IMG/VR virus record: IMGVR_UViG_3300045921_000730
Coordinates: 62,001 to 126,000 of that record
Length of the DNA stretch: 64,000 nt
Strand: one strand, 5' to 3'
Shown here: positions 1 to 64,000 of the stretch, piece after piece
Numbering within the stretch: position 1 is the stretch's first letter
Layout: the number at the start of each line of letters is the position of its first letter
Program-made: the position numbers and the translations under genes
Notes under the pieces: generated by a model
What the model saw: the letters and a program-made list of their open reading frames with translations, nothing else
The model's database searches: none
What the model was told of the DNA's origin: nothing

Positions 1-1
1 A

Positions 2-997
2 ACATCTTGGTTAAAAGAAATACCAGCACAATGTTTACAACAGAAGTGTCAAGATTTGTCACAAGCATTAAAACAGTCTTTTAAGACAAATAAAAGCAAA
101 AAGGGATTTCCAAAATTTAAGTCAAAAAAGACTGATGAATCTGGCATCAGATTCCCATCATTCAAATTTGAGGGTGACAGGATCAAGTTACCTAAAATGT
201 CACAAGGAATCAAAATTAAGTTACATCGTGATTTGCTTGGGAAGAAATCATCAGTTACTATATTTCGAGATAAAACCGGAGTCTTCTGGGCATCTATACT
301 TGTTTCTATTGATGATGTTGTCCCAACGAACACTATTTCTAATGTGGTAGGTATTGATGTCGGATTAAAAGAATTCGCGGTCACATCAGACGCTGAAATA
401 ATCAAAAACCCGAAATTTCTAAAAAGAACGGCAAAGAAACTAGCAAAAGCTCAAGCAAAACATAGTAGAAAAGAAAAAGGTTCGTCAAACAAAGAAAAAC
501 AAAGAATTAAAGTTGCAAAAATTTACAGAAAAATAAGCAATCAACGTAAAGATTTTATCAATCAAGTTGCTAGTTCGATAGGCAAGACAAACGACTTGAT
601 TGTAGTTGAAAATCTCAATGTAAAAGGTATGATGAAAAATCCTAACCTAGCTAAATCTATTTCAGATGTTAGTTGGGGAATGTTTTTATCCGCTTTAAAG
701 TGGCATTGTAAGAAACGGGGCAAACACTTCGTTGAGATTTCACAATGGTATCCTTCAAGCAAAATGTGTTCATGTTGTGGAAATAAAAAATCAGATTTGT
801 CCTTGAGCGACAGAACATACGAATGTAAAGAATGTGGTTTCACGATGGATAGAGATTTAAATGCTGCCATTAACATTCTGAAAGAAGGTATCAACCTTTT
901 CAATACCGTAGGAACTACGGAAATTAACGCCTGTGGAGATATGAGTTCTGAAGTAGGGAACTCAGCCCAGGAAGCTAGTTGTTCTTTAGACAACTAG
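2..997 (+). CDS. tnpB: TnpB RNA-guided endonuclease (IS200/IS605 superfamily, family 1), 5'-truncated by the window edge
   Basis: RuvC-I GIDVG, RuvC-II VVENL, Zn ribbon CSCC...CKEC, RuvC-III DRDLNAAINI; the frame stays open back to position 2. Confidence 0.95.
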   Translation, partial: TSWLKEIPAQCLQQKCQDLSQALKQSFKTNKSKKGFPKFKSKKTDESGIRFPSFKFEGDRIKLPKMSQGIKIKLHRDLLGKKSSVTIFRDKTGVFWASILVSIDDVVPTNTISNVVGIDVGLKEFAVTSDAEIIKNPKFLKRTAKKLAKAQAKHSRKEKGSSNKEKQRIKVAKIYRKISNQRKDFINQVASSIGKTNDLIVVENLNVKGMMKNPNLAKSISDVSWGMFLSALKWHCKKRGKHFVEISQWYPSSKMCSCCGNKKSDLSLSDRTYECKECGFTMDRDLNAAINILKEGINLFNTVGTTEINACGDMSSEVGNSAQEASCSLDN

Positions 998-1005
998 CAG
1001 TTCAC
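845..1005 (+). ncRNA. Putative omegaRNA scaffold and element right end overlapping the tnpB 3' end
   Basis: Ends with hairpin GAAGCTAGTTGTTCTTTAGACAACTAGCAGTTCAC; the same 161 bp recurs with 1 mismatch at 37597-37757. Confidence 0.75.
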
Positions 1006-1023
1006 AGATAAACTGTTAAAAAA

Positions 1024-1069
1024 ATGATCTGTCGCTTGTCTGAAAAACAAGTGGGATTCGGGTGCATCT
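1024..1069 (-). mobile_element. Remnant IS200/IS605-type right end on the minus strand
   Basis: Reverse complement GATGCACCCGAATCCCACTTGTTTTTCAGACAAG..GATCAT matches GATGCACCCGAATCCCGCTTGTTCTTTAGACAAG..GTTCAG ending at 35463. Confidence 0.6.
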
Positions 1070-1108
1070 TACTAAAGAAATAATCGACGCATTGGTGAGC
1101 AATAACGG

Positions 1109-1139
1109 TTGACTGAATACTTAAAATCGACTATAAATA
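1109..1139 (+). promoter_or_regulatory. Promoter for tmRNA: sigma70-like TTGACT-N17-TATAAA overlapping a T4-type late motif TATAAATA
   Basis: TTGACT at 1109-1114, TATAAATA at 1132-1139. Confidence 0.65.
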
Positions 1140-1144
1140 TATAT

Positions 1145-1412
1145 GTTAGTGAGTAATCACTGACAATGAGTGTATGAAGCAATCTGTAGACGGGCAAGAC
1201 ACGAGTTCGAATCTCGTCGCCTCCACAAATATTAACTCATGGGGGCGTTATGGAATCGATTGACGGGCGAAGGAAAGTGGACACTTCGAGAGACGACTGA
1301 CGTAATCAGCGTAAAACCTTAAATGCAAACGATGCATTTTATAATGAGGAATTCCGCCTAGCAGCGTAAACCTCAGGGGGAGCGTAGATTCCTTCTTACC
1401 CAACATCTACCG
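1145..1412 (+). ncRNA. ssrA: Circularly permuted (two-piece) tmRNA
   Basis: T-arm ACGAG-TTCGAAT-CTCGT (1201-1217) and acceptor 3' strand CGCCTCC-A (1218-1225) precede the 5' strand GGGGGCG (1241-1247), giving a G3:U70 pair; tag ORF 1325-1369 encodes ANDAFYNEEFRLAA*. Confidence 0.92.
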
Positions 1413-1446
1413 AAAGGACAGTCTTAAGACTGTCCTTTTTGTTTTT
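1413..1446 (+). terminator. Rho-independent terminator after tmRNA
   Basis: AAAGGACAGTC-TTAA-GACTGTCCTTT followed by a T-run. Confidence 0.85.
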
Positions 1447-1451
1447 ATCAT

Positions 1452-1654
1452 CTTCAGGGCTGAGAAAACCACGTGATCTTCAGTCGCGTGGATGAATCAG
1501 CCCATTGGTATCTAATTAATTTGTAGTCATAAATAGTAATGTCTGGTTGTGGGACGCAGTCGGACTCTAAACAAAAACCGAAGGAGGCGCCGGTGATGTT
1601 AGCTGGGTCGATGAGTTCGGAAACCGCGTTGTCTTTAGCTACGCGGTAGTTCAT
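1452..1654 (+). mobile_element. ORF-less IS200/IS605-type mini-element (left-end hairpin, omegaRNA-like segment, right end)
   Basis: Left end GGGCTGA-GAAAACC..GGATGAA-TCAGCCC; right end AAACCGCGTTGTCTTTAGCTACGCGGTAGTT(CAT), shared with the right end finishing at 11424; left boundary approximate. Confidence 0.7.
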
Positions 1655-1746
1655 TTTAAATTTTTCTCTCTTAATGAAACCCATTTCCGCATATTAAAAG
1701 CAGATATTATTTTCAGCTGTAAATACTCAAAAAAAGGAGTGTTAAA

Positions 1747-2457
1747 ATGAATAAAAATAATGTTTACGTTGAAAACGATGATGATGATGTAAAGAATCCT
1801 TTACCCTTAGTAGTAAAACAAAAATACGCTTACAAATCTTTTGAGCAAACGTTTACAGCACACCAAATTCATTTTTACATTACAGATGATATCGGTGAAC
1901 CGAGCGACTATGTTGAAATGATCCACCGCATTCTAACAGCGTCTCAAAACGATGTTATTTTTATTCATTTAAATACGGCTGGTGGAAGATTAGATACAGG
2001 AATTCAAATTATTAATGCAATGCAAAATTCACAAGCAAAAATTATTACTGTATTAGAATCAATGGCTCATTCTTTAGGAACTTTAATATTCTTGGCGGGA
2101 GATGAAATGGTTGTTCATGATCATTGCATGATGATGTTCCATAATTATCGTGGAGGAGTTATTGGTAAGGGTCATGAGCAAGCAGCAGAAATCAACGCTA
2201 CAACTAAATGGTATACTTCAATTGCAAAGAAAATTTATATACCTTTCATGACAGAAGAGGAAGTTGACAGAATTATGAAAGGCGAAGATATTTGGATGCA
2301 TTCACCCGAAATTCGTAGAAGACTTGACAAAATGATTAGGGATATGGAAACACCAAAGAGTGAAGGTATTGGTAAACAAACACCAACAAAAAAAGCAACT
2401 AGACGGCAAAAACAAAAACCAACAAAACAACCCGCAGTTGATAATTTGTCTGAATAA
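1747..2457 (+). CDS. clpP: ClpP-like serine protease
   Basis: HLNTAGG, AHSLG (catalytic Ser), MMMFH (catalytic His); basic/low-complexity C-tail; GGAG SD. Confidence 0.85.
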   Translation: MNKNNVYVENDDDDVKNPLPLVVKQKYAYKSFEQTFTAHQIHFYITDDIGEPSDYVEMIHRILTASQNDVIFIHLNTAGGRLDTGIQIINAMQNSQAKIITVLESMAHSLGTLIFLAGDEMVVHDHCMMMFHNYRGGVIGKGHEQAAEINATTKWYTSIAKKIYIPFMTEEEVDRIMKGEDIWMHSPEIRRRLDKMIRDMETPKSEGIGKQTPTKKATRRQKQKPTKQPAVDNLSE

Positions 2458-2467
2458 TAGTATATTA

Positions 2468-3824
2468 TTAGAAGCAAAACTGAAATTGTATATATAGATT
2501 ATAACCAATATAAAAATAATTTCTAAGAATGATCACCTACAAACTTCCAATTCAGCTAGCTGATGAAGAAAAGAAGATGATCCTTGAATTCCAAAGGATC
2601 CAATCTTCAATGATTCGCACTGCTTACAAACAAGCTGAATTTGGTTGTACCGAAATTTCTGTAAGACAGGAAATTCGAGATAGGTTCAAAAGTCAGCTTG
2701 ATTCCTGGTTCCAACAATCGGCGGTCAAATGTGGGATCGGAATGTTCAAGTCGGAACATGAAACAAATAAATCTGGTCGAATCTTTGGTGGCAAAGGCAA
2801 TCTGATTAGACGTGCAAAGGGACTTATTTCAAAAGAAGAATGGAAACAACGACGGCTTCTTCCGTTGTATCTAATTGGTGAAGCTCCTATCAAAGGCAAT
2901 CGCAAGTTCGAGTTCCACGAGGATCATGTCATTTTTAAGCCATTCAAAGGGACAAAGATCAAGATTGATCTTCCATCAATGAGGAAGAACTGGTCAAAGA
3001 TTTGGAAACAACTCTTGGTCATGGTTTCAGAAAAACAATTACCAATCACAGTCTCTCTAACTACTGATTCCATTTCCTTTTCTTTTGATGATGTTAAGGT
3101 AAAACAAGAGATCAGAAAGATTCCAAAGCCAATCAAGAATAGATATGCAGGCATTGATCTGAACCCAAATTATATTGGCATCTCGGTTTTTGATGGAACA
3201 AAGTTGATTGAAACCAAGATGTTCTCGTTGAAGTCATTGACTGGAAAACATGCCAGTTCATCAAAACTTGAACACGAAACAAGAGAAATCGGACATGCAA
3301 TAGGTAAGTGGCTTCAACATCTACGAGTTGATAAGCTATTTGTCGAAAAACTTGAATTCAAACAGGGTGACAAAGGTATTGGTAAAAACTTTAATCGCTT
3401 AACACAGAACCAATGGAAGAAAATAACTTTAAGGTCAATTCTAGCCAAATACTTCAAGTTATATGAAATCAATGCAGCATATTCCTCAACCATAGGAAAC
3501 ATTCTGCATCCCGAATTACCAGACCCGATAGCCGCAAGTACTGAGATTGCACAACGAGGCTACCGGCTTGTGATACTCAAGAACAAACAGTTCTATCCAA
3601 AACTACCAGCAATAAAGTATCTAGAGGACCTATGGAAGGAAACCAAGATACCTTTGGTCAATAACTGGAAAGAACTACATTCTTGGGTCAAAAACTCGAA
3701 ATTGAAATATCGAGTTCCGGTTCCAGACGAATCGGTTTTTAGAATTTTTCAGTCACCAGCTAGTTTGGTTGGTGTTCTATAGATTTGTATTGCTTATATG
3801 AATTTATAAGGAAAATTTATTTTA
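2468..3824 (+). mobile_element. TnpB-only element, family 2, copy 1
   Basis: Ends shared with 57797-59148 and 24880-25140: begins (TT)AGAAGCAAAACTGAA after ATATTA, ends GGAAAATTTATTTTA. Confidence 0.85.
2529..3782 (+). CDS. tnpB: TnpB-like nuclease lacking the Cys zinc ribbon (family 2)
   Basis: AGIDLNP (RuvC-I), FVEKL (RuvC-II), NAAYSSTIG...PDPIAASTEIAQRG (RuvC-III region). Confidence 0.8.
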   Translation: MITYKLPIQLADEEKKMILEFQRIQSSMIRTAYKQAEFGCTEISVRQEIRDRFKSQLDSWFQQSAVKCGIGMFKSEHETNKSGRIFGGKGNLIRRAKGLISKEEWKQRRLLPLYLIGEAPIKGNRKFEFHEDHVIFKPFKGTKIKIDLPSMRKNWSKIWKQLLVMVSEKQLPITVSLTTDSISFSFDDVKVKQEIRKIPKPIKNRYAGIDLNPNYIGISVFDGTKLIETKMFSLKSLTGKHASSSKLEHETREIGHAIGKWLQHLRVDKLFVEKLEFKQGDKGIGKNFNRLTQNQWKKITLRSILAKYFKLYEINAAYSSTIGNILHPELPDPIAASTEIAQRGYRLVILKNKQFYPKLPAIKYLEDLWKETKIPLVNNWKELHSWVKNSKLKYRVPVPDESVFRIFQSPASLVGVL

Positions 3825-3843
3825 CACAAACAATCAAATAGTT

Positions 3844-4848
3844 ATGGAATATACATCTCTCGAAAACATTATTAAGCAGCACGTTTACCTTCCTTCACAA
3901 AGAAAAAATGGGTGGCATCCCGTTCTTTGTAAGATATGCAACGACCATGGCAAAAAAGGTAAACGTGCTGCATTTAAATTTGAAAACAATACAATAGGTT
4001 ATAACTGTTTTAATTGCGGACACACTGCTTTATATGATCCTTCTGTTCATCAAATAATACCAAAAAACATGGTGCAAGTATTGACTGCTTTCGGTATAGA
4101 AGAACATGAATGGAAACAATGTTTGTTGGAAAACTTAAAAAAACATCCAGAGTTTTCTAAGCAAAAACAAAAAGAAATAGATTATAACCCAACAGAAATA
4201 CAACTACCAGAGTTCTTTGTAGAACTAAAAAACGATACAAATGAGTGGTCGCAATATGCAATTGAATATTTAAAAAATCAAAGAGGAATTAATTATAAAG
4301 ATTATCCTTTTTACATTTGCAATAACATAACGAATAACCCTTTATCGAAAAAATGGTACGGAAGATTAATTATTCCAATTTATAAAGATAATAAAATAAT
4401 TTTTTATCAGGGAAGAGATTTATCAAATAAGCGAAAAACAAAATATCTTTCACCAAATGTAGAACGAAGTAAAGTACTATATGGTTTTGACCATTTATTG
4501 ACAAATGAACATTTACCACTATATATTTGCGAAGGGTTCTTTGATGCATTCTTATTGAATGGCGTTGCTGTATTTGGTAGAAAAATTTCCAAAGAACAAA
4601 TTTTTTGGATTAATAAATCACCAAGAAAAAAAGTTGTCGTACCTGATCGTTTTGGTGATAATAGCGATCAATTTGCTGAACAAGCACTAAAACTTGGTTG
4701 GGGCGTAAGTACTCCTGATATTGGGGACGCAAAAGATGTAAGCGAAGCGTTTATGAAATATGGGAAAATATATACACTGCAATCAATAAAAGAAAACACA
4801 CACGAAGGTCTTTTAGCACAAATTAAAACAAAATTTTATTGTGAATAA
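3844..4848 (+). CDS. DNA primase (T4 gp61-like)
   Basis: N-terminal CKIC..CFNC Zn finger; YQGR; TOPRIM ICEGFFDA; PD and KDVSE motifs. Confidence 0.88.
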   Translation: MEYTSLENIIKQHVYLPSQRKNGWHPVLCKICNDHGKKGKRAAFKFENNTIGYNCFNCGHTALYDPSVHQIIPKNMVQVLTAFGIEEHEWKQCLLENLKKHPEFSKQKQKEIDYNPTEIQLPEFFVELKNDTNEWSQYAIEYLKNQRGINYKDYPFYICNNITNNPLSKKWYGRLIIPIYKDNKIIFYQGRDLSNKRKTKYLSPNVERSKVLYGFDHLLTNEHLPLYICEGFFDAFLLNGVAVFGRKISKEQIFWINKSPRKKVVVPDRFGDNSDQFAEQALKLGWGVSTPDIGDAKDVSEAFMKYGKIYTLQSIKENTHEGLLAQIKTKFYCE

Positions 4849-4856
4849 AAAATATA

Positions 4857-5069
4857 ATGACAGAAGAAAATGAACAAATTCGTGCCGATAAATGGTGCAA
4901 TATGTCTCTTAATGAGTTGAACAAACAACGCGATATTTTGCTTCAAAAGATATCGATGTTATCGACGCTTGGAATTAATTCTTCACCAACGATCAACGCT
5001 CTATATAAAGCGCACCAACAAGCATACGATCATTTAAACGAAATTATTGATAATCGATTCAAAACATGA
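4857..5069 (+). CDS. Hypothetical protein
   Basis: 70-aa ORF with an ATGA overlap to the next gene. Confidence 0.6.
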   Translation: MTEENEQIRADKWCNMSLNELNKQRDILLQKISMLSTLGINSSPTINALYKAHQQAYDHLNEIIDNRFKT

Positions 5070-6880
5070 AAAACAAATCTTATACCGGAAAAGATATTGT
5101 CGAACTTACGGACAGAGAGCACGTTCGTTTAAGAACACAAGTTTATCTTGGAAATATGCATCCAACTTTATTTAATATTCCAAAGTTGGATAGTGATAAA
5201 CTTGAAATAGAAAGTGTTGAATTTGTACCAGCCGTTTATAAAGCAGTTGGAGAAATTATTGATAATTCAATCGACGAATTTGCTCAAATAAAAAATTCTA
5301 CTAAAACATTAACAATTGATTGTGAACCAGAAAACGGGAAATATACGATCAATGATACTGGTCGCGGCATTCCAATTGACCGACGACCCGATGGAACATA
5401 CACGCCAGAAATTGCTTTAAGTCGGTTGCGTGCAGGAAGAAACTTTAAGAACGAAAAAGAAGTTGGTGTAATTGGTATGAATGGTGTTGGTGCTGCTTGC
5501 ACTAACTATTGTTCTACAAAGTTTAAGGTAATTGTAAAGAGAGATAATCAAACATATACACAAACGTTTGAGGATGGTGCTCTCAAAATTTCTGAGCCTT
5601 CTTTAAGACAAACAAAGTCTGATAAAACAGGGACAGAAATTAGTTTCGAACTTGACAAAAGAGTTTTTAAAGATGTTTATATACCTTTTTCGGTAATGAA
5701 AAACAGAGCAATTGAAATTGCTTTAACAAATCCGGACGTTTCTGTAATTTTTAATGGTGAAAAAATAAAATATAAAAACGGATTCAAAGAATATCTTGAT
5801 AAAATTGCACCAGAAAAATATTTTCCTTTTTCTATTAAAACAGAAAACGTGCAAGGAACATTTTATGTAATTACTGACTGCATTGAAAACATTGATGAAC
5901 AAATGTTTACGTGGGTGAATAGTTCTTATCTGTTTGATGGTGGCAAGTGTAACACTCAATTTGTAAACGCGTTCTTCGAAAAGACAATTTCACATCTACA
6001 AAACGCTGCAAAAAAGAACAAGAGTGATATTACAAGGAATGATGTAAGAGAAAATCTTGTTGTATTTGCTAACTTAAAAATTAAAAATCCCGAATATGAT
6101 TCACAATCCAAAACAAGGTTAACAGGACCTGATTTACGAAAAGAAATCAATGAAGCAATTGATTCTCAGTGGAAAAATTTTGTTCGTAAAAATAATCCTT
6201 GGCTTGATGTTGTGCTTGAGCGAGCAATTCAACGACATCACACACAAGCAAACAAAAAAGCAATTGAAGAACATCAAAAACAATTAAAAAAGCGTGTTCC
6301 TGGATTACTTGATGCAACAAGTCAAATTCGTTCCGAGTGCCAGTTGTTGATCACTGAAGGAATGTGCTTGGATGAACGCACACCCATTAAAATTCTTAGC
6401 TCAGAAGGATTGGTTGATATACCTTTAAAAAATGTAAATATTGGTGATACTGTTATAACACACAAAAACAACTTAAAACCAATAACTAATATAACAAGGA
6501 CTCTAAAACGAGGAACTCGTATTACTACATCTATTGGGCAGGTCGTGTGTAGTGATCAACATCGATGGTTAGTGTACGATACTATTACACATAAATTTGA
6601 TTGGGCGCCCACAAATGCATTAAATGCCAATGTACATAAATTAGTAAGAAGCCGGTTAGGTGATTGGGTATATTGTGCAGAATTTGTAATAGAAAATAAC
6701 AAGGACGCAGATAATATTGTATATCCACGTGTAATAATAACCGCTTTTGAAAAAATTAAAACATCATTGACCCATACGTTTATTGTGTTGGATACTGACA
6801 CATACGCAGTCGTGGAAATTCCATTCTCTGAATTGGATCCTTCACACCACCTAATGCTGTTGTTTAAATCAAAAAAATAA
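5066..6880 (+). CDS. Type II topoisomerase large subunit N-part (GyrB/gp39-like ATPase) fused to the N-half of a split intein
   Basis: EIIDNSIDE, DTGRGIP, GMNGVG; TOPRIM start LITEGM followed by intein block A CLDERT. Confidence 0.92.
   Translation: MKNKSYTGKDIVELTDREHVRLRTQVYLGNMHPTLFNIPKLDSDKLEIESVEFVPAVYKAVGEIIDNSIDEFAQIKNSTKTLTIDCEPENGKYTINDTGRGIPIDRRPDGTYTPEIALSRLRAGRNFKNEKEVGVIGMNGVGAACTNYCSTKFKVIVKRDNQTYTQTFEDGALKISEPSLRQTKSDKTGTEISFELDKRVFKDVYIPFSVMKNRAIEIALTNPDVSVIFNGEKIKYKNGFKEYLDKIAPEKYFPFSIKTENVQGTFYVITDCIENIDEQMFTWVNSSYLFDGGKCNTQFVNAFFEKTISHLQNAAKKNKSDITRNDVRENLVVFANLKIKNPEYDSQSKTRLTGPDLRKEINEAIDSQWKNFVRKNNPWLDVVLERAIQRHHTQANKKAIEEHQKQLKKRVPGLLDATSQIRSECQLLITEGMCLDERTPIKILSSEGLVDIPLKNVNIGDTVITHKNNLKPITNITRTLKRGTRITTSIGQVVCSDQHRWLVYDTITHKFDWAPTNALNANVHKLVRSRLGDWVYCAEFVIENNKDADNIVYPRVIITAFEKIKTSLTHTFIVLDTDTYAVVEIPFSELDPSHHLMLLFKSKK
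6365..6880 (+). other. Split intein N-fragment (IntN, 171 aa)
   Basis: Cys1 at residue 434 (CLDERTPI..IGDTVITH), block B CSDQHRW; ends in a stop with no C-terminal intein motifs. Confidence 0.85.
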
Positions 6881-6887
6881 CAATTTT

Positions 6888-6929
6888 TCTCCCTCTGTTA
6901 TAAATATGTTTCAAGATAATAGAGGGAGA
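6888..6929 (+). promoter_or_regulatory. RBS-sequestering hairpin containing a late promoter, upstream of the endonuclease gene
   Basis: TCTCCCTCTGTTAT pairs with ATAATAGAGGGAGA (covers the SD); TATAAATA at 6899-6906. Confidence 0.75.
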
Positions 6930-6933
6930 CGAA

Positions 6934-8160
6934 ATGAAATACATCTGTGCACATACAAATAAACTAATTTTTATATCAAACATTACCAGCGAGTTTAAAG
7001 TTCAGCGAGCACTTAGGTCACATCTTACCAGAAACGGTATAAACACCGATATGCTTCTAATGGAAATGAGGCATAAATTGAATAAATGCAATTTTTGTGG
7101 GTCGCCAGTACCATATAGACTTAAATATAAAATAACTGGAAATATTATTAGTGTTGATGGATTTATTCCTGGAAAAAATTGTAATATATTAGCTCCATAT
7201 TACTGCGGTGGTAAAGAATGTCCTGGAAAACGTCTCAATCGTAACAGCCTATCTTTCGTGCAATTAGCATATGGTGTTGATGGTGATACTGCTCTTAAAT
7301 TAATTCATAGTCGTAACTCAACACCATTTTATCCAGAAAATCATGAATCGCTTAGTGATTATAAAAATTATCAACGACATCAAAGTCAAAAACAAACAAA
7401 AGAATCTATAGCAATGGGTGCATATCATAGATCTCTTGAATATTTGTGCAAAGTTCTTGGAGAAGAACTTGGTACTTTAGCTTATAAAACAATAAATGAA
7501 CGTAAAAAACATACAAAAGCAACATACATAGAAAGATATGGACCAGTAAAAGGTAGCATGTTGTGGATTGCCCAGAAAAATTTAAGATCTGTTACAACTA
7601 TAACATGCTTTAAAGATCTATATACTATAACTTTAAATGCTTTGACATCAGTATCAACAGACGAACTCAGAACAACAAGACCCGATTTGTTGATCAAGAA
7701 AAAATATGGATATCCCATAGTTAAACGGTATATCGATTTTAATACAACATTAGATGAAGTGTTGCATGTGGTATTCACTGACCACCCACACCTTAACATA
7801 TTTGACAAAGATTCATATACTCGTACCGTGTTTGGCCATTGGTCATATACGCCCGCAGGTACATTACTACGTAGCAAAGCGGAACGAGCTGTATATAACC
7901 TGTTAGTGGAGAACGGTTTACAAGAAGGCGTTGATTTTTTAATAGATAAACCATATAGTAAACAATCTAAACATAGATATGATTTTTATTTGATTAAGAT
8001 TGATACTTATATAGAAGTAGCTGGAATAATGAGTAATCCTGTATATGTACAAAACTTAATAACCAAAACTATTAATTATCCTGTTGTTATTGTTACGCCA
8101 AATAATTACATTACCAAAATAAAGGAACTCATAAATGCAATTAAATCAACACCTGTTTGA
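6934..8160 (+). CDS. Free-standing putative homing endonuclease (C-terminal Vsr/PD-(D/E)xK-like domain)
   Basis: RSKAE..YDFYL..YIEVAG motif; N-terminal Cys clusters; lies between split-intein halves. Confidence 0.7.
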   Translation: MKYICAHTNKLIFISNITSEFKVQRALRSHLTRNGINTDMLLMEMRHKLNKCNFCGSPVPYRLKYKITGNIISVDGFIPGKNCNILAPYYCGGKECPGKRLNRNSLSFVQLAYGVDGDTALKLIHSRNSTPFYPENHESLSDYKNYQRHQSQKQTKESIAMGAYHRSLEYLCKVLGEELGTLAYKTINERKKHTKATYIERYGPVKGSMLWIAQKNLRSVTTITCFKDLYTITLNALTSVSTDELRTTRPDLLIKKKYGYPIVKRYIDFNTTLDEVLHVVFTDHPHLNIFDKDSYTRTVFGHWSYTPAGTLLRSKAERAVYNLLVENGLQEGVDFLIDKPYSKQSKHRYDFYLIKIDTYIEVAGIMSNPVYVQNLITKTINYPVVIVTPNNYITKIKELINAIKSTPV

Positions 8161-8863
8161 ACTTATAGATATCGTAGATATTTCGCCTGCTGGTTATTGC
8201 AATATGGTAGACATATCTGTAGCCGATGATGAAAGTTTCATTCTTGCTAATGGTATAGTATCTCACAATTCAGCAAAAAGTCAAATTTGTGAGGCAAGAA
8301 ATCCACAAACAACAGCAGCATTTGCGTTACGCGGTAAAGTAAACAACGTGTATGGTATGACTCCAGCACAATTATTGAAAATGGAAAAATTAACAGATTT
8401 ACTTGCAGCAATTGGTTTAACACCAGGCAAAAAAGTTGCACGAAGCATGCTCCGTTATGGAAAAATTGTAATTGCAACAGATGCCGATTATGATGGGAGT
8501 GATATTTTTACACTTTTAATTAATGTATTTTATCAATATTGGCCTGAGTTGTTTGATAAAAACTATGATCCAATCATTTATCGACTAATAGCACCGAATG
8601 TAGTTGCATCCAAAAACGGAAAACGAGTACATTTTACAACAAGACAACAATATGAACTTGTAAAAGAAAAGTACAAAGGTTGGACAATTGAATACATGAA
8701 AGGTCTTGGTAGTATGCATAAAACAGATTGGGAAATGATCTTAAATGGTGAAACCGATACTCAAATCCCAATTATAGATGATGGAAAAATGAAAGACACA
8801 CTAACGCTGTTGTTTAGCGAAAATGCTGATAAACGAAAAGAATGGCTACAAAGTGACGAATAA
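8135..8863 (+). CDS. Split intein C-fragment (45 aa) fused to the topoisomerase II TOPRIM C-part
   Basis: MVDISVADDESFILANGIVSHN|SAKS, then LRGKVNN, ATDADYDG, YMKGLGS. Confidence 0.92.
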   Translation: MQLNQHLFELIDIVDISPAGYCNMVDISVADDESFILANGIVSHNSAKSQICEARNPQTTAAFALRGKVNNVYGMTPAQLLKMEKLTDLLAAIGLTPGKKVARSMLRYGKIVIATDADYDGSDIFTLLINVFYQYWPELFDKNYDPIIYRLIAPNVVASKNGKRVHFTTRQQYELVKEKYKGWTIEYMKGLGSMHKTDWEMILNGETDTQIPIIDDGKMKDTLTLLFSENADKRKEWLQSDE

Positions 8864-8904
8864 ACAACAACTAATTAAACAATAGAATTTAAAGAAATTA
8901 AACA

Positions 8905-10251
8905 ATGAAACCGCAATCATCAAAATACGTTGAAAACGAAAGAAGAGAGTATTCTCTCTACGTAATGACTAATAGAGCAATTCCGTCAATCACTGATGGA
9001 TTAAAAGCAGCTGGCAGAAGAGTACTTTGGACAGCAAAAGATGGAAAAAAATACAAGTCAGCAACGCTTGCTGGTGCTACAATGCCAATTCATCCGCACA
9101 GCAGTCCAGAAGGCGCTATTGATACGCTAGCAGCACCATATGGAAATAATATACCCTTATTCAAAGGTGATGGTGCATTTGGAACATTACTTAATCCAAC
9201 GTCATATGGTGCTAGTCGTTATACATCTGTTTCTGTTTCTGAATTTACAAAAGATGTAATGTTTAGAGATATAGAAATTGTTCCAATGATGGAAAACTAT
9301 GACGGAACACTAATGGAACCCGTACATTTTCTTCCATTGGTTCCTGTTGTTTTATTAAATCCATCGGAAGGTATTGCTGTTGGTTTTGCAACAAATATTC
9401 TTCCTCGTTCACTGGAAGATATTATTGTTGCTCAATTAACCTTCCTTAAAAAGGGCAAAAAATATATCTCAACGCCTGTCCCCACGTTTACACCAACTGA
9501 TGCTAGAGCTGTTTTATATGAAGAAACAGAAAAAGGAACAGCATATTACTTTCACGGAAAGTACGATCAATTAGATGCAACAACAATCAAAATTACACAA
9601 CTTCCATATGGTCAATCACACGAAAAAGTAATTGATAAAATTGAAGAATTGAAAGAAAAAGATATTGTTGTTGACTACGAAGATAATTCTAAAGATACAA
9701 TTTCCATCACAATTAAATTCAAGAAGGGTGTTCTTCGTGATATGACCGAAGAAGATGTTTTAAAATCGCTCGGTTTAATTTCAAAACAATTCGAAAACTT
9801 AAATGTTCTTGATTTCAGCCATAAGCGAATCGTAAATCTTACAGCATCAGATCTGATCGCAAACTTTACGGAATGGCGTTTAACGTGGTATCATAATAGA
9901 TATCAAAGACTAAAAGATTTACTGCAAGAAGAACTCCAAAAATATTTAGATATTAGAACAGCAATTAAACACCAAGTAAACAATATAGCAAGAAAAACTC
10001 AATCAAGAGCAGAGCTCAAAGATTTCTTAAAAGAAATTAAAATAATTAATATTGATTATATTGCTGACTTACCAATTTATCGTTTCACTGAAGAAGAAAG
10101 AATTAAAAATGAACAAAGAATTAAAGAAGCAACTGAAAAAATGGAATATTATGACATGCTATTATCAAACGAAGAAGAAAGAAAAAAAATCTATATTCTA
10201 GAGCTTGAAGAAGTGTTGAAAAAATATACAAAGGGAAATTATAATACTTAA
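8905..10251 (+). CDS. Type II topoisomerase cleavage subunit (GyrA/gp52-like)
   Basis: RAIPSITDGLK, HPH, GASRYT active-site Tyr, GIAVGFATNI. Confidence 0.92.
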   Translation: MKPQSSKYVENERREYSLYVMTNRAIPSITDGLKAAGRRVLWTAKDGKKYKSATLAGATMPIHPHSSPEGAIDTLAAPYGNNIPLFKGDGAFGTLLNPTSYGASRYTSVSVSEFTKDVMFRDIEIVPMMENYDGTLMEPVHFLPLVPVVLLNPSEGIAVGFATNILPRSLEDIIVAQLTFLKKGKKYISTPVPTFTPTDARAVLYEETEKGTAYYFHGKYDQLDATTIKITQLPYGQSHEKVIDKIEELKEKDIVVDYEDNSKDTISITIKFKKGVLRDMTEEDVLKSLGLISKQFENLNVLDFSHKRIVNLTASDLIANFTEWRLTWYHNRYQRLKDLLQEELQKYLDIRTAIKHQVNNIARKTQSRAELKDFLKEIKIINIDYIADLPIYRFTEEERIKNEQRIKEATEKMEYYDMLLSNEEERKKIYILELEEVLKKYTKGNYNT

Positions 10252-10342
10252 TACACACAATACAGGCCTTATTGTGGTGATGCGATTCAATCGGCAACCA
10301 CTAAATGTTTAAAGAACAACAAGTTCCCTTGAGAGAAATTAT

Positions 10343-10648
10343 ATGAATCAAAAGTTAATTTTTTCAAACAAAACATTCAGAGACATATCGACAAGAGCAT
10401 TTCAACTTTCTTTAAAAGATGGTAGAGATATTCGTTCTCGATACATAAAAGCAAAACATGTTAGTTTTTACAAAGCAGAGAAGTTATCAAAAAATGATAT
10501 GATAGAAATTATTTTACAAACCGAATTTGCGCCAGAACTTGTCGATGAATATTTAGAAAACGTCAAAGTTTGGCGTAAATACGAGCAACAAGCCATTGAA
10601 GACTGGCTACAAAATATAATGGAGGAAAAGGAAACAACACATGAATAA
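10343..10648 (+). CDS. Hypothetical protein
   Basis: 101-aa ORF in the operon direction. Confidence 0.6.
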   Translation: MNQKLIFSNKTFRDISTRAFQLSLKDGRDIRSRYIKAKHVSFYKAEKLSKNDMIEIILQTEFAPELVDEYLENVKVWRKYEQQAIEDWLQNIMEEKETTHE

Positions 10649-10889
10649 GCACTTTGCTTCAACAAAATCAAAAGTTTTGAATGATATTATTCGTATGAAT
10701 AAAGATCAATTAATCGATCTGTATGGGATTTCGTTTGAAGACGACGGGACTGTTTACGATTCAACAGAAATGAAAACGTTCTCCAGTTTAAGAGAATGGG
10801 CAAATTATATTGCTGAGCTTGAAGAAGAAGACAATTACGGTTCTTTTCAAAAGCGTCAGAGCAAATATACTTTTGACGATGAATACTAA
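10641..10889 (+). CDS. Hypothetical protein
   Basis: 82-aa ORF with SD, overlapping the previous stop. Confidence 0.65.
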   Translation: MNKHFASTKSKVLNDIIRMNKDQLIDLYGISFEDDGTVYDSTEMKTFSSLREWANYIAELEEEDNYGSFQKRQSKYTFDDEY

Positions 10890-11296
10890 TTGAAAAATTG
10901 TATTGTCGAAACAAATGAATAATGCTTAGTTGTTGGAAGTATTATATAATTATGTTGTGACAACATGGCATTACTTTCCATTGGTTTTTTGCCTGGAGAC
11001 AAAGACCATGTAATATGGTAAATCTTACCATCTTTTCTAATTGTTGTGCCCTCAACTTCAACAACCAATGCTTCAACACCATTAATGTCTTGATATCCAA
11101 CAACTACAATTGTTGGAGACCACAAGTGTTGAGGTACCTGATTGATAGCACTAGAGGGAACATCAAACTCATATGTGACGTGATGAGCAACAACACGATC
11201 ATATTTTGGCGGAAACAAATCTAACAGCTCGCTTCTGACATTGTTGGGAAGAGGATATGCAAGATATCCTTGTTTTTTAAGGTGTTGTAATTTCAT
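10886..11296 (-). CDS. 2H phosphoesterase-like protein
   Basis: Two HxT motifs (HHVTY, YHITWS). Confidence 0.65.
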   Translation of the reverse strand: MKLQHLKKQGYLAYPLPNNVRSELLDLFPPKYDRVVAHHVTYEFDVPSSAINQVPQHLWSPTIVVVGYQDINGVEALVVEVEGTTIRKDGKIYHITWSLSPGKKPMESNAMLSQHNYIILPTTKHYSFVSTIQFFN

Positions 11297-11424
11297 ATTA
11301 ATTCCCGCAAGGAAACCTGATGTTCTTTAGACGTCAGGATGAATTGCGGACCTTTCATTAGTTAAATTGAAAAATTCTAACGGAGCAGGAAAACCGCGTT
11401 GTCTTTAGCTACGCGGTAGTTTAT
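11297..11424 (+). mobile_element. ORF-less IS200/IS605-type mini-element inserted in an ATGA stop/start overlap
   Basis: Left-end hairpin GGAAACCTGATGTTCTTTAGACGTCAGGATGAA, right-end hairpin ..GCGGTAGTTTAT; removing it gives minus-strand GGA-CTA-TGA overlapping ATG-AAA. Confidence 0.8.
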
Positions 11425-11939
11425 AGTCCGAGTTTCCTTAGTTTTTTAATCGTATCTGCGGCGCTTGTGTGTAAAATACCAATACCCCCTGCTGCAACCC
11501 AAGGAACAATTGATTTGTTTCTATCATCAATTAATATGCTGGTTGGTGTAGCAAACCGTGCCTTGTCTTTACTATTACGAACGAGATGAACTTTTGTTTG
11601 ATCAGTAATATGCAAGTGTTTTGCAACCCATGCACGCTTTTCGGGAATAGCAGCTTTAATGTGGCCTGTTGCCGAAAGAATTTCGGGGTTATATTTTTTT
11701 ACATAGTTCCATAGCTCCATGGCATCAGGTAACGGTGGCATTCTACCCCAAATTTCATTACCTTTCATTGCTTCTTGCTCAAGACTTTGCCAAAATTTAC
11801 GTTTATTTTCTTTTGCGTTCCATTCATTAGGTTTCATTCCAGTAATTTCTTCAGCGACACGATCAAAATCTACTAAAACGCCATCTAAATCAACATATAT
11901 TTTATATATTTTTTCTTCAAAAATCTGTTGTAATTTCAT
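11421..11939 (-). CDS. HAD-family 5'(3')-deoxyribonucleotidase-like protein
   Basis: DLDGVLVDF, ILSAT, K, ILIDD motifs; start placed at ATG 11939. Confidence 0.8.
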   Translation of the reverse strand: MKLQQIFEEKIYKIYVDLDGVLVDFDRVAEEITGMKPNEWNAKENKRKFWQSLEQEAMKGNEIWGRMPPLPDAMELWNYVKKYNPEILSATGHIKAAIPEKRAWVAKHLHITDQTKVHLVRNSKDKARFATPTSILIDDRNKSIVPWVAAGGIGILHTSAADTIKKLRKLGL

Positions 11940-11952
11940 TTCTTCGGCCCTC

Positions 11953-11989
11953 AAAAAGCAAGTGGAGAACCTTAACTCCACTTGCTTTT
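11953..11989 (-). terminator. Hairpin terminator downstream of nrdJ (possibly bidirectional)
   Basis: AAAAAGCAAGTGGAG...CTCCACTTGCTTTT inverted repeat. Confidence 0.7.
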
Positions 11990-12008
11990 ATTTAGCAATA
12001 GTTAATTT

Positions 12009-15000
12009 TTAACCACATTTACTGGAACCACAATCTGCACACTTTTCGCATCCTTCCTGATAAATGATGTTATGAGATCCACAGTTTTGGCAGACTTTAC
12101 CTTCAATCTTCTCACCGTCCTTAATAAAGGATGATAGGTATTTCTTGATTGAAAACAAGAACGAACCTGCATACGCGTCTTCAACTTTATCAAGAGTTGT
12201 TACGATATTACGAATTAACACACCATGACGAAGATTGAGTGAAATCATACGAGCGACCTTTGTAACATTATTATCACCTGCAATCTTTTCGAGAACTTTG
12301 TTGATGTGCTTTTCAGGAATATTCTTCGTACGTGCAAGATCTGTTAACAACTCAACGGCATTGTTGGTTAATGTGTTCTTTTCGTGACTGTTTGTATGAA
12401 CAAAGAAACCAAACGGGCGTGTTTTGTTATCATCCCACCACAAAACCGTAAGATACCATTTTTTACCTTCTGCCTTAAGTGTTTTCACAGTTGCTGGTGC
12501 ACTGTCAGGAAGTTGTACATCTTCAAGAACGATTTCTTCATCGATGTCACTAATATTTTTTTCGTCTTTAGCAGCAAGAACTGTTGTCATTGTTCCTGTA
12601 CGATATGTAGTAACACCTTTAACATAACCTGAAATATATGCATCAAGGTAAATGTTTTTGAAATCTTCAAAGCTATAATCGTTTGGAACATTAACGGTCT
12701 TACTCATAGCACTATCGACCCAACGAGCAAATCCCTTCAAATCATTTACATGATCTTGAACGCTCATACCAAGAGCGGTTGCAGCCCAGTCTGCTGTCGG
12801 ATCCCATTCGCCGATCTTTTTCATAAAACGAACACCATAATCTTCACATAACACTTCCTTTGTAAGACCACGATTCTTGTCAATTTTATAGACTGTACCA
12901 TCGGGTGCGACGCCACGAAGAATTTCTTCGTCACCCTCTTTAGTAAATTTAAACATTTCTGTCTCATGCCATGCACCCTCATACCACTTTGGACACACAT
13001 CAGCAATTTCTTCCGGCATTGTGTTTACGATTACTGTACGAATGTATTCATGTAAAAACACTGGTTCAAGACCACCGGAAACCACATTTGCTAAAATAGA
13101 AGTGTTTCCCGTAGGTTGAATTGAAAGAAGTGAACTATTACGAATACCTGTTGTGCGAAGTTTTTCCATATATTCGTCCGAAAGATTAAGCAACTTTATA
13201 AAAGGACCTTCCGCATGCTTCACAGGATCACAATAAGAAAACTTACCTTTCTCGACAGCCAAATCAATTGAAGCTTCATAAGCTGTTCTGGCAATTGTAC
13301 TCATTACTTGTTCACGAAGTTGATTAGCGCGATCTGATGCAAAGCGAGCTTTCAACATATAAAGCGCTGACCCCCAGCCTAAAATACCAACGCCAATACG
13401 ACGCTTGTTTTTAATTGAATGTGCATATTCGGGAAGTGGTGCATTTGTCAAATCGTTAATATTATCAAGAAAACGAACAAGATATTTTGTATACTTCTTG
13501 ATTAATTCTAGATCAAACCCTGAACGATCCGAATTAACGAATTGTGTTAAATTCAAAGAACCAAGATTACATACACCAGAAGGTGCTAATGTCTGTTCGC
13601 CGCAATTTCCTGTATAACACCACTCAGTAGGAAATACATGTTCATTATGCATGACACTAATATCCCACACATCTGCAGATTCAACAGGCTTAACAGAAAC
13701 TACTTCAACAAAGTCTAAATTGTGGTGGGTTCTTTTATCAGACACTTGACTAATAATATTTTTAAGTTTTTGTTGTTTAACTGGATGAGAAATATCAAAA
13801 ACGTTAATAAATTTTAAAACTGCCTGTCCACCAACAGCAACATCCCAGCGATCATATGATTTATTATATTCTTCACCATTTGGAAACGATACATTTTTTG
13901 TCGTTGTATTCCATATCATTGCTGGAACCCCTGCAAAACTAATTAGTTTTGCAAATTCTTGTGCTAAATCTTTTCGCGAAGTTGTTAATGTAATTTTCAA
14001 ATTGTTTGGATCATCGCTAACACATCCGTCCGCGCTCAATAAACCATCAACGAATCCTTTGATATATTGATCGTTGCTTTCCCAAACACTTTGTGGAATT
14101 TTTTTATTACCAGGAGTTAATTTGTACTTGTTTAATAATATATCCACTAACTCCTCGTCGCTAAATTGAAAATACAATTCACTAGCGCCATAATTTTGTC
14201 GTTGAATTAATGTTGATGGTAATTTTTTCATTCTGTTTACTATAGATAGTACTCGTTCTGCCATTGAACGTTCTTGCATACTAAATGCAATACCACAATT
14301 GTAGCGACCATCAGACAATTCACTGATCCAACCATCTCCAAAGAAATATCCAACAAAGAATCCTTCATCATATGTTAGGGTAAGATCACCATAGATACCA
14401 ATATCTTCATTTCTATTCAATGGAATAAGATCTCCAATTTTAAGATCTTTGGTATCTACCTTATAGATGCGTTTCATCTTTGAATCATACACAGGCCAGC
14501 GATGTTCTCTAGTTGCTCGAATCATTTTATTTGCCCCAAAAGAAATTTCTAACAATTCTTGATTCTTTCCAGATAAACGACACGAAGCTAGAGCCCATGT
14601 ACCATCCAAAGATTTCACCTCAAATTGTTTTCCTTCTAGTGTTTCAATAGGAAAAATTCCTTGTTTTGTATGAACAAGAGTACCAGCTGGCATTGATGGA
14701 TTTGTTGCAAATACTGTTTCTGCATAATTTAATGGTAAGAAATAATTAGCACGATCAAGAAACAATACGCCTGGCTCAGCACGATTGTAAGTGCTTTCCA
14801 TAATCAAATTCCATAACCATGAAACAGAAATTGTGTTGTATACTTTTACAGGATATCCCTTTGATTTCCACAACTTAATATTTCCATCCCAATCAGTTTT
14901 GTATTGAGGATGTGTGGTGTCGGGAAAAATTAAATTCCACTTATCCAATTCCATGCGCTCTTGTTGTAAAACAGTATTGTTTGTATCGTCTGTGTTTTTT

Positions 15001-17294
15001 AAAATAGAATCAATTTCATTAATACGAACAACGCGCTCCATAAAATCATCTGTACAATTTACAGACACATTAAATTTTGTAAGACGACCCGGTTGTTGTT
15101 TTGCTGTAACAAATTCAACAATATCTGGATGCCAGCAATTATGAATAAACACACCATTAGCTGCGAAATTATGATAATCAGGCATCGAAATATCAAACGC
15201 TTCTTGTTCAATACTTTCTTCAACACGAATGATATGTCGACTACCAGAAACCGACAGATCAAGGTAATCGTTTAGCATTCTCTTGTTCAGAGCACAGAGA
15301 CTGTCGTTGTTTTGTAAATCCTTTGCTTTTTTAAATGTTCCATCACTTAACATAAACTCGTGATCTGGAGTACACTCAATAAAGTCATCATTGTCAAAAA
15401 CAACTTTGATTGTTTTCTTTACTCCCTTCGACCAAACAAGAAGAGCCTGACGAACATATACATTACCTAAACCGTCAGTGCAGTAAAGGAAGGGGTTTTT
15501 TCCAACCAGCTCTTTTACAGGAATCTTTCCTTCAGTAGTATTGATTGGGGTATTTCCTCCAATGCAGTCCAAAACGCCCATCATGGCACCCTTACGGATT
15601 TTTCCCTTTGCTTTTGTGTTGTTGCTTTTCTTACCAGATCCTGAAGTAATAATTTCAGAACTTTTATCAAAAAGTTCCATATACTTTACAGCACCGGGTG
15701 TCTCCACACCAATGCCGTGAATAAAAGCGCCACGCGGCCGAATGTATGAGAAGTTTTCTCCCCAACCACCTTCCGACTTTAGAGTATGTGCTTGTGCACG
15801 AAGATGTGATAGGATACCGTCCAAGCTGTCAGCATCATGTTCTACACGGGGACCTACATAACAATTGTGGACAACCACATTATTAACAACGTAACTTTCA
15901 TCTTCGTTAACAGAAATGTTAAAAACATAACCACTATACCATTCATCGGCCCGTTCAGGTTCAACCACGAATCCAAAAGCAGCTTTTTTTGGTCCAGTTG
16001 TTGAATCTTTTTTAACAGTAAAATTCAATCGATCATCCTCGTAGACTTTACTCATTTGCTGTCTAAATTCTTTAGTAAATGTTGCACCAGCAGATAGTCT
16101 TTTTCCTCTTAATCTACAAGGAATACCTACTATTGTCATTAATGTTTGAATTTCTGTTAATAGCTGTGAATTAATCAATTCTATATGAACCTCTCCTTGT
16201 TCATCGACAAACCCATCGCCATCAAACACGCCCAACAAAAAGCTTTGTTGTACGGATGAAGGGCTATTCCAGATTACTTCTGGAATTGACTTCGTGTCAA
16301 AACCGGCACCTACCAAACGATGTAATACTGTTGCAATAATTTGTGATACTTTCCTGACATAGGTTGTGTTATTTGAACTGTAAATTATATTTGGTGTAAT
16401 ACCAAATACTTGTTCAAACAATTCAACCATATAATCAACATGAGATGTTTCTTTTGAAGAATTGTAGGCAATATTAAATGCGTCAACCTCATACAGTGAA
16501 GTTTGATTATTTTTGAACGTGCAACCATCAGCAACAAATCGACCGAGCAAATACGCAAACTTAGAATCAACATCAATGAAACGTTTTACTTCATGGCCAT
16601 ACTTAACCCCTGTTGCTCCTTGTCCGCCAACGTAATGTTTATTTGTTTTTATGCTTGTTTCATTAAACACAATCATGTTTTGATTAACATAATCCGCAAG
16701 AAGTTCAACCAAATCCATCACAACAGGAGATTTATCGCTAGTATGTTGGGCTAAAAACAACGTTTTCGTTTCTGATGATACTGTCCATGTGTCGTTTCCT
16801 TGATAATAAGGATGTTCAGGCGTACTGATAATATCTCCAGAAAGATAATTGGATGAAAATCGTTGCACGGGGCCTGTATAAAAGCGTGACATTGTGTTAT
16901 CAACACGACGATATCGTCCTTTATGAGTAAGGACCCAATCGCCCACTTCAACATCACAAATTTTCTTTGGACCGTTAGACGTTAACACCTCAACGTCCGG
17001 ATGAAAACAATTCATCAGCGTGGTGCCACCCCACTCTGTTCCTGCGTTAGCATAAATACGACCACCGGCTGTTGCTTTAAAGTTTGTTAAAAGATCATAA
17101 AACTTTTCCGTCCACTCTTTTCGTAATTCTTCTGTTTTTTCAACAGAAGCTGTTGCTGATGCCACGCGATAAAGCGTATCATTAATTGTTAAATCATTAT
17201 AGTCCTTATATGTTGATGCCCAAACTTCTTCAGAAAAACTGTCTTGAAAAGTTGTAGAAGTTATATCATTTGTTTGTTGTTTTGTTCGTGACAT
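12009..17294 (-). CDS. nrdJ: Class II (B12-dependent) ribonucleotide reductase with three inteins
   Basis: After removing inteins: GGRIYANAG, TLMN|CYV, EPGVLFLD, TNP|CGEQ, CNLGS, IQPTG, SKTVN, KGVTTYR; C-terminal CQNC..CADC..KC. Confidence 0.93.
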   Translation of the reverse strand: MSRTKQQTNDITSTTFQDSFSEEVWASTYKDYNDLTINDTLYRVASATASVEKTEELRKEWTEKFYDLLTNFKATAGGRIYANAGTEWGGTTLMNCFHPDVEVLTSNGPKKICDVEVGDWVLTHKGRYRRVDNTMSRFYTGPVQRFSSNYLSGDIISTPEHPYYQGNDTWTVSSETKTLFLAQHTSDKSPVVMDLVELLADYVNQNMIVFNETSIKTNKHYVGGQGATGVKYGHEVKRFIDVDSKFAYLLGRFVADGCTFKNNQTSLYEVDAFNIAYNSSKETSHVDYMVELFEQVFGITPNIIYSSNNTTYVRKVSQIIATVLHRLVGAGFDTKSIPEVIWNSPSSVQQSFLLGVFDGDGFVDEQGEVHIELINSQLLTEIQTLMTIVGIPCRLRGKRLSAGATFTKEFRQQMSKVYEDDRLNFTVKKDSTTGPKKAAFGFVVEPERADEWYSGYVFNISVNEDESYVVNNVVVHNCYVGPRVEHDADSLDGILSHLRAQAHTLKSEGGWGENFSYIRPRGAFIHGIGVETPGAVKYMELFDKSSEIITSGSGKKSNNTKAKGKIRKGAMMGVLDCIGGNTPINTTEGKIPVKELVGKNPFLYCTDGLGNVYVRQALLVWSKGVKKTIKVVFDNDDFIECTPDHEFMLSDGTFKKAKDLQNNDSLCALNKRMLNDYLDLSVSGSRHIIRVEESIEQEAFDISMPDYHNFAANGVFIHNCWHPDIVEFVTAKQQPGRLTKFNVSVNCTDDFMERVVRINEIDSILKNTDDTNNTVLQQERMELDKWNLIFPDTTHPQYKTDWDGNIKLWKSKGYPVKVYNTISVSWLWNLIMESTYNRAEPGVLFLDRANYFLPLNYAETVFATNPSMPAGTLVHTKQGIFPIETLEGKQFEVKSLDGTWALASCRLSGKNQELLEISFGANKMIRATREHRWPVYDSKMKRIYKVDTKDLKIGDLIPLNRNEDIGIYGDLTLTYDEGFFVGYFFGDGWISELSDGRYNCGIAFSMQERSMAERVLSIVNRMKKLPSTLIQRQNYGASELYFQFSDEELVDILLNKYKLTPGNKKIPQSVWESNDQYIKGFVDGLLSADGCVSDDPNNLKITLTTSRKDLAQEFAKLISFAGVPAMIWNTTTKNVSFPNGEEYNKSYDRWDVAVGGQAVLKFINVFDISHPVKQQKLKNIISQVSDKRTHHNLDFVEVVSVKPVESADVWDISVMHNEHVFPTEWCYTGNCGEQTLAPSGVCNLGSLNLTQFVNSDRSGFDLELIKKYTKYLVRFLDNINDLTNAPLPEYAHSIKNKRRIGVGILGWGSALYMLKARFASDRANQLREQVMSTIARTAYEASIDLAVEKGKFSYCDPVKHAEGPFIKLLNLSDEYMEKLRTTGIRNSSLLSIQPTGNTSILANVVSGGLEPVFLHEYIRTVIVNTMPEEIADVCPKWYEGAWHETEMFKFTKEGDEEILRGVAPDGTVYKIDKNRGLTKEVLCEDYGVRFMKKIGEWDPTADWAATALGMSVQDHVNDLKGFARWVDSAMSKTVNVPNDYSFEDFKNIYLDAYISGYVKGVTTYRTGTMTTVLAAKDEKNISDIDEEIVLEDVQLPDSAPATVKTLKAEGKKWYLTVLWWDDNKTRPFGFFVHTNSHEKNTLTNNAVELLTDLARTKNIPEKHINKVLEKIAGDNNVTKVARMISLNLRHGVLIRNIVTTLDKVEDAYAGSFLFSIKKYLSSFIKDGEKIEGKVCQNCGSHNIIYQEGCEKCADCGSSKCG
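13605..14696 (-). other. Intein 3 of NrdJ (364 aa, LAGLIDADG; Ser1, ends GN)
   Basis: NP|SMPAGT...GYFFGDG..GLLSADG..VWDISV..YTGN|CGEQ. Confidence 0.88.
15138..15566 (-). other. Intein 2 of NrdJ (143-aa mini-intein)
   Basis: LD|CIGGNT..CTPDHEF..FDISM..FIHN|CWHPD. Confidence 0.9.
15864..17009 (-). other. Intein 1 of NrdJ (382 aa, LAGLIDADG)
   Basis: MN|CFHPD..TPEHPY..GRFVADG..GVFDGDG..VVHN|CYV. Confidence 0.92.
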
Positions 17295-17295
17295 T

Positions 17296-17715
17296 TTAAT
17301 TTTCTCCTATTTCTATTTTTTTATTTGGTATATTACATTTTTGTAAAAATTCTATTCCTTTTGTGTTTCGATAATCAATTGAATAAAAAACTTCTTTTAC
17401 GCCTATGGATGCAAGCTGTTTAGCACACTCAATACACGGTGCATGTGTTATAAATACAGAGGCATTTTTTCCGTCGCCTTGGCCTTTAGCTAATTTGGCA
17501 ATTGCGTTTGCTTCAGCATGAAGCACTTCTGGTTTTGTAATTCCTTGATCATCTTCACAACAATTATCCCAACCCGGAGGTGTACCGTTATAACCTATTG
17601 ATATTACACTATCATTTTTTACAATGATACAACCAACTTTTAATCTATTACATGTAGATAATTTAGCATATTCAAAAGCTACTTTCATGTGAGCAATAAT
17701 CATTTTTTCCTTCAT
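17296..17715 (-). CDS. dCMP deaminase
   Basis: HAEANA and PCIEC Zn motifs, GYNG. Confidence 0.93.
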   Translation of the reverse strand: MKEKMIIAHMKVAFEYAKLSTCNRLKVGCIIVKNDSVISIGYNGTPPGWDNCCEDDQGITKPEVLHAEANAIAKLAKGQGDGKNASVFITHAPCIECAKQLASIGVKEVFYSIDYRNTKGIEFLQKCNIPNKKIEIGEN

Positions 17716-17887
17716 AAGGGTCCTTATTTACAAATTGATTTTTTAAACCGAAAAAAATAATAATAAATCAATATATTATTCTCGTACTTTTTTAATGTTT
17801 TTTCAACTAGTTGTTTTTTTCTTAAAAAACAATTTAAAAAACCTAATGTTCTTGGACAACTAATATGTAGGAGCAATAAATTCTCTG

Positions 17888-18085
17888 TTGACTTTTACTT
17901 ACCGATATAGTAATCTATTAACGTCTTGAATAAAAATATCAAGATTTTCAATACCATAAGAATTACGGGAATTGATGTTTGTGGAGATGTGAATTCTATT
18001 GTAAAGAATTCAACCCAGAAAGTTAGTTATTCTATAGAATAACTAACAGTTGATATAATTTTCAAAGATCCGCTAAATTTAGCGG
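17888..18085. promoter_or_regulatory. Divergent intergenic control region with perfect palindromes
   Basis: TTGACT at 17888; 26-bp palindrome at 18022-18047; 16-bp palindrome at 18070-18085. Confidence 0.45.
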
Positions 18086-18110
18086 TGTTATTAACCTTAA
18101 GCAAAGAGGG

Positions 18111-18386
18111 TTGTTTATGTTAAACGACACTAAAGATGTAACTCAAGCAGTAAAAAACTTAACCGCAACTTTCAATGTTGCAATTAACAAACTTCCACGA
18201 GCATTTCGTGGCAAGACGACAGGACCCAATGAAGCATATCTCTTAGAAAGAGAATTTGCTTATCTGCTTCACGAAGTAATGGTTGGACCAAAAGTTCTGG
18301 TAGGTACAAACATTACTAAGTGTAACGAATTTATTGAAAAAGTCGTTGCAGATCTTTCAATGAAAGAAAATACACCAGAAACTTAG
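18111..18386 (+). CDS. Hypothetical protein
   Basis: ~90-aa ORF with a GAGG SD (start may be ATG 18117). Confidence 0.6.
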   Translation: MFMLNDTKDVTQAVKNLTATFNVAINKLPRAFRGKTTGPNEAYLLEREFAYLLHEVMVGPKVLVGTNITKCNEFIEKVVADLSMKENTPET

Positions 18387-18412
18387 CATAAATATCCTCT
18401 ATAGGAGGATAT
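18387..18412 (+). promoter_or_regulatory. Late-type promoter plus SD-masking hairpin
   Basis: CATAAATA at 18387-18394; ATATCCTC/GAGGATAT stem covers the SD of ORF 18413. Confidence 0.55.
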
Positions 18413-18976
18413 ATGCGCATTAATGATTTTCTTAACACTGAAGAAAGCTCCTACAAAAAGGAGCTTTCTTTTATAAAAAATATATGCTCGCAGTTTATTC
18501 AGGAATCGCGCGGATTGCCTTTGTACAAACTTCTTCCATCATCATATGCAAATTTACAAAAAGTAAAAGTAAGAATTAGAAAAAACAACAATTTAATTTC
18601 TGAGGTGTTTGACTCGGCTTTTGTATCCAACAATCTTCGAAACCGAGCGATTTACTGTTATGGGGCTCCTCAAACACCCAAAAACAATTTGGACTTATTT
18701 TATATATTTCCAATTAACAACTTTCGTTATATGTATAACAAAGAAATTCAAAACTCTTCTGAAAATTATAAAAAACTAATTGATAAATTGGTTGAAAATT
18801 TATCTGACGAAGAACAACCAATCGAAATAGTTAGCGATTTGGTAAAATATACCTATTGTAAATCAAACTTGGTTGAAGGAATTGCTTCAAACTCCGAAAT
18901 TATTATATATGGAATACCATATTATTATGTTGTCAGGTGTTCGTCAGTTCCAAATTATCAATATATTCTATATTAG
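18413..18976 (+). CDS. Hypothetical protein
   Basis: 187-aa ORF, AGGAGG SD. Confidence 0.7.
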   Translation: MRINDFLNTEESSYKKELSFIKNICSQFIQESRGLPLYKLLPSSYANLQKVKVRIRKNNNLISEVFDSAFVSNNLRNRAIYCYGAPQTPKNNLDLFYIFPINNFRYMYNKEIQNSSENYKKLIDKLVENLSDEEQPIEIVSDLVKYTYCKSNLVEGIASNSEIIIYGIPYYYVVRCSSVPNYQYILY

Positions 18977-18988
18977 AAAGGGCAAAAA

Positions 18989-19336
18989 ATGTTAACACCA
19001 TATAATCCAGAAACGGAAACCCCAGTAAAAGTCCTAAAATTGATAGGCGGCCAAGAAATTATTGGTAAAGTTATTATTGAGGATATAGCCAAGATTGAAA
19101 TGGCTAATGTGAGAGAACTATTACCTGTTCCTCAACCAAACGGTACCTATACATTAACACTCGTTCCATACATTCACATCAACGGAAAAGATGACGCAAG
19201 AGTTATTATTAATATGACTGCTGTTGCTGCGATTCTTAAAAAAATTCCAAAAGAACTCGAAGATGAGTATTTGACAGCCGTTTCAGGAATTGTAAGAGCA
19301 TCTGCTACAGAAGCAGCACTGTTCAAAGGAAAATAA
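18989..19336 (+). CDS. Hypothetical protein (possible Sm-like fold)
   Basis: LKLIGGQEIIGKV N-terminal pattern resembles small T4-like phage proteins. Confidence 0.55.
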   Translation: MLTPYNPETETPVKVLKLIGGQEIIGKVIIEDIAKIEMANVRELLPVPQPNGTYTLTLVPYIHINGKDDARVIINMTAVAAILKKIPKELEDEYLTAVSGIVRASATEAALFKGK

Positions 19337-19340
19337 AATA

Positions 19341-20318
19341 ATGTATAAACTTACAGAATCGTACAAATGTGATAAATGCAACAGATCAATTAAATTAATC
19401 CGAAACAAAACTGGATTAAATTTAGTACAACGATGCACAATTACAAAAAACTGTAATGGAATTTTGTTTCCGATTTTGAACCCCGAAGAAGCACAAAAAA
19501 CAAAATTTCGACCCGATTCTGTTCCTGAATTAACTAACTGGTTGCAACAACCTCTTTTATATAACCACGTTCAGACAATTTCATCATCTGTATGGAATGT
19601 ACAACATAACTTACTAACTTTTCCCTATGTTGATGTTTTGGTGAATCGTTTAGATGGTAACGGAAATGTAATACAAATTGAAATGCCACCAAGCGAATAT
19701 GACGTTCAAATTATTAATAATAGATCATTGGAAATAACATTTGCAAACAAAGAATCTGGACTTGTTCAGTGTGTTGCTCAAACAGGCGAAAATACAATTA
19801 ACCCTGAAATATCTATTGCGTCAACAACAGTAAGTAGTGATATTCAAATTACAAATGACAGCACACTTACAATTGCAACGCTAAGTTCTTCCCCATTAAT
19901 TTCTTTTAATATTACATATCGAACAAATAACACAGATGTTATTGTTCAATATATTAATGTTGATAATCAACCAAGCGTTGTTTCGCCTTGGGTTAACACA
20001 AATCGTGTTTTTATAGACGGGAAAACCTTCACGGTGAGAAGTTTTAATTTTACCACACATCCTTTATTTACCAATCTCTTCATTCAAAGAATTATTACAA
20101 ATGGTGCTCAACTCTACTTTGGCTTATCGTTAGAACCAAAACAGAATTACATTTTATTAGCAAACTCGCCATTTGCTTCTGTTGATAAAAATCAAAATCA
20201 AGTAATTGATATTGGAACAATATCGACCAACCAACCTGAACTCTATTACAACAACGGCAACCTTTTTGCAACAGCTTCAATTGTAAAAACAATTTATCCA
20301 CCTGTTTACATCATATAA
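19341..20318 (+). CDS. Hypothetical protein, possibly virion-associated
   Basis: N-terminal CDKC..C..C; beta-rich remainder. Confidence 0.6.
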   Translation: MYKLTESYKCDKCNRSIKLIRNKTGLNLVQRCTITKNCNGILFPILNPEEAQKTKFRPDSVPELTNWLQQPLLYNHVQTISSSVWNVQHNLLTFPYVDVLVNRLDGNGNVIQIEMPPSEYDVQIINNRSLEITFANKESGLVQCVAQTGENTINPEISIASTTVSSDIQITNDSTLTIATLSSSPLISFNITYRTNNTDVIVQYINVDNQPSVVSPWVNTNRVFIDGKTFTVRSFNFTTHPLFTNLFIQRIITNGAQLYFGLSLEPKQNYILLANSPFASVDKNQNQVIDIGTISTNQPELYYNNGNLFATASIVKTIYPPVYII

Positions 20319-20358
20319 GATTTGTCGTATTTTATTCCTTCAATAGGAGAAGATTTGT

Positions 20359-21681
20359 ATGAAAGATGAATTAAAAGAACATTTATTGATTGAATATATG
20401 TTATCGTCTGCAGATATTTTTGTTATTTGCAAAAAGATTATTCAATCAAATTACTTTGTTCCTGATCTAAAAAAGTCTGTGAATTTTATTATTGAATATC
20501 ACGACAAATACAATGCTATCCCAACTCCTGACATTATTGAAGCTGAAACAGGCAAACAATTCAAGATTCATCAAATCACAAAAGACCAAATTAAGTATGT
20601 GTGCGATGAAATACAGCAATTTTGTCGCAAAAAAGCTTTAATGCAGGCAATTCTTGATGGTGCTGAAATTATTCAAAAAAACAACCAAGAAAAATATGGT
20701 GAAATTGAAGAGATGGTTAAAGATGCATTATCAATTTCTATAGATACAGATCTTGGTCTCAATTATTTTGCGGATCCTCTAAAAAGATTAGAAGAACAAT
20801 CTTTACAACCTCTTAGGACCCCTCTAGGTATGAATGAAATTGATGACCTCATGGGTGGTGGTCTAGCAAAGGGTGAAATTTTGCTCGTTTGTGCAAATTC
20901 AGGAGGCGGTAAATCAATCACGCTATTGAATATAGCTCACAATTTGGTAAGAAGCGGTCATGATGTCGCTTATATATCGCTTGAATTATCAGAAAATCTA
21001 GTAGCACAACGAATGGATATGATGATGACTAAAATCCATGCAGCGTTACATCAGCAAAAACATCAAGAAGTAGGAAACGAATTGATGAAAATCATAAAAA
21101 ACGAAAGTTTGGGGGATTTTCATATTAAAAGGATGCCTTCGGGGTCAAACGCAAACGATATACGAGGTTTTCTTAAAGAATATGAACTAAGCTTCGGTAA
21201 ATTACCAGATATGTTAATTATTGATTATCTTGATTTGATGGCTCCAATTCAAAAAGTGCCACCACAAGAAATTTGGACAAGAGATAAACTAACAACCGAA
21301 CAACTAAAAGATATCGGTGAAGATTATCAATTATTAATTGCAACAGCTTCACAACTAAATAGATCAGCTCTCGATGCTGACATATTACATCAGGGTCATA
21401 CAGCTGGTGGTATTAGTAAAGTAAATACTGTAGATTGGCAAATTGCTATTATCCAAACACCAATGCAGAAATCAGCAGGTGAAATCATGTTTCAGTTTTT
21501 GAAGTCTAGAAGCAGCGATGCTGTTGGTAAAACTGTTAGTATGGTGTGGGACAATAACACGTTGCTTATAAAAAATAAAAATCCAAAAAATTATATACGT
21601 GAAGGTCTTTTAGAAAAAAAGACATTAAAGGGGTTACCAAACAAAAGCAAGGTATCGTTTGATGATTTAATAGATTTATAA
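20359..21681 (+). CDS. Replicative DnaB-family helicase (gp41-like)
   Basis: Walker A ANSGGGKS, SLELS, IIDYLD, ASQLNR, KSR. Confidence 0.92.
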   Translation: MKDELKEHLLIEYMLSSADIFVICKKIIQSNYFVPDLKKSVNFIIEYHDKYNAIPTPDIIEAETGKQFKIHQITKDQIKYVCDEIQQFCRKKALMQAILDGAEIIQKNNQEKYGEIEEMVKDALSISIDTDLGLNYFADPLKRLEEQSLQPLRTPLGMNEIDDLMGGGLAKGEILLVCANSGGGKSITLLNIAHNLVRSGHDVAYISLELSENLVAQRMDMMMTKIHAALHQQKHQEVGNELMKIIKNESLGDFHIKRMPSGSNANDIRGFLKEYELSFGKLPDMLIIDYLDLMAPIQKVPPQEIWTRDKLTTEQLKDIGEDYQLLIATASQLNRSALDADILHQGHTAGGISKVNTVDWQIAIIQTPMQKSAGEIMFQFLKSRSSDAVGKTVSMVWDNNTLLIKNKNPKNYIREGLLEKKTLKGLPNKSKVSFDDLIDL

Positions 21682-21699
21682 CCAAAAGGAGATAATACA

Positions 21700-21972
21700 A
21701 TGCCAAAAATTCAACCAACCGAATCAATCAAGCTAAGCGACGAAAAAACAATCAAGGTTTCAGAGCTTTCGAGCAAATCAAAGGATCTTATCGTTGTCTA
21801 CGACGAATGGCGTCAAAAGCTATTTGATGCCAATCAAGAAGTACAACTCATTAGCACAGCCGTACAAGCTGTTCTAAACCAGATTCGTACAGAAGTGCTC
21901 AATTATTTGGCACCAAAAACAGAAACAGCTACTGAAACAGCTACTGAAGCCGCACAGTTCGCTGCCGAATAA
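21700..21972 (+). CDS. Small coiled-coil protein, tandem paralog 1
   Basis: MPKIQPT..KVSEL..YDEWRQKL; similar to the next ORF. Confidence 0.75.
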   Translation: MPKIQPTESIKLSDEKTIKVSELSSKSKDLIVVYDEWRQKLFDANQEVQLISTAVQAVLNQIRTEVLNYLAPKTETATETATEAAQFAAE

Positions 21973-22003
21973 TCTTCATAACTATACATAAAGGAGAATT
22001 ACA

Positions 22004-22261
22004 ATGCCTAAGGTACAACCAACTCTAACAATCGAAGTCGATGGTCAAGAATTAAAGGTGTCTGACCTACCCGAAAATATTCAACAACTAGTTGCGCTCT
22101 ATGACGACTGGCGTCAAAAGCTAGCAGACGCTGAAAGCTACGCAAAGTTAGTTGGTGTTTCTTTTCAAGTTCTTGCGGATCAGCTCCGTAACACTATTGT
22201 TGAAGAGCTTACGCCAAAGACTGAAGGGGATGCACAACAACCAAGTGAAGCAGCAGCTTAA
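22004..22261 (+). CDS. Small coiled-coil protein, tandem paralog 2
   Basis: MPKVQPT..KVSDL..YDDWRQKL. Confidence 0.75.
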   Translation: MPKVQPTLTIEVDGQELKVSDLPENIQQLVALYDDWRQKLADAESYAKLVGVSFQVLADQLRNTIVEELTPKTEGDAQQPSEAAA

Positions 22262-22277
22262 TAGTTAAGGAGCATTC

Positions 22278-22601
22278 ATGGATAAACTCACAGAAGGCAA
22301 AATTGTAGATATTGTTTACAAAAACAAAGCTGAAAATAAAGTTTCAGAAAGAACAATTATTCCAACACACGTTCCTTCGCGAAATGTCAAGGCCCTTGAT
22401 GTTTCGCACCTTACCAAGGAACAACAAGAAAAAATGGTTAAATTGTTCGAAGAATGGAGGCAATATTATGATCTCCACTGTAAACAAGCATATAATTTTG
22501 CCGAATGGGTTGAGCTTACTACTCATCAACACATAGATCCAACGTTCCGAACTTTTTGTATTGAAAATATACAAATCGTTTCTGAAGAAGAAACAACATA
22601 A
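22278..22601 (+). CDS. Hypothetical protein (weak WYL-like N-terminus)
   Basis: IVY...SERTIIP pattern; AGGAG SD. Confidence 0.6.
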   Translation: MDKLTEGKIVDIVYKNKAENKVSERTIIPTHVPSRNVKALDVSHLTKEQQEKMVKLFEEWRQYYDLHCKQAYNFAEWVELTTHQHIDPTFRTFCIENIQIVSEEETT

Positions 22602-22627
22602 GTGTTAATGATATTTTAATAAAAATA

Positions 22628-22690
22628 ATTCAAAAAAACCTGATGTTCATACAGTTACCACAATTCATCCTAGGATGAATTGTGGACCTC
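22628..22690 (+). mobile_element. Rearranged remnant of a family-1 left end
   Basis: AAAACCTGATGTTC, then palindrome CCACAATTCATCCTAGGATGAATTGTGG built from the left end's 3' half. Confidence 0.5.
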
Positions 22691-22864
22691 TCTTCTGATA
22701 ACCAAATCATATTTGGTACAAAAAATACTATTCGCCATAAATACACATTATATAACAAAAAACAGTTAAAGCTATGCCAACTCATTTCTTCGAATACAAC
22801 AAGTGATAGTTCAGTAGTTGACAAATATTGATAAATATTAAAAATTAAATAAGAGAATTCTACT

Positions 22865-23932
22865 ATGGATTTACTAAAATTAATTAATGAAGAAGCGGCC
22901 AGTGGTGCAGTTGGTACTGGAGCAGTTGCAGGACATGCAATGCCTTTGTTCACGTCTTTGGTTAAAAGACAAATATTAAATACAAACACCAAGCCAGCAA
23001 AAATAAAGTATTCTAATAAAAACAAGAAAAAAACGTATCTTGATTTAAAGAACACTTTTGAAAGCGTCAACAATGATCGTTCAGAAGTTATTTCTAAACT
23101 CCAGGCTCTTGAAAGAAAAAATTCAACTTCTTATATACACACAACCTCGTTTGGTCTCCAAGACGAAAAAGGAAATATTATTAAAATAACTGTTCCAAAT
23201 GAAGAAGCAGAGGAGTTTGAGCGTGTGCTTCGTGCAATCTTAGCTGACGAAGAAGCAGATCAAAAAAATATAGACGTGGCAGAAATTTTATGGAATTTAA
23301 AAGATCGTTTTAACATTATTAATGTTGACTGGCCAGAAGTTGAAGAAGATGAAGAGCAAGACCAAACTGTTCAGAGCGATCAACAAACTCCTCCAACACC
23401 CGAAGAAGGTGAAGCAGACGAGATTTCCAATCTGCTGGGTGCTGATGAAAATTCACAACAATCCCCTGAAGAAACACCTGGCACAAAAGATTTACTTCAA
23501 CAAGTTATTGATATGATGAAAGCAGATGCAGAAGCAAGAAAAAAAGAGGCTGAAGCAAGAGAAAAAGAAGCACAGGCAGAAATTGAAGAACTTTCTATGA
23601 AACAAGCTGTGGCTAAAGTAAAACAAGAAGAAATGTTTCTTGACATGGAAGAATATAACAAAGCCAAAAAAGCCAAAGAACAAGAAGCTAAGCGTCTGGC
23701 AAAACTAGCGAAATGGAAGCATGATATGGCTAAAGAACAAGGGCTCGAAGATACACCTGAAGCTGATTTACCGATGCCGTCAGAAATGGACAGTACAGAA
23801 GTTGAAGAAATTACATTATCAAAACCAGATACAGCTGAAGATGAAGAATTTTCAAGTGAAACATTAAAAACAAAAACCAATAAAGCAACTGCCGATGAAA
23901 TTGCTGATTTTATTGTTAGGAGATTTAAATGA
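22865..23932 (+). CDS. Acidic coiled-coil hypothetical protein (late gene)
   Basis: 355 aa, E/D-rich; upstream TAAATA motifs. Confidence 0.7.
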   Translation: MDLLKLINEEAASGAVGTGAVAGHAMPLFTSLVKRQILNTNTKPAKIKYSNKNKKKTYLDLKNTFESVNNDRSEVISKLQALERKNSTSYIHTTSFGLQDEKGNIIKITVPNEEAEEFERVLRAILADEEADQKNIDVAEILWNLKDRFNIINVDWPEVEEDEEQDQTVQSDQQTPPTPEEGEADEISNLLGADENSQQSPEETPGTKDLLQQVIDMMKADAEARKKEAEAREKEAQAEIEELSMKQAVAKVKQEEMFLDMEEYNKAKKAKEQEAKRLAKLAKWKHDMAKEQGLEDTPEADLPMPSEMDSTEVEEITLSKPDTAEDEEFSSETLKTKTNKATADEIADFIVRRFK

Positions 23933-24198
23933 ACAGACTTTCATTTAAAAGCTTGTATTATTGTATAACAGAAGATATAGACAAAGAAATTCAAAACCTT
24001 CAGCAACAAATATCTAATCTTGAAGCACAAAAATTTTCAAGAACTAAACCCATTGACGATGCTATTAGTAGACTTAAAACCATGTTAGCACAAAAACAAC
24101 GTCAAAAGGGAACAACGCAACAAAACAACGCTCAAAGACCAACAACAACGACGACAACACCTGGCAGCAGCGGGTCTCAAACACCGGGCGTCAAATAA
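23929..24198 (+). CDS. Hypothetical protein
   Basis: ATGA overlap; coiled coil with a Thr/Gln-rich tail. Confidence 0.65.
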   Translation: MNRLSFKSLYYCITEDIDKEIQNLQQQISNLEAQKFSRTKPIDDAISRLKTMLAQKQRQKGTTQQNNAQRPTTTTTTPGSSGSQTPGVK

Positions 24199-24211
24199 AC
24201 AATATTTTAAA

Positions 24212-24895
24212 ATGTTTATTCACAAATCTGCACACCGGCCGATGGAATTAAAAACCATCGAAAATTCACAAGGACGCTTTTATATTACGCCTGATGGAAA
24301 AAAATATCCATCAATTACAACTCTGCTTAGCACAAAAGAAAAGCCCGGTTTGGTGGAGTGGAGGAACTCTTTGGGTGCTGAAGCGGCTGCTAAGGAAACA
24401 AAACGAGCTGCTGAAAGAGGAACAGCAGTTCATGCTATGTTGGAACTATTTTTAAAAAACGACACCGATCCTGTGTCAAACGTTAATAAAAATGTACCAA
24501 TATCAGTTAATCATGTCGCTGAATTTAATTCAATAAAACGATATATTCAAAAACATGTCAATAATATTGTTCTTCAAGAATCTGCTTTATATAGCGACAC
24601 ACTAAAAGTTGCAGGGCGCGTAGATTGTATTGCTGAATGGGATGGTAAATTATCTGTAATAGATTTCAAAACGTCCACAAATAACAAAAATAAACAAATT
24701 ATTGAAGATTATTTTCTTCAAACAACAGCCTATGCTTTAATGTTCGAAGAAATATATAAAGAAACAATTGAACAAGTTGTAATTATAATTTCTGTCGAAA
24801 AAGGAATTGTACCCCTGATATATAAAGAATCTGTTGATTCATATATGGAACCTCTCGTAAGAAGAATAAATACATATTACAAGAAGCAAAACTGA
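24212..24895 (+). CDS. PD-(D/E)xK (Cas4/RecB-like) exonuclease
   Basis: YPSITT, RGTAVH, AGRVDC, VIDFKTS, QxxAY. Confidence 0.85.
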   Translation: MFIHKSAHRPMELKTIENSQGRFYITPDGKKYPSITTLLSTKEKPGLVEWRNSLGAEAAAKETKRAAERGTAVHAMLELFLKNDTDPVSNVNKNVPISVNHVAEFNSIKRYIQKHVNNIVLQESALYSDTLKVAGRVDCIAEWDGKLSVIDFKTSTNNKNKQIIEDYFLQTTAYALMFEEIYKETIEQVVIIISVEKGIVPLIYKESVDSYMEPLVRRINTYYKKQN

Positions 24896-25140
24896 AGAAC
24901 AAACAGTTCTATCCAAAACTACCAGTAGTATCGTATCTAGAGGACCTATGGAAGGAAACCGAGATACATTTGGTGGAAACATGGAAAGAATTGCATTCTT
25001 GGGTCAAAAACTCGAAATTGAAATATCGAGTTCCGATTCCAGATGAATCGGTTTTCAGAATTTTCCAGTCGCCAGCTAGTTTGGTTGGTGTTCTATAGAT
25101 TTGTATTACTTATATGAATTTATATGGAAAATTTATTTTA
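24880..25140 (+). mobile_element. ORF-less mini-derivative of TnpB family 2
   Basis: Left end AGAAGCAAAACTGAA fused to the last ~245 bp of the element; follows ATATTA. Confidence 0.88.
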
Positions 25141-25155
25141 CAAGGAGAGAACTTA

Positions 25156-25929
25156 ATGAATACACTCGAAAAACTTAAAATGGAATTGAAATCTTTGTCG
25201 TTGGTGCTTGACAATTTACCTTTATCGATTGAAGGTATCCAAAACAAAAAGTTGACACACGAAAAACTTACATCAATTGAAATGTTTGCCCGCAGAGCAA
25301 AGCAAGCTCTTGAAGATGCTGAAAAAGAAGGTTTAATCGAAAAAACAAAAAGAATTACTGATAAAATTGTAAGCGAAGACAACAGTGAAAAAACACACGT
25401 GGTCGGTGATAAAATTCAAGTTAACTTTCCTTTATTCAATAAAACAATTATTGGTAAAGCTGATACGGGCGCAACAACATCATCATTACATGCAACAAAT
25501 ATTACAGTAAAACAACAAACGTCAACAAGGTCTGTTAAAGTTTCGTTTATGTGTAAAGAATTATCACCTAATGTAATTATTGCTGATGTTGTTGGAATGC
25601 AACAAGTCGTTTCTGCTGATAATGAAAACAAGCATGAATCTCGATATGTTGTTGCATTCGATGTTGAAATAAACGGCAAATTAATAAAAAATGCTGAATT
25701 TAACCTAAACGACAGGTCTCACATGGACGTGCCTATATTAATTGGCCAGAACATTCTAAGCAAGGGCAACTTTGTTGTAGATGTAAACCATAAAAACGAA
25801 ATAAAAGAAAATGTTGATTTCTCAGTAAATATAGAAGATACTATTTCTAATTTAATTCAACAAAACATATCATTTAAAGACATATATGATGTTTTAAAAC
25901 GAAAAGCCATTAAAGAAATCACATACTAA
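25156..25929 (+). CDS. Retropepsin-like / RimK-associated putative protease
   Basis: KADTGATTSSLHA, DRSHM, PILIGQN; start placed at ATG 25156 behind a GGAG SD. Confidence 0.75.
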   Translation: MNTLEKLKMELKSLSLVLDNLPLSIEGIQNKKLTHEKLTSIEMFARRAKQALEDAEKEGLIEKTKRITDKIVSEDNSEKTHVVGDKIQVNFPLFNKTIIGKADTGATTSSLHATNITVKQQTSTRSVKVSFMCKELSPNVIIADVVGMQQVVSADNENKHESRYVVAFDVEINGKLIKNAEFNLNDRSHMDVPILIGQNILSKGNFVVDVNHKNEIKENVDFSVNIEDTISNLIQQNISFKDIYDVLKRKAIKEITY

Positions 25930-25932
25930 ATA

Positions 25933-26553
25933 ATGACTATAAAATCCCCTTTCTATGTAATACAAGAATTTATTTCTCCAATGATGTGTGAGCATATCGT
26001 TGCATTATTGGACTGGAATGTTCCAGATACTGATATGGAAGGTAAACCAATAAAAACCATTAAAAGTTCAGAGCGTCCACAAAACATAATATATGAACGA
26101 CTAGTTAATGTATTTCCTGAAATACAGGCATATTACGAATTTTTATACAAAGGAACAGAAAATATTATTTTTGAATGGTTTCCAGAAGAAAGTAAAGGAA
26201 ATATTCAATGTGAAAATTCTTCATATCTTAGAAGAAAATGGTTAAGAACAAAACAAAGAGATTTTACCGGTGTATTGTTTCTCTCCGACTATCAAGAAAA
26301 AATTCCTTTTGATAATGAATATGAAGTTTATGGTGGTAAATTAGAGTTTCCTCAACATCGTTTTGGGTTTAATCCACAACGGGGAACTCTAATTTTCTTC
26401 CCAAGCGGTCCCCACTTTCTGAATATCACAACTCAAATATATGCGGGCGATCTGTATCAAGCACGAATACAAATTGCTGCACATACTCCATATCTATACG
26501 ACCCGAGAAATTTTCCAGGAGATTATCAAACCTGGTTTACTAATTTAAAATAG
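25933..26553 (+). CDS. 2OG-Fe(II) oxygenase-like protein
   Basis: YGGKLEFP, PQRGTLIFFPS..H..R pattern; first Fe-ligand His appears replaced (CENS). Confidence 0.65.
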   Translation: MTIKSPFYVIQEFISPMMCEHIVALLDWNVPDTDMEGKPIKTIKSSERPQNIIYERLVNVFPEIQAYYEFLYKGTENIIFEWFPEESKGNIQCENSSYLRRKWLRTKQRDFTGVLFLSDYQEKIPFDNEYEVYGGKLEFPQHRFGFNPQRGTLIFFPSGPHFLNITTQIYAGDLYQARIQIAAHTPYLYDPRNFPGDYQTWFTNLK

Positions 26554-26647
26554 TTTTGAATAATTTAATAAAAACACCGCAATAAAAAATGCACAGGGGC
26601 ATTTTATTGTTTTAAATCAAAACTAAGAACAAAAAGGAGAACGAATA

Positions 26648-27304
26648 ATGAAAACATTATTACTTAATCCTACAATTTTTATTGTTGTTTTTTTGATAGG
26701 ATTAAACATTTGCACAGCAAACACTTATACATCCATTCAATATTCAACAACAAATTGGAGAACAAACAAACCATATATTTTTTCACCCAACGCAAGCATG
26801 GCTTTACAACGAATAAAAAACATTGGTTCTGAGTATGGGAACGAAAACATTTTACAAGCAATTGCTATTCAAGAAACTATGGCAGGCGATGGTGGAATGA
26901 TTGGCGGTTTAAATAAACCTTTTATTCACAGATCATATGGTCTAATGCAAATACAAATCAATTCAGCCAAACATATTTTTAAAACATATCCTAAAATTTT
27001 TGATGAGTTTTATCCAGGAAAATCTTTAAAAGATGTTTCTGATAAAGAAATATCTAATTTGCTTTTAACCAATTACGATGCAAATATACATATAGCTGCT
27101 GCTTTATTTAACCTTTATTATAAAATGGTAAACAATGATTTAGATAAAGCAATTGCAGCGTATAATGTTGGCATTAGGAAAGTTCTTAAGAATCCTAACC
27201 TAAAACACATGACATATGTAAAAGATGTCAAAAAACATTTAACACACTATGTTGTCCCTTTCAATGATTTCATCGACAATGTAGTTGTTGTTCACAACGA
27301 ATAA
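26648..27304 (+). CDS. Lytic transglycosylase (SLT-like) with an N-terminal signal/anchor
   Basis: AIQET, YGLMQI, AAYNVG. Confidence 0.85.
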   Translation: MKTLLLNPTIFIVVFLIGLNICTANTYTSIQYSTTNWRTNKPYIFSPNASMALQRIKNIGSEYGNENILQAIAIQETMAGDGGMIGGLNKPFIHRSYGLMQIQINSAKHIFKTYPKIFDEFYPGKSLKDVSDKEISNLLLTNYDANIHIAAALFNLYYKMVNNDLDKAIAAYNVGIRKVLKNPNLKHMTYVKDVKKHLTHYVVPFNDFIDNVVVVHNE

Positions 27305-27315
27305 GGAGAACAAAA

Positions 27316-27684
27316 ATGCAAAAAGGTAACAAGCAAAAGGGAACTCACAAAAATCCAAATCAAATTCTTGCAAAGCCAGAAGAACTCAAAAAACTAAAAA
27401 GTCGCATTGTTGCTATTACTGAATATTTACAACAAATCGATGACTTAAAAGAAGGTATCAAAGAAACGATCGAAGAAATTCACGGCGATACGGGTCTAGA
27501 CAAAAAACAAATTCGCAAACTAGCAACAACAATGTATAAAAATAATTTTTCTTCTCTTCAAGAAGAAAATGAAATGTTTGAATTTTTGTATGATATCATT
27601 GCTAATGGTCGAAAGATCAGAACAACCGATCCTTTAGATGATCAACCTTTAGATGAGGAAGACGACCGAGAGTTGGCTGCATAG
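27316..27684 (+). CDS. T4 DsbA/GapR-like dsDNA-binding protein
   Basis: IDDLKEGIKETIEE..GLDKKQIRKLATTMYKNN helical pattern; C-terminal LAA. Confidence 0.6.
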   Translation: MQKGNKQKGTHKNPNQILAKPEELKKLKSRIVAITEYLQQIDDLKEGIKETIEEIHGDTGLDKKQIRKLATTMYKNNFSSLQEENEMFEFLYDIIANGRKIRTTDPLDDQPLDEEDDRELAA

Positions 27685-27697
27685 GAATAAACCATAA

Positions 27698-29374
27698 ATG
27701 AGTTATATTTCAGCAATTACAAAAGAGAATGATGTTCTCGTGTGGGAACGCACAACCGAAGGTCGTGTTATAAAAGAATATACGGCTCCATATTACTTTT
27801 ATTATCAAGATCCGGCCGGTAAATATACAACAATATATAATGAAAAAGTATCAAAAATTCAACTCCAGACACGTCAAGAATATTACAAAGTCAAAAAAGA
27901 ATTTGAAGAAGACGGCATTCAATTATATGAAAGTGATATATCGCCAGATATTCGTGTTTTATCAAAACATTATTACAATAAACCCGCACCAAAACTTCAT
28001 ATTACTCTTTACGATATTGAGGTAGACTACAATCCTGACATTGGCTTTGCGTCACCTTCAAATCCATATGCACCAATTAATTCAATTGCAATTGTACATA
28101 ACTGGTCTAAAGACCTTGTTGTGCTAACAGTTCCTCCAACTCCTAATTGGACAAGCGAACAATTACTAAAAGAAGTGAATAACGCAGTACCTGAGGTTCC
28201 TGTCCCATCAAAATATAACACAAACATTATTATTTGTAAAAATGAGCATGAACTTTTATTAAACTTTCTTGCTGAAATTCAAGACTCCGACGTACTTGCA
28301 GGATGGAACAGCGATATATTTGATACACCATACATTGCAGCAAGAATTGCTATAGTTCTTGATAAACAAAAATTAAGTCTAACAACATCAGAAATTCCTG
28401 ATCCGTATGGTTCATCAAAAAAACAATTCAAATGGAAAGAAGATCCAAACACCTTAATGAACAAATGTCGTTTTCTAAAAAAACTCGACTTTGAACAATG
28501 CATGCCAAAATGGCGCATTGCTCTTAATGGTGAAAAAACAAAAGTATATGGCATTATGTTTGATACACAAGGCCGTATTATAACAGACTATATGGATCTA
28601 TACAAAAAATACGAACCGGGTGAGCGCTCTTCATATAAATTGGCTGCAATTGAACAAGAAGTTGATCTTAACCTTCCAAAGCTGGAATACAGTGGATCGT
28701 TACATAATCTTTATAGAAACAATTATCCTTTTTTTATTCGTTATAACATTCGAGATACTGAAATTCTGGACGGGTTCGAAGAAACGCTTGGTTATATTGA
28801 TCTAGCAAATCAGATGTATCATATTTCTACATGTTTATATAGCCACGTAACAGGTACATTAAAACTTGCTGAATTTGCAATTATTAATTATTGTCATCAT
28901 GTAATTAAAAAAGTTGTACCAAATACAAAATCACCCGAAATTGATAGACCAATTGCTGGAGCTCTTGTTTTATTACCACAGGTTGGTCTTCACGAATGGG
29001 TTGGATCAATTGATATCAATTCGCTATATCCAAGTTCGATTAGATCGATTAATATTTCACCAGAGACATTAAGAGGTCAGTTTATCGAAGAAGGAAAGGC
29101 CACAGAAGAAATTGCAAGTCAAACTCTTACACCTCTTACTTTGGTGTTAGAAACTGGTCAAAAACTTGTTAAGTCAGCAAGCGAATGGAACGAATGGTTA
29201 ACAAAAAAGAAATGGGCTATTAGTGGTTATGGAACAGTATTTGATCAAAATGAACAAGGTATTATTCCTGCGATTCTTACAGATTGGTATGCTACTCGTA
29301 AAAAATATCAAGCAAACAAGAAAGAAGCTGAAAAAAAGCTATCTACAATATTAAACAAGTATAAAAACGTTTAA
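27698..29374 (+). CDS. Family B DNA polymerase, N-terminal gene (exonuclease + motif A, ends in the fingers domain)
   Basis: YDIEV, GWNSDIFD, YNIRD, DINSLYPS. Confidence 0.92.
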   Translation: MSYISAITKENDVLVWERTTEGRVIKEYTAPYYFYYQDPAGKYTTIYNEKVSKIQLQTRQEYYKVKKEFEEDGIQLYESDISPDIRVLSKHYYNKPAPKLHITLYDIEVDYNPDIGFASPSNPYAPINSIAIVHNWSKDLVVLTVPPTPNWTSEQLLKEVNNAVPEVPVPSKYNTNIIICKNEHELLLNFLAEIQDSDVLAGWNSDIFDTPYIAARIAIVLDKQKLSLTTSEIPDPYGSSKKQFKWKEDPNTLMNKCRFLKKLDFEQCMPKWRIALNGEKTKVYGIMFDTQGRIITDYMDLYKKYEPGERSSYKLAAIEQEVDLNLPKLEYSGSLHNLYRNNYPFFIRYNIRDTEILDGFEETLGYIDLANQMYHISTCLYSHVTGTLKLAEFAIINYCHHVIKKVVPNTKSPEIDRPIAGALVLLPQVGLHEWVGSIDINSLYPSSIRSINISPETLRGQFIEEGKATEEIASQTLTPLTLVLETGQKLVKSASEWNEWLTKKKWAISGYGTVFDQNEQGIIPAILTDWYATRKKYQANKKEAEKKLSTILNKYKNV

Positions 29375-29407
29375 ACTGAATTTACAAAAATACTAGAATG
29401 TTCTCAT

Positions 29408-31024
29408 TTAAAGATTTGGATTCTCCCAAACTAATTTAATTTTCCCACAGTCCCAAATTCTGAAAAAACCACTATTTGCAAGCATAGCACGTTTTGAACC
29501 GTTGTTTAGTGATGATGCGGCAATTAATTGTTTTTTTGTAATAAATCTTCTATGTTTTCGTTGTTTGCCATCAGTCCACCACACAGCTGGCGGAGTTGTA
29601 TATAATTTTTTAAACCCAATGTGATCTTTCACTAATCCCGTAAACCATCTGCGATCAACAAAAGCGACAACCTTTTCACATTGTAATTGTTTTGTAGCAT
29701 ATTTAAACATCTTTGATCCAAGCCCCGGATTATTTTGTTTATTTGTGACAAAACGTTTTAATTCTAATTCGTTGGTTCCTTCACTAGAACTTTTGCCAAA
29801 TACCATAACACCGATTAACTCTCCCGAATTGGTATATGCTCCTATTCTATAACTGCCGGGTGATCCAGCACCAAGCAAATGGTGTTTATTTAAAAAATCT
29901 TGAGCTATATTCCATTCAATTTCTTTTATGGTTACGTTTCTAGCATAAACGCCTTTTGGTGACTTATTCAAAAGATGTCTCAATGTGTCTTTGCATTGTT
30001 GTTGCATGTTAAACCACTCATCTTCAAATATTTGAATTAAACGAATCCCTTTGCTTTCACACGCTTCGGTTTTTTTCAAATGATAACGAGCATCTTTCCC
30101 TGCAGCTTCACTGTGCCAGTATAGTCCATTATATTCTATAGCCAGATTATAATCTGGCAAAAATATGTCAAGCTCTATTGGATATATCATGGTTCTATTA
30201 TTGATTGTTATATTTTCAACGCCAAGCGATTTCAAAAATTCAACGATTTGATGTTGCCCAATTGAGCTGTAATATTTAATCGGTGTTATGCCATGTTTGC
30301 GTAAATAATTTATCACTGTAGTATCCCATATGCCTAACTCTTCAGCTATAATGGGGATGGATTTTTTGTTAACTATATGTTGTGTGTGCAACCAATTTTT
30401 ATCATTTAATAATGCAAGAGATTCATTAGGAATATGTTGTTGTGACCAATATTGTTTCCCATAACGGATTTCGTTAGTAATTTTTATTTTATTTTTAACT
30501 TCGTCTGTTTGTGATGGGTGTGGGACTCCATATTTTTCTAACGATCGTTGAATTTTAAGTTGTTGAACATATGGTAGCTGCGATGGATTGGTTACGTTCT
30601 GTAACGCAAAAGATTGTTTAATTTTTTCACGACCTAAAGATGAAACCAAAAAATTTGTGTGTCCATACTTTTCGCGGTTGGTATTTTGACGTTTGATCAA
30701 AATAGCCTTTTTATCAATGCAGGATAACGTTTTTTTCGTTTTGGATTTTGTAACCTCAGATAATCTTGCACAACGATTGCTGCAAAATTTGTTGTATTGT
30801 TTCTTTGCAACATTCCAATTAGTTTGCTTGCCGCATTCACACGTTGGAATAGATTTGATGTCATTTAACACAAGCCAAATAAGATTTCTAATGTTAATAA
30901 CGTTGATCCCAAGACTTTTGTAATGTATAATACCCATATTAAAGGTTTCTTGTTCTGTTAAAGGAATACGTTTTGGCATTTTATCTTTGTATTGCAAACA
31001 TAATTTCAGTAATTTATCGTTCAT
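29408..31024 (-). CDS. Free-standing putative homing endonuclease inserted antisense between polymerase halves
   Basis: CECG..FCSNRC, KYG repeats, ELDIFLP..AIEYNGLYWH, IFEDEW, IWDCG; TATAAATA on the minus strand at 31051-31058. Confidence 0.75.
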   Translation of the reverse strand: MNDKLLKLCLQYKDKMPKRIPLTEQETFNMGIIHYKSLGINVINIRNLIWLVLNDIKSIPTCECGKQTNWNVAKKQYNKFCSNRCARLSEVTKSKTKKTLSCIDKKAILIKRQNTNREKYGHTNFLVSSLGREKIKQSFALQNVTNPSQLPYVQQLKIQRSLEKYGVPHPSQTDEVKNKIKITNEIRYGKQYWSQQHIPNESLALLNDKNWLHTQHIVNKKSIPIIAEELGIWDTTVINYLRKHGITPIKYYSSIGQHQIVEFLKSLGVENITINNRTMIYPIELDIFLPDYNLAIEYNGLYWHSEAAGKDARYHLKKTEACESKGIRLIQIFEDEWFNMQQQCKDTLRHLLNKSPKGVYARNVTIKEIEWNIAQDFLNKHHLLGAGSPGSYRIGAYTNSGELIGVMVFGKSSSEGTNELELKRFVTNKQNNPGLGSKMFKYATKQLQCEKVVAFVDRRWFTGLVKDHIGFKKLYTTPPAVWWTDGKQRKHRRFITKKQLIAASSLNNGSKRAMLANSGFFRIWDCGKIKLVWENPNL

Positions 31025-31080
31025 ATATAATTCCTTCGTGGGTGTATATATATTTATATTATAACATATGGGAGTAATAA

Positions 31081-31200
31081 ATGCAAGTTAGAGAAGGTAT
31101 AGAAATGTCTGATGAAGATGCAGCTTTATATGATAAACACAAAGCTGCAATTGAATATTATGACAGATTACAATATGTTTACAAAATTAAATTAAACTCT
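31081..31200 (+). CDS. DNA polymerase C-terminal gene, exon 1 (missing from the ORF track)
   Basis: GGAG SD; MQVREG...QYVYKIKLNS is the first half of motif B. Confidence 0.85.
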
Positions 31201-31420
31201 TGACATACAAGGAGCTCATATTAGGAATAATATGATGAAAACTGGGTGAATTCAGGAAAACCCCACGTGGGCAATCCTGAGCCAAGCACAGACTACAGTT
31301 TGTGAAGGTGCAGAGACTACTGGAGAGGTAAAGTCCTCTTAATAACCAGACATAGCGCCCAGCAACCAGACCGGTTGATGATATAGTCCGACACCACCAG
31401 CAATGGTGGATTACAGTAAG
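31201..31420 (+). ncRNA. Group I intron (220 nt, no ORF) in polymerase motif B
   Basis: 5' exon ends in U and intron ends in G; core elements GAATTCAGGAAA, GCAATCCTGAGCCAAG, GCAGAGACT, GATATAGTCC; splicing restores KLNS|LYG in frame. Confidence 0.92.
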
Positions 31421-32485
31421 TTGTATGGTGCATTAACAAACCTCTATTTTCGTTTTTATGATTTACGAATGGGTGAGTCCACTACGGGCACGGGACGAAT
31501 GATTCTGCGGCACCAATGTCGTAAAGTAAGCGAAATACTTGATGGAAAATATGAAGTAGATTTTCCGCTGTACGAAAGCGTAAAAGAAACAGTTGAATCG
31601 GGCGTCGAACAAAAATATGCTCTTGAAGGCGAACTGTTCAAAGAACAATTTATGTCTGAAAGTGTGATATATGGCGATACCGACAGCACATACTTTAAAA
31701 CGCACGCAAAAAACAAAGAAGAAGCTGTAACAATTGCTGATAGTGTTGCCGAAAAAGTAAATTCTTCTTATAAAGAATTTATGCAAAAAACATTCCTGTG
31801 TAATTCCGGCTTTGATGACATCATTAAGTGTGGTCGCGAAATTGTAAGCGATCGAGGTATATTTGTTGATAAGAAACGCTATATCCTTCACATCGTTGAT
31901 AAAGAAGGAAAAGCAACTGACAGTATGAAGGTAATGGGTCTTGACACAAAGAAAACAACACTTCCAAAAGAAGTGACAGAAAAATTAAATAATTTTATAG
32001 AACTATACTTGAAAGGCATGTCTTGGGATGAAATTGCTGATAAAATTGTTGCTTACAAAGATGAACTAAGGAATACAAACGATCTTATGATTATTGGTTT
32101 ACCAAAAGGTGTTCAAAAAGTAGAAGAATATACATCCGACTTTCAAAATTACGGAGACAAAGCAAGATTACCAGGACACGTTGCAGCTGCTATTCATTAT
32201 AATCAATGTCTTAAAGCGTTTAACGATAAAGAAAGCGTGCCAATTATTTCTGGAATGAAAATTAAAGTTTTTTATTTAACAAAATCATATGGTAAATTTA
32301 AGAGTATTGCATTACCAACCGATATTGAAGTAATACCTGATTGGTTTACTAAAAATTTTACAGTTGATATTGAAGCTCACATAGAACGATTAGTTGATAA
32401 TCCTCTACAAAATATCTTGAAAGCAATTGGTAAAAAAACACCAACCAGACATGATATATTTGTTGATTCGGCATTTGAATTCTAA
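31421..32485 (+). CDS. DNA polymerase C-terminal gene, exon 2
   Basis: LYG, YGDTDS (motif C), KKRY, KVMGLD. Confidence 0.92.
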   Translation: MYGALTNLYFRFYDLRMGESTTGTGRMILRHQCRKVSEILDGKYEVDFPLYESVKETVESGVEQKYALEGELFKEQFMSESVIYGDTDSTYFKTHAKNKEEAVTIADSVAEKVNSSYKEFMQKTFLCNSGFDDIIKCGREIVSDRGIFVDKKRYILHIVDKEGKATDSMKVMGLDTKKTTLPKEVTEKLNNFIELYLKGMSWDEIADKIVAYKDELRNTNDLMIIGLPKGVQKVEEYTSDFQNYGDKARLPGHVAAAIHYNQCLKAFNDKESVPIISGMKIKVFYLTKSYGKFKSIALPTDIEVIPDWFTKNFTVDIEAHIERLVDNPLQNILKAIGKKTPTRHDIFVDSAFEF

Positions 32486-32486
32486 C

Positions 32487-33305
32487 ATGAAAAAGATTTT
32501 ATTTGTATTAACACTCACACTTTCCTTAAATGTATTTGCTCAACCAAAAAGTGTGCATGTTGTTGATCTTGATAATAACCATGTCGTTTACTCTGTAAAC
32601 AATGAACAAATTGTACCAATTGCGTCAATTACTAAATTAATGACAGCGCTTATTGTTGTTGAAGAAAACTTACCCCTCGATGAAGTAATAGAAATTACAA
32701 ATGATGATGTAATTGGTACTTATTTAAAAAATAAGCCTACATATTCACGTATGAATGTTGGTATGAAATTTACTCGCGAAGAATTATTACAACTTGCGCT
32801 TGTAAGTTCTCAAAATCGCGCTGCATACGCTCTTGCACGGACGTCGTTTGGTGAAGTTCCTTATTTTGTTGATAAAATGAATGAAAAAGCAAGACAATTA
32901 AACATGGAAAACACTTTCTTCGTGGAACCTACGGGTCTTAACCAGAAAAACGTTTCTACAGCAAAAGATTTAGTAATTCTATTGAGCTACATCAAAGAAA
33001 AATATCCAATAATTGGTGAAATTAGTGTTAAACCTTCGCTTCATTTTATGAACACGGAGTTTAATACAACAAATCGTTTTGTACATTCTGATAAATGGAA
33101 TGTTACCCTACAAAAAACCGGATTTATTAATCAAGCCGGCAAATGTGTTGCAATGTTGGCCAACATTGCAAACAAACAAATAGCTATAATTATTCTTGGT
33201 GCTACAAATAGTTCTGAACGCTTTACTATCGCCAATAATATTAAACACTATATTGAAATCGGACGTTTTCCTCAGTTTAAAAAACCTAAACGTCACAGAA
33301 GTTGA
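32487..33305 (+). CDS. Peptidase S11 D-Ala-D-Ala carboxy/endopeptidase (PBP7-like)
   Basis: Signal peptide; SITK, SQN, KTG motifs. Confidence 0.9.
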   Translation: MKKILFVLTLTLSLNVFAQPKSVHVVDLDNNHVVYSVNNEQIVPIASITKLMTALIVVEENLPLDEVIEITNDDVIGTYLKNKPTYSRMNVGMKFTREELLQLALVSSQNRAAYALARTSFGEVPYFVDKMNEKARQLNMENTFFVEPTGLNQKNVSTAKDLVILLSYIKEKYPIIGEISVKPSLHFMNTEFNTTNRFVHSDKWNVTLQKTGFINQAGKCVAMLANIANKQIAIIILGATNSSERFTIANNIKHYIEIGRFPQFKKPKRHRS

Positions 33306-33356
33306 TTTATTTCCACGATTTGTAATATAATACATCTATATCTTTTGGAGAAAAAT

Positions 33357-34064
33357 ATGAATATTGACCCTTTAGTTATTGCATATATCAAAAACGCAAT
33401 TAATACAGCAAAGCTCGTTGGAATAGAAAATTTAATTGTCGAAAATAAAAAAGTAAGAGGTTCAAACGAACAGCGAACAGCTATTCTTTTACAAGAAAAT
33501 AATGTTCCTGACTTGCCATTCAAATCAATCGGCTTATCACGCATTGATTTTTTTCTCTCGCGGTTAGAACTTGTACAACCCCTCAAAGACTTTGAAGCAA
33601 CCTTTACGCTTTCTGATGATAAAGAGTTTGTTAGATCGGTTGATATGAAAGCGAAAGGCGTGAGTGTATCTTATCGCTGTGCTAACCCATCAACTATTCA
33701 GGCACCAAAAGTCTTTAAAGACAATATTAAATACAAGCTCGACATGACCCCGGAAGCTCTCTTATTAATTAGTAAAGGAGTTGGTGCTATGGGAGGTGCT
33801 GAAGATATTATTTTAAAGACAAACAAAAATAAAATTGAAGTTGTTATTGAAGATATAACAAAGGATAGCTTGACATTTGATTTAGATACCAGACCCGAAA
33901 TTATTGATGGCGATTCGTTAGAAGAATTTACTTACAAATTTCCAATCAAAATGATTCTTCCGTTATTTAGACAAAATTCTGGCGGTCAATTTTATATTAC
34001 CACAAAAGGAATTTTAAAAATTAATGTCAACGGATTAGATTTTTATATTCCGAGGAAGGACTAA
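33357..34064 (+). CDS. Probable sliding clamp (gp45-like)
   Basis: Size, YRCANPS motif and replication-cluster position. Confidence 0.6.
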   Translation: MNIDPLVIAYIKNAINTAKLVGIENLIVENKKVRGSNEQRTAILLQENNVPDLPFKSIGLSRIDFFLSRLELVQPLKDFEATFTLSDDKEFVRSVDMKAKGVSVSYRCANPSTIQAPKVFKDNIKYKLDMTPEALLLISKGVGAMGGAEDIILKTNKNKIEVVIEDITKDSLTFDLDTRPEIIDGDSLEEFTYKFPIKMILPLFRQNSGGQFYITTKGILKINVNGLDFYIPRKD

Positions 34065-34067
34065 TTT

Positions 34068-34490
34068 ATGTTTAACAAAATAAAAAATTTCATTACGGGT
34101 GAAACAAGACGACAGCGCCAAAAATTATTCGAAGAAATGCAGGATTCTATTTCACAATTGAAGGAACGTAATCAACAATTAATTGATCAAAATAAAGAGC
34201 TAACAAATTTTAACGAAACAATCGGCGAACAATTAAAAAATATTCAACAACAACTTAATAAGCGCGAAGAAAAATATAATGGCGCTGATCCATACATTGA
34301 AATCATAAGCGATGGTTTTGATCCTGAAAAAGGAATTAAAATAAATTTAGATTGGAATTCTGCCTTCATTGAACATGCAAAAGAACACGGTCTTCAAGGA
34401 ACAACAGATTATGAAATCGTAAGAAAATATCTTGCACATATGTATCTTAGTATGATTGAACAGATGGGCGATGGCGAAACATTATCATGA
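34068..34490 (+). CDS. Hypothetical protein
   Basis: Coiled coil plus LDWN..FI motif. Confidence 0.65.
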   Translation: MFNKIKNFITGETRRQRQKLFEEMQDSISQLKERNQQLIDQNKELTNFNETIGEQLKNIQQQLNKREEKYNGADPYIEIISDGFDPEKGIKINLDWNSAFIEHAKEHGLQGTTDYEIVRKYLAHMYLSMIEQMGDGETLS

Positions 34491-35392
34491 AATATTTAAT
34501 TCTTGACATCAGTAATCTTTTGTATAGAACTTTCTTTGCTCACACGACCGAAGACGATATTACTATTACTGGACTAGCAACACATTCAGCATTAGTAACC
34601 ATTAACAAATATTTTAAACAACATAAACCCGACAAAATCGTAATGTGTTTTGATAGAAGTTCGTGGAGAAAAGTTTATACAAGTTCTGATCTTTGTGTTT
34701 CAAAGAAACCTTACAAAGGAAACCGAAGACAAAAGATGTCTCCATCTCAACAAATGAAATATCAAAAATTCATTGATCATTTAAACGAATTTGAAAACTT
34801 AATTATTAAACACTCAACAATTATTACACTTGCAAAAGACTATCTCGAAGCTGATGATTTAATTGCTGGATTTATTCAAGCACATCCAAACGATGAAATT
34901 GTTCTTATTAGTTCCGATACAGATTTCGTGCAATTACTAAAATATAAAAATGTAAAAATTATTTCACCGAAAGATGATAAAGAACATAATTTGGAAGAAT
35001 ACAACAACGATCCAGATTTCTATTTGTTTTGTAAATGTATGAGAGGCGATCCAACGGATAATATCCAGTCTGCCTATCCGAGAGTTTCATCCAAACGCTT
35101 AAAAAAAGCATACGAAGACCCCTTTGAACGCGTTAAACTAATGAAAGAAATATGGTCAGATCACGAAAAAAGGGAGTTTGTTGTTGAAAAAATCTTTGAA
35201 GAAAATCAACTGTTGATTGATCTCGAAAAACAACCAGAAGAAATACGAAAACTAATCGATAAAACAATTGAAGAAGAAACCTCCAAAACAAAAAAATATT
35301 CACATTTTCATTTTATGAAATTTCTTGGAAAATATGAATTAGATGCGATTGCAAAAAACGTTGATCAATATATCAAACTATTAAGTCGGTGA
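34487..35392 (+). CDS. T4-type RNase H / 5'-3' exonuclease
   Basis: LILD, FD, YKGNR, EADD, SSDTDF, GDPTDNI. Confidence 0.9.
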   Translation: MKYLILDISNLLYRTFFAHTTEDDITITGLATHSALVTINKYFKQHKPDKIVMCFDRSSWRKVYTSSDLCVSKKPYKGNRRQKMSPSQQMKYQKFIDHLNEFENLIIKHSTIITLAKDYLEADDLIAGFIQAHPNDEIVLISSDTDFVQLLKYKNVKIISPKDDKEHNLEEYNNDPDFYLFCKCMRGDPTDNIQSAYPRVSSKRLKKAYEDPFERVKLMKEIWSDHEKREFVVEKIFEENQLLIDLEKQPEEIRKLIDKTIEEETSKTKKYSHFHFMKFLGKYELDAIAKNVDQYIKLLSR

Positions 35393-35463
35393 ACTACTGC
35401 AAAACTGAAGATTTCCTTGATGCACCCGAATCCCGCTTGTTCTTTAGACAAGTAGTAGTTCAG
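35389..35463. mobile_element. Back-to-back right-end remnants, each supplying the TGA of a convergent gene
   Basis: GTGAACTAC (minus-strand right end) holds the RNase H stop; GTAGTTCAG (plus-strand right end) holds the stop of ORF 35460-35915. Confidence 0.7.
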
Positions 35464-35915
35464 CGTGGTGGTTTTACATTATTTTCATATAAATCTTGAT
35501 CGGTACTACGGCTGTTACGATGTTGTTGATCATGTGAAGAAGTATCTGAATTAACCATTTTATTTTTCATATATGAATTCCAACCAGCGCCCCCCAACAA
35601 ATATGCAAGATATGCAGCAAAAATATCAAAAGACAAATGATTATCTTCTTTGTTTGCTAAAAATACAACCAACCATGTGGCAACAATAAGTCCAATTAAA
35701 TAACCAAGTTTGTATGGAGAGGTTCTGTTATTATAAGAATCAGTAATTAAATGTTCCCAGCGAACGGGACTATCAGGATTTTGATGGGCTTTTGCAAACA
35801 AGAACACAAAAAACATTAATACACCAATAACAATCCACGTTGCTGTTGAGAATGGAATAGATTTAAAAATACCAATAATTGTATCAGCCACCAAAACAAT
35901 AAAATCTAAAACCAT
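35460..35915 (-). CDS. Multi-pass membrane protein (possible holin)
   Basis: 3-4 hydrophobic segments and a hydrophilic C-tail. Confidence 0.55.
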   Translation of the reverse strand: MVLDFIVLVADTIIGIFKSIPFSTATWIVIGVLMFFVFLFAKAHQNPDSPVRWEHLITDSYNNRTSPYKLGYLIGLIVATWLVVFLANKEDNHLSFDIFAAYLAYLLGGAGWNSYMKNKMVNSDTSSHDQQHRNSRSTDQDLYENNVKPPR

Positions 35916-35951
35916 ATTATTTTCCTTAGTATTATTCGTTATTTATTAGAT

Positions 35952-35959
35952 TATAAATA
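35952..35959 (+). promoter_or_regulatory. T4-type late promoter
   Basis: TATAAATA 20 bp upstream of the PAAR gene. Confidence 0.6.
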
Positions 35960-35979
35960 AAAAATAAGGAGATAATAAC

Positions 35980-37044
35980 ATGCCAGGATCTTTACGTACA
36001 ACAGACAAAATTAGTTGTGGTGATGTTACAGGGAAAGGAAGTAACAATGTTTATATTAACAACCGTTCTTCTTTTCGTGCTTTCCGTGATTTGACAGCAG
36101 GTCATTGTTTTACACCAACAAGAATAACTTCAGGATCGCCAAACGTATTTGTGAACAATTCACAAATGGCAAGAATAGGTGATTCCATATTTACACACTG
36201 CTGTGGTTCTACCTGCCATTCTGGTGTTGCATCCACGGGTTCTAATGATGTGTTTGCTAATGAGCCGGGCTCTCCGCCTTCTGGAAGGCCTCCGGCAAGA
36301 GAAGTTATTTTACAGCAAATTGATAACTTTAAACAACCAACCGCATCAAGAACCGTTGCAGCAGACACATTTGTAGATGATGATGAAGCACCTGATATAG
36401 GTCCATCAGATCCAAGGTATGTTGCTTATAAGTCTGTCGTTGATCGTGAAATAAATGTTGAACGAACACAAGAAATAACAAACACAGTTGTATATCCTCC
36501 ATCGATACCAAATCAAACAGTTTTTGCCGATTGTTCAGACATCATAGAAAGAGAAGGAACTTTTCCGTTGTCGTTTCCATTATCACCAAATTATACGCTC
36601 GGAAATCTATTAAATTGTCGTGTTAGTAAATATCCACTACGTCCGAACGCTGGTCTTACAGAAAAACAAATCGTTTGTAACTTACGAGCGGTATGTTTAA
36701 ATATTCTGGAACCGCTTTTGCAAGAATATGATACCAATATGGTAATTAATTCCGGCTTTAGAATAGGAACCGGCACATCTCAACACTTAAAAGGACAGGC
36801 CGTTGATATTGCTTTCCCATCAATTGAAACCAACGCCGACAAAATGTTTGAGAGAGCTACAGAAATTACATCAAAGATTGCTTATGATCAGTTTATATAC
36901 GAGCTTGGTATTACCACATTTTGGATTCATTTATCATTTAACCAAAGTCAGTCGACGATTCTTCCAGCAAATAAAGTTCTTACAAAGCCTCGACTTCCAG
37001 TAAACGACCGCCAATATTTAAAAGGGATTGTTTACGTTAAATAA
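35980..37044 (+). CDS. PAAR-like spike-tip domain fused to an M15 Zn peptidase
   Basis: N-terminal GSNNVYIN/GSPNVFVN..MARIGD..HCC..H..GSNDVFAN; C-terminal SGFR, SQHLKGQAVD, WIHLS. Confidence 0.8.
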   Translation: MPGSLRTTDKISCGDVTGKGSNNVYINNRSSFRAFRDLTAGHCFTPTRITSGSPNVFVNNSQMARIGDSIFTHCCGSTCHSGVASTGSNDVFANEPGSPPSGRPPAREVILQQIDNFKQPTASRTVAADTFVDDDEAPDIGPSDPRYVAYKSVVDREINVERTQEITNTVVYPPSIPNQTVFADCSDIIEREGTFPLSFPLSPNYTLGNLLNCRVSKYPLRPNAGLTEKQIVCNLRAVCLNILEPLLQEYDTNMVINSGFRIGTGTSQHLKGQAVDIAFPSIETNADKMFERATEITSKIAYDQFIYELGITTFWIHLSFNQSQSTILPANKVLTKPRLPVNDRQYLKGIVYVK

Positions 37045-37128
37045 CCCTTTTAAAAGGTATCTCCATAATTTTTCATAGTAAATACTTGGACTTCTCAATA
37101 AACCTATTGAAAACAAGGAGTATTTAAA

Positions 37129-37518
37129 ATGTCTGAACAATTTGCTTATAATTTTCAAAAATCACCACAATTCCCAAGCATTGAATGGATTGATCTACGA
37201 GGCGACGGTGTTTTGCACGAATGTGCGATTCTTAAACAAGATGCTGTCGGAAATAAATTATTTTTTCAAGTAAACCATCTCGATAAGATTGATAAGGAAC
37301 GTCTTGGAGGCATTCTTGCTGACCGAAACGCTCGTTCTCTTGAGCTTTGGGATTTAATGAGCCAAAAAACACTTGGCAATGGAATGAACGCATTAGCATA
37401 TTTCCATCAATATGTTAAGATTCTTGCTCCAAACGGAAAAATTATTGATCCTAAGTCTGGTTTAATGGGTGCACCTATTACTGGTTCAATAAAGGCTACA
37501 GCAGCACCAACCGAATAA
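37129..37518 (+). CDS. Hypothetical protein
   Basis: 129-aa ORF, AGGAG SD. Confidence 0.7.
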   Translation: MSEQFAYNFQKSPQFPSIEWIDLRGDGVLHECAILKQDAVGNKLFFQVNHLDKIDKERLGGILADRNARSLELWDLMSQKTLGNGMNALAYFHQYVKILAPNGKIIDPKSGLMGAPITGSIKATAAPTE

Positions 37519-37527
37519 TATCGTTAT

Positions 37528-37757
37528 ATAATCAATTCAAGAAAACCTGATGTTCTTTAGACGTCAGGATGAATTGAATTGATTTTTGAAATAGACATGG
37601 ATAGAGATTTAAATGCTGCCATTAACATTCTGAAAGAAGGTATCAACCTTTTCAATACCGTAGGAACTACGGAAATTAACGCCTGTGGAGATATGAGTTC
37701 TGAAGTAAGGAACTCAGCCCAGGAAGCTAGTTGTTCTTTAGACAACTAGCAGTTCAC
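37528..37757 (+). mobile_element. Internally deleted family-1 TnpB element (left end, omegaRNA region, right end)
   Basis: Left-end hairpin shared with 11297; 37597-37757 matches 845-1005; the right-end TCA is the stop of ORF 37754-38284. Confidence 0.9.
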
Positions 37758-38284
37758 TTTTCCACATATCCCAGTTGTAAGAGTTGAGTCCACAAAAATT
37801 GTGGACTCACATTTTTTTCCGGTAAGTTATATACTCTTGCAACAAACTCAGAACATATTTCTGTTCCAACATTAAACTTAGGCAACTTAATTCTAAAAGC
37901 GTTCCAAAATAAATCAACCAAACCAACATATATTGCTTCACACAACCCATATTTTACTTTACCGACTCTTTCGAGAGCAATGTCCTCAACGTTAGACCAC
38001 TTTGTTGGAGCTTTTATAATTGAAAATTTTTTATTCTCATAATATGACAAATTAAGTATTCTTCGTTTTGAGCCTTTTTGTGCTTCAACCAACAACCATC
38101 GTACATCTTTATTTTTAGTTTTATGACAAAAACAAATAAAAACGTGCGAAAATTGTGAACGAGTTACTAACATTATAATTGCAGAAATGATTGACTTTCG
38201 TGAACCGTGAACAAAAACAATATCGCCATCACAAACGATATCTCTCAATTCTTCATACGAATATTCTTTAGTTGGTCTCAACAT
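37754..38284 (-). CDS. Permuted papain-like (YiiX/YaeF, NlpC/P60-related) amidase
   Basis: GDIVF, FSHV (His), Y, ICSEFVA (Cys). Confidence 0.8.
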   Translation of the reverse strand: MLRPTKEYSYEELRDIVCDGDIVFVHGSRKSIISAIIMLVTRSQFSHVFICFCHKTKNKDVRWLLVEAQKGSKRRILNLSYYENKKFSIIKAPTKWSNVEDIALERVGKVKYGLCEAIYVGLVDLFWNAFRIKLPKFNVGTEICSEFVARVYNLPEKNVSPQFLWTQLLQLGYVEK

Positions 38285-38305
38285 AATTAATACACCTTTA
38301 AAAGT

Positions 38306-39487
38306 TTACGGTCCAATGCCTGGAGTTCTTTTTACGGAGATTGTTAAAGTATAAGTTATAGTCAAAGTTCTATTTCTAGATTTTAGAATTGGTGAGAAAA
38401 CTAAATGAGCTAACAACCTTTCACGTTCAAGTTGTGGTTGTGTTGGATCATTTCGTACACCTTGAGCTTGACCGTTTACGGCTGTTAAAAGTGAGCCACC
38501 AAGAGGAGGGTTAATAGAAGTTAGAAAAGCGGTTGTGTTAACGCCAGCGAGTTGAATAGAAGACGTAGAACCGGCAGAACCGCTAGTAAATTTTAAAAAC
38601 CCAAACGTTTGTGCTCCAACGATTGAAGGAAACGCTCCTGAATAATCTGTAATTGAAACAGTTGTTCCTCCCGGCAAACCAAGTCCATTAATTATTTCAC
38701 ACAAATCACCATATAAAATTTCACCTCCTGAACCACTACCGCTTGGTGGTGTCACAAAATTAATTGTTTGAACAGGACCCCCGTCAACAGATATATCAAA
38801 GGAATATGGTGTGTTTGGTGATAGACCAGTATTATCAGTTGATAGACGATTTCCTACATCAATATATTGATATCCGGGAGTGTCTGTTGCTGGTGCCCCT
38901 CCAGTATAAAGACCAATTTCATCAAACACAAAATCTTCTTCCGTATTTTCTGAAGGAGGATTAATATCTGATCTGTTTTGTGATAATGGCTCTTGAGCAT
39001 TAAGAACACAAGTAATCACAACACGAGACGTTACACCAAGTTCCTCACTTCTTACGCCTGGACCAGATACGTGCGGAATTGATGGAGGATCAGCTGAAGG
39101 GACAGCTCCACCGCCAGCACGAATGTTTCCTATCTCAGCAGAACCAGGGTCTGTTCCAAGTAAAGAAAATGGTTGTACTTGATCATCAATAATTTCTGAA
39201 TATGTTTCGTTATAAAGTCTTGACGTCCACCCGTCTGTGGATGTATCAGGTGGAAGACCGTCGTTAGGAGTTCTATATGAAACAGTAAAAGCAGAGTTTA
39301 CTTCCGTTCCACCATTACCAAACGCCATTCTGTAAATATAATAGTTATCTTCATGCGCAAGGGCTCTTGCAAAAACACGTGCCATATTTTGTGGATGTAT
39401 AGCATTGTGCTTATTAAGCAATACTTCTCCAAGATCATTTACAATTTTGCAGTGACCATCTACACTAACAGAAAAAAGTTCATTCAT
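38306..39487 (-). CDS. Virion structural protein (baseplate/tail-associated)
   Basis: KHNAIH, FGNGG, FDEIGL, FSPILKS..ITYT; located in the structural block. Confidence 0.65.
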   Translation of the reverse strand: MNELFSVSVDGHCKIVNDLGEVLLNKHNAIHPQNMARVFARALAHEDNYYIYRMAFGNGGTEVNSAFTVSYRTPNDGLPPDTSTDGWTSRLYNETYSEIIDDQVQPFSLLGTDPGSAEIGNIRAGGGAVPSADPPSIPHVSGPGVRSEELGVTSRVVITCVLNAQEPLSQNRSDINPPSENTEEDFVFDEIGLYTGGAPATDTPGYQYIDVGNRLSTDNTGLSPNTPYSFDISVDGGPVQTINFVTPPSGSGSGGEILYGDLCEIINGLGLPGGTTVSITDYSGAFPSIVGAQTFGFLKFTSGSAGSTSSIQLAGVNTTAFLTSINPPLGGSLLTAVNGQAQGVRNDPTQPQLERERLLAHLVFSPILKSRNRTLTITYTLTISVKRTPGIGP

Positions 39488-39501
39488 TATAAAAACTCCT
39501 A

Positions 39502-39720
39502 TTATATTTGTCTTACGCTTGTTGTTAACTGTTTAATGGCGTTGTGAAATGCTACGGGCTCAACAGAAGCTTGACCCAAATGAAAAAGTTTTATTAAATT
39601 TTGATCAACGTTGTTAAAAACAAATGTACCCTTCTGGCCTTGTTTTTCGATGCCAATCATTGAACACGCGTTAATTTTTAAAAATGCTGCCAAGACGATA
39701 TCTGTTGTTTTATATTCCAT
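39502..39720 (-). CDS. Small hypothetical protein
   Basis: 72-aa ORF (TTDIVLAAFL..FVF). Confidence 0.6.
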   Translation of the reverse strand: MEYKTTDIVLAAFLKINACSMIGIEKQGQKGTFVFNNVDQNLIKLFHLGQASVEPVAFHNAIKQLTTSVRQI

Positions 39721-39763
39721 AATTCATTATCCCTAATGTATTTATTATTTTCTATACGATAGT

Positions 39764-40846
39764 TCAGATATCCTGTAAATTATGTAAAGTAATTACTGTT
39801 TGGAGGGTTTCGTCGAGGCCGCCGGTGTCGAAAAATTGTGTGTCGAATCCAGTTGGCAAAATTAAACTTTCGTTGTCGGGAGTTGTTCCTGGTAAACCTA
39901 ACGGAGCAACACCATACAGATTTCCGTACGGCAAAACACCGTATCCGAGTGGTTCATTTTCAGAAATGTCTGATTCAATAGAATCAGAAACATCAACGCT
40001 AAAATCAAATGTAATTGTTTCACCTATAAAAACGTCCGTAAAAAGAGCGTTTGCTGTGCCTAAACGACAATGAGGTGCTTGTGGATCAACATCTGTAGGT
40101 CTTATTAATCTGATACGTCCATCATAAGTTTGTAATATTGGTTTTGATCCTGTTAACGGTTCTGCCAAATAAAGAATTGTGTTTGTTCCGTCAAAAATGC
40201 TTGCTTGTACAAGATATCTGCCGTCATTTTGTCCAAGATAACTATTTTCTATTAAAATATAACTACCGTGAAAATATTTTTCTTTTTGATTCCCTGAAAT
40301 TGTTATAGAATTTATAGAAGTACTACTATCTAAAATTAAATCGTAAGATATATCAAAACGATAAATTGAGCCGTGCGGTGCGGCTGTAGATATTATTGCT
40401 TCTTGAACATCTAATCTTGTTTGTGGACCAACATTTACAGCATTAGTAATCGTATAAAATCCATTAGCATTACCGACATTTTTGCCGACAACTATCAGTG
40501 ATCCTGGAGCAAATGAAATTGCGTGATTTCCGTCAATAAACCATGAAGCGGTTCCTGGTGTGCCAGTTATTACACCAACAATTTGAAATAATGTTGTTGA
40601 AAAATAAGATGGTAAATCCCAAACAATTTCAAAACCACAATCATAGGTCGTCAGTACATCATCTGTAAAAAAATGTTTATCTATAGTGTGTTTTTCGCAA
40701 ATATCAACTTCTATATTGTCGTTCCAGACGTACTCAATCGACACATCAAGTATTTTTGTGTGATATGGTTTTACTGTCTGTACGTAAGTTATAAACGCTT
40801 CTGTTGGATCGACACGTTTTAGTGCTTGTATAAATTGTGAGCTCAT
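39764..40846 (-). CDS. Virion structural protein
   Basis: YVQTVKPYHTKI; beta-rich; coupled to the giant ORF. Confidence 0.6.
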   Translation of the reverse strand: MSSQFIQALKRVDPTEAFITYVQTVKPYHTKILDVSIEYVWNDNIEVDICEKHTIDKHFFTDDVLTTYDCGFEIVWDLPSYFSTTLFQIVGVITGTPGTASWFIDGNHAISFAPGSLIVVGKNVGNANGFYTITNAVNVGPQTRLDVQEAIISTAAPHGSIYRFDISYDLILDSSTSINSITISGNQKEKYFHGSYILIENSYLGQNDGRYLVQASIFDGTNTILYLAEPLTGSKPILQTYDGRIRLIRPTDVDPQAPHCRLGTANALFTDVFIGETITFDFSVDVSDSIESDISENEPLGYGVLPYGNLYGVAPLGLPGTTPDNESLILPTGFDTQFFDTGGLDETLQTVITLHNLQDI

Positions 40847-40848
40847 AA

Positions 40849-43800
40849 TTATTCTTCAAACAGTCCCGAAACTTCTAATATTCTAACACCCGTTAATGCT
40901 ATCCATGAAGTCTTAAACAGTTCTTTATATTTAGATTTTGTCGAGAATGCATCCAACAGCACTTCAAACCAAATGGCATTTACGTGTTTATAACCAAACG
41001 TATTATAAATTGCATTCATTGCAGCAATAATATTTGCTGGTGTATCAAATGAATACTGAGCAAAAAAACTATTAATATCAACCGGTGCAAAATTAATATC
41101 AGGACGCTGCAAATAATTTAATATCGTTTTCTTTGCAAGCTGTCCATTTACAAACGTTTGGTCATCACCCAACCCATATTGTGTATCTGTGCCATGAACA
41201 GCATCATATAACTCTCTTTCTAGAGACGGAACACGTATTGTTGGATCATCGATCTTAAAACCAATTAACGATTCAGTAAGTCTGTCCCACAAAACTCTAT
41301 CTATATTAAAAGGTTGTTCTTGTCTAATTAATTTCCATTCTGTGTGTGTATTTTTCAAATTAACACTCGAAGGACCATTTTCCAAACTATCTCTCAAAGT
41401 TAAATCTCTTGTAAATCTTAATGTATATCTATCATCTGTTCTAATATAACTTGCAGCATTACGGAGCACTGCTTGTCTATAGAAAATAGGAATTACATTA
41501 AAATTGTTATAAAGATATGGTGAACTATAAACAATTCCATAAATTGCACCGTAGCCATAAGTTTCTGTAATAGACGGATCGTCTTGTGGTTTTTGTACTA
41601 CAAGATATGAAATTGGAATTGAACGCAAAGTTCTTGCAATTTCTATTGGTGGCATTGATAATGGATCGTTAGGATTTTTATATGTCGTATTTTCCACCCA
41701 ATAATAATACAATTCAGTTAATCTATTATTGTTATTAACGTCAGCAATTGTTATTGTTGTATATTCATAATCTTCTTTAAATTGTTCGTGAATTGTTCCA
41801 TCATCTTCGGTATCAGGATCAAAATTAATTTGTTCTGTTGTTAATGCAGGTTCTTGTCTTACAACAGTAACAAAATCGCTACGATTGAATGTGTATGAAG
41901 GTAGCGTTATTTGATTCGACGAATTAACAAGCAATTTAAATAATTTAATCTTTCCGTTTACCATTACATCAACCAAATCATTTTTATCAAAACTCGAATT
42001 TAATTGTATGGTCGAAGGTGTTAATGTTGCAAAATCAACATTGGGATTAAACGATTGTTTAACAAGCGGCTTCCTCAACCAGTTTTTCAGCTTGAATGCA
42101 GGAACGACACTCAATATTCCCGATCCCGCATCAATTAAATTCACATTTGTTAAAGTTTCGTTCGATGCAATTCTAAAACGTTGTATTGTTGGTGCTACAA
42201 TAGGTAAGTTTTGTAAATTTGTAACACTATATTTTACAGACTGTTGAATATTTGTTGGTAACACATCCGTTGATGTGAATAACGTCAAATCATTTTCTTC
42301 AAATGGATCTTTCGAATTGTATGGAACTTCAATCCATCCATAATCACCTGGTACAGACAACAAGAAAGTTACGGGTGTTAATAAACCAGAAGGAACACCA
42401 ACAATCGAAGAAATTAAATTGTTATCAATCAATGCTATTGTCGAATTCGTGCCAACCGATGAACTGATAAATCTTAAGTTTCCTGATGGTGTAAGTTCTA
42501 CACTAAATGTTCCATTAGCAGCACTGTTAATGTTTGCTATTAATTCTGTAAATGTTTGTGAAGCATCGCCATCGATTGTTATTGGAACTGGGACACCATC
42601 GACAACCACCGTCATTGTAAGCGGTGTGCCGTTTGTTCCATTGACAGGTGGTATTAGTGTTGCAAAATATGCGTCTTGGCCTGGTATTGGTAATCCAACA
42701 GCCACAAATCCGCTCAATGCTGTTGTGAACAAAGTTCCGCCCGTTGTTGTATAGTAAACTTTAATTGTTACATAATCGATATTTGCTGACACAGAACCTG
42801 TTGAAGCAGCCGGTACAGTTAAACCTAATGATGCCGTAATATCAATACCAAAGTTTGAGTTATTAAGATCGGCTGGTGTCCACGTTGTACCCCACAAGTT
42901 AGAAGGGCTACCGTATGTTGTTGTTGAAAACGATAAAGGCCACGCACCGCTAGCCAAATTGTTTCCAACAGGACCCAACACATCTTTTCTTAACTGAACA
43001 ATAAAGTCGTTAACAATAGGACTACCAACTGAGCCGCTCGTATTATAGAATTTTCTTACCTGTGCTTCAATACCAAGAATTGTTGCTGATACCGGTATAT
43101 TAAAATTAAATCCTCTGATTGTTAATGTTTGTTGAGGCGCTGGTGGGTATGTTACTGGATTCTTAGAACCACCAGATCCTGAACGCGTACACGTTGTACT
43201 AATATTATCTAATGCAAGCGATGAGTTAGGATTTATCCAAGGAGAGCCGCCTCCTGATGTTATCGCATTACTTCCTCCGTTAGGATTTGTTTCAAGAACT
43301 GTCAACGACTCACCAATTGTTACTGAACCGGCAGATCCCAAAACATTTGAACGAATTCGAATATTTCCATTAACCAACGATGCCGTTGCACCTGTAATAT
43401 CAGCATTAATTTCTTCTATCAACATTCCATATATTGGCGCTGAACTACCAAGAACGGATATATCAAAATAATTTCCGTTAACATCTATTGGATGAAAATA
43501 AGTTGTTGGACCAACCAAACCGGTTGGTGAGGCTGATGTTTTATTATTTCCAACAAATACATCTTGATATGCATATGTTGCAACACCAACTTCCAGTGAA
43601 TTAAATAGATTAATATCTAAAATCTGTACACTCGAATTTTCACTTGATGATAAACTTGTTATTCTTAATCTTCCTGCAACAATACTTGCCACAGCAATCG
43701 TATCCAAATCTTGATTTATTGCTGACACCAATCCACCAAAGTTTGGCACGCTACCAACAGACACATTATAATCAATACCATCAACTCTTATAATTGCTGT

Positions 43801-46800
43801 ATATGGAGGTGTTGATTGTGAATTCCAAACAATTCCAGTAGCAGCATTAATTACAAACGGTGTTCCTGACGTTGTTCTCCATTCAACTTCTTGGTACCCT
43901 GGTGTATTATCATTTATTATTCCCGTGTCAGTTGTTCCATTAACAGGTATTGCAAACTGAACATCTTGATAACCTCTACCCTGTGTTTGTTGTATAGGAT
44001 TTAAAAACACAACATCCCCAACAAGAGGCTCTCTCATTCTCTTAAATATAGTTGTTTTTGGAGTTCCATTTAGCTTTAATTCTGATGAAATTGAAGTGTC
44101 GGCTTCTTGTACGAGTGCAATTCCTGTATACTGTTGCGGTGGTACAGTTGACTGGATCCATTGATATACTTTTGTATTACCAATGTCTGAGAAAATACCC
44201 CAATTAAATAATCTATCATTTACGTCTGTATAAATTTTATCGTCAAAATATGGCAAATAATCAAGATAACTACTATTTGCCCATATCGTTCCAACTTCAA
44301 CTTCATTCCAAGGATTCAAACTAACATCATCAAAAATTAATGTGTTTGTATATTTTGCTGGATCTGAATCTTTAAACACATTAATGTTATGTTCTGTTAA
44401 ATAGTAGTGTTTGTTGTATGCGGGATGCCAATAAGGTACCTCCGATATCACAACATTTGAAATTTTGTCTAATAATTTTCCAGGATTGTTTGAAGCAAAA
44501 CTCGGCCTCAAACAATAAATCTCTAAAATGTCATAGAATGCTGTAAAATCAAACGCAAGCGTCTGTGAATTAATTCTTATAAATCCATCTGTTCCACCTC
44601 CATCAACAATTAGCGACTCAGCCGTATATTCATTAATGTCATTAAAACTATCAACTCCTGGCTGTGATGGTTGAACACTTAAATAATCATCCAAAGAGTT
44701 AAACAAAAGATCCAATATACTAATACTTACATCCGACGAAGAACCTTTAAAAGCATTTGTGATTCTTATTGTGTCGTTGTACATTTGTGCACGACCATAG
44801 GGAGTTATTTTCGAATTTAGAAAATCAATTAATTCACCGAATGTTTGTACCTGAGATCCCAAAACAGAAATGTTGATTGTCTGAAGATTGTTAAATGTAA
44901 TTGATGTTGTATAATTTATTAAAGGATTCAAACCCGTTGCTTTTGCATCAAACAAAGGAACATTAAATAAAACTTCTTGATAACCAGGAAATCCACTCAA
45001 CGTTTTTCTTATTACTCGAACTGTATCACAGGGTTGTCCCAACTTAACATAATACATGTCGCTAGCACGAACAATTCCGTCTACAGGAATCCACTTTGTC
45101 AAATATGGACCACTGATAGTTGAATCAAACTTTCTTAGTGTTAATGTAGATGTGTCATACCAGTAATCTATACGATTAGCTTGTTCTTCAAGAGGTGGCA
45201 CATTTTTTACAAATATTGTCATTCGAGACACCACTTTAGCATCTAAGAACAACACCGAACCATTCAACGTTCGTTTTTGATCTGGATATTCGTACCACCT
45301 GGTATCGTCTCTAAATGAAATTACTTCAAATCGTTGCGATTTTGCTTGTTCAACAAATTGAGATTGCGAGGCTTCATTGTTAGTTAAAAATTCAAAACGA
45401 ACATCTTCGAGTGTTCCATCTGAAGCGAATAACTTCAGTTCTGGATAAACTTTTTCTCTTGCATCACCATATTCGGCGATCTTCCAAGCCCACGCTTCGT
45501 CAACATTAGCTGATATAAAACGTTTATTATTAATAAATGCAGTTATTGAATTGGTTGATCCTTTTGATTGAATCGCTCCTCTATAAAATTCAAATTGTGA
45601 TTTTTTATTAATGTTCAACAAATCAAGATATGGTAAAGATTTATTAAAACCAATTAAGTTTCTTGCATAATCAACAACAGGCGAAAAATCATTAGTGTTA
45701 TATACACTATAATAATTTCTCATGTCTGTTATCTGGCCTTCTATGTTTCGTTCGTATTGGTTGCCTAATAAATAATAGCCACCCAACGTTGGACGTAGTG
45801 AAAAATCATTCTTTTCATAATAACTAATACTGAAACGTTGTGCTTGTAATCCTTTAAATTGATCAAACACCAAAAAGTTTCCTGACGTGTAATCATTAAA
45901 AATCAATACGTGTTGATAACCAGTTATAAAGAAATGACCCCCACCCATATGAATATAATTATATGGATCGTCTATACCAGCAATTGATGGTTTCAAATCG
46001 TTTGGAATTTCTGGACGAATAGAAATTCGTGAACGTTTATCTTCTCTATAAACTAATAATTTATCCGGCGTCAAAATTCTTCCATACTGATCAAATATCG
46101 ACTGCTTTATTCTAATATCTTCATACGGACCAGAAATAATATTTGCTAAAACACCCTGCGGTGTTGTAATCCAAACATTATTACGCATTGGATTAATTTC
46201 AAATGATGGAAATTGCGTTCTGGTTGTAAATTGAGAAATAAATTGTAAACCGCCACCAGCCGAAGAAACAACAACAGCGCTTGAAGGCGTTTTTGTTTTT
46301 GTTGTCGATAGTTCAAACAAACCGGGTATTGTTGAATTGTGAACGTAGTATGTTACATCTGCTGATAACCCCGTTGGCAAAGAACCTGTTGTTCCAACTT
46401 TAACAGCAGTGCCAGCAACCCAAGCCGGTACTTGATCGGAGAAAGCGAACAATGAACCCGAACCATTTACAGAATTTTGTAATGGTGTGCTATCAAACAA
46501 ACTACCAAACAAATCTACATCAACAATATTAACAGACGAAAACGGACCTGTACTATTTGATGTTATACGTACAGCACCATTATTAAACGTTTCAAAAGAT
46601 GCAATTGCTGGTATTGCTAGCAAAGTTAATTGTGCATTAATTTCTGTAATTAATTGTTGATATGTTTGAGATAAAGATCCATCAATCGCGACGCTCGTAA
46701 AGGGACTGCCATCAACAGAAAGCAAAAATGAATATGTAATTGATTGTAAACCGGTTATATCTGTTAAAGATTTTAAAACCTGAAAACCGTTTTGTTTATA

Positions 46801-49800
46801 GCCTTGTGTTCCCGGAATACTTTGGACACTAAAATTAAATCTGTCTTCTACACGAGAATTTATTCCTCTTGTTTGATAAGCCCAATCAATAAATCGTTCT
46901 ATTTCAAGTTGCCACGAAACTGTTCTTTGTGTATCTGGATCGGTTTCATAAACTTCTACTAAATTATATCTTACATTTTTATCTTCTTGATATGCCTTAT
47001 ATCCATCAATAATATTAATCAGGCGTTGGAAACCAGCAATCGTTGATGGTGGTGAAAATGTGCGGATTTTTGTCTTATCTAATGCATAATGGAACCAAAG
47101 TTCACGCGAAGGACCAACGCCTCCAAATACAAAGAAACTTGAATCAACTTCACCGACATATTGTTCACCATTTCCTTGATTAACGATATCAATTGCTATA
47201 TTTGCGTTAGCGTTTGCAATAGAGTCCGCTAATCTGAATCCTTTGGCACCAACTTTTATAATATAAAATTCTCTCGATGTTGTTAATGGTGCTGGTAATA
47301 TTTGTGAAGATGTTATAAAAACAACTTGACCAGTTTCCCACGGAAGTTCCACATCATTAATGTCAACAACGCCATCAGCAATGGACGACGGTAAAAGTTC
47401 ATTGAGAGTTATTCTTGTCTTATCAGACGATGGGTCATAAACTGACGATGATACAGAATATACACCATCGTTGGCTGTTGATCCGCTGATCGTTATTTCT
47501 ACTTGAGGAACAAAATGATTTACTTGATCGCCACCAACTTCTATCAATTTTGCATTTGACAAAGCACCAGTTATTCTAAAAGCAAACGCCGATGCTGTAT
47601 TTGTTATTGGATCAACAATAAATGGATATTGTTTCACATCATAATAAAATATTGGTTTCGATACTAAGGATAAAACATCTAAAGACATTCTCCACTGCGT
47701 TTGATTGTTATATTGTACAATTTTTGGCGGAGTTTTCAAAATTGTAACTTGGAAAGCATCTAGCCACACATCGTCTATTGCTCCCATATTTGAAAGAACC
47801 ACGTTGTAATCTTGTTGGTCTATATCATAAAAACGATTATTAATATCCAACGATGTTGTATCAACAATACCACTAAATTGATACGAAAGTTTTGGATCCC
47901 AATTTACCCAATAATTTCTGAAGTCGCCATTTGTATCATAACCACTAAATCTGTTATTATTAACATACCATTGGTTTAAACCACGGGCTGTAAACAAAGC
48001 ATTTTGAAATACATCACCATGAAATAGTGCATCTTCATGACTATATACTTGACACAACTGCTGTTCAATTTGAAGATTGTTTACACGTGTAAAATTCAAA
48101 CCAAAAGCATAATGCATAAATCTTACTGGTTGCATCTTAAATGCAACAATCATTTTATGATATACATATTCACTCGAAACAGACCACAGCCACTCAGTTG
48201 GACCACCTTCTCCATAAACAAAGTTTGAGCCTGGTGCCACTATTTCACCACTAAAGCTCGTAAACAACGATCTTACATATGTTGGAGTAGCATTTGGACC
48301 AAGTGTTGTTAATGCAAAATATGGTGGCAACAAATCATCAGGTGAATAAACTGCTGATGTTGATCCACACGGTGTTGTTGCTCCCGAAGATGTCAAACAA
48401 TCATCACTAATATTAACAGAAAAATAAATGTATGTTGGTAAAACTTGATTGTCTGCTATTGGATTACCAGTACTTAAAGAACCGTCAGGATATGTTCTTC
48501 CTGCTGGAACAATACCAACTCTAATATTTTGCCACATTCCTGTTAGAGTTGCATGATTATATATCCATCGTCTGTTTCCAGTTAGATCAAGATATTCGTC
48601 ATCCCACCACAACGGTTTATCATGATAGCCTTGAAGTTTCCATGGTTCAAGATGTGGATATGGTGTTCCATACCACCTTGTATAAAGTTCTTGCCAAGAT
48701 GCAGCGATTAGCGGCGAAACAAAAGTTGTTGGTGGTGTTGTAATTGTAGAGTTTATGTAGTTCCACGTAAATGCGTCTTGAGCATTATATTGTAAGTTTT
48801 CAAATGGAAAAACAATTTTGTTGTTTTCTACAAACGAATAAAATTGTTGTTTTTGTTTTTCGTCATAAACAGCCTGTTCACCAACGTCAGGTGTTAACGA
48901 GCTGTAATCAAAAACTAAGTTTTTGTAATCAGGTGAAACTTGATATAATTTTTCTTCAATACTATAAATTAATTCACACAAAATTTTACGAATGTCTTTC
49001 TCAACCCATCCCAACGAAACATTATTAGCAGGACCAACAGCAACCCACGTCAATCCTTGCTTTTCATACATTTGGTTTAAGAATGAATTGTAATAGACAA
49101 TACCATCTGGAAGTTCATTTCCGTTACTGTCTGTAAATAAAGGAGGCGTTGTACTGATTATTGCTTCAAATCTGTATAAAATTCTTTCGACGTTTTTATA
49201 CCAATAAACACCCGTTCTTGTTTGAAAATAACTTTGAAAACTTGCAAAAGTATTTGGTGGTGCACTTGAATTAATTACACCATATGTTGTATCTGGTTCT
49301 CTTGAATCGGGCGTGTTAATAAGTAAACGTATAATAGCATCCCGTTCCGTTAACGATAAATTTATTTGTTCGCGGTGACCATCGTGACAATAAACTTCAT
49401 ATATATTTAAACCTTTATCAATAATAATGTGCGGTTTAAATTTTTCACTTAAACCAAACATAGGGGGTGTTGAAATCCAATTACGAACACCCGTTTCTGT
49501 TAGTTGATTGAAGGCCGATGTGTCACCATAAACAAAACCATAAAAATCATTCGATTCATATTGATTCAAAATATTTTGATTAATAACACCCTGTTGATTA
49601 TAAATGTCGTCATTTGTCGTACGAGTCATTAAAGAAATAAATGAATTTAAATACAATTGTTTTATTGTCAGCAAACCATTATCATATTGATTTTGCGCAA
49701 ATTCAATAACACTTAACGGAGTTGTTTTTTGTTCGTTTATTGCTGAAATTAATGTATCATAACTATCATTATATTCTTTTATAGTACCACCGACCCAATA

Positions 49801-52800
49801 TTTCCATTCTTGTTGTGGCAAAATATTAACATTCGTTGTTTGTTGTGCATCTATAATTGTTTGAAAGTGTGTAATTAAATCTGCGTACGAAATTTGTTGT
49901 TTGTTTTTGTGCTCAATATTAAAACGCCATTGTTTTGGAATTTCCCAGTCGCCGTTTGGATCTCCAATCGTCAAAGGTTGTCTGTTTTTATCAACCCACT
50001 GTGGTGTGTATGAACCTTCTGACCATTGGTACCACGGACCTGAGCTATTGTATGTATATTGGTTTACTGATCTCCATATTGTAGTTAATGTCGGATCAGC
50101 CTTTTCAATCAGCAGCCCTTGAGGCGTTGGTGAATTTAATGGATTATCATATTCGGGCCAAGCAATTTCTTGCCAAACGTTCGAAAGTGCCTGTTTTACA
50201 ATTCGGTTTTTAGTATCATACCAAATACTATATTCATTATTAACTAAGTATGGTGGCGGTATTTCGCCAACATATGGTTTTGAAACTCTAATAAAATCAT
50301 TTGTATCAAAATAAACAAATGACATTTCCCAAACGTTGTTATTTCTATATTTGAGCTGATTTGTTTTTTCGTTATACCAAAAAGTTAAATTTGGTACTCG
50401 TTCGTCGTTTAAGCGAAACGCATATGTTTTTCCATCGTCACGTTCAACAAGCGTTTGTTCAAAGACAAAATTTGATGTTTGATTTTCGGCAACAACGCGT
50501 CGTTGAATATGTGGATTTACCGGGGCTGTTTCAGACTCCAAAAAACCAAAAAGACGTTTAGCACCTATAACTTCATTTGTGCATACATCGTATACATTGA
50601 ATAAAGGATATTGGTTGAACGATTTCTTTACTTGTTCTGTTTTAAAATATTCTATCGTTGATTTATAAACAGGTTGTGTTCCTGCAATCAATGAGGCATT
50701 AAAATCGCTTTCATTTTCAATTGTTCTTATGGGGACAAACGATTTACCTAAATCATTATAGGCATGTGGTGCTATTTGTATTTGAACAACATCAAATTGC
50801 TGTAATGGTTGGTCAAAAACAATTCCAGAAACAAATTCAAACGTTTGTGTATTATATGTTGTTGTACCAACTGCCGTATAAATTGGAATACCAACATTAG
50901 TAATTTCTTGATAATTACCATACTGTCTTATACCATTTACATATACAGCCAACGATTCTTGATTTGCTAAGGCAAAAGATGACGTTCCGCCAACAATGTT
51001 ACCGTCTGGAGTTGCGGTTAGTGGAATTGTTCCATTGACAGTTATTATTGTATTTCCAAAAGATAATGTTGAACTCTGAACAGAATATATACCATTAGCA
51101 CCACCAGTATTATTTCTAACGATAAACGGCGTTTCGGTACTAAACACTGATGTATAATCACCCAGTACAGTAAACGTCCCGTTAACACCAGAGACAACAC
51201 CAACAATTAATAAAGTAGAGGTTTGTGTATACTGTAATGAAACGTCCAGTTTAATGTTTGTTGTTGGCACGTTTACGGTTGTCGTTTGAAAATATTGACC
51301 AACAGTTATTGGTCCGACGTTTGTTGTCCCCGTATAAGAGAATGGTGCTTGCGTTGATGACAAGGCCCGTTTCAATATTGGATTTTCTTGTTGTGTGTCT
51401 GTTGGATGATCTTTGAAATTATTGACATCCAAAACCCAATGAGCATGATAACCGCGCCACAAATCACCAACTGACGTATTTGTTGGTTCAATTCTTACTT
51501 TATTGATACCACCACCGACCAAAGGTGCGGTAAAAGTATTTTCAGAAATCTTAACAATTGTTATTAAATGTCTGCCCTGAACGCCAGCAGGATCCGTTGG
51601 TAACGGTTCACGAACCAAAGAATATTCAACAGTATAAGTTTTGTTTAAAATTCCATCATCTCTAATTCTAAAAACAAAACCTGGAACAAATATTTCGCTC
51701 CAGTCAATATCTTTTTGTACAGACGAAGTATTATTGTACAAATATATAAACCAATTACCAGATGCTGGTGGTGTTTCTACAGCAATATAGTCAATTACGG
51801 GCGTTAATTCTAATAATGTTGGTTGAGAATTAACACTCTGAAAATCTTGACCTATTTCAGAACGATATTTCCACTGATATGTTCTCTTTGTCCAAGAATT
51901 TAGTTCGACACGAGAATCATATTCAAGAATTGGTACCTGTGCTCTTTTTACATTTTGTGTTGTTGAAAGTTGTGATTTATGGATCCATCTATTTTCTGTA
52001 GACCACTGCGAAGGTGTTATTAACTGGTCAAAACAAGAAACCGTTAAATCCCACAACACATCATTCAAAGACATATCAAGAACACGCTGAGAAAAATTGT
52101 AAAATATTAATACCCAGGTTGTTCCATTATATTGAAAGAGTGCGTCTTGATTTGTATCATACCACAGAGCACTTATGGTTGGTGGACCGTTTTGCGAAAT
52201 CCAACTTGCTTCTGTTGGATGAGAATATGGTTGGAGATACGTTTGGAAATCAGACGTGTTGTTGTCCCATAAACTTAAGTCCCAACCATAATCACCATAA
52301 CAAATACAGTTAGTTTCTTTAATAAAAATATCAAGTATTTCAGACAATGAAACAACGCTTGTAATTACTGGATTTGTTTCAACCCACGTTGTTCCATTCC
52401 AAGACATTAATTTTTCGTTTGTTGTATCAAACCACCACGTACCAATAATTGTTTGAGGCGTTGTTATTGGTTGCGTTGATGATTTTAAGACAAAATCTTG
52501 CTCGACACAAAGTTTAGTTTTATTCTCGAGAAGATTTTCTTCCTCGGAACAAAACTCTGGTTCAAAATACTCAACTGACAATATTGTATAATACTTGTTA
52601 TCAATATTAATATTTGGTGTCAATGTTGAAGGCTTGATAAAAATTTGTGCATTTGGCTGAAAAAGAGCGTCAAGTCTTCCATCTAATATGATACAATTAT
52701 TAACTATATCAATCTCAACAATCGGAAAAGTACTTCCGTACGTATTCAACAGTTGTTGATAAACGTTTGTTCGTGCTTGATATTTTAAGCACGGATTTTC

Positions 52801-53253
52801 AATTGTTAAATAGTTTGGTTGAATGTTATTGGAAGACACCCAATAATAGTCTTGATAATTAACAAACATATCAAGGTTTATGGGAGGAATCCAGTTAAAC
52901 TCTTGAGCTTTCCCCCACTTATTCATTCTATCCTTATCAACACCGAGAAACTCGAGCTGTTTTTCAAACGACTTGAATGTTAAAACTGTTTCTGTGTTTC
53001 CTGCTCTAGTATATGCTAGCGGCTGAAGTTGAAACGCCTGAAGTTGTGGTGTTGGCTCCGGTAATTGACGACTGTTTTGTAATTGTGATGGTTCACCTAT
53101 TAAACCTGAAACAAAAGTTGTGTCATCTTTCGTCAAAAATCTATTGAAAGATTGTTCGAATACACTTTGATTAACATCTGAATTATATACATCTGGCAGG
53201 TATTCAATTATATTTGTTCTTGGTTTGTTGTCGTTATCAGAGTTGCTAGCCAA
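40849..53253 (-). CDS. Giant (4134 aa) virion/baseplate protein with repeated beta modules
   Basis: TTG start with an AAGGAGG SD; follows the gp6-like gene; internal repeats. Confidence 0.75.
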   Translation of the reverse strand: MASNSDNDNKPRTNIIEYLPDVYNSDVNQSVFEQSFNRFLTKDDTTFVSGLIGEPSQLQNSRQLPEPTPQLQAFQLQPLAYTRAGNTETVLTFKSFEKQLEFLGVDKDRMNKWGKAQEFNWIPPINLDMFVNYQDYYWVSSNNIQPNYLTIENPCLKYQARTNVYQQLLNTYGSTFPIVEIDIVNNCIILDGRLDALFQPNAQIFIKPSTLTPNINIDNKYYTILSVEYFEPEFCSEEENLLENKTKLCVEQDFVLKSSTQPITTPQTIIGTWWFDTTNEKLMSWNGTTWVETNPVITSVVSLSEILDIFIKETNCICYGDYGWDLSLWDNNTSDFQTYLQPYSHPTEASWISQNGPPTISALWYDTNQDALFQYNGTTWVLIFYNFSQRVLDMSLNDVLWDLTVSCFDQLITPSQWSTENRWIHKSQLSTTQNVKRAQVPILEYDSRVELNSWTKRTYQWKYRSEIGQDFQSVNSQPTLLELTPVIDYIAVETPPASGNWFIYLYNNTSSVQKDIDWSEIFVPGFVFRIRDDGILNKTYTVEYSLVREPLPTDPAGVQGRHLITIVKISENTFTAPLVGGGINKVRIEPTNTSVGDLWRGYHAHWVLDVNNFKDHPTDTQQENPILKRALSSTQAPFSYTGTTNVGPITVGQYFQTTTVNVPTTNIKLDVSLQYTQTSTLLIVGVVSGVNGTFTVLGDYTSVFSTETPFIVRNNTGGANGIYSVQSSTLSFGNTIITVNGTIPLTATPDGNIVGGTSSFALANQESLAVYVNGIRQYGNYQEITNVGIPIYTAVGTTTYNTQTFEFVSGIVFDQPLQQFDVVQIQIAPHAYNDLGKSFVPIRTIENESDFNASLIAGTQPVYKSTIEYFKTEQVKKSFNQYPLFNVYDVCTNEVIGAKRLFGFLESETAPVNPHIQRRVVAENQTSNFVFEQTLVERDDGKTYAFRLNDERVPNLTFWYNEKTNQLKYRNNNVWEMSFVYFDTNDFIRVSKPYVGEIPPPYLVNNEYSIWYDTKNRIVKQALSNVWQEIAWPEYDNPLNSPTPQGLLIEKADPTLTTIWRSVNQYTYNSSGPWYQWSEGSYTPQWVDKNRQPLTIGDPNGDWEIPKQWRFNIEHKNKQQISYADLITHFQTIIDAQQTTNVNILPQQEWKYWVGGTIKEYNDSYDTLISAINEQKTTPLSVIEFAQNQYDNGLLTIKQLYLNSFISLMTRTTNDDIYNQQGVINQNILNQYESNDFYGFVYGDTSAFNQLTETGVRNWISTPPMFGLSEKFKPHIIIDKGLNIYEVYCHDGHREQINLSLTERDAIIRLLINTPDSREPDTTYGVINSSAPPNTFASFQSYFQTRTGVYWYKNVERILYRFEAIISTTPPLFTDSNGNELPDGIVYYNSFLNQMYEKQGLTWVAVGPANNVSLGWVEKDIRKILCELIYSIEEKLYQVSPDYKNLVFDYSSLTPDVGEQAVYDEKQKQQFYSFVENNKIVFPFENLQYNAQDAFTWNYINSTITTPPTTFVSPLIAASWQELYTRWYGTPYPHLEPWKLQGYHDKPLWWDDEYLDLTGNRRWIYNHATLTGMWQNIRVGIVPAGRTYPDGSLSTGNPIADNQVLPTYIYFSVNISDDCLTSSGATTPCGSTSAVYSPDDLLPPYFALTTLGPNATPTYVRSLFTSFSGEIVAPGSNFVYGEGGPTEWLWSVSSEYVYHKMIVAFKMQPVRFMHYAFGLNFTRVNNLQIEQQLCQVYSHEDALFHGDVFQNALFTARGLNQWYVNNNRFSGYDTNGDFRNYWVNWDPKLSYQFSGIVDTTSLDINNRFYDIDQQDYNVVLSNMGAIDDVWLDAFQVTILKTPPKIVQYNNQTQWRMSLDVLSLVSKPIFYYDVKQYPFIVDPITNTASAFAFRITGALSNAKLIEVGGDQVNHFVPQVEITISGSTANDGVYSVSSSVYDPSSDKTRITLNELLPSSIADGVVDINDVELPWETGQVVFITSSQILPAPLTTSREFYIIKVGAKGFRLADSIANANANIAIDIVNQGNGEQYVGEVDSSFFVFGGVGPSRELWFHYALDKTKIRTFSPPSTIAGFQRLINIIDGYKAYQEDKNVRYNLVEVYETDPDTQRTVSWQLEIERFIDWAYQTRGINSRVEDRFNFSVQSIPGTQGYKQNGFQVLKSLTDITGLQSITYSFLLSVDGSPFTSVAIDGSLSQTYQQLITEINAQLTLLAIPAIASFETFNNGAVRITSNSTGPFSSVNIVDVDLFGSLFDSTPLQNSVNGSGSLFAFSDQVPAWVAGTAVKVGTTGSLPTGLSADVTYYVHNSTIPGLFELSTTKTKTPSSAVVVSSAGGGLQFISQFTTRTQFPSFEINPMRNNVWITTPQGVLANIISGPYEDIRIKQSIFDQYGRILTPDKLLVYREDKRSRISIRPEIPNDLKPSIAGIDDPYNYIHMGGGHFFITGYQHVLIFNDYTSGNFLVFDQFKGLQAQRFSISYYEKNDFSLRPTLGGYYLLGNQYERNIEGQITDMRNYYSVYNTNDFSPVVDYARNLIGFNKSLPYLDLLNINKKSQFEFYRGAIQSKGSTNSITAFINNKRFISANVDEAWAWKIAEYGDAREKVYPELKLFASDGTLEDVRFEFLTNNEASQSQFVEQAKSQRFEVISFRDDTRWYEYPDQKRTLNGSVLFLDAKVVSRMTIFVKNVPPLEEQANRIDYWYDTSTLTLRKFDSTISGPYLTKWIPVDGIVRASDMYYVKLGQPCDTVRVIRKTLSGFPGYQEVLFNVPLFDAKATGLNPLINYTTSITFNNLQTINISVLGSQVQTFGELIDFLNSKITPYGRAQMYNDTIRITNAFKGSSSDVSISILDLLFNSLDDYLSVQPSQPGVDSFNDINEYTAESLIVDGGGTDGFIRINSQTLAFDFTAFYDILEIYCLRPSFASNNPGKLLDKISNVVISEVPYWHPAYNKHYYLTEHNINVFKDSDPAKYTNTLIFDDVSLNPWNEVEVGTIWANSSYLDYLPYFDDKIYTDVNDRLFNWGIFSDIGNTKVYQWIQSTVPPQQYTGIALVQEADTSISSELKLNGTPKTTIFKRMREPLVGDVVFLNPIQQTQGRGYQDVQFAIPVNGTTDTGIINDNTPGYQEVEWRTTSGTPFVINAATGIVWNSQSTPPYTAIIRVDGIDYNVSVGSVPNFGGLVSAINQDLDTIAVASIVAGRLRITSLSSSENSSVQILDINLFNSLEVGVATYAYQDVFVGNNKTSASPTGLVGPTTYFHPIDVNGNYFDISVLGSSAPIYGMLIEEINADITGATASLVNGNIRIRSNVLGSAGSVTIGESLTVLETNPNGGSNAITSGGGSPWINPNSSLALDNISTTCTRSGSGGSKNPVTYPPAPQQTLTIRGFNFNIPVSATILGIEAQVRKFYNTSGSVGSPIVNDFIVQLRKDVLGPVGNNLASGAWPLSFSTTTYGSPSNLWGTTWTPADLNNSNFGIDITASLGLTVPAASTGSVSANIDYVTIKVYYTTTGGTLFTTALSGFVAVGLPIPGQDAYFATLIPPVNGTNGTPLTMTVVVDGVPVPITIDGDASQTFTELIANINSAANGTFSVELTPSGNLRFISSSVGTNSTIALIDNNLISSIVGVPSGLLTPVTFLLSVPGDYGWIEVPYNSKDPFEENDLTLFTSTDVLPTNIQQSVKYSVTNLQNLPIVAPTIQRFRIASNETLTNVNLIDAGSGILSVVPAFKLKNWLRKPLVKQSFNPNVDFATLTPSTIQLNSSFDKNDLVDVMVNGKIKLFKLLVNSSNQITLPSYTFNRSDFVTVVRQEPALTTEQINFDPDTEDDGTIHEQFKEDYEYTTITIADVNNNNRLTELYYYWVENTTYKNPNDPLSMPPIEIARTLRSIPISYLVVQKPQDDPSITETYGYGAIYGIVYSSPYLYNNFNVIPIFYRQAVLRNAASYIRTDDRYTLRFTRDLTLRDSLENGPSSVNLKNTHTEWKLIRQEQPFNIDRVLWDRLTESLIGFKIDDPTIRVPSLERELYDAVHGTDTQYGLGDDQTFVNGQLAKKTILNYLQRPDINFAPVDINSFFAQYSFDTPANIIAAMNAIYNTFGYKHVNAIWFEVLLDAFSTKSKYKELFKTSWIALTGVRILEVSGLFEE

Positions 53254-53319
53254 CTTCAGGCCTCCTTCTTATACTTTATTTTATTATTTATTAATAAGGA
53301 AATGAGCGAAAAACACGCG

Positions 53320-56300
53320 TCATTGAGGATTTTGTCTTAAATTAATCGAATTATATGAAATAACTATATCAATCATATTCGTGTTTATGTCGACATAAAA
53401 TATTTCATCTTCGCGACACAAAACCTGGAACAAATCTCCAAATTGATTTTGTTGATATGTAGGAACCAAAACAACAGAACTAATATCATTTGGAAGTCTT
53501 GTATGAATTGCTGCTGACAGCTCCGTAAAATAAAAAGTTTCACCAAATTCCCACTGCTCAACTTCAAAGAATCTTTGAATTTCATTAACAACAATTGATT
53601 TTATTTGATTGTCTGCTAAAATACTATTTTCAGATTTTATTATCTTAAATGTTGCTTGCAGTTCAGGTTGTGCGCGTGGACCAAACAATAACTTAAATTT
53701 GATTGGATGTAGTATAACAGTATCGGAAATCATCTTATTTTTTAAGAGATAATTATATGTTGTTCTTAATTCTAATGGCGTTGGAGGCAACGGTTCTGTA
53801 GCAAACGGATTCATTAAATATCTTTGGAATTGAGTATAATATCCTTTTGTCAATACAAACATATCAATTATGTTTGTAGCTGCTGGATCTACAAGATTAT
53901 ATCTTGGTGTATTATGAAACCAACCAAAATTCAATCCGTCTCTACCATTGTGGCGTTTCCAAAGACCCGTGTTGTTTATTTGGTCTTGTAAATATTGTTC
54001 AATGTTTTCATAACTTGTTTCTACGGGTTGATATTGTTCTGTTTGTGAAAGACGCGAAAAATAAACATAATCTTTTATTTTTATTGTAATTGTATTGTTT
54101 GAATCAACATTCGGTGTCTTAATTAAATTAATCGTATTTGATATACCATTAGCGTCAGGTGTTTCTGTCCAATCGACGCCAAATTCCAATACACCAGAAA
54201 TATTACCTTCAACAGATACGTCTTTAAAACCAGAAACATAATAAATTGGTAAATTAATTGTAAACGGTGTGAATGGTGCGACTGGCAAACCGCCAGGTGA
54301 CGGAACGTTATATACAACAACAGGATTAATGATTCCTTCAAGAGTTAAATTGTCGGGAATTTTATCTTGATTTTGATCTGAAGAGATAATATTTAACTGA
54401 TGAATGTTTGGTAATCCGATCTGCGTCCCGGAGTCTATTGCTTGTTGTGATAAAACATCAAAAGTCCAATTTTGTGTTAAAATTCCTGTTCTGTTAGAAT
54501 TTACGTTTGCCTTCAACAGAACAATTCTATCAAAATCTGAGTTTAACGTATCATAATCAATTACAGCATTCGGAGCGTTTACATTCCAGAACCGTGTTGT
54601 ATTACTTTCGAATATCATGCGACGTGCAGACCTCGAAACAATAAATCTATTTTCAAATATATTAATTTGTATAACAGAAATTAGTGGATATGTAATATAC
54701 TCTTCTGCAAATGTTTTTTGAACTGGTGAATTTATTGAAACCCATCCACTGACAGAAGAAAACAAATCTGTATCATTAATAACAATTGTTGAAATTTCTC
54801 TTGTCGGTAAAACTTTTATTCGTATATTTCCTTGAAAAATTTCTACTTCGGCAACATCAACCAATATTGTATTCAAATACGCAACAAGACTATTATAAGT
54901 TGATATCTGAGATCCGAGAACAGAAATAGGATAACTGATACCGTTTATTATAATTTCTGAAGTATAAGTAGTTAATGGATTCAACCCCGTTGAGTTTGTA
55001 CCAACAATCGAACCACCATAATTAACTATTTGTGAAATTGTTAACGGAATTAAAGATATGTTTGGAATACCGCCAAAAACTTTTACAGGATACCAACCAG
55101 AATCTTCCAGTCTAAAAAATATTTGAACATCAGAAGGTGTTGGTGGTGGTGTTAAAGCATCTATTATATCTTGGTTTTCATCTTGCGTAAATAATTTTCT
55201 AATGTTTGTTGGACTTACTCCGTTTGAAGTTAATTGTAAAAAAATATCAGTAGAAGATAAAAGTGGTTGTATGAATGACAATATTAATTGTGTGTAATTG
55301 ACAACGTTTGTAGTCTGACTTACTTCCCGATCATAAAAATAAATAATACCATCATCCGAAAACATTTTTACGTTAGCATAATTTTCTGATGGATCATTCC
55401 ACGAAATATATTTTGAATCCCCTGCAAACGTTCTATTGACAGCACGCATTTTTACAATAGAAGAATCCTGAAGCATAAAATTATTATAATCTTCAGCACT
55501 AACCATTCTATTCTGTGTTGCATACGTGGAAGGTGCCGTGACTCTAATGTGTTCGTTTGTTTCGGCAGAAGATCCGTTTTGCAATGAATTAATTAAAGAA
55601 AAAGTAAATGTAAATGTTTGTATTCTTCCAAAGTCATCGACATATGTAAATGAAAGAGATTGATCAACAATGGCGTTTCGTGAGATTACTAAATCTTCAT
55701 TTAAACTCGTACGAACCCAAACATCAAAGGTTCCTTTTGGAATTGTAGCAAATTCACCATCACCAAAAATTAATCTAATATCATTGCCATCTAGTGTTTC
55801 GACTTCATATTTGTTTCTAAAAGCATTTGTGTTAAAAATAATATTTTCATAAAGAGAATCAACTTCTTGCCACTCACCAGTTCTAACATTCAACGACTTT
55901 CTATAAATTGCAAACTCATCAGGATTGTTGATTACTTCACCAGTGTCCGGATCGATGTGGTTTAGCCAAACGTCAGTTTCGTTGATTTCTGTTATCCCCA
56001 CATCGTATGATTGGTTTGGCGTAATTCCATCAAAAGATGTTGTGTATCGAAATAAAGTGCCCTGTTTTGTATAACAAAAAAAGCCTGTCGTGTCAGAACT
56101 GTCACCCAATCCATCGTTGCCATAAAGTATAACAAATCTTGAATTTCTTTCTGGACGACGTTCTGTTATACCAAATTGTTCAGTGTAAGCTGCTGGGACA
56201 AGTTCCATAGGAACGTTTCGACCATCAACAAGAACATTATATGAAAATACACCATTGGCAAGCGGTGTTGAATTCCAATTATATAACTCAAACAAGACAT

Positions 56301-56826
56301 TATTTACTTGAAATCTGTCCGTTGGCGCAACGTTTCCAAATTGTTGGTCTAGTACACGGTTCATTATCAACAAAAACTGATCCTTCCAACCCAAATTTGT
56401 TGAATCATTCCATCTAACAACAACATTAGATAAATTAACACCGTTTGCATCGACCACCGGCTCTGTTGTTGATATTGATGTTATCTTTACAAGACCACGT
56501 ACAGGAACAGGACGATCGGGTTTATATGAAATTAATTTTGCTAATCTTAACAACGATTCCCGACGTTGTGCTGTCGATATAAAGTTTTCGTGTGCATTTA
56601 CATCAAGACGATATGCTAAAAGTTCCCCTATGTAAGCAAAAACTTCTACAATAGCAATAAATTCAGAACTTTCTATATAATCGTTGAAAGTTTCCGGAAA
56701 ATATAGTTTAATATAATCAATAATACTCCGCTTAATTGTATTGTAATCAAACGCAGCAAAATTGATATTTTGCATTGCAAGGTAAACTTTTTCCCAGGAT
56801 TCTGCTCTTGATATTAAACGTGACAT
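53320..56826 (-). CDS. Baseplate wedge protein (T4 gp6-like)
   Basis: FDYNTIK..FNDY..ENFISTAQRRES..LAKLISY; FGDGEF; QNRMVSAEDY. Confidence 0.85.
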   Translation of the reverse strand: MSRLISRAESWEKVYLAMQNINFAAFDYNTIKRSIIDYIKLYFPETFNDYIESSEFIAIVEVFAYIGELLAYRLDVNAHENFISTAQRRESLLRLAKLISYKPDRPVPVRGLVKITSISTTEPVVDANGVNLSNVVVRWNDSTNLGWKDQFLLIMNRVLDQQFGNVAPTDRFQVNNVLFELYNWNSTPLANGVFSYNVLVDGRNVPMELVPAAYTEQFGITERRPERNSRFVILYGNDGLGDSSDTTGFFCYTKQGTLFRYTTSFDGITPNQSYDVGITEINETDVWLNHIDPDTGEVINNPDEFAIYRKSLNVRTGEWQEVDSLYENIIFNTNAFRNKYEVETLDGNDIRLIFGDGEFATIPKGTFDVWVRTSLNEDLVISRNAIVDQSLSFTYVDDFGRIQTFTFTFSLINSLQNGSSAETNEHIRVTAPSTYATQNRMVSAEDYNNFMLQDSSIVKMRAVNRTFAGDSKYISWNDPSENYANVKMFSDDGIIYFYDREVSQTTNVVNYTQLILSFIQPLLSSTDIFLQLTSNGVSPTNIRKLFTQDENQDIIDALTPPPTPSDVQIFFRLEDSGWYPVKVFGGIPNISLIPLTISQIVNYGGSIVGTNSTGLNPLTTYTSEIIINGISYPISVLGSQISTYNSLVAYLNTILVDVAEVEIFQGNIRIKVLPTREISTIVINDTDLFSSVSGWVSINSPVQKTFAEEYITYPLISVIQINIFENRFIVSRSARRMIFESNTTRFWNVNAPNAVIDYDTLNSDFDRIVLLKANVNSNRTGILTQNWTFDVLSQQAIDSGTQIGLPNIHQLNIISSDQNQDKIPDNLTLEGIINPVVVYNVPSPGGLPVAPFTPFTINLPIYYVSGFKDVSVEGNISGVLEFGVDWTETPDANGISNTINLIKTPNVDSNNTITIKIKDYVYFSRLSQTEQYQPVETSYENIEQYLQDQINNTGLWKRHNGRDGLNFGWFHNTPRYNLVDPAATNIIDMFVLTKGYYTQFQRYLMNPFATEPLPPTPLELRTTYNYLLKNKMISDTVILHPIKFKLLFGPRAQPELQATFKIIKSENSILADNQIKSIVVNEIQRFFEVEQWEFGETFYFTELSAAIHTRLPNDISSVVLVPTYQQNQFGDLFQVLCREDEIFYVDINTNMIDIVISYNSINLRQNPQ

Positions 56827-57796
56827 TTTTATTCCTTACGATTTATTAAAATATTTATTAAATAACATTTTTAAAAAATGACACAAAAAACAAAACTTAC
56901 AGATAAAATGATAAAGGATTGGATCGCAACGGGGTTAAATTCAAAACTCGTAGCTCAACGACATAACATCAGCTACTATACATTCCTTCCGCTGATCAAA
57001 GATTATATTAATACCTTAACGATAGACAATCTGATACAACTTGCTGAAAATAAAAACATTGACTTTAAATTCATTTCGCAAACAACAGCGTTATACAAAC
57101 AAATTTATGACGAAACATCATTTTTAAAACCAGAAAGTTCAATACGACAACGGCTGTTTCATATCAAACACAAAATAACCAGTGCACCAAAATGTAAATG
57201 CTGCAACAATTTAACAAACTGGGATAATACTCTAAAAAATTATAGAACATATTGCAGCATCAAATGTCAGTCAAATGACCCAGATGTCATTCTATCAAAA
57301 AAACAAACAAACGTAAAAAACAGAGGCGTCGAATATCCTGCACAAGATAAAAATGTACGCGAAAAATATAAAAAAACAATGATTAATCGATATGGGATAT
57401 CTCACGTAAACAAAACAAATAAAACCGAATCAATTAATAACTTTGACCTATTACACGACTTATATTGGGTACAACATTTATCAACGTTTGATATTGCCGA
57501 ACGGTTCGGAGTCAGCCAATCTTACATAGCAAAACTACTTCAATTATATAATATTGAACCACACACAAAATCTTGCTTTGAACAACAAATTGTTAATTTT
57601 TTAAAACAAGATTTAAACATAGATGTAATCCTGAACACAAGAAAAATAATATATCCAAAAGAAATTGACATTTTTTTGCCCAATTACAACATTGCAATAG
57701 AATGCAATGGATTATTTTGGCACAGTGAAATAAGTGGCGGAAAAAGTAACAAATACCACATCGAAAAAACTATATTATGTCAGCAAAAAAATATTA

Positions 57797-59148
57797 TTAG
57801 AAGCAAAACTGAAATTGTATAAATACGTTATAACCAATATAAATTTCTAAGAATGATCACCTACAAACTTCCAATTCAGCTAACTGATGAAGAAAAGAAA
57901 ATGGTCCTTGAATTCCAGAGGATCCAGTCTTCAATGATCCGTTCTGCATATAAGCAAGCCGAATTTGGTTGTACCGAAATTTCTATAAGACAGGAAATTC
58001 GAGATAGGTTCAAAAGTCAGCTTGATTCCTGGTTCCAGCAATCTGCTGTTAAATATGGAATAGGGATGTTCAAATCAGATCATGAAACTGGTCGATCTGG
58101 TCGAATCTTTGGTGGCAAAGGCAATCTGATTAGACGTGCAAAAAGGCTCATTTCAAAAGAAGAATGGAAACAAAAACGACTTCTTCCGTTGTATCTGATT
58201 GGTGAAGCTCCAGCCAAAGGAAATCGCAAGTTTGAGTTCCATGAAGATTATGTCATTTTTAAGCCATTCAAAGGGACCAAGATCAAAATCGATCTTCCTA
58301 ACATGAGGAAGAACTGGTCGAGAATGTGGAACCAGCTCTTGGTCATGGTTTCAGAAAAACAAATACCAATCACTGTTTCTTTGACCACCGACTTCATATC
58401 CTTTTCTTTTGATGATGTTAAGGTAAAACAAGAGATCAGAAAGATTCCAAAACCAATCAAGAATAGATATGCAGGCATTGATCTGAACCCAAATTATATT
58501 GGCATTTCTGTTTTTGATGGAACAAAACTGATTGAAACCAGATTGTTTTCATTAAAGACATTAACTGGAAAGAATGCCAGTGCTTCAAAACTTGAACATG
58601 AAACAAGAGAAATTGGGCATGCAATAGGTAAGTGGCTTCAGCATCTACGAGTTGACAAGTTGTTCATCGAAAAACTAGAATTCAAACAAGGCAATAAGGG
58701 AATTGGAAAGAACTTCAACCGCTTAACACAAAATCAATGGAAGAAAATAACCCTAAAGGCGATCCTAGCTAAGTACTTCAAACTGTATGAAATCAATGCT
58801 GCTTATAGTTCGACCATTGGTAACATTCTGCATCCCGAATTACCAGACCCGGTAGCAGCTAGTACTGAGATTGCACAACGAGGCTACCGGCTTGTGATAC
58901 TCAAGAACAAACAGTTCTATCCAAAACTACCAGTAGTATCGTATCTAGAGGACCTATGGAAGGAAACCGAGATACCTTTGGTCAATAACTGGAAAGAACT
59001 ACATTCTTGGGTCAAAAACTCGAAATTGAAATATCGGGTTCCGGTTCCAGATGAGTCGGTTTTCAGAATTTTCCAGTCGCCAGCTAGTTTGGTTGGTGTT
59101 CTATAGATTTGTATTACTTATATGAATTTATATGGAAAATTTATTTTA
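57797..59148 (+). mobile_element. TnpB-only element, family 2, copy 2
   Basis: Same ends as 2468-3824; follows ATATTA. Confidence 0.9.
57853..59106 (+). CDS. tnpB: TnpB-like nuclease (family 2), close paralog of 2529-3782
   Basis: Same length (417 aa) and motifs. Confidence 0.8.
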   Translation: MITYKLPIQLTDEEKKMVLEFQRIQSSMIRSAYKQAEFGCTEISIRQEIRDRFKSQLDSWFQQSAVKYGIGMFKSDHETGRSGRIFGGKGNLIRRAKRLISKEEWKQKRLLPLYLIGEAPAKGNRKFEFHEDYVIFKPFKGTKIKIDLPNMRKNWSRMWNQLLVMVSEKQIPITVSLTTDFISFSFDDVKVKQEIRKIPKPIKNRYAGIDLNPNYIGISVFDGTKLIETRLFSLKTLTGKNASASKLEHETREIGHAIGKWLQHLRVDKLFIEKLEFKQGNKGIGKNFNRLTQNQWKKITLKAILAKYFKLYEINAAYSSTIGNILHPELPDPVAASTEIAQRGYRLVILKNKQFYPKLPVVSYLEDLWKETEIPLVNNWKELHSWVKNSKLKYRVPVPDESVFRIFQSPASLVGVL

Positions 59149-59782
59149 TGTTGTTTCATATATTTGAAAGCGAATGGATAGAAAAACAACAAATTGTAAA
59201 ATCTAGATTAAAATCAGCGCTGGGGTTCAATAACAAAATATATGCAAGAAATTGCAAAATACAATCAATTACATCACAAGAAGCAGAATTGTTTTATAAT
59301 AAACACCACATCCAAGGTTCAACAAAAAATCAATTTAACTATGCACTAATCAATAACAACATGATCGTTGCTTGTATGAGTTTTAACAAACCACGTTTTA
59401 CAAAAAAATATGATATTGAACTTACGCGCTTTTGCACTTTATCAGATCATAACGTTGTCGGTGGAGCCTCTAAGCTGTTCAAACATTTTATCAACAAACA
59501 TCACAACATAAACACAATCATCAGTTATAGTGACAAACGTTGGTCGCAAGGTAATTTATACAAAACTTTAAACTTTTTGTACTCACATACGTCTTCACCT
59601 AACTATTGGTACTTCAAATGTCTACCACACTTATTCTCACGCATGCAATTTCAAAAACATAAACTGAAAACATTGTTTGAAAATTATAATGATCAATTAA
59701 CAGAATGGGAGAACATGAAAAATAACGGATATGATAGAATATGGGATTGCGGGAATGATGTGTGGGTATGGACGAGAAATGC

Positions 59783-60160
59783 TTAAGCGTTCTCAAACTG
59801 AAGATTTAAATTAATCTCATCGACAAAATCAAGTTCAACATACAAAAGACGTGCCGTAGCATTTACAGCATTCGAATCAAAATTTGGTGTAATTTTTAAG
59901 TCCAACAACTTCACTCGCGGATCATAATTAAAAACAAGTTCTAAATCTCTTCTCAACTGTTCCAATGTTCTATTATCGAGTGGCTCAAAAACAATATCTG
60001 GAATCGACGTGCCAAAATCAGGCATCATAACACGTTCACCACGACGAGTATAAATATGATTTAGTAAATCCATTTTTACTAATTCGATATCAGTAAGTAC
60101 GAATGTTTTGTTTCTTTGATATTCAAACGAGGAATATCCGCGATATAAATTCTTTTTCAT
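59783..60160 (-). CDS. Baseplate wedge protein (gp25-like)
   Basis: TRRGERVMMPDFGT..FEP..YDPRV. Confidence 0.9.
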   Translation of the reverse strand: MKKNLYRGYSSFEYQRNKTFVLTDIELVKMDLLNHIYTRRGERVMMPDFGTSIPDIVFEPLDNRTLEQLRRDLELVFNYDPRVKLLDLKITPNFDSNAVNATARLLYVELDFVDEINLNLQFENA

Positions 60161-60370
60161 ATAATTTCCACAAGGAAACCTGGTGTTCTTGAGACGTCAG
60201 GACGAACTGTAATTCCTTTCTTTAAGATTAAAACAAACAGTAATATGAAAAATACTAACTTCCATATATACTATCATATTTATGATTTTGTTAAGCAACT
60301 ATATTTTAGCCGCGGTTCGAACTTATCGAGCTGTCTGAATTAAGTTAAGCAACAGTTAAAATAAATTCAT
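60161..60370 (+). mobile_element. Degenerate family-1 mini-element in the gp5/gp25 ATGA overlap
   Basis: Left-end-like GGAAACCTGGTGTTCTTGAGACGTCAGGACGAA after TTCAT; ends TTCAT; removing it gives AG-ATGA-AAA. Confidence 0.65.
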
Positions 60371-61860
60371 CTGCGCCAAAATTTACCACGTGTTATTGAT
60401 ATACCACGCTCAATTTTATTGACATTGGGGCTCGTATAGGGGAACTCGGGCGCATGTGTAAAGTCATTTATGGTCATCGTTCTTCCCCACGGTTCATGGT
60501 CAGGGACTCTATTTGTCCACATTGCGGGTTGTTCAGCTGGTAGCTCTGCTGAAGAAGCTATGGCAGCATCAGGACCATTCAAATCAATCTTACCTGCTGT
60601 TTGATATATATTTGCACCACCATTTATGTGTGTAGCTACACCAGACGTTAACTTTAATTCTGATTTTCCATATTGATTTAATGTTTGCGCTGCTTCCAGA
60701 CACATGTCTTGATTGGCGCGAAGGTTGATATTTTGTCCCGATAAAATAAAAGTTGAAATACCTACATTCATGCGGAAATTTTGTTTAAATCTTGCATGAA
60801 CATCTTTTTGTGCTTCAAGACGCATTTCATCGCCCGAATAAATATGAACACCTTTCGCACCATGAAGACGAATTGTTTCGTCGGAAGTTAAATTGATATC
60901 TTTTTTTGCACGGATGTTTACTTTATTTGTTGTGAAAATATCAATGTTTCCTTGCTGATCCATTTCTATCCAGTTATTACCTTCGGCAGTAGATATATAA
61001 ATTCTTTCGTTTGTATCATCCATTAAAATTTGATGACCGGAAGTGGTTCTAAGTCTAATACGACAATTTTCTTGTCTGTCGTCCATTGAAAAAGCATGAA
61101 ACCCAGGAGATACAAAACAATAAACATTGTTGTCGAGATTACCTTCATTGTATAATGCATCCACGTTAGGAGACACTCTGTTTACTTGATAACCTTGACG
61201 ACTAACCCAATTATCCCATTTTACATCTTTATCATCGGGAACGCTACTTACTGTTGAATCTAAAAATGCAAGATCGACGCTTGAAACTGTATAATCTGCA
61301 GCTCGTGTCCGCCACTCATAATTAGGCTCTGGCTTATTTCCGAATGCTTTTCTAAGATTATCTGCTGTAGGTTGAATATAAAATTCTTCAGAGGTGTAAG
61401 GACCATAAGGTTTGGGTTCGTTGTTATTTACCTTTTCCAATACAGGATGATCTTCATACATCCATCTACCGTGTGGCATAGTGTGCGTCTTGAAAAGATC
61501 ATTAACACAGCCCAACACAATTCTCATGTTTGGATCACCATCTACAAACATTACAATTACTTGCGCTCCAATTTTTGGAGGAGCCCAAAAGCCATAATTA
61601 ATTGATCCAGTGGAAGATTGTATGCCAGGTCCTCGTGTACCAGCGTTTGTGTATCCTCCGAAGGGTGTAACATACAATGCCCACGGAATATCCTTCAGCG
61701 CTGTTTGCGAAGATTCATTTAATGTAGCACATATTACACGTACACGACCTTGTTGGTATGGATCGTTTGTATCAACGACTACTCCCGCAGTTACATATGG
61801 TATTGTCGGTCTTGGCGCTGCACCAGCCGTATAAATTGCATGTTGTATTGTATCACGCAT
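60367..61860 (-). CDS. Baseplate central spike (gp5/VgrG-like)
   Basis: OB-fold VVDTNDP..GRVRV..PWA..P.IGAQV..F.DGD; beta-helix repeats; IDLNG. Confidence 0.85.
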   Translation of the reverse strand: MRDTIQHAIYTAGAAPRPTIPYVTAGVVVDTNDPYQQGRVRVICATLNESSQTALKDIPWALYVTPFGGYTNAGTRGPGIQSSTGSINYGFWAPPKIGAQVIVMFVDGDPNMRIVLGCVNDLFKTHTMPHGRWMYEDHPVLEKVNNNEPKPYGPYTSEEFYIQPTADNLRKAFGNKPEPNYEWRTRAADYTVSSVDLAFLDSTVSSVPDDKDVKWDNWVSRQGYQVNRVSPNVDALYNEGNLDNNVYCFVSPGFHAFSMDDRQENCRIRLRTTSGHQILMDDTNERIYISTAEGNNWIEMDQQGNIDIFTTNKVNIRAKKDINLTSDETIRLHGAKGVHIYSGDEMRLEAQKDVHARFKQNFRMNVGISTFILSGQNINLRANQDMCLEAAQTLNQYGKSELKLTSGVATHINGGANIYQTAGKIDLNGPDAAIASSAELPAEQPAMWTNRVPDHEPWGRTMTINDFTHAPEFPYTSPNVNKIERGISITRGKFWRR

Positions 61861-61974
61861 AATAAAGACATTATAAAATTTTATTGTTTGTCATCAACCA
61901 CTAGACGTCTTAAAGACATTAAGTTTTGTTAATTTTTTATTTTAAATATTTATTAAAAAAAATTACTCCATCGG

Positions 61975-63999
61975 TTATTGGGGTGTTGTAGAAACTTGGG
62001 GTATTTGTGCGTCTACACGAGTTGTGTTATCTGTTTTATCAGAAAGAACTTGATCTTCACCGCACTTAATTGGTTTTTTACGAGGAAGTGTATCTCTTGC
62101 TTCTTTTATAGAATCTTCGGCTGTCTTTTGTTGAGCTTTGGGATTTAAACCAGCAGCTGGTCCACAACTTGAGCTTGATGTATTGATATTTGTATTTTCA
62201 TTTTGATTAACACGCGTAACCGCCGTGTTATTTCTACTTGCTTGCACGTTTGTTTGTCTTGGTTCTGTTACTGTTTGTCTTTTTTCAGTTGCTACAGGGA
62301 TTCCTTTTTCAAGCGAGCCAGCCATCTCCATATAACAAAATACTCTCAAATCTTCAACCGTTTTTACACCAACATTATTGTATGTTCGAGCGTTTCCAGC
62401 AATTTGATATATCTTTTCGGGATCAATGCCGATTGACGTTAACATAAAATTCTTTCCGTCATTCGCATTAGTAATTCCAACTATTCTGTTAACATGTCTT
62501 TCAGCCTCATTTGGGTAAATTTGTGCTAACAAAAATGTCATGTATATATCCCCCGGTTGTGTTATATTCAACGATTTCAAGTCGTTTATGTACTGTGATG
62601 TAACAAAGGTTGCTTTAGATGCTTCAAAACGATCTTCAATAATTTTAGCAGACGGTTTTCCTTTTACGACAATCGTAGGGAACTTTTGAAAGTTTGACTT
62701 AACATAAGTTAACCATTTTTGTGGATTCCAGGCATATAATCCAGCACCTCTTAAACCTGCAAAAGAAGGATTATAATTTGATAATTTGTATGCTAACAAT
62801 GCCAATAACGTAGAATCAATAACACCGCCACTAACTTTGCGAGTAGGAACCGAAACGATAGCATTTTGTACAACCGGTGATGCCTGTTGCCAATTTTTTA
62901 CAGACTGAACACCATTGATAGCATTATTAACAAGAAGTGCTTTACTGTCTACAATATTAGTTGGTGCTGCTCCTACATTTGGTTTTTCGCCTTGTGATAA
63001 ACCACTGTCAAATGGTACAACAATTTGTAAATTATTTGTTTGTTCAAAAGAACTTAGTTGTTTTTCGTCTTGTTGTACTACGGTGGGTTCATTATAAATC
63101 TCATTTAATTTCTTTTTCTTTTGAGTTAAATTTTCAAATGTTTCTGGATTTGGAACTGCAACCATATCTAACGTTTGTGTAAACTGTCCATCAACAAATT
63201 CATGATCAATAGCAAAAATATAATAATACCCTTCATACCAAAAATTTCTAGAATAATCGCTGCCAGTTCTAAATGCTTCAAGATCATCGGCACTCGATGG
63301 CATTAATACATTTATTTTAGCAAAGCACGGATAATCACCCATATCTGGGATTGTTTGCTGTTTTGCTATCGTGGGTTTTTCGGAGGCGACATCAAAATCA
63401 CCAATGGTTAAAGGTGTTATTACTGCCCCTGTTGTTGGATCTGTTTTTACTTTGTAAATTGTATCACCGACAACAAATGACAATGGTCCTGACGGGTCTC
63501 CAAGCTTATTTCCGGCCTCCAAAAACGCTGTGTTTCCTCGAATGGTGATTTTTGCTTCGCTTGATTCGAGAGAAGCGTGCTTTGCCATTGTATACACACT
63601 ACCAACTGTTGCGTTGCTGGTTGTAGTATTATTTACTAAATTATTTGGTCGTAATCCTGGATAAACAACAACCTTGTGTGTTTTCTTTAAACCTACATTA
63701 CGTGGTGCTATATCAACAATCTGAAAACGTTTTGGTTGAAGCTCTTCGCCTTGCTGCCTGAATAAGTTTGCAGAAGAAGCAAGTTGTAAATAAGCTAACC
63801 CCATATTCACTTTTATATCAAAATTTAAAACGTCGGTATTCATTCCGGTGTAAAGATAATCAAACTCAACAACGTTTCTTTCTAATAATGTTGGATCAAA
63901 ATTTTGATTGTTTTGATTTTTAATAACAAAATCTAACAAACCAGTTTGTGGCGTCACAAAACGCTTAACGACATACACTATTTGTGTATACGGTTCGCT
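61975..63999 (-). CDS. Probable baseplate hub/tail protein, 5'-truncated by the window edge
   Basis: FDYLYTG, ITIRGN, YEGYY..IDHEF..GQFTQTL pattern; upstream of the gp5-like gene; frame open to the window end. Confidence 0.55.
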   Translation of the reverse strand, partial: SEPYTQIVYVVKRFVTPQTGLLDFVIKNQNNQNFDPTLLERNVVEFDYLYTGMNTDVLNFDIKVNMGLAYLQLASSANLFRQQGEELQPKRFQIVDIAPRNVGLKKTHKVVVYPGLRPNNLVNNTTTSNATVGSVYTMAKHASLESSEAKITIRGNTAFLEAGNKLGDPSGPLSFVVGDTIYKVKTDPTTGAVITPLTIGDFDVASEKPTIAKQQTIPDMGDYPCFAKINVLMPSSADDLEAFRTGSDYSRNFWYEGYYYIFAIDHEFVDGQFTQTLDMVAVPNPETFENLTQKKKKLNEIYNEPTVVQQDEKQLSSFEQTNNLQIVVPFDSGLSQGEKPNVGAAPTNIVDSKALLVNNAINGVQSVKNWQQASPVVQNAIVSVPTRKVSGGVIDSTLLALLAYKLSNYNPSFAGLRGAGLYAWNPQKWLTYVKSNFQKFPTIVVKGKPSAKIIEDRFEASKATFVTSQYINDLKSLNITQPGDIYMTFLLAQIYPNEAERHVNRIVGITNANDGKNFMLTSIGIDPEKIYQIAGNARTYNNVGVKTVEDLRVFCYMEMAGSLEKGIPVATEKRQTVTEPRQTNVQASRNNTAVTRVNQNENTNINTSSSSCGPAAGLNPKAQQKTAEDSIKEARDTLPRKKPIKCGEDQVLSDKTDNTTRVDAQIPQVSTTPQ

Positions 64000-64000
64000 T

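Follow-up and report, generated by a model that had tools for sequence, protein, structure and literature searches.

Fractured genes, in which the host is carried by two ORFs, one closing with the first half of an intein and the next opening with the second half, were described by Dassa, London, Stoddard, Schueler-Furman and Pietrokovski in 2009 for the gp41-1, gp41-8, NrdJ-1, IMPDH-1 and NrdA-2 loci (PMC2677866). The hosts in that study were gp41, IMPDH, DnaE, NrdA, NrdJ, ligase and terminase, with no topoisomerase among them (PMC2677866), and searches of the literature, later papers included, brought up no type II topoisomerase of a phage that carries a split intein. Inteins are also found in bacterial GyrB, where 33 have been counted (PMC4760082); that of Synechocystis (Ssp GyrB) ends in GVFVHN, has a Ser at position +1 and has been used with an extein starting with SAG (PMC2794532).

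The window analysed here is a stretch of 64,000 nucleotides from a metagenomic virus record (IMGVR_UViG_3300045921_000730), in which a large hot-spring phage has its topoisomerase II large-subunit gene divided in two, the break falling within a catalytic motif. As in the genes described in 2009, one ORF ends and the other begins with an intein half. The fractured-gene layout is the one already known, and topoisomerase II appears to be a new host, in line with the first-pass annotation; the 2009 host list, which lacks topoisomerase, and our finding of no later report bear this out.

Organization of the divided topoisomerase gene

All features of the locus lie on the + strand. The N piece is an ORF of 604 aa (5066-6880) composed of residues 1-433 of the large subunit (5066-6364), with GHKL ATPase, transducer and the start of TOPRIM (Pfam matches DNA_gyraseB and HATPase_c), and a 171-aa IntN. 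Cys1 of the intein is residue 434 of this piece (nt 6365), directly after ...ECQLLITEGM, and the IntN stop codon is at 6878-6880. A gp41-1-like IntN core (intein aa 1-98; 6365-6658), bearing block A (CLDERT) and block B (CSDQH, with His66), is followed by an extension (aa 99-171 plus stop; 6659-6880), an RNA hairpin (6883-6935) and a free-standing endonuclease-like gene of 408 aa (6934-8160). The 3' end of this gene overlaps the start of IntC by 26 nt (8135-8160) in a different frame, the overlap with the downstream piece being 4-35 nt in relatives. The C piece (8135-8863; 242 aa) starts with the 45-aa IntC (8135-8269), which has block F NMVDISVADDESF and block G NGIVSHN and ends in ...ILANGIVSHN. 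It continues with Ser+1 at nt 8270 and a C-extein of 197 aa (8270-8863) that starts with SAKSQ and comprises the rest of TOPRIM and the C-terminal domain (Pfam Toprim and TOPRIM_C). The intact gene that follows (8905-10251; Pfam DNA_topoisoIV, E = 4.6e-75) encodes the GyrA/gp52-like medium subunit, the partner of the predicted spliced large subunit.

The break falls within the TOPRIM EGxSA motif, after its third residue and directly before the Ser. In PHROG 543 (topoisomerase II large subunit) the N piece corresponds to profile positions 19-444 and the C piece to positions 445-638, a seamless 444/445 junction, and public data contain intact alleles with the reading ...LITEG(L/D/E)/SAKSQ... (the slash marks the junction). 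This continuity, the intact alleles and the exact empty site described below indicate that the interruption is not a chance pattern. The coordinates and junctions of the first-pass annotation proved exact to the residue in the ORF translations, in PHROG 543 and in the empty-site allele, and its description of an EGxSA motif cut by IntN and IntC around a 408-aa ORF stands, the motif being restored in the intact and empty alleles.

The same split recurs in about 70 clusters of proteins (50% identity) and in 52 clusters of C pieces, most of them from large phage contigs, and no member is annotated as an intein. The window thus holds one member of a large unannotated family that is widespread in metagenomic large-phage contigs. 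Of the earlier proposal of a candidate new split-intein pair with Ser+1, the Ser+1 and the unreported host were borne out, and with about 70 clusters the locus is not a singleton. A megablast of the region against GenBank phages gave no match, and the sole tblastn match of IntN, IntC and the endonuclease was an unannotated metagenomic record (LR756500.1). Cellular GyrB inteins at the same site, searched for in genome contigs with the DNA pattern for HN/SAGGSAKQ, were not detected, and a profile scan for GyrB-site inteins rendered MCM, aRF1 and other inteins together with one probable phage contig (L017).

Intein halves and the duplicated module of IntN

Cys1 and the block B His66 (SDQH) are kept in 59 of 59 IntN relatives, 57 of which have Ser or Thr at position 63. 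D26, F35, G40, H44 and N45 of IntC, as well as Ser+1 (S46) and Ala+2, are unvarying in 44 of 44 IntC sequences, and the HN/SA junction is present in all of the 52 stand-alone C pieces detected. The relatives in which these splicing residues are invariant are highly diverged (23-50% identity). At the sequence level, the family has and conserves each requirement of class 1 splicing. Conservation is higher in IntC than in the extein, and dN was 0.13-0.56 against a saturated dS for IntN, IntC and the middle ORF, the saturation making dN/dS ratios qualitative only. The net charge of IntC is -7 in the window (family mean, -9.2), to which that of the IntN core (family mean, +4.4) is complementary.

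A search of PDB sequences with IntN had the gp41-1 intein as its best match, and the AF2 model of IntN alone reached a pLDDT of 94 and a pTM of 0.80. Comparison of this model with the PDB by Foldseek placed Hedgehog HINT, MchDnaB-1, gp41-1, Prp8 and Npu DnaE-N at the top, with probabilities of 0.92-1.0 and E values of 0.03-0.3, the latter because only about 100 of the 171 residues superpose.

The extension of IntN, which is acidic and confidently folded, repeats the block-B module (aa ca. 123-165; SLTHTFIVLD...). The internal repeat has a z of 3.6 in the window and of up to 11.1 in relatives, in constant register; the strand pattern is mirrored between the two copies in the AF2 model, and the second (S/T)xxH motif is present in 47 of 59 relatives. 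The Pfam intein model favours the THTF of this copy as the real block B, an assignment that was rejected because the first His is kept in 59 of 59 relatives, against 47 of 59 for the second, and because it is the first copy to which gp41-1 aligns. The net charge of the extension is -3 in the window (family mean, -4.0). An acidic extension of about 70 aa occurs in about 70 of about 77 split members of the family and is absent from the single contiguous relative, a mini-intein at exactly this phage site (P0207) that lacks the duplicated module. A duplicated block-B module in the N-intein is beyond the known kind of fractured gene. The extension may act, for instance, as an intramolecular cap or chaperone that holds the basic IntN core folded and soluble; alternatively, it may gate the association of the core with the acidic IntC.

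The intervening gene and mobility of the cassette

The N-terminal region of the 408-aa ORF (ca. 210 aa) is a Cys-cluster/helical region common to all the intervening ORFs of the family, and homologues of the ORF are found at the same position in 13 loci. Across the family this shared region is joined to three different nuclease domains, homologues at the same position carrying HNH or Vsr-like domains, which is also beyond the known kind. An ESM-Atlas lead to DUF7487 for the N-terminal region was dropped, since hhalign against the window's own DUF7487 protein gave it no support. The C-terminal domain in the window (aa ca. 315-405) has an alpha-beta-beta-beta-alpha-beta topology in the AF2 model, with E317, D338, D350, E361 and K378 conserved. 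Searches of Pfam and of PDB sequences with the ORF, as single protein and as profile, gave no match, and PHROGs no usable family, PHROG 9084 ('homing endonuclease') matching weakly. Foldseek found nothing significant with the whole low-pTM model; at the level of domains it found 3hrl and 4oq2 at a probability of 0.77-0.84 but with E values of 0.4-0.6. ESM features point to DUF559/Vsr/PvuRts1I_N, and the predicted fold is suggestive of a PD-(D/E)xK-like core. Alignment of this domain with the Vsr-like intervening ORFs was not significant (hhalign probability, 2.6%), and the Vsr-type catalytic His after the ...IE.(D/N)G strand is missing in the ORF, which reads YIEVAGIMS.

Taken jointly, these features might mean that the IntN extension is a functional adaptation to the split state, defining a new structural class, and that the endonucleases share a recognition module, a reading that we put forward only tentatively. 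If true, there would be a naturally split intein with a pre-folded N half, and one site-recognition module that can be recombined with three unrelated nuclease domains.

The hairpin upstream of the intervening gene (arms at 6888-6901 and 6916-6929) pairs the Shine-Dalgarno sequence of the gene (GAGGGAG, 6922-6928), with a folding energy of -21 kcal/mol (z = -5.9), and TATAAATA (6899-6906) covers the end of its left arm and its loop. It is kept in loci L006 and L003, which also have a 13-nt CTGTTATAAATA block; the same architecture is seen in L012, L015, L027, L033 and L053, and a hairpin with an ATAAATA-like loop motif recurs in 8 loci. Since TATAAATA is not enriched in the window (7 sites against 7.8 expected), support for a T4-type late promoter comes only from position and conservation. 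The middle gene would probably be silent on early read-through transcripts, in which its RBS is paired in the hairpin, and would be translated from a late transcript starting at the TATAAATA element within the hairpin.

An empty-site allele of the same phage lineage, on a DNA contig from run X7 (another hot-spring sample), lacks exactly nt 6365-8269 (1905 bp). This contig has 15 differences from the window in the 1527 nt of 4800-6326 and resumes at 8268; it reads DATSQNRSECQILITEGD/SAKSQ, i.e. ...ITEGD/SAKS. Directly before the site, recoding is heavy (only 21 of 39 nt identical between the X7 allele and the window), which marks a mobile, homing cassette. The same end of the empty allele was found in run X10; in X7 and X10 alike the flanks are ca. 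99% identical. Presence or absence at one precise site is thus polymorphic among close relatives, and the occupied and empty alleles that coexist in natural populations would be an immunity and target-site pair for the endonuclease. Of 21 differences between run X5 and the window, at most 1 falls within 6135-8310, against a divergence of about 1% in the flanks; the X1 and X5 strains, which differ in their flanks, have an almost identical cassette, a pattern that suggests its recent spread.

Probable trans-splicing, its alternatives and known fractured genes

The locus as a whole is best explained, in our judgement with high probability, by a 1905-bp mobile split-intein cassette that acts by trans-splicing and homing. 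Of this, the analysis itself shows the anatomy of the locus with its hairpin, the conservation, the HINT fold, the exact extent of the empty site and the recoding of the flank. The cassette (nt 6365-8269) would supply IntN, a stop, a regulated homing-endonuclease gene, and a new start with IntC, so that two polypeptides would be made, the 433-aa extein with IntN and IntC with the 197-aa extein. The basic IntN core and the acidic IntC would form a class 1 HINT domain, in which Cys1, the block B His, the block F Asp, the terminal His-Asn and Ser+1 would carry out protein trans-splicing, giving a 630-aa subunit that reads ...LLITEGM-SAKSQ.... The product of the middle gene would probably cut cassette-free alleles near the insertion point, and repair of the cut allele would copy the cassette in.

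T4 topoisomerase II occurs naturally in pieces that assemble non-covalently, and covalent joining is therefore not strictly required in this enzyme class. The intein halves could, for that matter, splice no more and serve as non-covalent docking domains for the topoisomerase fragments, for which the Aeh1 NrdA split and the T4 gp39/gp60 pair are precedents; phages do have fragmented enzymes whose pieces assemble with no splicing (PMC3045599), and IntN is predicted to be well folded alone. We regard this as improbable, since all class 1 catalytic residues, which docking would not need, are unvarying in the 44-59 diverged relatives, and since the break is inside the catalytic EGxSA loop. Removal of the insert at the RNA or translation level, the intein motifs being incidental, has a model in T4, where the topoisomerase gene 60 bypass adjoins a mobile endonuclease gene, but it is very improbable here. 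Rfam gave no match at E <= 1 over 4800-9200, and there is therefore no recognisable group I intron; moreover, the 171 and 45 aa make up a HINT domain that is conserved, confidently folded and complete in its splicing residues, and they are separated by an ORF of 1.2 kb that has an SD of its own.

It can also be the case that trans-splicing takes place and the 408-aa ORF is a decaying or domesticated gene rather than an active homing endonuclease, the cassette being now inherited only vertically. Several relatives keep the split intein and have lost the middle gene (L013, L014, L029/L030, L048 and the P0056 contig), and the type present in the window is without a recognised nuclease motif or family. 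Still, the ORF has been kept intact, dN being well under dS at identities of 45-58%, its conserved acidic residues lie on the PD-(D/E)xK-like core, and the regulatory hairpin is conserved; the presence/absence polymorphism, the recoded 39-nt flank and the near-identical cassette in two strains also argue against inactivity, which we consider unlikely.

With a mobile trans-splicing cassette as the preferred reading, the type II topoisomerase of large phages would join the short list of fractured genes with a split intein and a homing endonuclease. Because the family is large, diverse and not annotated as intein where looked for, many large-phage topoisomerase genes may be misread as truncated or duplicated. 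For protein engineering, hot-spring phages would offer dozens of orthogonal gp41-1-like Ser+1 split inteins with an N half predicted to fold alone; many purified split-intein precursors splice poorly or aggregate (PMC11923092).

As in the loci of 2009, a hairpin with TATAAATA sequesters the RBS of the endonuclease, the 3' end of the endonuclease overlaps the downstream piece, and derivatives without the endonuclease gene exist; among solved inteins gp41-1 is the nearest in sequence, and both have Ser+1. In contrast, the topoisomerase IntN has 171 aa (150-187 in the family) and those of 2009 have 88-105 aa, the greater length being due to the duplicated block-B module, and the endonuclease in the window is neither GIY-YIG nor demonstrably Vsr-like. 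The signature of I-Bth0305I and the Vsr-like (EDxHD) enzymes, IIE(F/Y)NG..(W/F/Y)H, is found in the intervening ORFs of L016, L040, L051 and L053, with which the ORF of the window has in common the N-terminal region and a similar YDF...YIE.AG strand pair, but not the signature His. The contiguous GyrB inteins of bacteria and archaea are likewise of class 1 and interrupt the homologous subunit, with Ser+1 in Ssp GyrB; unlike the topoisomerase intein, they splice in cis from a single ORF in cellular genes. The insertion point, EGD/SA, is probably that of the contiguous Synechocystis intein, since the SAG extein start used with Ssp GyrB (PMC2794532) is consistent with the same EGD/SAGG site. Finally, the PHROG 7229 match begins at residue 82 of the C piece. 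We take this family to be gp60-like, and the T4-type break is on this basis probably about 36 residues further downstream. In T4 gp39/MobA/gp60 a mobile endonuclease gene likewise interrupts this subunit of the large-phage enzyme, in or close to TOPRIM, but there is no intein, the pieces stay separate and a 50-nt translational bypass is present. Mobile endonuclease genes would thus have divided the same enzyme by two distinct mechanisms, one with a split intein and the other with the ribosomal bypass of T4.

Anatomy of the divided gene

Three successive plus-strand ORFs occupy nt 5066-8863 of the window. In the N piece (5066-6880, +; 604 aa) the domains are HATPase_c and DNA_gyraseB, and in the C piece (8135-8863, +; 242 aa) Toprim and TOPRIM_C. 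The two pieces align with positions 19-444 and 445-638, respectively, of the profile of PHROG 543, "DNA topoisomerase II large subunit", so that this host profile is crossed with no position gained or lost. At residue 434 of the N piece (nt 6365), ...ECQLLITEGM gives way to CLDERT... and 171 intein residues (IntN) run up to the stop; the first 45 residues of the C piece (IntC) end in ...ESFILANGIVSHN and are followed by SAKSQ.... Joined, the exteins make 433 + 197 = 630 aa. The N and C pieces are separated by a middle gene (6934-8160, +; 408 aa), and an intact gene for a GyrA/gp52-like partner subunit was found by domain search at 8905-10251 (+). The ORF coordinates, junction residues and lengths (171, 408 and 45 aa) of the first-pass annotation were reproduced to the residue by ORF and domain checks, and its reading of a topoisomerase II gene fractured by a split intein holds, all the sequence-level features of a class 1 intein being found at the locus.

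The best sequence match of IntN among solved structures is the gp41-1 intein, whose CSEEH aligns with CSDQH and which itself comes from a fractured gene (PMC2677866). Across 59 diverse IntN homologues, no residue other than Cys1 and His66 (block B) is invariant, while the invariant positions in 44 IntC homologues are the block F Asp, Phe35, Gly40, the terminal His-Asn, Ser+1 and Ala+2. AlphaFold2, supplied with the 59-sequence alignment, models IntN as all-beta (pLDDT 94, pTM 0.80), and the best PDB matches of this model in Foldseek are HINT domains (Hedgehog, MchDnaB-1, gp41-1, Prp8 and Npu DnaE-N; probability 0.92-1.0), with about 100 residues superposed at about 4 angstroms. Against the closest relatives, which are at 45-58% identity and for which synonymous sites are saturated, dN is 0.13-0.18 for IntC, 0.23-0.27 for the extein, 0.45-0.49 for IntN and 0.42-0.56 for the middle ORF; these low values beside saturated synonymous sites imply that IntC, IntN and the middle ORF are under selection, IntC more tightly than the extein. 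The family mean charge is basic for the IntN core (+4.4) and strongly acidic for IntC (-9.2), a complementarity usual for the halves of split inteins. A search of 4800-9200 against Rfam gave nothing at E <= 1, so that a self-splicing intron is not recognisable there. As judged from sequence, the interruption of the topoisomerase gene is a conserved intein, and trans-splicing would join the two topoisomerase pieces.

The 88-aa IntN of gp41-1 aligns with the first ~98 residues of our IntN. Residues ~52-94, the block-B module, recur at ~123-165 in a register that is identical in every member, with a repeat z of 3.6 in the window, 5-6 in the related loci L003 and L013, and 11.1 in L014, in which the copies read EHKWFVYD...NLKKDKHKLV and EHKFAVYD...NLNKDIHFLV. 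Since the second (S/T)xxH motif is present in just 47 of the 59 sequences, the first copy would be the catalytic one. The extension is acidic (mean -4.0), resembling IntC, is modelled by AlphaFold2 with mirrored strands at high confidence, and is missing in a contiguous relative (P0207) and in seven split members. It can be speculated that it acts as a folding or solubility cap, or as a gate for IntC binding.

Mobility, candidate endonuclease and control elements

Hot-spring and microbial-mat metagenomes are the source of the window, and its region 4800-9300 was compared with the contigs of four DNA runs from such sources. A contig of run X7, from another sample, shows 15 differences in 1527 nt over 4800-6326 and, after 36 letters of its own, matches again from 8268; in frame it reads DATSQNRSECQILITEGD followed by SAKSQICEAR. 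This allele is thus unbroken, has the canonical EGDSA motif and is missing precisely nt 6365-8269 (1905 bp), and a contig of run X10 (a third sample) ends at 6326 with the same continuation. The interruption is therefore a mobile cassette for which an empty site exists. The last 39 nt 5' of the site are identical between the window and the X7 allele at 21 of 39 positions, against ~99% farther out, the changes being mostly synonymous, plus I421N, L427I and M433D. A flank recoded in this way is what co-conversion, or immunity of the target site, would leave at a homing site, and it suggests that the recognition sequence is located on the N-extein side of the insertion. A cassette-bearing strain in run X5 differs from the window by ~1% in the flanks (20 listed sites) and by at most one position over 6135-8310, a contrast with a chance of ~5e-6 by a binomial estimate, suggesting that the cassette has recently passed from one strain to another. 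In addition, run X7 has cassette-bearing contigs whose IntN and middle gene are only 91-94% identical, so that the histories of host gene and cassette differ.

The first-pass annotation had placed a free-standing endonuclease between the intein halves. The 408-aa ORF is in place, and the nuclease nature of its C-terminal domain is suggestive only. The protein has no match in Pfam or among PDB sequences and a weak match to a PHROG labelled "homing endonuclease"; two close homologues (58% and 45% identity) occupy the same position in the same fractured gene. Its N-terminal ~200 aa are common to 13 of 13 intervening ORFs compared (373-465 aa; E 1e-11 to 1e-86; loci from IMG/VR, Logan, ENA and JGI), with a CxxC...C...C cluster, an NxNS.EF motif and helical YG..G repeats. 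Three kinds of C-terminal domain follow: one with YDF...YIE.AG (the window, L003, L006, L012, L015, L027, L033 and L037), a Vsr-like one with IIE(F/Y)NG..(W/F/Y)H (L016, L040, L051 and L053), and an HNH one (L001 and L035). Residues 315-405 of the window protein are modelled by AlphaFold2 (pLDDT 71) with the alpha-beta-beta-beta-alpha-beta topology of PD-(D/E)xK nucleases, onto which the conserved E317, D338, D350, E361 and K378 map. Foldseek matches to 3hrl and 4oq2 (probability 0.77-0.84, but E 0.4-0.6) and ESM features for DUF559, Vsr and PvuRts1I_N agree weakly. From this topology, the conserved residues and the weak matches, the middle gene probably encodes a homing endonuclease of the PD-(D/E)xK type whose family has not been described. 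Membership in the EDxHD family was rejected, since hhalign gave no link between the window-type domain and the Vsr-like type.

The 53-nt spacer 5' of the middle gene forms a perfect 14-bp hairpin (-21 kcal/mol, z = -5.9) that pairs CTCCCTC with the Shine-Dalgarno (SD) GAGGGAG of this gene. Straddling the end of the left arm and the loop is TATAAATA (6899-6906), which we take to be the late-promoter element of T4 and Aeh1. Hairpin and element are conserved in the two closest relatives despite differing arm sequences, and the succession of anti-SD arm, ATAAATA-like loop and SD arm is also found in L012, L015, L027, L033 and L053. The element is not enriched in the window (7 sites observed, 7.8 expected); four of the seven sit directly 5' of start codons. 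The last 26 nt of the middle gene also encode, in a different frame, the beginning of the C piece. Both an RBS-pairing hairpin and a 3'-end overlap have been described for fractured genes (PMC2677866). By analogy with the T4 and Aeh1 work cited there, early read-through transcripts would allow expression of both topoisomerase pieces and not of the endonuclease, and a late transcript starting inside the hairpin would free the SD so that the endonuclease could be made.

Related loci and other features of the window

A length-filtered search with the C piece rendered 52 clusters (90% identity) of stand-alone ~240-aa proteins, on contigs of up to 520 kb, each with a 39-54-aa IntC up front ending in ...SHN before SA. 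The IntN profile gave 624 matches at E <= 1e-3 in 1.84 billion cluster representatives; among the best 150 of these, ~70 are topoisomerase N pieces of ~560-640 aa with an ...EG(D/L/N/E...) to C(L/I)xExT junction and a 150-187-aa IntN, and seven have a short IntN of 95-101 aa. P0207 is a contiguous mini-intein at the identical site, and P0240 a related intein bearing LAGLIDADG in a different host protein. The endonuclease gene has been lost and the split intein kept in L013, L014, L029/L030, L048 and the P0056 contig, where the ORFs are 85-358 nt apart or overlap. At least ~25 IMG/VR loci have IntC and junction among the 80 matches listed; the sole carrier in 50,697 GenBank phage records is LR756500.1, an unannotated 462-kb metagenomic phage, and in representative genomes of 185,579 bacterial and archaeal species it is one binned 167-kb contig. 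No source-given name of the family proteins mentions "intein". The window locus is one member of a family of topoisomerase genes in large phages that is extensive, diverse and has so far gone unannotated.

In LR756500.1 (L001; uncultured), the GyrA-like subunit is also fractured (8682-11404), with ...YHHGD before the CGDYDT... of an IntN, a 300-aa Vsr-like/DUF7487 ORF, and an IntC ending ...KIVVHN before SALNQ..., so that both topoisomerase subunits are split in one genome. In L003, a JGI relative, the N-extein lies in two overlapping frames (656-1570 and 1552-2460; 304 + 302 aa), which may reflect a frameshift, an assembly error or a further break. ORFs of 707 aa (L049, 1471-3594) and 716 aa (L051, 4004-6154) in IMG/VR contigs start with IntC, and in them the C piece may be fused to a GyrA-like subunit.

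Within the window, a family-B DNA polymerase also lies in two ORFs, 27698-29374 (+), with exonuclease and early polymerase motifs, and 31403-32485 (+), with YGDTDS. Between them is an opposite-strand 538-aa ORF (29408-31024, -) with DUF7487, a Vsr-like IEYNGLYWH motif and a Mom-like domain. No intein motifs were seen at the broken polymerase ends, so that this genome also has a gene fracture that lacks an intein. A 1761-aa ribonucleotide reductase large subunit (12009-17294, -) contains contiguous inteins (Hint_2, aa 96-139; Hom_end, 337-395; Intein_splicing, 611-719; LAGLIDADG, 978-1130). Two 417-aa ORFs, 2529-3782 (+) and 57853-59106 (+), are 92% identical, have no Pfam or PHROG match and may be a repeated mobile gene; TATAAATA lies 27 nt upstream of the second. 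A TnpB-type gene (56-997, +; OrfB_IS605 and a Cas12f1-like TNB domain) is found at the window edge, and 40849-53253 (-) holds a 4134-aa ORF, then a 1168-aa ORF.

Comparison with known fractured genes

In T4, MobA divides topoisomerase II close to this region, an arrangement that goes with the gene 60 bypass. The match to PHROG 7229, presumably the gp60-like family, begins 36 residues past Ser+1 of the C piece; the T4 break therefore probably differs from that of the window locus in both site and mechanism. The insertion point itself is probably not new, to judge from the Ssp GyrB intein, which ends in GVFVHN and has been used with a SAG... extein (PMC2794532); contiguous GyrB inteins are known in cells (PMC4760082).

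The locus shows all the features of the fractured genes described by Dassa et al. in 2009 (PMC2677866), with the reservation already made on the middle ORF. The layout had been annotated as known from other phage genes, in agreement with their hosts (gp41, IMPDH, DnaE, NrdA, NrdJ, DNA ligase and terminase), among which topoisomerase is absent. The first-pass annotation knew of no case in a type II topoisomerase, and our full-text literature search turned up no published case of a naturally split intein in a phage enzyme of this type, the nearest being the split PolB intein of jumbo phage MIJ3. With type II topoisomerase, the window locus adds a new host enzyme to a known kind of element, and its nuclease-swapping endonuclease family and duplicated IntN module go beyond the known fractured-gene kind.

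What the first reader, a model, noticed from the sequence alone, without database searches (positions are those of the whole stretch)
11293..60370. TnpB-family elements that insert at stop codons and ATGA overlaps and rebuild the stop with their own right end
Seen in sequence: family-1 elements follow TCAT/TTAT and end in TCAC, TCAT, TTAT or TCAG, which read NTGA/NTAA on the other strand. In five cases the element end is the stop codon of a neighbouring gene: 11421 (HAD), 35390 (RNase H), 35460, 37754 and 60367 (gp5). Deleting 11297-11424 or 60161-60370 restores a clean ATGA stop/start overlap (GL*/MKL and RR*/MKK). At both sites the left end places GGGA/GGAA 6-7 nt before the downstream ATG, a possible replacement SD. 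Inference: matching target and end motifs let the element enter a gene-dense genome without changing proteins. Survivor bias could produce the same pattern.
Basis: partly seen in the sequence, partly recalled or inferred. Interest (0 to 1): 0.85.

Follow-up and report, generated by a model that had tools for sequence, protein, structure and literature searches.

The report
TnpB mini-transposons at phage stop codons
A large T4-like phage from hot-spring mats is full of small IS200/IS605-type TnpB transposons whose insertion motif and right end both read as stop codons on the other strand, so some sit exactly on gene ends without changing the protein; this looks like a by-product of ordinary transposon chemistry plus selection rather than a new mechanism.

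Summary
The elements are real. The 244-kb phage contig holds 7 full TnpB genes, about 11 copies of a 205-nt MITE, and about 30 hairpin-bearing right ends. All have IS200/IS605-style subterminal hairpins, and the right-end stem is supported by covariation. They follow T(T)YAT and end in ..AGTTYAN. The right-end TYA is the stop codon of an opposite-strand gene at window 11421, 35460 and 37754, and probably at 35390 and 10249.

A near-identical relative (L012) carries a MITE inserted exactly on the gp5 stop. gp5 is 100% identical and its TGA comes from the MITE's right end.

- Window 60367-60370 is an empty target, not a shown element end. Only about 60161-60215 is element DNA.
- A second filled/empty pair shows an insertion that rewrites a protein tail.
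- The main family (A) sits in intergenic spacers, with 0 of 11 copies on stops.

Enrichment at stops is absent for all hairpin-bearing right ends (5/30, p=0.22). It is about threefold only for antisense-oriented copies (p about 0.001-0.014). Avoidance of coding sequence is overwhelming (p about 7e-11).

Best reading: the target motif and right-end cleavage motif match for mechanistic reasons, and purifying selection does the rest. No TnpA was found in the contig.

The parts
1..1005 (+). 3' two-thirds of the TnpB-carrying element. The whole element is genome 61672-63005, so it starts 328 nt before the window. tnpB ends at 997 and the right end reads ..GCTAGTTGTT-cttta-GACAACTAGC-AGTTCAC.
   Evidence: 396-aa TnpB with OrfB_IS605, Cas12f1-like TNB and HTH domains. 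E=2e-70 to ISDra2 TnpB structures, with DVG, VEN and DRD motifs present. Left end follows TTAT.
1024..1068 (-). Solo family-C right-end remnant (GATGCACCCGAATC + hairpin), ending in a degenerate AGATCAT.
   Evidence: Inverted match to 35419-35452 (I2).
1449..1654 (+). Family-A MITE (206 nt). It follows TTAT just after the tmRNA terminator T-run and ends in AGTTCAT.
   Evidence: One of 11 aligned copies; boundaries.
10248..10342 (-). Diverged family-B-like element between the topoisomerase II subunit gene (stop 10249-10251) and the gene starting at 10343. Its left end abuts TCAT (= ATGA on the + strand). Its right end has a hairpin CACAATA..TATTGTG and ends in TTAA.
   Evidence: Left-end match with 3 mismatches; sequence. 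Deletion gives an ATGA overlap. Present in all strains laid. Right-end assignment is probable only.
11297..11424 (+). 128-nt MITE with a family-B left end and a TnpB3/A-type right end ending in TTTAT. TTA at 11421-11423 is the stop of the NT5C/HAD gene. CAT at 11294-11296 is the start of the 136-aa gene.
   Evidence: Fixed in the strains of four metagenome runs.
17825..18054 (+). Decayed TnpB-element relic: a left-end-like stretch, a tnpB 3' fragment with stops, and a right end ..CAGTTGAT. It lies in a divergent intergenic region. Left boundary is approximate.
   Evidence: D3, D5; fragment with 2 stops.
22621..22822 (+). Decayed element between two + genes. The left-end hairpin is disrupted and two right-end termini lie in tandem (AGTTCAG, TAGTTGAC). 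Boundaries are approximate.
   Evidence: (D5).
35389..35463 (+). 75-nt unit between convergent genes. It has a family-C right end (hairpin + tAGTTCAG, TCA = stop at 35460-35462) and, at its left edge, an inverted right-end terminus GTGAACTAC whose TGA is the RNase H stop (35390-35392).
   Evidence: The relative L034 has the RNase H stop at the same codon with no such unit.
37528..37757 (+). 230-nt internal-deletion derivative of the TnpB element, 99% identical over its last 161 nt. It follows TTAT. TCA at 37754-37756 is the stop of the 176-aa minus-strand gene.
   Evidence: (D3). The relative L034 has the same convergent gene pair overlapping by 4 nt with nothing between.
60161..60215 (+). Family-B left-end remnant directly abutting the ATG (60158-60160, minus strand) of the gp25-like gene.
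60216..60366 (.). Spacer that is single-copy in this genome, with a late-promoter-like CATAAATA on the minus strand. Not shown to be element DNA.
   Evidence: No repeat beyond 60228; no right-end hairpin; retained in L012; relatives carry ATAAATA spacers.
60367..60370 (+). TCAT, which is the gp5 stop (TGA) on the minus strand. It is an empty allele of a family-A insertion site; L012 has TTAT + a 206-nt MITE here.
   Evidence: Alignment A1.

Best explanation
These are IS200/IS605-type single-strand transposons: TnpB-only (IS1341-like) elements plus their non-coding MITE/PATE derivatives and decayed solo ends. They have colonised a T4-like jumbo phage.

Each end carries a subterminal hairpin with the same loop and the same GAAA/GGAA tract 5' of the stem. 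In this family, by established IS608 mechanism, such a tract guides the transposase to the left cleavage/target motif and to the right cleavage motif. Left target (T)TYAT and right terminus TYAN therefore share T-Y-A for mechanistic reasons. This step is inferred.

T-Y-A is the reverse complement of TAA/TGA. An element that lands antisense on 'A+stop' therefore hands the gene an identical-frame stop from its own right end. This is shown by one natural filled/empty pair.

Insertions elsewhere in coding DNA are purged. The survivors fall into three groups:
- sense-oriented copies after terminator T-runs (family A);
- antisense copies on stops and ATGA junctions (families B and C);
- a few copies that only alter C-terminal tails.

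The purine-rich complement of the left end (GGGAA/GGAAA, 6-7 nt upstream) may serve as a weak ribosome-binding site for the gene whose ATG is left behind. This is inferred and untested. Transposition needs a Y1 TnpA supplied in trans. The intact TnpB nucleases probably retain or home the copies.
For: - Seven TnpB genes plus two fragments, with an intact RuvC-type motif set in TnpB1.
- Left and right hairpins recur, with covariation in the right-end stem.
- 11 aligned MITE-A copies all follow TTAT. Eight family-B copies follow TTCAT or TTAT.
- Two filled/empty pairs have junctions at the canonical positions and no target duplication.
- The L012 MITE sits on the gp5 stop with gp5 100% identical.
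- Right end = stop at 9961, 11534, 73424, 97463 and 99757, and in fragments at 13654, 22093, 97389 and 215202.
- 16 of 19 mapped insertions are non-coding against 15.5% of sites, p about 7e-11.
- Orientation splits by family: family A is sense in 10 of 11 copies, while the copies on stops are antisense.
Against: - No Y1 transposase (PF01797) and no serine recombinase (PF00239) in the 244-kb contig. The agent of transposition is therefore unseen. The contig is about 72% complete, and the 288-kb source contig could not be searched.
- Among antisense copies, stop sites are about 3-fold over-represented relative to orientation-matched non-coding T(T)YAT sites (p 0.001-0.014).
- 2-3 of the 9 eligible TTCAT-type ATGA overlaps are occupied, against 1-2 of 78 intergenic TTCAT sites. 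Simple neutrality of intergenic sites does not predict this.
- In both empty alleles the target tetranucleotide differs from the filled allele. Plain transposition plus drift does not predict this either.
Confidence: 0.72

Rival explanations
1. One reading: the match between target motif and right end, and the SD-like left end, are adaptations. They let the element enter stop codons and ATGA overlaps of a gene-dense phage genome harmlessly, so these sites are preferred niches rather than leftovers.
For: - Antisense copies sit on stops in 5/9 to 7/11 cases against 18% expected.
- ATGA overlaps are occupied 2-3 times among 7-8 TCAT-target copies against 3.5-5.8% expected.
- Five family-B left ends abut genuine ATG starts and place GGGAA/GGAAA/GAGAGAAA 6-7 nt upstream.
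- The L012 pair shows the stop rebuilt exactly.
Against: - Sharing T-Y-A between target and right end is, from memory, also true of IS608 (TTAC/TCAA). If so it is ancestral chemistry rather than a phage adaptation.
- Family A avoids stops (0/11).
- Two insertions alter protein tails.
- Start-adjacent placement is not enriched over non-coding TCAT sites (5/8 against 36%, p=0.11).
- The SD-like core is only 3 nt.
- Counts are small, cases were chosen after the fact, and gene calls are home-made.
Confidence: 0.2
2. TnpB-guided homing between co-infecting phages, not only transposition, shapes where copies are seen. Filled alleles cut and convert empty alleles that keep the TAM and guide match, so the only empty alleles left are TAM mutants.
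For: - Both empty alleles found differ from the filled allele inside the 4-nt target: TCAT against TTAT at the gp5 stop, and TCGT against TCAT at genome 131923. Background divergence is 1.0%, giving a naive P of about 0.0016.
- TnpB1 has an intact catalytic motif set.
- MITE-A retains about 150 nt of tnpB-3'/right-end sequence, where the guide-RNA scaffold lies in known TnpB systems.
- No transposase is present in the contig.
Against: - Only two pairs.
- The 49-nt copy at 131874 has no room for a guide-RNA scaffold.
- Local divergence next to that site is raised (3 differences in about 50 nt).
- Copies at more than 19 different loci still need a transposase.
- TAM specificity is untested.
Confidence: 0.2
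3. The hairpin units are not mobile DNA but conserved regulatory structures at gene ends (terminators or REP-like RNA stabilisers), and they resemble each other through common function.
For: Many copies lie just after stops or 20-40 nt before starts. The complement of the A-type right end is a GC-rich hairpin followed by TTTT (read).
Against: - Full-length copies carry tnpB between the same ends.
- There are presence/absence polymorphisms with precise junctions between 99%-identical strains.
- Relatives at about 50% identity lack them at orthologous junctions.
- The terminator scan finds none at 10200-11500.
Confidence: 0.03

Closest known systems
IS200/IS605 family, IS608/ISDra2 type (single-strand 'peel and paste' transposons with TnpB)
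   Same: - Subterminal hairpins on one strand at both ends.
- No terminal inverted repeats and no target duplication.
- Insertion 3' of a fixed tetra- or pentanucleotide.
- The right end stops a fixed 7-8 nt after the hairpin.
- tnpB runs to within a few nt of the right end.
- TnpB1 aligns to ISDra2 TnpB at E=2e-70.
   Different: No tnpA anywhere in the contig. The target is (T)TYAT rather than TTAC or TTGAT (those two are from memory). Seven diverged tnpB copies and dozens of derivatives sit inside one phage genome.
IS1341-type (TnpB-only) elements and palindrome-associated transposable elements (PATEs/MITEs of IS200/IS605)
   Same: Non-autonomous. They keep only the two hairpin ends, with or without tnpB or its 3' guide-RNA region. 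They are multicopy and near-identical.
   Different: They are hosted by a virus. Sizes go down to a 49-nt single-hairpin fusion of left and right ends. Chimeric ends occur, such as a B-type left end with an A-type right end at 11297-11424.
REP/BIME elements with RAYT (domesticated IS200-like Y1 transposases)
   Same: Short hairpin repeats that pile up just after stop codons and between convergent genes. Inverted pairs of ends occur (genome 13612-13654; window 35389-35463).
   Different: No RAYT/Y1 gene was found, and the copies here have distinct left and right ends with tnpB-bearing parents.
Free-standing homing endonucleases of T4-like phages (seg/mob) and TnpB homing (Meers et al. 2023; review PMC13565253)
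   Same: Selfish nuclease genes wedged between conserved phage genes. Strains are polymorphic for presence or absence, and spread during co-infection is possible.
   Different: Targeting here would be RNA-guided, and the element also has transposon ends. Homing is not shown here.

Membership tests
IS200/IS605 (TnpB-bearing) transposons | Subterminal imperfect hairpins at the left and right ends on the same strand, and no terminal inverted repeats | tested here: met
   Left-end and right-end hairpin scans. Right-end stem 88% paired, 8/10 pairs compensatory, 0/500 shuffles.
IS200/IS605 (TnpB-bearing) transposons | Insertion 3' of a specific 4-5 nt motif without target-site duplication | tested here: met
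   11/11 family-A copies follow TTAT. 8 family-B copies follow TTCAT or TTAT. Two filled/empty pairs show no duplication, though the target differs by 1 nt in each.
IS200/IS605 (TnpB-bearing) transposons | Y1 (HUH) TnpA transposase | tested here: not met
   PF01797 absent from the 244-kb contig, with positive controls. The contig is about 72% complete and the host is unknown, so supply in trans is not excluded.
IS200/IS605 (TnpB-bearing) transposons | TnpB with RuvC-like D-E-D motifs and a zinc finger | tested here: met
   Pfam OrfB_IS605 + Cas12f1-like TNB + HTH. Alignment to TnpB structures with GIDVG, VVEN, CxxC..CxxC and DRD present. Checked for TnpB1 only.
IS200/IS605 (TnpB-bearing) transposons | Guide RNA (omega/reRNA) spanning the tnpB 3' end and right end, with the guide read from the flank | not tested
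   No Rfam family hit at gathering threshold. No RNA data. MITE-A keeps the relevant 150 nt.
IS200/IS605 (TnpB-bearing) transposons | TAM equals the transposon target motif | not testable with these tools
   Needs a TAM-library cleavage assay.
MITE/PATE derivatives | Short non-coding copies sharing the ends of an autonomous or tnpB-bearing parent, in multiple copies | tested here: met
   Window 37528-37757 is 99% identical to the ends of the TnpB1 element. MITE-A shares the right end and tnpB 3' region of the TnpB at genome 231895-232989.
MITE/PATE derivatives | Presence/absence polymorphism between close relatives | tested here: met
   Two of about four sites differ across 17.9 kb shared with a 99%-identical strain.
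IS607 family (serine-recombinase TnpA + TnpB) | Serine recombinase next to tnpB | tested here: not met
   PF00239 absent. The 99-aa ORF upstream of the TnpB at genome 48560-49696 has no Pfam hit. My suspicion of a remnant rests on memory only.

The most novel reading that the evidence does not exclude
The phage's TnpB elements are specialised residents of gene junctions. Their ends supply a stop codon to the gene upstream and a ribosome-binding site to the gene downstream, so they can split ATGA-coupled gene pairs harmlessly. Their TnpB/guide RNAs drive homing between co-infecting phages, leaving only TAM-mutant empty alleles. That would be an RNA-guided counterpart of T4 seg/mob homing endonucleases, with visible resistance alleles in wild populations.
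Probability: 0.2. Interest if true: 0.75.

Novelty: new member of a known kind. Interest (0 to 1): 0.5.

Why it matters
This is a natural case, with a filled/empty pair, of how an IS200/IS605-type element can sit on a stop codon of an essential phage gene (the gp5 baseplate hub) at no cost. The stop is the reverse complement of the motif the transposase needs at both cleavage sites. That helps explain how such elements persist in genomes with almost no spare DNA. It also warns annotators that the last codon of a gene may belong to a transposon.

One virus holding seven diverged TnpBs, their MITEs, and strain-level presence/absence differences is also a good natural system for asking whether TnpB homing operates between co-infecting phages. 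I found no paper in four full-text searches that describes stop-codon rebuilding by these elements. TnpB genes in phages are themselves common: 613 of 50,697 records.

Tried and rejected
- Megablast of window 10000-14000 against GenBank phages: no match.
- Relatives of the NT5C/HAD protein in IMG/VR: none.
- Relatives of the 136-aa protein: only 45-47% identical, with different neighbours.
- Exact-pattern scan of JGI metagenome contigs for an empty HAD junction, and for the A-type right end: 0 hits each, so that collection probably lacks these samples.
- IMG/VR scan for the A-type right end: only the L012 contig.
- Read laying on window 8500-12500 in four runs: Logan contigs break inside the repeat. 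All strains carry both elements, and there is no joint that skips an element.
- Eight exact-protein look-ups for flanking genes returned only the same strain, or the already known 3300045922 contig.
- The 288-kb source contig could not be searched for TnpA.
- The promoter/terminator scan gave nothing beyond chance.
- My first structure string for the right-end hairpin was off by 3 columns and was corrected.
- I suspected that the ORF at genome 49723-50022 is an IS607 TnpA remnant and that the ATG at 131923 or 42243 starts a gene. There is no Pfam support for the first. The other two ORFs are only 17 and 35 codons.

Full report
WHAT THE WINDOW IS. The window is bases 62001-126000 of a 244,293-bp linear IMG/VR viral contig (35.6% GC, CheckV about 72% complete). 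It is found in hot-spring and microbial-mat metagenomes. The gene content is that of a T4-like phage:
- gp5-like baseplate hub, gp25-like wedge protein, T4-RNase-H-type 5'-3' exonuclease, topoisomerase II subunit, and NT5C/HAD-type deoxyribonucleotidase;
- family-B DNA polymerase interrupted by a group I intron;
- ATAAATA late-promoter-like boxes in relatives.

THE ELEMENTS ARE REAL. A left-end motif recurs five times in the window, against 0.01 expected. Self-comparison of the genome shows many repeat families. The genome has seven full-length TnpB genes, 35-42% identical to TnpB1, plus two fragments. The one ending at window 997 has all three TnpB Pfam domains. It aligns to ISDra2 TnpB structures at E=2e-70 with the catalytic and zinc-finger motifs in place.

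Five of the seven TnpB genes are followed within a few bases by the same kind of right end: a GGAA/GAAA tract, a 10-bp stem with loop CTTTA or TTAA, then (T)AGTTYAN. Across 11 diverged right ends the stem is 88% paired, 8 of 10 pairs change on both sides, and no shuffle out of 500 reaches this (one search was mis-registered by 3 columns).

Left ends have an inner hairpin with the same loop. It is flanked by GAAA and ATGAAT and by an outer stem that also co-varies by eye.

Non-coding derivatives share these ends:
- a 205-nt family-A MITE in 11 copies;
- window 37528-37757, an internal deletion of the TnpB1 element (D3, 99%);
- window 11297-11424, a 128-nt chimera of a B-type left end and the right end of another TnpB element;
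- a 49-nt single-hairpin fusion of left and right ends at genome 131874-131922;
- about a dozen solo family-C right ends.

No Y1 transposase and no serine recombinase is detectable in the contig, although the control genomes scored.

TARGET AND ENDS. All 11 family-A copies follow TTAT, and 9 of 11 follow TTTAT. Eight B-type left ends follow TTCAT and two follow TTAT. Right ends finish in TCAT, TTAT, TCAC or TCAG, and less often in TCAA, TGAC or TGAT.

STOP CODONS IN THE WINDOW. The right-end TYA is the stop of the opposite-strand gene at 11421-11423, 35460-35462 and 37754-37756.
- Removing 11297-11424 leaves ..GGA CTA TGA overlapping ATG AAA.
- Removing 37528-37757 changes AAG TGA to AAA TAA, so the protein still ends ..V E K.
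- At 35390 the RNase H stop lies in GTGAACTAC. This is the exact complement of the right-end terminus consensus but has no hairpin of its own. Similar terminus fragments are stops at genome 13654, 22093 and 215202, so I accept it as a probable relic.
A minus-strand B-like element at 10248-10342 has its left end abutting the ATG at 10343, and its TTAA end supplies the topoisomerase stop. Deleting it gives ACA TGA over ATG AAT.

Only about 60161-60215 matches other copies, and there is no right-end hairpin before 60370. A contig from another sample (L012/L035, about 99% identical, gp5 protein 100% identical) keeps this whole stretch. It also carries a complete 206-nt family-A MITE between it and gp5.

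On the element strand, L012 reads ..AAATTTAT|CATCTTCAGGG...GGTAGTTCAT|CTGCGCC and the window reads ..AAATTCAT|CTGCGCC. Window 60367-60370 is therefore an empty target site. gp5 relatives at 46-58% identity have a 50-60 nt spacer with ATAAATA before the next gene, not an ATGA overlap. The restored RR*/MKK overlap is arithmetically correct but unsupported as an ancestral state.

In L012 the gp5 reading frame runs ..CGC AGA TGA, with the TGA coming from the MITE's terminal TTCAT. The old stop, now ATAA, is left behind at the left end. The protein is unchanged.

A SECOND PAIR SHOWS THE LIMITS. Genome 131874-131922 (outside the window) is absent from L035. The filled allele reads ..GTTTTCAT|ATAATT...AGTTGAC|TTTCTTTT and the empty allele reads ..GTTTTCGT|TTTCTTTT. 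This right end is TTGAC, with no stop on the other strand. The insertion lies four codons before the stop of a + strand gene, whose tail changes from ..KENENE* to ..KESQLLDV*.

The TnpB1 element itself seems to have cut about eight codons from its upstream gene, which now stops in the left end's ATAA. So proteins are not always spared.

STATISTICS. I deleted 19 elements with defined boundaries, re-called genes with a simple codon-usage caller, and classified all 6,399 T[CT]AT sites:
- coding: 5,405
- intergenic: 786
- start-only: 101
- stop-only: 96
- ATGA overlap: 11

Family A: 10 intergenic, 1 in a doubtful call, 0 on stops. Family B: three ATGA overlaps (one being the doubtful 60161-60370), one stop, one beside a fragmentary ORF, one intergenic, and two in C-terminal coding sequence.

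Sixteen of 19 insertions are non-coding, against 15.5% of sites (p about 7e-11), so selection against gene disruption is very strong.

Right ends that are stops:
- 5 of 30 hairpin-bearing ends against 10.8% expected (p=0.22);
- 9 of 40 with fragments included (p=0.024);
- family B alone, 3/7 to 4/8 (p=0.03 to 0.007).

Orientation matters. Family A is co-oriented with its neighbours in 10 of 11 copies, typically just after a hairpin and T-run. The copies on stops are antisense to their neighbours. Among non-coding sites whose right-end side faces an antisense gene, 18% are stop sites. Observed values are 5/9 to 7/11 (p=0.014 to 0.001), and the 5-nt motif TTYAT gives the same result.

These tests use small, post hoc counts and assume that intergenic sites are neutral. 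In a T4-like genome full of promoters and ribosome-binding sites they probably are not.

MECHANISM. Shown:
- ends, target motif, lack of duplication, recent mobility;
- stop reconstitution in one pair and tail replacement in another.

Inferred from the established IS608/ISDra2 mechanism (Barabas et al. 2008, cited in PMC7290912; my recollection for the details):
- The tract 5' of each hairpin guides cleavage. Since both ends here carry the same GAAA/GGAA tract, the left target and the right terminus must resemble each other.
- From memory, IS608's TTAC and TCAA also share T-Y-A, so the stop-compatible geometry is probably ancestral to the family rather than invented in this phage.
- A TnpA in trans is required for new insertions.

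The left-end complement puts GGGAA/GGAAA/GAGAGAAA 6-7 nt before five genuine ATG starts. The match to a Shine-Dalgarno core is only GGA, whereas 133 of 229 confident genes have a 4-nt core. Function is untested.

AN UNEXPLAINED EXTRA. In both filled/empty pairs the empty allele differs from the filled one inside the four-base target: TCAT against TTAT, and TCGT against TCAT. The strains differ at 1.0% of positions overall, so the naive chance is about 0.0016. This is what TnpB-guided homing would leave behind, because empty alleles would survive only if the TAM is broken. But n=2, the 49-nt copy cannot encode a guide scaffold, and divergence is locally raised at that site. I record it as a lead.

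POPULATION DATA. In four metagenome runs the copies at 10248-10342 and 11297-11424 are present in every strain seen (about 1% divergent). Contigs break inside the repeat. Depth over the repeat is about 14x the flanks, matching the genome's own copy number, so no large extra reservoir is visible.

COMPARISON AND NOVELTY. TnpB genes occur in 613 of 50,697 GenBank phage records, the best being 39% identical to TnpB1 (Microcystis phage Mic1). MITEs in viruses have been surveyed (PMC6004678, PMC11602168), and TnpB homing is established. Four full-text searches found no description of stop-codon rebuilding by these elements.

I file the elements as new members of the IS200/IS605 TnpB-only/PATE kind. 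The stop-on-the-other-strand geometry is a neat consequence that I did not find described. Evidence that it is a preferred niche rather than a survivor pattern is modest.

Noticed in passing
window 60367-60370 vs L012; genome 131923-131926 vs L035: In both natural filled/empty pairs, the empty allele carries a substitution inside the 4-nt target (TCAT vs TTAT; TCGT vs TCAT). The strains differ at only 1.0% of positions (naive P about 0.0016). This could be TAM-escape from TnpB homing, or chance.
   Followed up: partly
window 1118-1441: Permuted (two-piece) tmRNA gene, with Rfam RF04321 at 121 bits and beta_tmRNA at 108 bits. It lies between the TnpB element and a MITE that landed on the T-run of its terminator.
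   Followed up: no
window 31189-31410: Group I intron (Rfam RF00028, 86 bits) interrupting a family-B DNA polymerase gene. The downstream exon, 31421-32485, hits DNA_pol_B.
   Followed up: partly
window 12009-17294 (minus strand): 1761-aa ribonucleotide reductase large subunit carrying intein and LAGLIDADG signatures, according to precomputed Pfam hits on the identical JGI gene.
   Followed up: no
window 2454-3826, 57787-59151 and 24888-25142: A 1.3-kb segment is duplicated at 90-95% identity, with a third partial copy. It holds a 417-aa ORF with no Pfam hit and a conserved 33-nt upstream box (D1/D2/D7/D8). Possibly another mobile gene cassette.
   Followed up: partly
genome 13612-13654 (outside the window): Two right-end termini form a perfect palindrome, TTGAACTACCGC-TAA-GCGGTAGTTCAG, followed by a third terminus that is the stop of gene 13651-14907. 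This is a REP/BIME-like arrangement of transposon ends.
   Followed up: no
window 11293-11302, 60157-60166, 37524-37533: The junction of the target's last T with the left end's ATAAT creates TATAAT, a perfect -10 hexamer pointing into the element. At 10338-10367 the scan scores it 11/12 with a TTGAAA -35.
   Followed up: no
genome 51426-51474 and 195345-195683 (outside the window): Elements are stacked directly after another element's right end: a 49-nt mini-copy follows the TnpB5 right end, and three A-type right ends lie within 340 nt. Right termini may themselves serve as targets.
   Followed up: no
window 40849-53253 (minus strand): A single 4134-aa ORF, and next to it a 1168-aa ORF. Neither was examined.
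   Followed up: no
genome-wide: Family-A copies are minus-oriented from 30 to 55 kb, plus-oriented from 59 to 233 kb, and minus again at 243 kb. This tracks the direction of the flanking genes. I could not tell whether it reflects transcription or the replication-strand bias known for IS200/IS605.
   Followed up: partly

What the first reader, a model, noticed from the sequence alone, without database searches (positions are those of the whole stretch)
27698..32485. DNA polymerase in three pieces: split gene, antisense endonuclease and group I intron
Seen: gene A stops at the fingers helix (KKLSTILNKYKNV*), followed by an antisense endonuclease. Gene B starts with a 40-codon exon missing from the ORF track, is interrupted in motif B (KLNS|LYG) by a 220-nt group I intron, and continues to YGDTDS. 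No intein motifs flank the A/B break, so the subunits presumably associate non-covalently. Established: fingers-domain splits occur in gp43 of some T4-like phages. The combination with an intron 120 nt into gene B is notable.
Basis: partly seen in the sequence, partly recalled or inferred. Interest (0 to 1): 0.72.

Follow-up and report, generated by a model that had tools for sequence, protein, structure and literature searches.

The report
Split phage DNA polymerase with endonuclease and intron
A jumbo phage from hot-spring mats encodes its only DNA polymerase as two separate proteins, with a selfish endonuclease gene lying backwards in the gap and a self-splicing intron just downstream; the same three-part layout is already known from Aeromonas phage 25.

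Summary

- **Gene A** (27698-29374, 558 aa) encodes the exonuclease domain, motif A and the first fingers helix of a family-B polymerase.
- **Endonuclease gene** (29408-31024, minus strand, 538 aa) is an intact Hef-type (EDxHD/Vsr-like) homing endonuclease.
- **Gene B** starts at 31081 behind a GGGAG ribosome-binding site. After 40 codons it is cut inside motif B (KIKLNS|LYGAL) by a 220-nt group I intron (31201-31420; Rfam 85.8 bits against a cut-off of 50). It then runs on through YGDTDS to 32485.

The three coding pieces are colinear with the closest unsplit, intron-less homologue (about 70% identity).

The layout is not new. Aeromonas phage 25 gene 43 has the same order: 43A, free-standing endonuclease, 43B with a group I intron. 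Here the phage lineage, the endonuclease family and its orientation differ, and the intron sits 13 nt upstream of the phage 25 site.

Fourteen distinct split relatives break at the same fingers-tip point: seven with no endonuclease and no intron, two with an intron only, one with an endonuclease only and four with both. The split state is scattered over the polymerase tree.

A complex model supports non-covalent assembly through lengthened fingers helices. Splicing, endonuclease activity and its target remain untested.

The parts
27698..29374 (+). polB gene A (558 aa): N-terminal and 3'-5' exonuclease domains (DIEVD at 28013-28027), palm motif A (DINSLYPS at 29012-29035) and the first fingers helix. 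It ends ...NKYKNV* at the fingers tip.
   Evidence: ORF. Pfam and PHROG matches. Aligns to RB69 gp43 up to about residue 493 or beyond. Colinear with residues 1-544 of the unsplit P0002.
29408..31024 (-). Free-standing Hef-type (EDxHD / Vsr-like) homing endonuclease gene, 538 aa, antisense to polB. It has an N-terminal Zn-finger-like region with DUF7487 repeats, an HTH, a Vsr-like nuclease core (ELD...LAIEYNGLYWHS) and a C-terminal Mom-like domain.
   Evidence: PHROG 3339 at 6e-101; Pfam DUF7487, MTES_1575, Mom. The only PDB match is the I-Bth0305I nuclease domain 3R3P. The nuclease motif is intact and shared with paralogues. 33% identical to the PA5oct 'Hef-like homing endonuclease' that also splits a polB. 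6 synonymous: 3 nonsynonymous differences against a strain variant.
31025..31080 (.). 56-nt AT-rich spacer between the divergent starts of the endonuclease gene and gene B. It holds both ribosome-binding sites (GGGAG at 31070-31074 for B; AAGGA on the minus strand for the endonuclease). Any promoters here are inferred, not shown.
   Evidence: Sequence. No above-background promoter or terminator signal and no stable hairpin.
31081..31200 (+). Gene B exon 1 (40 codons): MQVREGIEMSDEDAALYDKHKAAIEYYDRLQYVYKIKLNS. This is the start of the second fingers helix and the first half of motif B.
   Evidence: ORF. The same 40-residue head is conserved in 9 other split relatives. Its last 15 residues are identical to P0002 residues 552-566.
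31201..31420 (+). ORF-less group I intron (220 nt, IA-like with an extra hairpin between P7 and P3'). An in-frame TGA is its first codon. The P9 loop is a GNRA tetraloop.
   Evidence: Rfam RF00028 at 85.8 bits. Homologous introns sit at the same site in L014, L015, L091, L100, L103 and L104. 20 of 59 predicted pairs show compensatory changes among 4 sequences. All five intron-bearing alleles whose junction was read (window, L014, L015, L091, L100) have the TCT codon that P1 needs.
31421..32485 (+). Gene B exon 2 (354 codons plus stop): second half of motif B (LYGALTN), motif C (YGDTDS at 31670-31687), rest of the palm and the thumb. The automatic ORF start at 31403 lies inside intron stem P9 and is an artefact.
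   Evidence: Pfam and PHROG matches. Aligns to RB69 residues 566-606 and 700-858. 71% identical to P0002 residues 567-920. 17 synonymous (including the TAA>TAG stop-codon change at 32485): 1 nonsynonymous differences against a strain variant.

Best explanation
This is the phage's only recognisable replicative polymerase. It is a family-B enzyme encoded as two cistrons broken at the tip of the fingers hairpin, and it carries two selfish elements.

Subunit A carries the exonuclease domain and catalytic motif A. Subunit B carries motifs B and C and the thumb. The active site therefore exists only in the A-B heterodimer.

B is made from a pre-mRNA whose 220-nt group I intron splices itself out and joins KIKLNS to LYGAL.

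A and B are not joined covalently. They associate as the two halves of one fold. Split forms also carry about 30 extra residues at the break. These are modelled as lengthening the two antiparallel fingers helices into a longer helical pair.

The antisense ORF in the gap is an intact Hef-type (EDxHD/Vsr-like) homing endonuclease. Most likely it cuts polB alleles of co-infecting relatives that lack the insertions, and repair from this genome then copies the endonuclease gene, the split cassette and the nearby intron together. That would be trans or 'collaborative' homing, as proposed for Aeromonas phage 25 gene 43 and the cyanophage psbA intron.

Shown here: the anatomy, homology, colinearity, intron structure with covariation, recurrence in relatives, and purifying selection on exon 2.

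Inferred: splicing in vivo, heterodimer activity, endonuclease activity and its target, and how gene B is transcribed.
For: - Anatomy and domain content.
- Colinearity with the unsplit, intron-less P0002/L013: A 1-547, exon 1 26-40 and exon 2 1-354 map to residues 1-544, 552-566 and 567-920.
- No other PolB or PolA in the 244-kb record.
- Separate cistrons: split-only relatives have 2-11 nt spacers with a stop, a ribosome-binding site and an ATG, and a conserved B head M(P/Q)(I/V)R(E)G..S.EDA.
- Intron: Rfam 85.8 bits; U.G at the 5' splice site; conserved terminal G; 20 of 59 pairs compensatory; same-site introns in 6 relatives; exon codon TCT fixed in the five intron-bearing alleles read.
- Assembly: ipSAE 0.78 against a best control of 0.37, a mark reached by 58/80 solved complexes and 2/110 mismatched pairs. 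The interface includes A residues 523-555 at a helical spacing and exon-1 residues 4-40.
- Endonuclease: whole-length PHROG match, intact Vsr-like motif, sole PDB match 3R3P, and Hef-type enzymes are placed in the EDxHD family by PMC3239194.
- Selection between two strains: exon 2 has 17 synonymous: 1 nonsynonymous differences, the endonuclease 6: 3, and the one intron change keeps a GNRA loop.
- Mobility: the split state needs at least 5 changes on the N-terminal tree and 8 on the C-terminal tree. One clade of split forms is rejected (AU p = 5e-8). Both halves of the window's enzyme group with unsplit, short-tip enzymes (98% support).
- Introns are 80-87% identical among loci whose flanking exons are 56-72% identical.
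- Of 15 split loci, 5 of 6 with an endonuclease have the intron, against 2 of 9 without (Fisher p = 0.04, not corrected for relatedness).
- An intron-less, short-tip allele of a relative occurs in the same hot-spring community.
- Precedent: phage 25.
Against: - No RNA data: no public RNA run holds this sequence, so splicing and transcript structure are untested.
- The complex score may reflect the model's memory of contiguous PolB structures, and it was run on three chains with my own alignments.
- The endonuclease target is unknown.
- L092 has a Hef-type endonuclease at the same place without an intron, and L091 and L104 have the intron without an endonuclease, so the two elements are separable.
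- The endonuclease-intron association is not significant once the three loci sharing one endonuclease type are collapsed (p = 0.22).
- Higher intron identity could reflect ribozyme constraint rather than recent transfer.
- Gene A shows 5 nonsynonymous: 1 synonymous differences between strains. The numbers are small and three of the changes cluster in a variable loop.
- No promoter for gene B could be identified.
Confidence: 0.75

Rival explanations
1. The endonuclease recognises the uninterrupted fingers-tip sequence of unsplit polB alleles, which is its own insertion point, and not the motif-B site. The intron is then an independent passenger that spreads only by co-conversion or on its own.
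For: - L092 carries a Hef-type endonuclease in the same gap without any intron.
- L091 and L104 carry the intron without an endonuclease.
- Three unrelated endonuclease types occupy the same gap.
- The split itself removes the short-tip sequence, which would protect the host allele.
Against: - The short tip is the least conserved part of the gene, making it a poor homing target. Motif B DNA is highly conserved.
- In phage 25 the free-standing endonuclease is reported to cut intron-less 43B at the intron site.
Confidence: 0.3
2. The arrangement is a frozen accident. The endonuclease is no longer active or has taken on another role, nothing is mobile any more, and the phage simply tolerates a split, intron-bearing polymerase gene.
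For: - No direct evidence of activity.
- Nine paralogues in one genome might include decayed copies: two partial hits lie at window 57286-57795 and 59151-59774.
- The antisense position exposes the gene to read-through from gene A.
Against: - The ORF is full length against its family profile, with the nuclease motif intact.
- 6 synonymous: 3 nonsynonymous differences between strains.
- The same antisense junction is kept in a relative about 87% identical.
- The scattered phylogenetic distribution of the cassette requires repeated transfer.
Confidence: 0.15
3. A and B are joined after transcription or translation, by trans-splicing, one very large intron spanning the endonuclease gene, ribosomal bypassing or protein splicing, so that a single-chain polymerase is made.
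For: The pieces are colinear and close together. T4 gene 60 shows that phage ribosomes can bypass gaps.
Against: - No second intron or other RNA family was found in 29200-31600 even at E <= 1.
- No intein or Hint domains.
- Every split relative has a stop, a ribosome-binding site and a conserved Met-initiated head, including those with spacers of only 2-11 nt.
- Phage 25 gp43A and gp43B are reported to co-purify as separate chains with polymerase activity (PMC2988022).
Confidence: 0.03
4. The gene is a decaying pseudogene, and replication relies on a host polymerase or on one encoded in the missing 28% of the genome.
For: The record is estimated to be only 72% complete. Gene A shows 5 nonsynonymous: 1 synonymous differences between strains.
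Against: - All three coding pieces are open over 952 codons, with every catalytic motif present.
- Exon 2 shows 17 synonymous: 1 nonsynonymous differences.
- No other PolA or PolB in 244 kb.
- The same split is kept in many large phage genomes.
Confidence: 0.02

Closest known systems
Aeromonas phage 25 gene 43 (43A / seg43(25) endonuclease / 43B with group IA2 intron), and the split-only gene 43 of phage 44RR (Petrov, Ratnayaka & Karam 2010, J Mol Biol 395:457; summarised in PMC2988022)
   Same: - Family-B replicative polymerase broken at the fingers into two cistrons.
- A free-standing homing endonuclease gene lies in the gap.
- An ORF-less group I intron lies inside motif B, a short first exon into the B cistron.
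- Sister genomes have the split alone.
- The subunits are reported to co-purify and to be active.

   Different: - The phage lineage is unrelated: a jumbo phage near XacN1 with about 40% identity, against a T4-like phage.
- The endonuclease is Hef-type EDxHD/Vsr-like and 538 aa, not a GIY-YIG Seg-like enzyme of 267 aa.
- It lies on the opposite strand; in phage 25 it is co-oriented with gene 43.
- The intron is inserted after the Ser codon of KxxxNS, 13 nt upstream of the phage 25 site, which lies after LYGA plus one base by my reading.
- The intron is 220 nt, against about 330 nt.
Collaborative or trans homing: cyanophage S-PM2 psbA intron with the neighbouring free-standing F-CphI, and T4 mobE with the nrdB intron (Zeng et al. 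2009; Bonocora & Shub 2009; Wilson & Edgell 2009, PMC2790892)
   Same: An ORF-less group I intron sits within a few hundred bases of a free-standing endonuclease gene. The intron core is 75% identical over 146 nt to the S-PM2 psbA intron, one of the closest DNA matches among isolated phages.
   Different: The host gene is different. Here the endonuclease also sits in a gene split. Cleavage of intron-less alleles was shown there and not here.
Pseudomonas jumbo phage PA5oct polB with a 'Hef-like homing endonuclease' between two DNA polymerase CDSs
   Same: A jumbo-phage family-B polymerase in two CDSs with a homologous Hef-type endonuclease between them (33% identity over 285 aa).
   Different: In PA5oct the break is further downstream, near motif C (P0002 residues about 655-664). 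The endonuclease is on the sense strand, and Rfam finds no intron.
I-Bth0305I / EDxHD homing endonuclease family (Taylor et al. 2011, PMC3239194; Dassa et al. 2009 'fractured genes', PMC2677866)
   Same: A Vsr-like nuclease core with the conserved acidic, Asn and His residues. Hef-type phage enzymes are placed in this family by those authors. Members of the family are known to fracture replication genes.
   Different: I-Bth0305I is encoded inside an intron and is 266 aa. The window's enzyme is free-standing and twice as long, with extra N-terminal repeats and a C-terminal Mom-like domain. The fractured genes of Dassa et al. are held together by split inteins, which are absent here.

Membership tests
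Group I intron (Rfam RF00028) | Covariance-model score above the curated threshold | tested here: met
   85.8 bits against a gathering score of 50, E 1.8e-20, full model 1-253.
Group I intron (Rfam RF00028) | P1 helix formed by the 5' exon end and an internal guide sequence, with a U.G pair at the splice site, and a terminal G at the 3' end | tested here: met
   CUCU(31197-31200) pairs with GGAG, with U31200.G. G31420 precedes exon 2 and is conserved in 4 aligned introns. The five intron-bearing alleles whose junction was read keep the TCT codon.
Group I intron (Rfam RF00028) | Conserved core helices supported by compensatory changes | tested here: met
   59 predicted pairs, 20 with both-side changes that keep pairing, among only 4 sequences (P2, P6a, P8, P9 and others).
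Group I intron (Rfam RF00028) | Removal restores an uninterrupted reading frame colinear with intron-less homologues | tested here: met
   Exon 1 and exon 2 abut at residues 566/567 of the unsplit P0002 and at RB69 S565/L566.
Group I intron (Rfam RF00028) | Self-splicing with a guanosine cofactor | not testable with these tools
   No RNA run holds the sequence. Needs in-vitro transcription and splicing, or RT-PCR.
Split PolB of the gp43A/gp43B type (Aeromonas phages 44RR and 25) | Two adjacent cistrons colinear with the N- and C-terminal parts of one family-B polymerase, broken in the fingers domain | tested here: met
   A maps to P0002 1-544 and B to 552-920. A ends after the helix aligned to RB69 about 455-493, and exon 2 starts at RB69 566. 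Phage 25 43A ends at a comparable distance after motif A.
Split PolB of the gp43A/gp43B type (Aeromonas phages 44RR and 25) | No intein; independent translation start for B | tested here: met
   No intein or Hint Pfam hits. GGGAG and ATG at 31070-31083. A conserved Met-initiated head in 10 split loci.
Split PolB of the gp43A/gp43B type (Aeromonas phages 44RR and 25) | Subunits form a complex with polymerase activity | tested here: inconclusive
   The model only supports binding: ipSAE 0.78 against a best control of 0.37, a mark reached by 58/80 solved complexes and 2/110 mismatched pairs.
Split PolB of the gp43A/gp43B type (Aeromonas phages 44RR and 25) | Common descent with the Aeromonas phage split | tested here: not met
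   The polymerases are only distantly related, with T4-like hits far below the XacN1-like ones. The tails at the break are unrelated in sequence, and the intron site differs by 13 nt. This is an analogous case, not an orthologous one.
EDxHD / Hef-type homing endonucleases | Vsr-like nuclease core with the conserved catalytic Glu/Asp...Asn...His...Asp residues | tested here: met
   ELD...LAIEYNGLYWHS...D is conserved with paralogues and with the PA5oct and L092 enzymes. The sole PDB hit is 3R3P, E 0.013. Pfam MTES_1575 scores below its cut-off (25.3 against 38.2 bits), so the fold assignment rests on motif and family context.
EDxHD / Hef-type homing endonucleases | Whole-length homology to phage enzymes annotated as Hef-like homing endonucleases | tested here: met
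   PHROG 3339 at 6e-101 over residues 43-534. 419 phage records carry homologues, including F-LimX and PA5oct 'Hef-like'.
EDxHD / Hef-type homing endonucleases | Site-specific double-strand cleavage of alleles that lack the gene, and biased inheritance | not testable with these tools
   Needs purified protein and mixed infections.

The most novel reading that the evidence does not exclude
The lengthened, broken fingers tip (A tail ...ILxKYK-stop plus B head M-P-I-R-E-G-I-E-x-S-x-E-D-A...) may itself be a laterally transferred cassette. On this reading it has replaced the ordinary 17-residue tip of jumbo-phage PolB at least five times and serves as a landing pad for varied cargo: three unrelated endonuclease types in either orientation, a pair of non-endonuclease ORFs, and an intron 120 nt away. 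The extra helical turns would be the adaptation that lets the two halves hold together. This would be a modular, self-propagating 'gene-splitting' element, rather than a one-off accident as in the Aeromonas phages.
Probability: 0.4. Interest if true: 0.55.

Novelty: new member of a known kind. Interest (0 to 1): 0.4.

Why it matters
It shows that the three-element architecture first described in one T4-like Aeromonas phage is not a curiosity. An essential polymerase split at the fingers, with a free-standing endonuclease in the gap and an ORF-less intron in motif B, recurs in an unrelated group of environmental jumbo phages, with interchangeable endonucleases.

The set of natural intermediates found here forms a ready-made series for two tests. 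One is whether free-standing endonucleases mobilise neighbouring introns and thereby give rise to composite mobile introns. The other is how an essential enzyme tolerates being cut in two. The intermediates are:
- unsplit;
- split only;
- split with intron;
- split with endonuclease;
- split with both.

For annotation, it warns that automated gene calls miss the 40-codon exon and place a false start inside the intron.

Tried and rejected
- **Phage database search:** megablast of the locus against 50,697 phage records gave no match.
- **Close relatives in IMG/VR:** a single-sequence search for relatives of exon 2 found none. An alignment query was needed.
- **Second intron or other RNA element between A and B:** a permissive Rfam scan of 29200-31600 found nothing. 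There is no other group I intron in the whole 244-kb record.
- **Promoters and terminators:** sigma-70-like and terminator-like sites are at or below shuffle expectation. 12-mers of the 56-nt spacer are not a recurrent genome motif. There are no stable hairpins at the endonuclease or B 5' ends, or at the A-stop/endonuclease-stop junction. How B and the endonuclease are transcribed stays open.
- **RNA evidence for splicing:** no RNA run holds the sequence. Only DNA runs from hot-spring and microbial-mat metagenomes do. I used the single read-laying run on DNA runs for population variation instead.
- **L091 correction:** I first read L091 as an unsplit gene with an intron. The sequence showed two in-frame stops that tblastn had read through, so it is split.
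- **Co-conversion tract:** sliding identity shows only a weak local shift towards split relatives around residues 541-580, in a region that is conserved anyway. I do not count it as evidence.
- **Endonuclease-intron association:** Fisher p = 0.04 on raw loci and 0.22 after collapsing related endonuclease types. I treat it as suggestive only.

Full report
**Source.** The window is bases 62001-126000 of a 244-kb IMG/VR virus record, estimated 72% complete. Public runs that hold the sequence are DNA runs from hot-spring and microbial-mat metagenomes. The polymerase is closest to those of jumbo phages: Xanthomonas XacN1 at 40% identity, Xoo-sp13, Stenotrophomonas CM1, Ralstonia RsoM2USA and Pseudomonas PA5oct. 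Megablast finds nothing similar among isolated phages.

**Anatomy: gene A and the endonuclease.**
- The ORF at 27698-29374 (558 aa) ends ...KKLSTILNKYKNV*.
- It carries the family-B exonuclease domain and the first third of the polymerase domain (Pfam). It matches PHROG 'DNA polymerase' families at 1e-98, including PHROG 2062, a 502-position family that matches only this N-terminal part.
- Against RB69 gp43 it aligns through motif A (DINSLYPS) and into the first fingers helix, RB69 about 455-493.
- On the opposite strand, 29408-31024 encodes a 538-aa protein that matches PHROG 3339 'homing endonuclease' at 6e-101 over its whole length.

**Anatomy: gene B.**
- A 40-codon ORF (31081-31200) follows a GGGAG ribosome-binding site and ends ...YVYKIKLNS, with TGA as the next codon.
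- Rfam places a group I intron at 31189-31410 (85.8 bits, threshold 50).
- The frame resumes at 31421 with LYGALTNLYFRFYDLR, which aligns to RB69 L566 onwards. The intron therefore lies between the Ser and Leu of motif B (KxxxNSxYG).
- YGDTDS (motif C) is at 31670-31687.
- The automatic ORF start at 31403 lies inside intron stem P9 and is an artefact.
- Pfam sees no intein or Hint domain. A permissive Rfam scan finds nothing else between A and B.

**Colinearity.** The closest homologue in a 5.8-billion-protein collection, P0002 (920 aa, 69% identical), is unsplit. The window's pieces map on it in order: A 1-547 to residues 1-544, exon 1 26-40 to 552-566 (15 of 15 identical), and exon 2 1-354 to 567-920. 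The split form carries about 30 residues at the break that P0002 lacks, namely the A tail and the first 25 residues of B.

**The intron is real.**
- Homologous introns of 220-222 nt sit at exactly the same codon boundary in L014, L015, L091, L100, L103 and L104.
- In a four-sequence alignment, RNAalifold predicts 59 pairs, of which 20 show compensatory changes (P2, P6a, P8, P9). P1 pairs CUCU with GGAG, with U31200.G at the splice site, and the terminal G is conserved.
- All five intron-bearing alleles whose junction was read (the window, L014, L015, L091 and L100) use Ser codon TCT at the 5' splice site, which P1 needs. Intron-less alleles use all six Ser codons.
- The one difference in the intron between two strains turns the P9 loop from GCAA to GUAA, which is still a GNRA tetraloop.
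- Among isolated phages, one of the closest DNA matches to the intron core is the S-PM2 psbA intron (75% over 146 nt).

**The endonuclease.**
- It has nine paralogues in the same genome.
- It is 33% identical to the PA5oct 'Hef-like homing endonuclease', which also lies between two polB CDSs. It is 31% identical to the endonuclease in the same gap of L092.
- Its only PDB match is the nuclease domain of I-Bth0305I (3R3P). Taylor et al. place Hef-type phage enzymes in that EDxHD/Vsr-like family (PMC3239194).
- The motif ELD...LAIEYNGLYWHS is intact.

**What relatives show.** Sixteen distinct polB loci of relatives were characterised in detail: 15 break at the fingers tip (counting the window) and one is an unsplit long-tip form. 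They came from 80 IMG/VR loci found with an alignment query plus contigs fetched for individual proteins. Their states are as follows:

| State at the fingers tip | Loci |
|---|---|
| Unsplit, with a short 17-residue tip | most loci |
| Unsplit, with a long tip | L061 |
| Split only, spacers of 2-190 nt | L017, L076, L099, L101, L105, L106 |
| Split plus intron | L091, L104 |
| Split plus sense-strand Hef-type endonuclease, no intron | L092 |
| Split plus two antisense ORFs of other kinds | L078 |
| Split plus sense-strand 305-aa HTH-DUF559 endonuclease plus intron | L014, L015, L103 |
| Split plus a 494-aa endonuclease of a third type plus intron | L100 |
| Split plus antisense Hef-type endonuclease plus intron | the window |

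All split forms share the same A end (...ILxKYK) and the same B head, so the broken tip is homologous among them.

On a tree of the N-terminal 525 residues the split state needs five changes, and a single clade of split forms is rejected (AU p = 5e-8). This group was defined by the trait, but the tree had been seen first. On the C-terminal tree it needs eight changes. In both trees the window groups with unsplit short-tip enzymes (98% support). The cassette has therefore moved between polymerase lineages by recombination, which is the kind of spread that endonuclease-driven gene conversion would produce.

Introns are 80-87% identical among loci whose flanking exons are only 56-72% identical. 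That fits recent spread but also fits ribozyme constraint.

**Population data.**
- A second strain (36 differences in 5 kb) has the same architecture.
- A relative about 87% identical keeps the A-stop/antisense-endonuclease junction.
- One contig in a hot-spring run matches exon 1 and then runs straight into LYGAL-coding sequence. It is preceded by a short-tip sequence. It is thus an intron-less, unsplit allele present in the same community.
- Differences between the two strains are 17 synonymous: 1 nonsynonymous in exon 2 (the synonymous count includes a TAA>TAG change in the stop codon), 6: 3 in the endonuclease, and 1: 5 in gene A. The gene A numbers are small, and three of the changes lie at codons 502-508.
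- The record holds no other PolB or PolA.

**Assembly.** A three-chain model (A, the exon-1 peptide and the exon-2 part, each with its own alignment) scored ipSAE 0.78 against a best control of 0.37. That mark was reached by 58 of 80 solved complexes and 2 of 110 mismatched pairs. The tool warns that these counts hold only roughly here, and that a pass may reflect memory of solved PolB structures. The interface includes A residues 523-555 at a helical spacing and exon-1 residues 4-40. The extra residues at the break are therefore modelled as lengthening the two antiparallel fingers helices. Motif A lies on A, and motifs B and C lie on B, so catalysis needs both subunits.

**Comparison with what is known.** Aeromonas phage 25 has the gene order 43A, homing endonuclease, 43B 'split by group IA2 intron' (GenBank annotation; Rfam 64.2 bits). 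The review PMC2988022 reports that the split products co-purify with polymerase activity and links the case to collaborative homing. Four things differ here:
- the phage lineage;
- the endonuclease family (GIY-YIG Seg-like in phage 25);
- the orientation of the endonuclease gene;
- the intron site, which in phage 25 lies after LYGA plus one base, 13 nt downstream of the window's site (my reading).

**Verdict.** The case is a new member of a known kind in a new phage group. The recurrent, laterally distributed cassette is the most interesting by-product. Splicing, heterodimer activity, endonuclease activity and target, and transcription of gene B across an antisense gene remain to be tested.

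Noticed in passing
window 1118-1441 (+): The phage carries a tmRNA gene. Rfam matches beta_tmRNA at 107.7 bits and the permuted tmRNA model at 121.3 bits. The distant relative XacN1 is also known for a large tRNA and tmRNA complement; that point is from my own knowledge.
   Followed up: no
window 57286-57795 and 59151-59774 (+); also G000:C1 138873-140294, 144658-145545, 146811-147461, 157871-158986, 164365-165705, 236958-238376: The genome holds nine further paralogues of the Hef-type endonuclease. The two hits inside the window cover different halves of the protein about 1.3 kb apart and may be one endonuclease gene in pieces.
   Followed up: partly
L020, L021, L063, L066, L081, L083, L093 (about 1.1-kb in-frame inserts at P0002 residues 643-655); L101 5154-7451: Relatives' polB genes carry in-frame inserts at the YGDTDS motif, and one B subunit has a Pfam Intein_splicing hit. 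Inteins therefore use a third hot spot in the same gene.
   Followed up: partly
L039 about 3705 (polB codon 481): An in-frame stop replaces the conserved Trp of KWAISGYG in an otherwise intact polB. It could be a sequencing error, a pseudogene or stop-codon recoding.
   Followed up: no
L078 8813-10146 (-): In this relative the A/B gap holds two antisense ORFs (204 and 240 aa) with weak GNAT and nucleotidyltransferase hits instead of an endonuclease. The gap can therefore carry other cargo.
   Followed up: partly
C-termini of P0022, P0029, P0070, P0086, P0088, P0099, P0114, P0118: Many A subunits of split relatives end in long acidic tails with terminal aromatic residues (...DDSDMYDDYEG...DEEEFDEF...TGMDGLSHF). 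These resemble protein-docking tails. The window's A subunit lacks one.
   Followed up: no
window 31153-31201, run X7: A metagenome contig matches exon 1 and continues directly into LYGAL-coding sequence, preceded by a short-tip sequence. It is an intron-less, unsplit allele of a relative in the same hot-spring community, and so a potential homing recipient.
   Followed up: partly
window 29202-29219 (gene A codons 502-508): Between two strains, gene A has 5 nonsynonymous: 1 synonymous differences, three of them within seven codons just before the conserved WAISGYG. Exon 2 has 1: 17.
   Followed up: no
window 32427-33305 (+): A D-Ala-D-Ala carboxypeptidase (Peptidase_S11, 7.7e-50) follows polB directly and is syntenic in relatives. 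The listed TTG start overlaps the end of polB, and the real start is probably the Met of MKKILFVLTL.
   Followed up: no
window 29411-29930 (endonuclease residues about 364-538): The C-terminal third of the Hef-type endonuclease gives weak matches to the Mom DNA-modification family (Pfam 7.2e-5, below the cut-off; PHROG 1384 at 1.8e-8).
   Followed up: no
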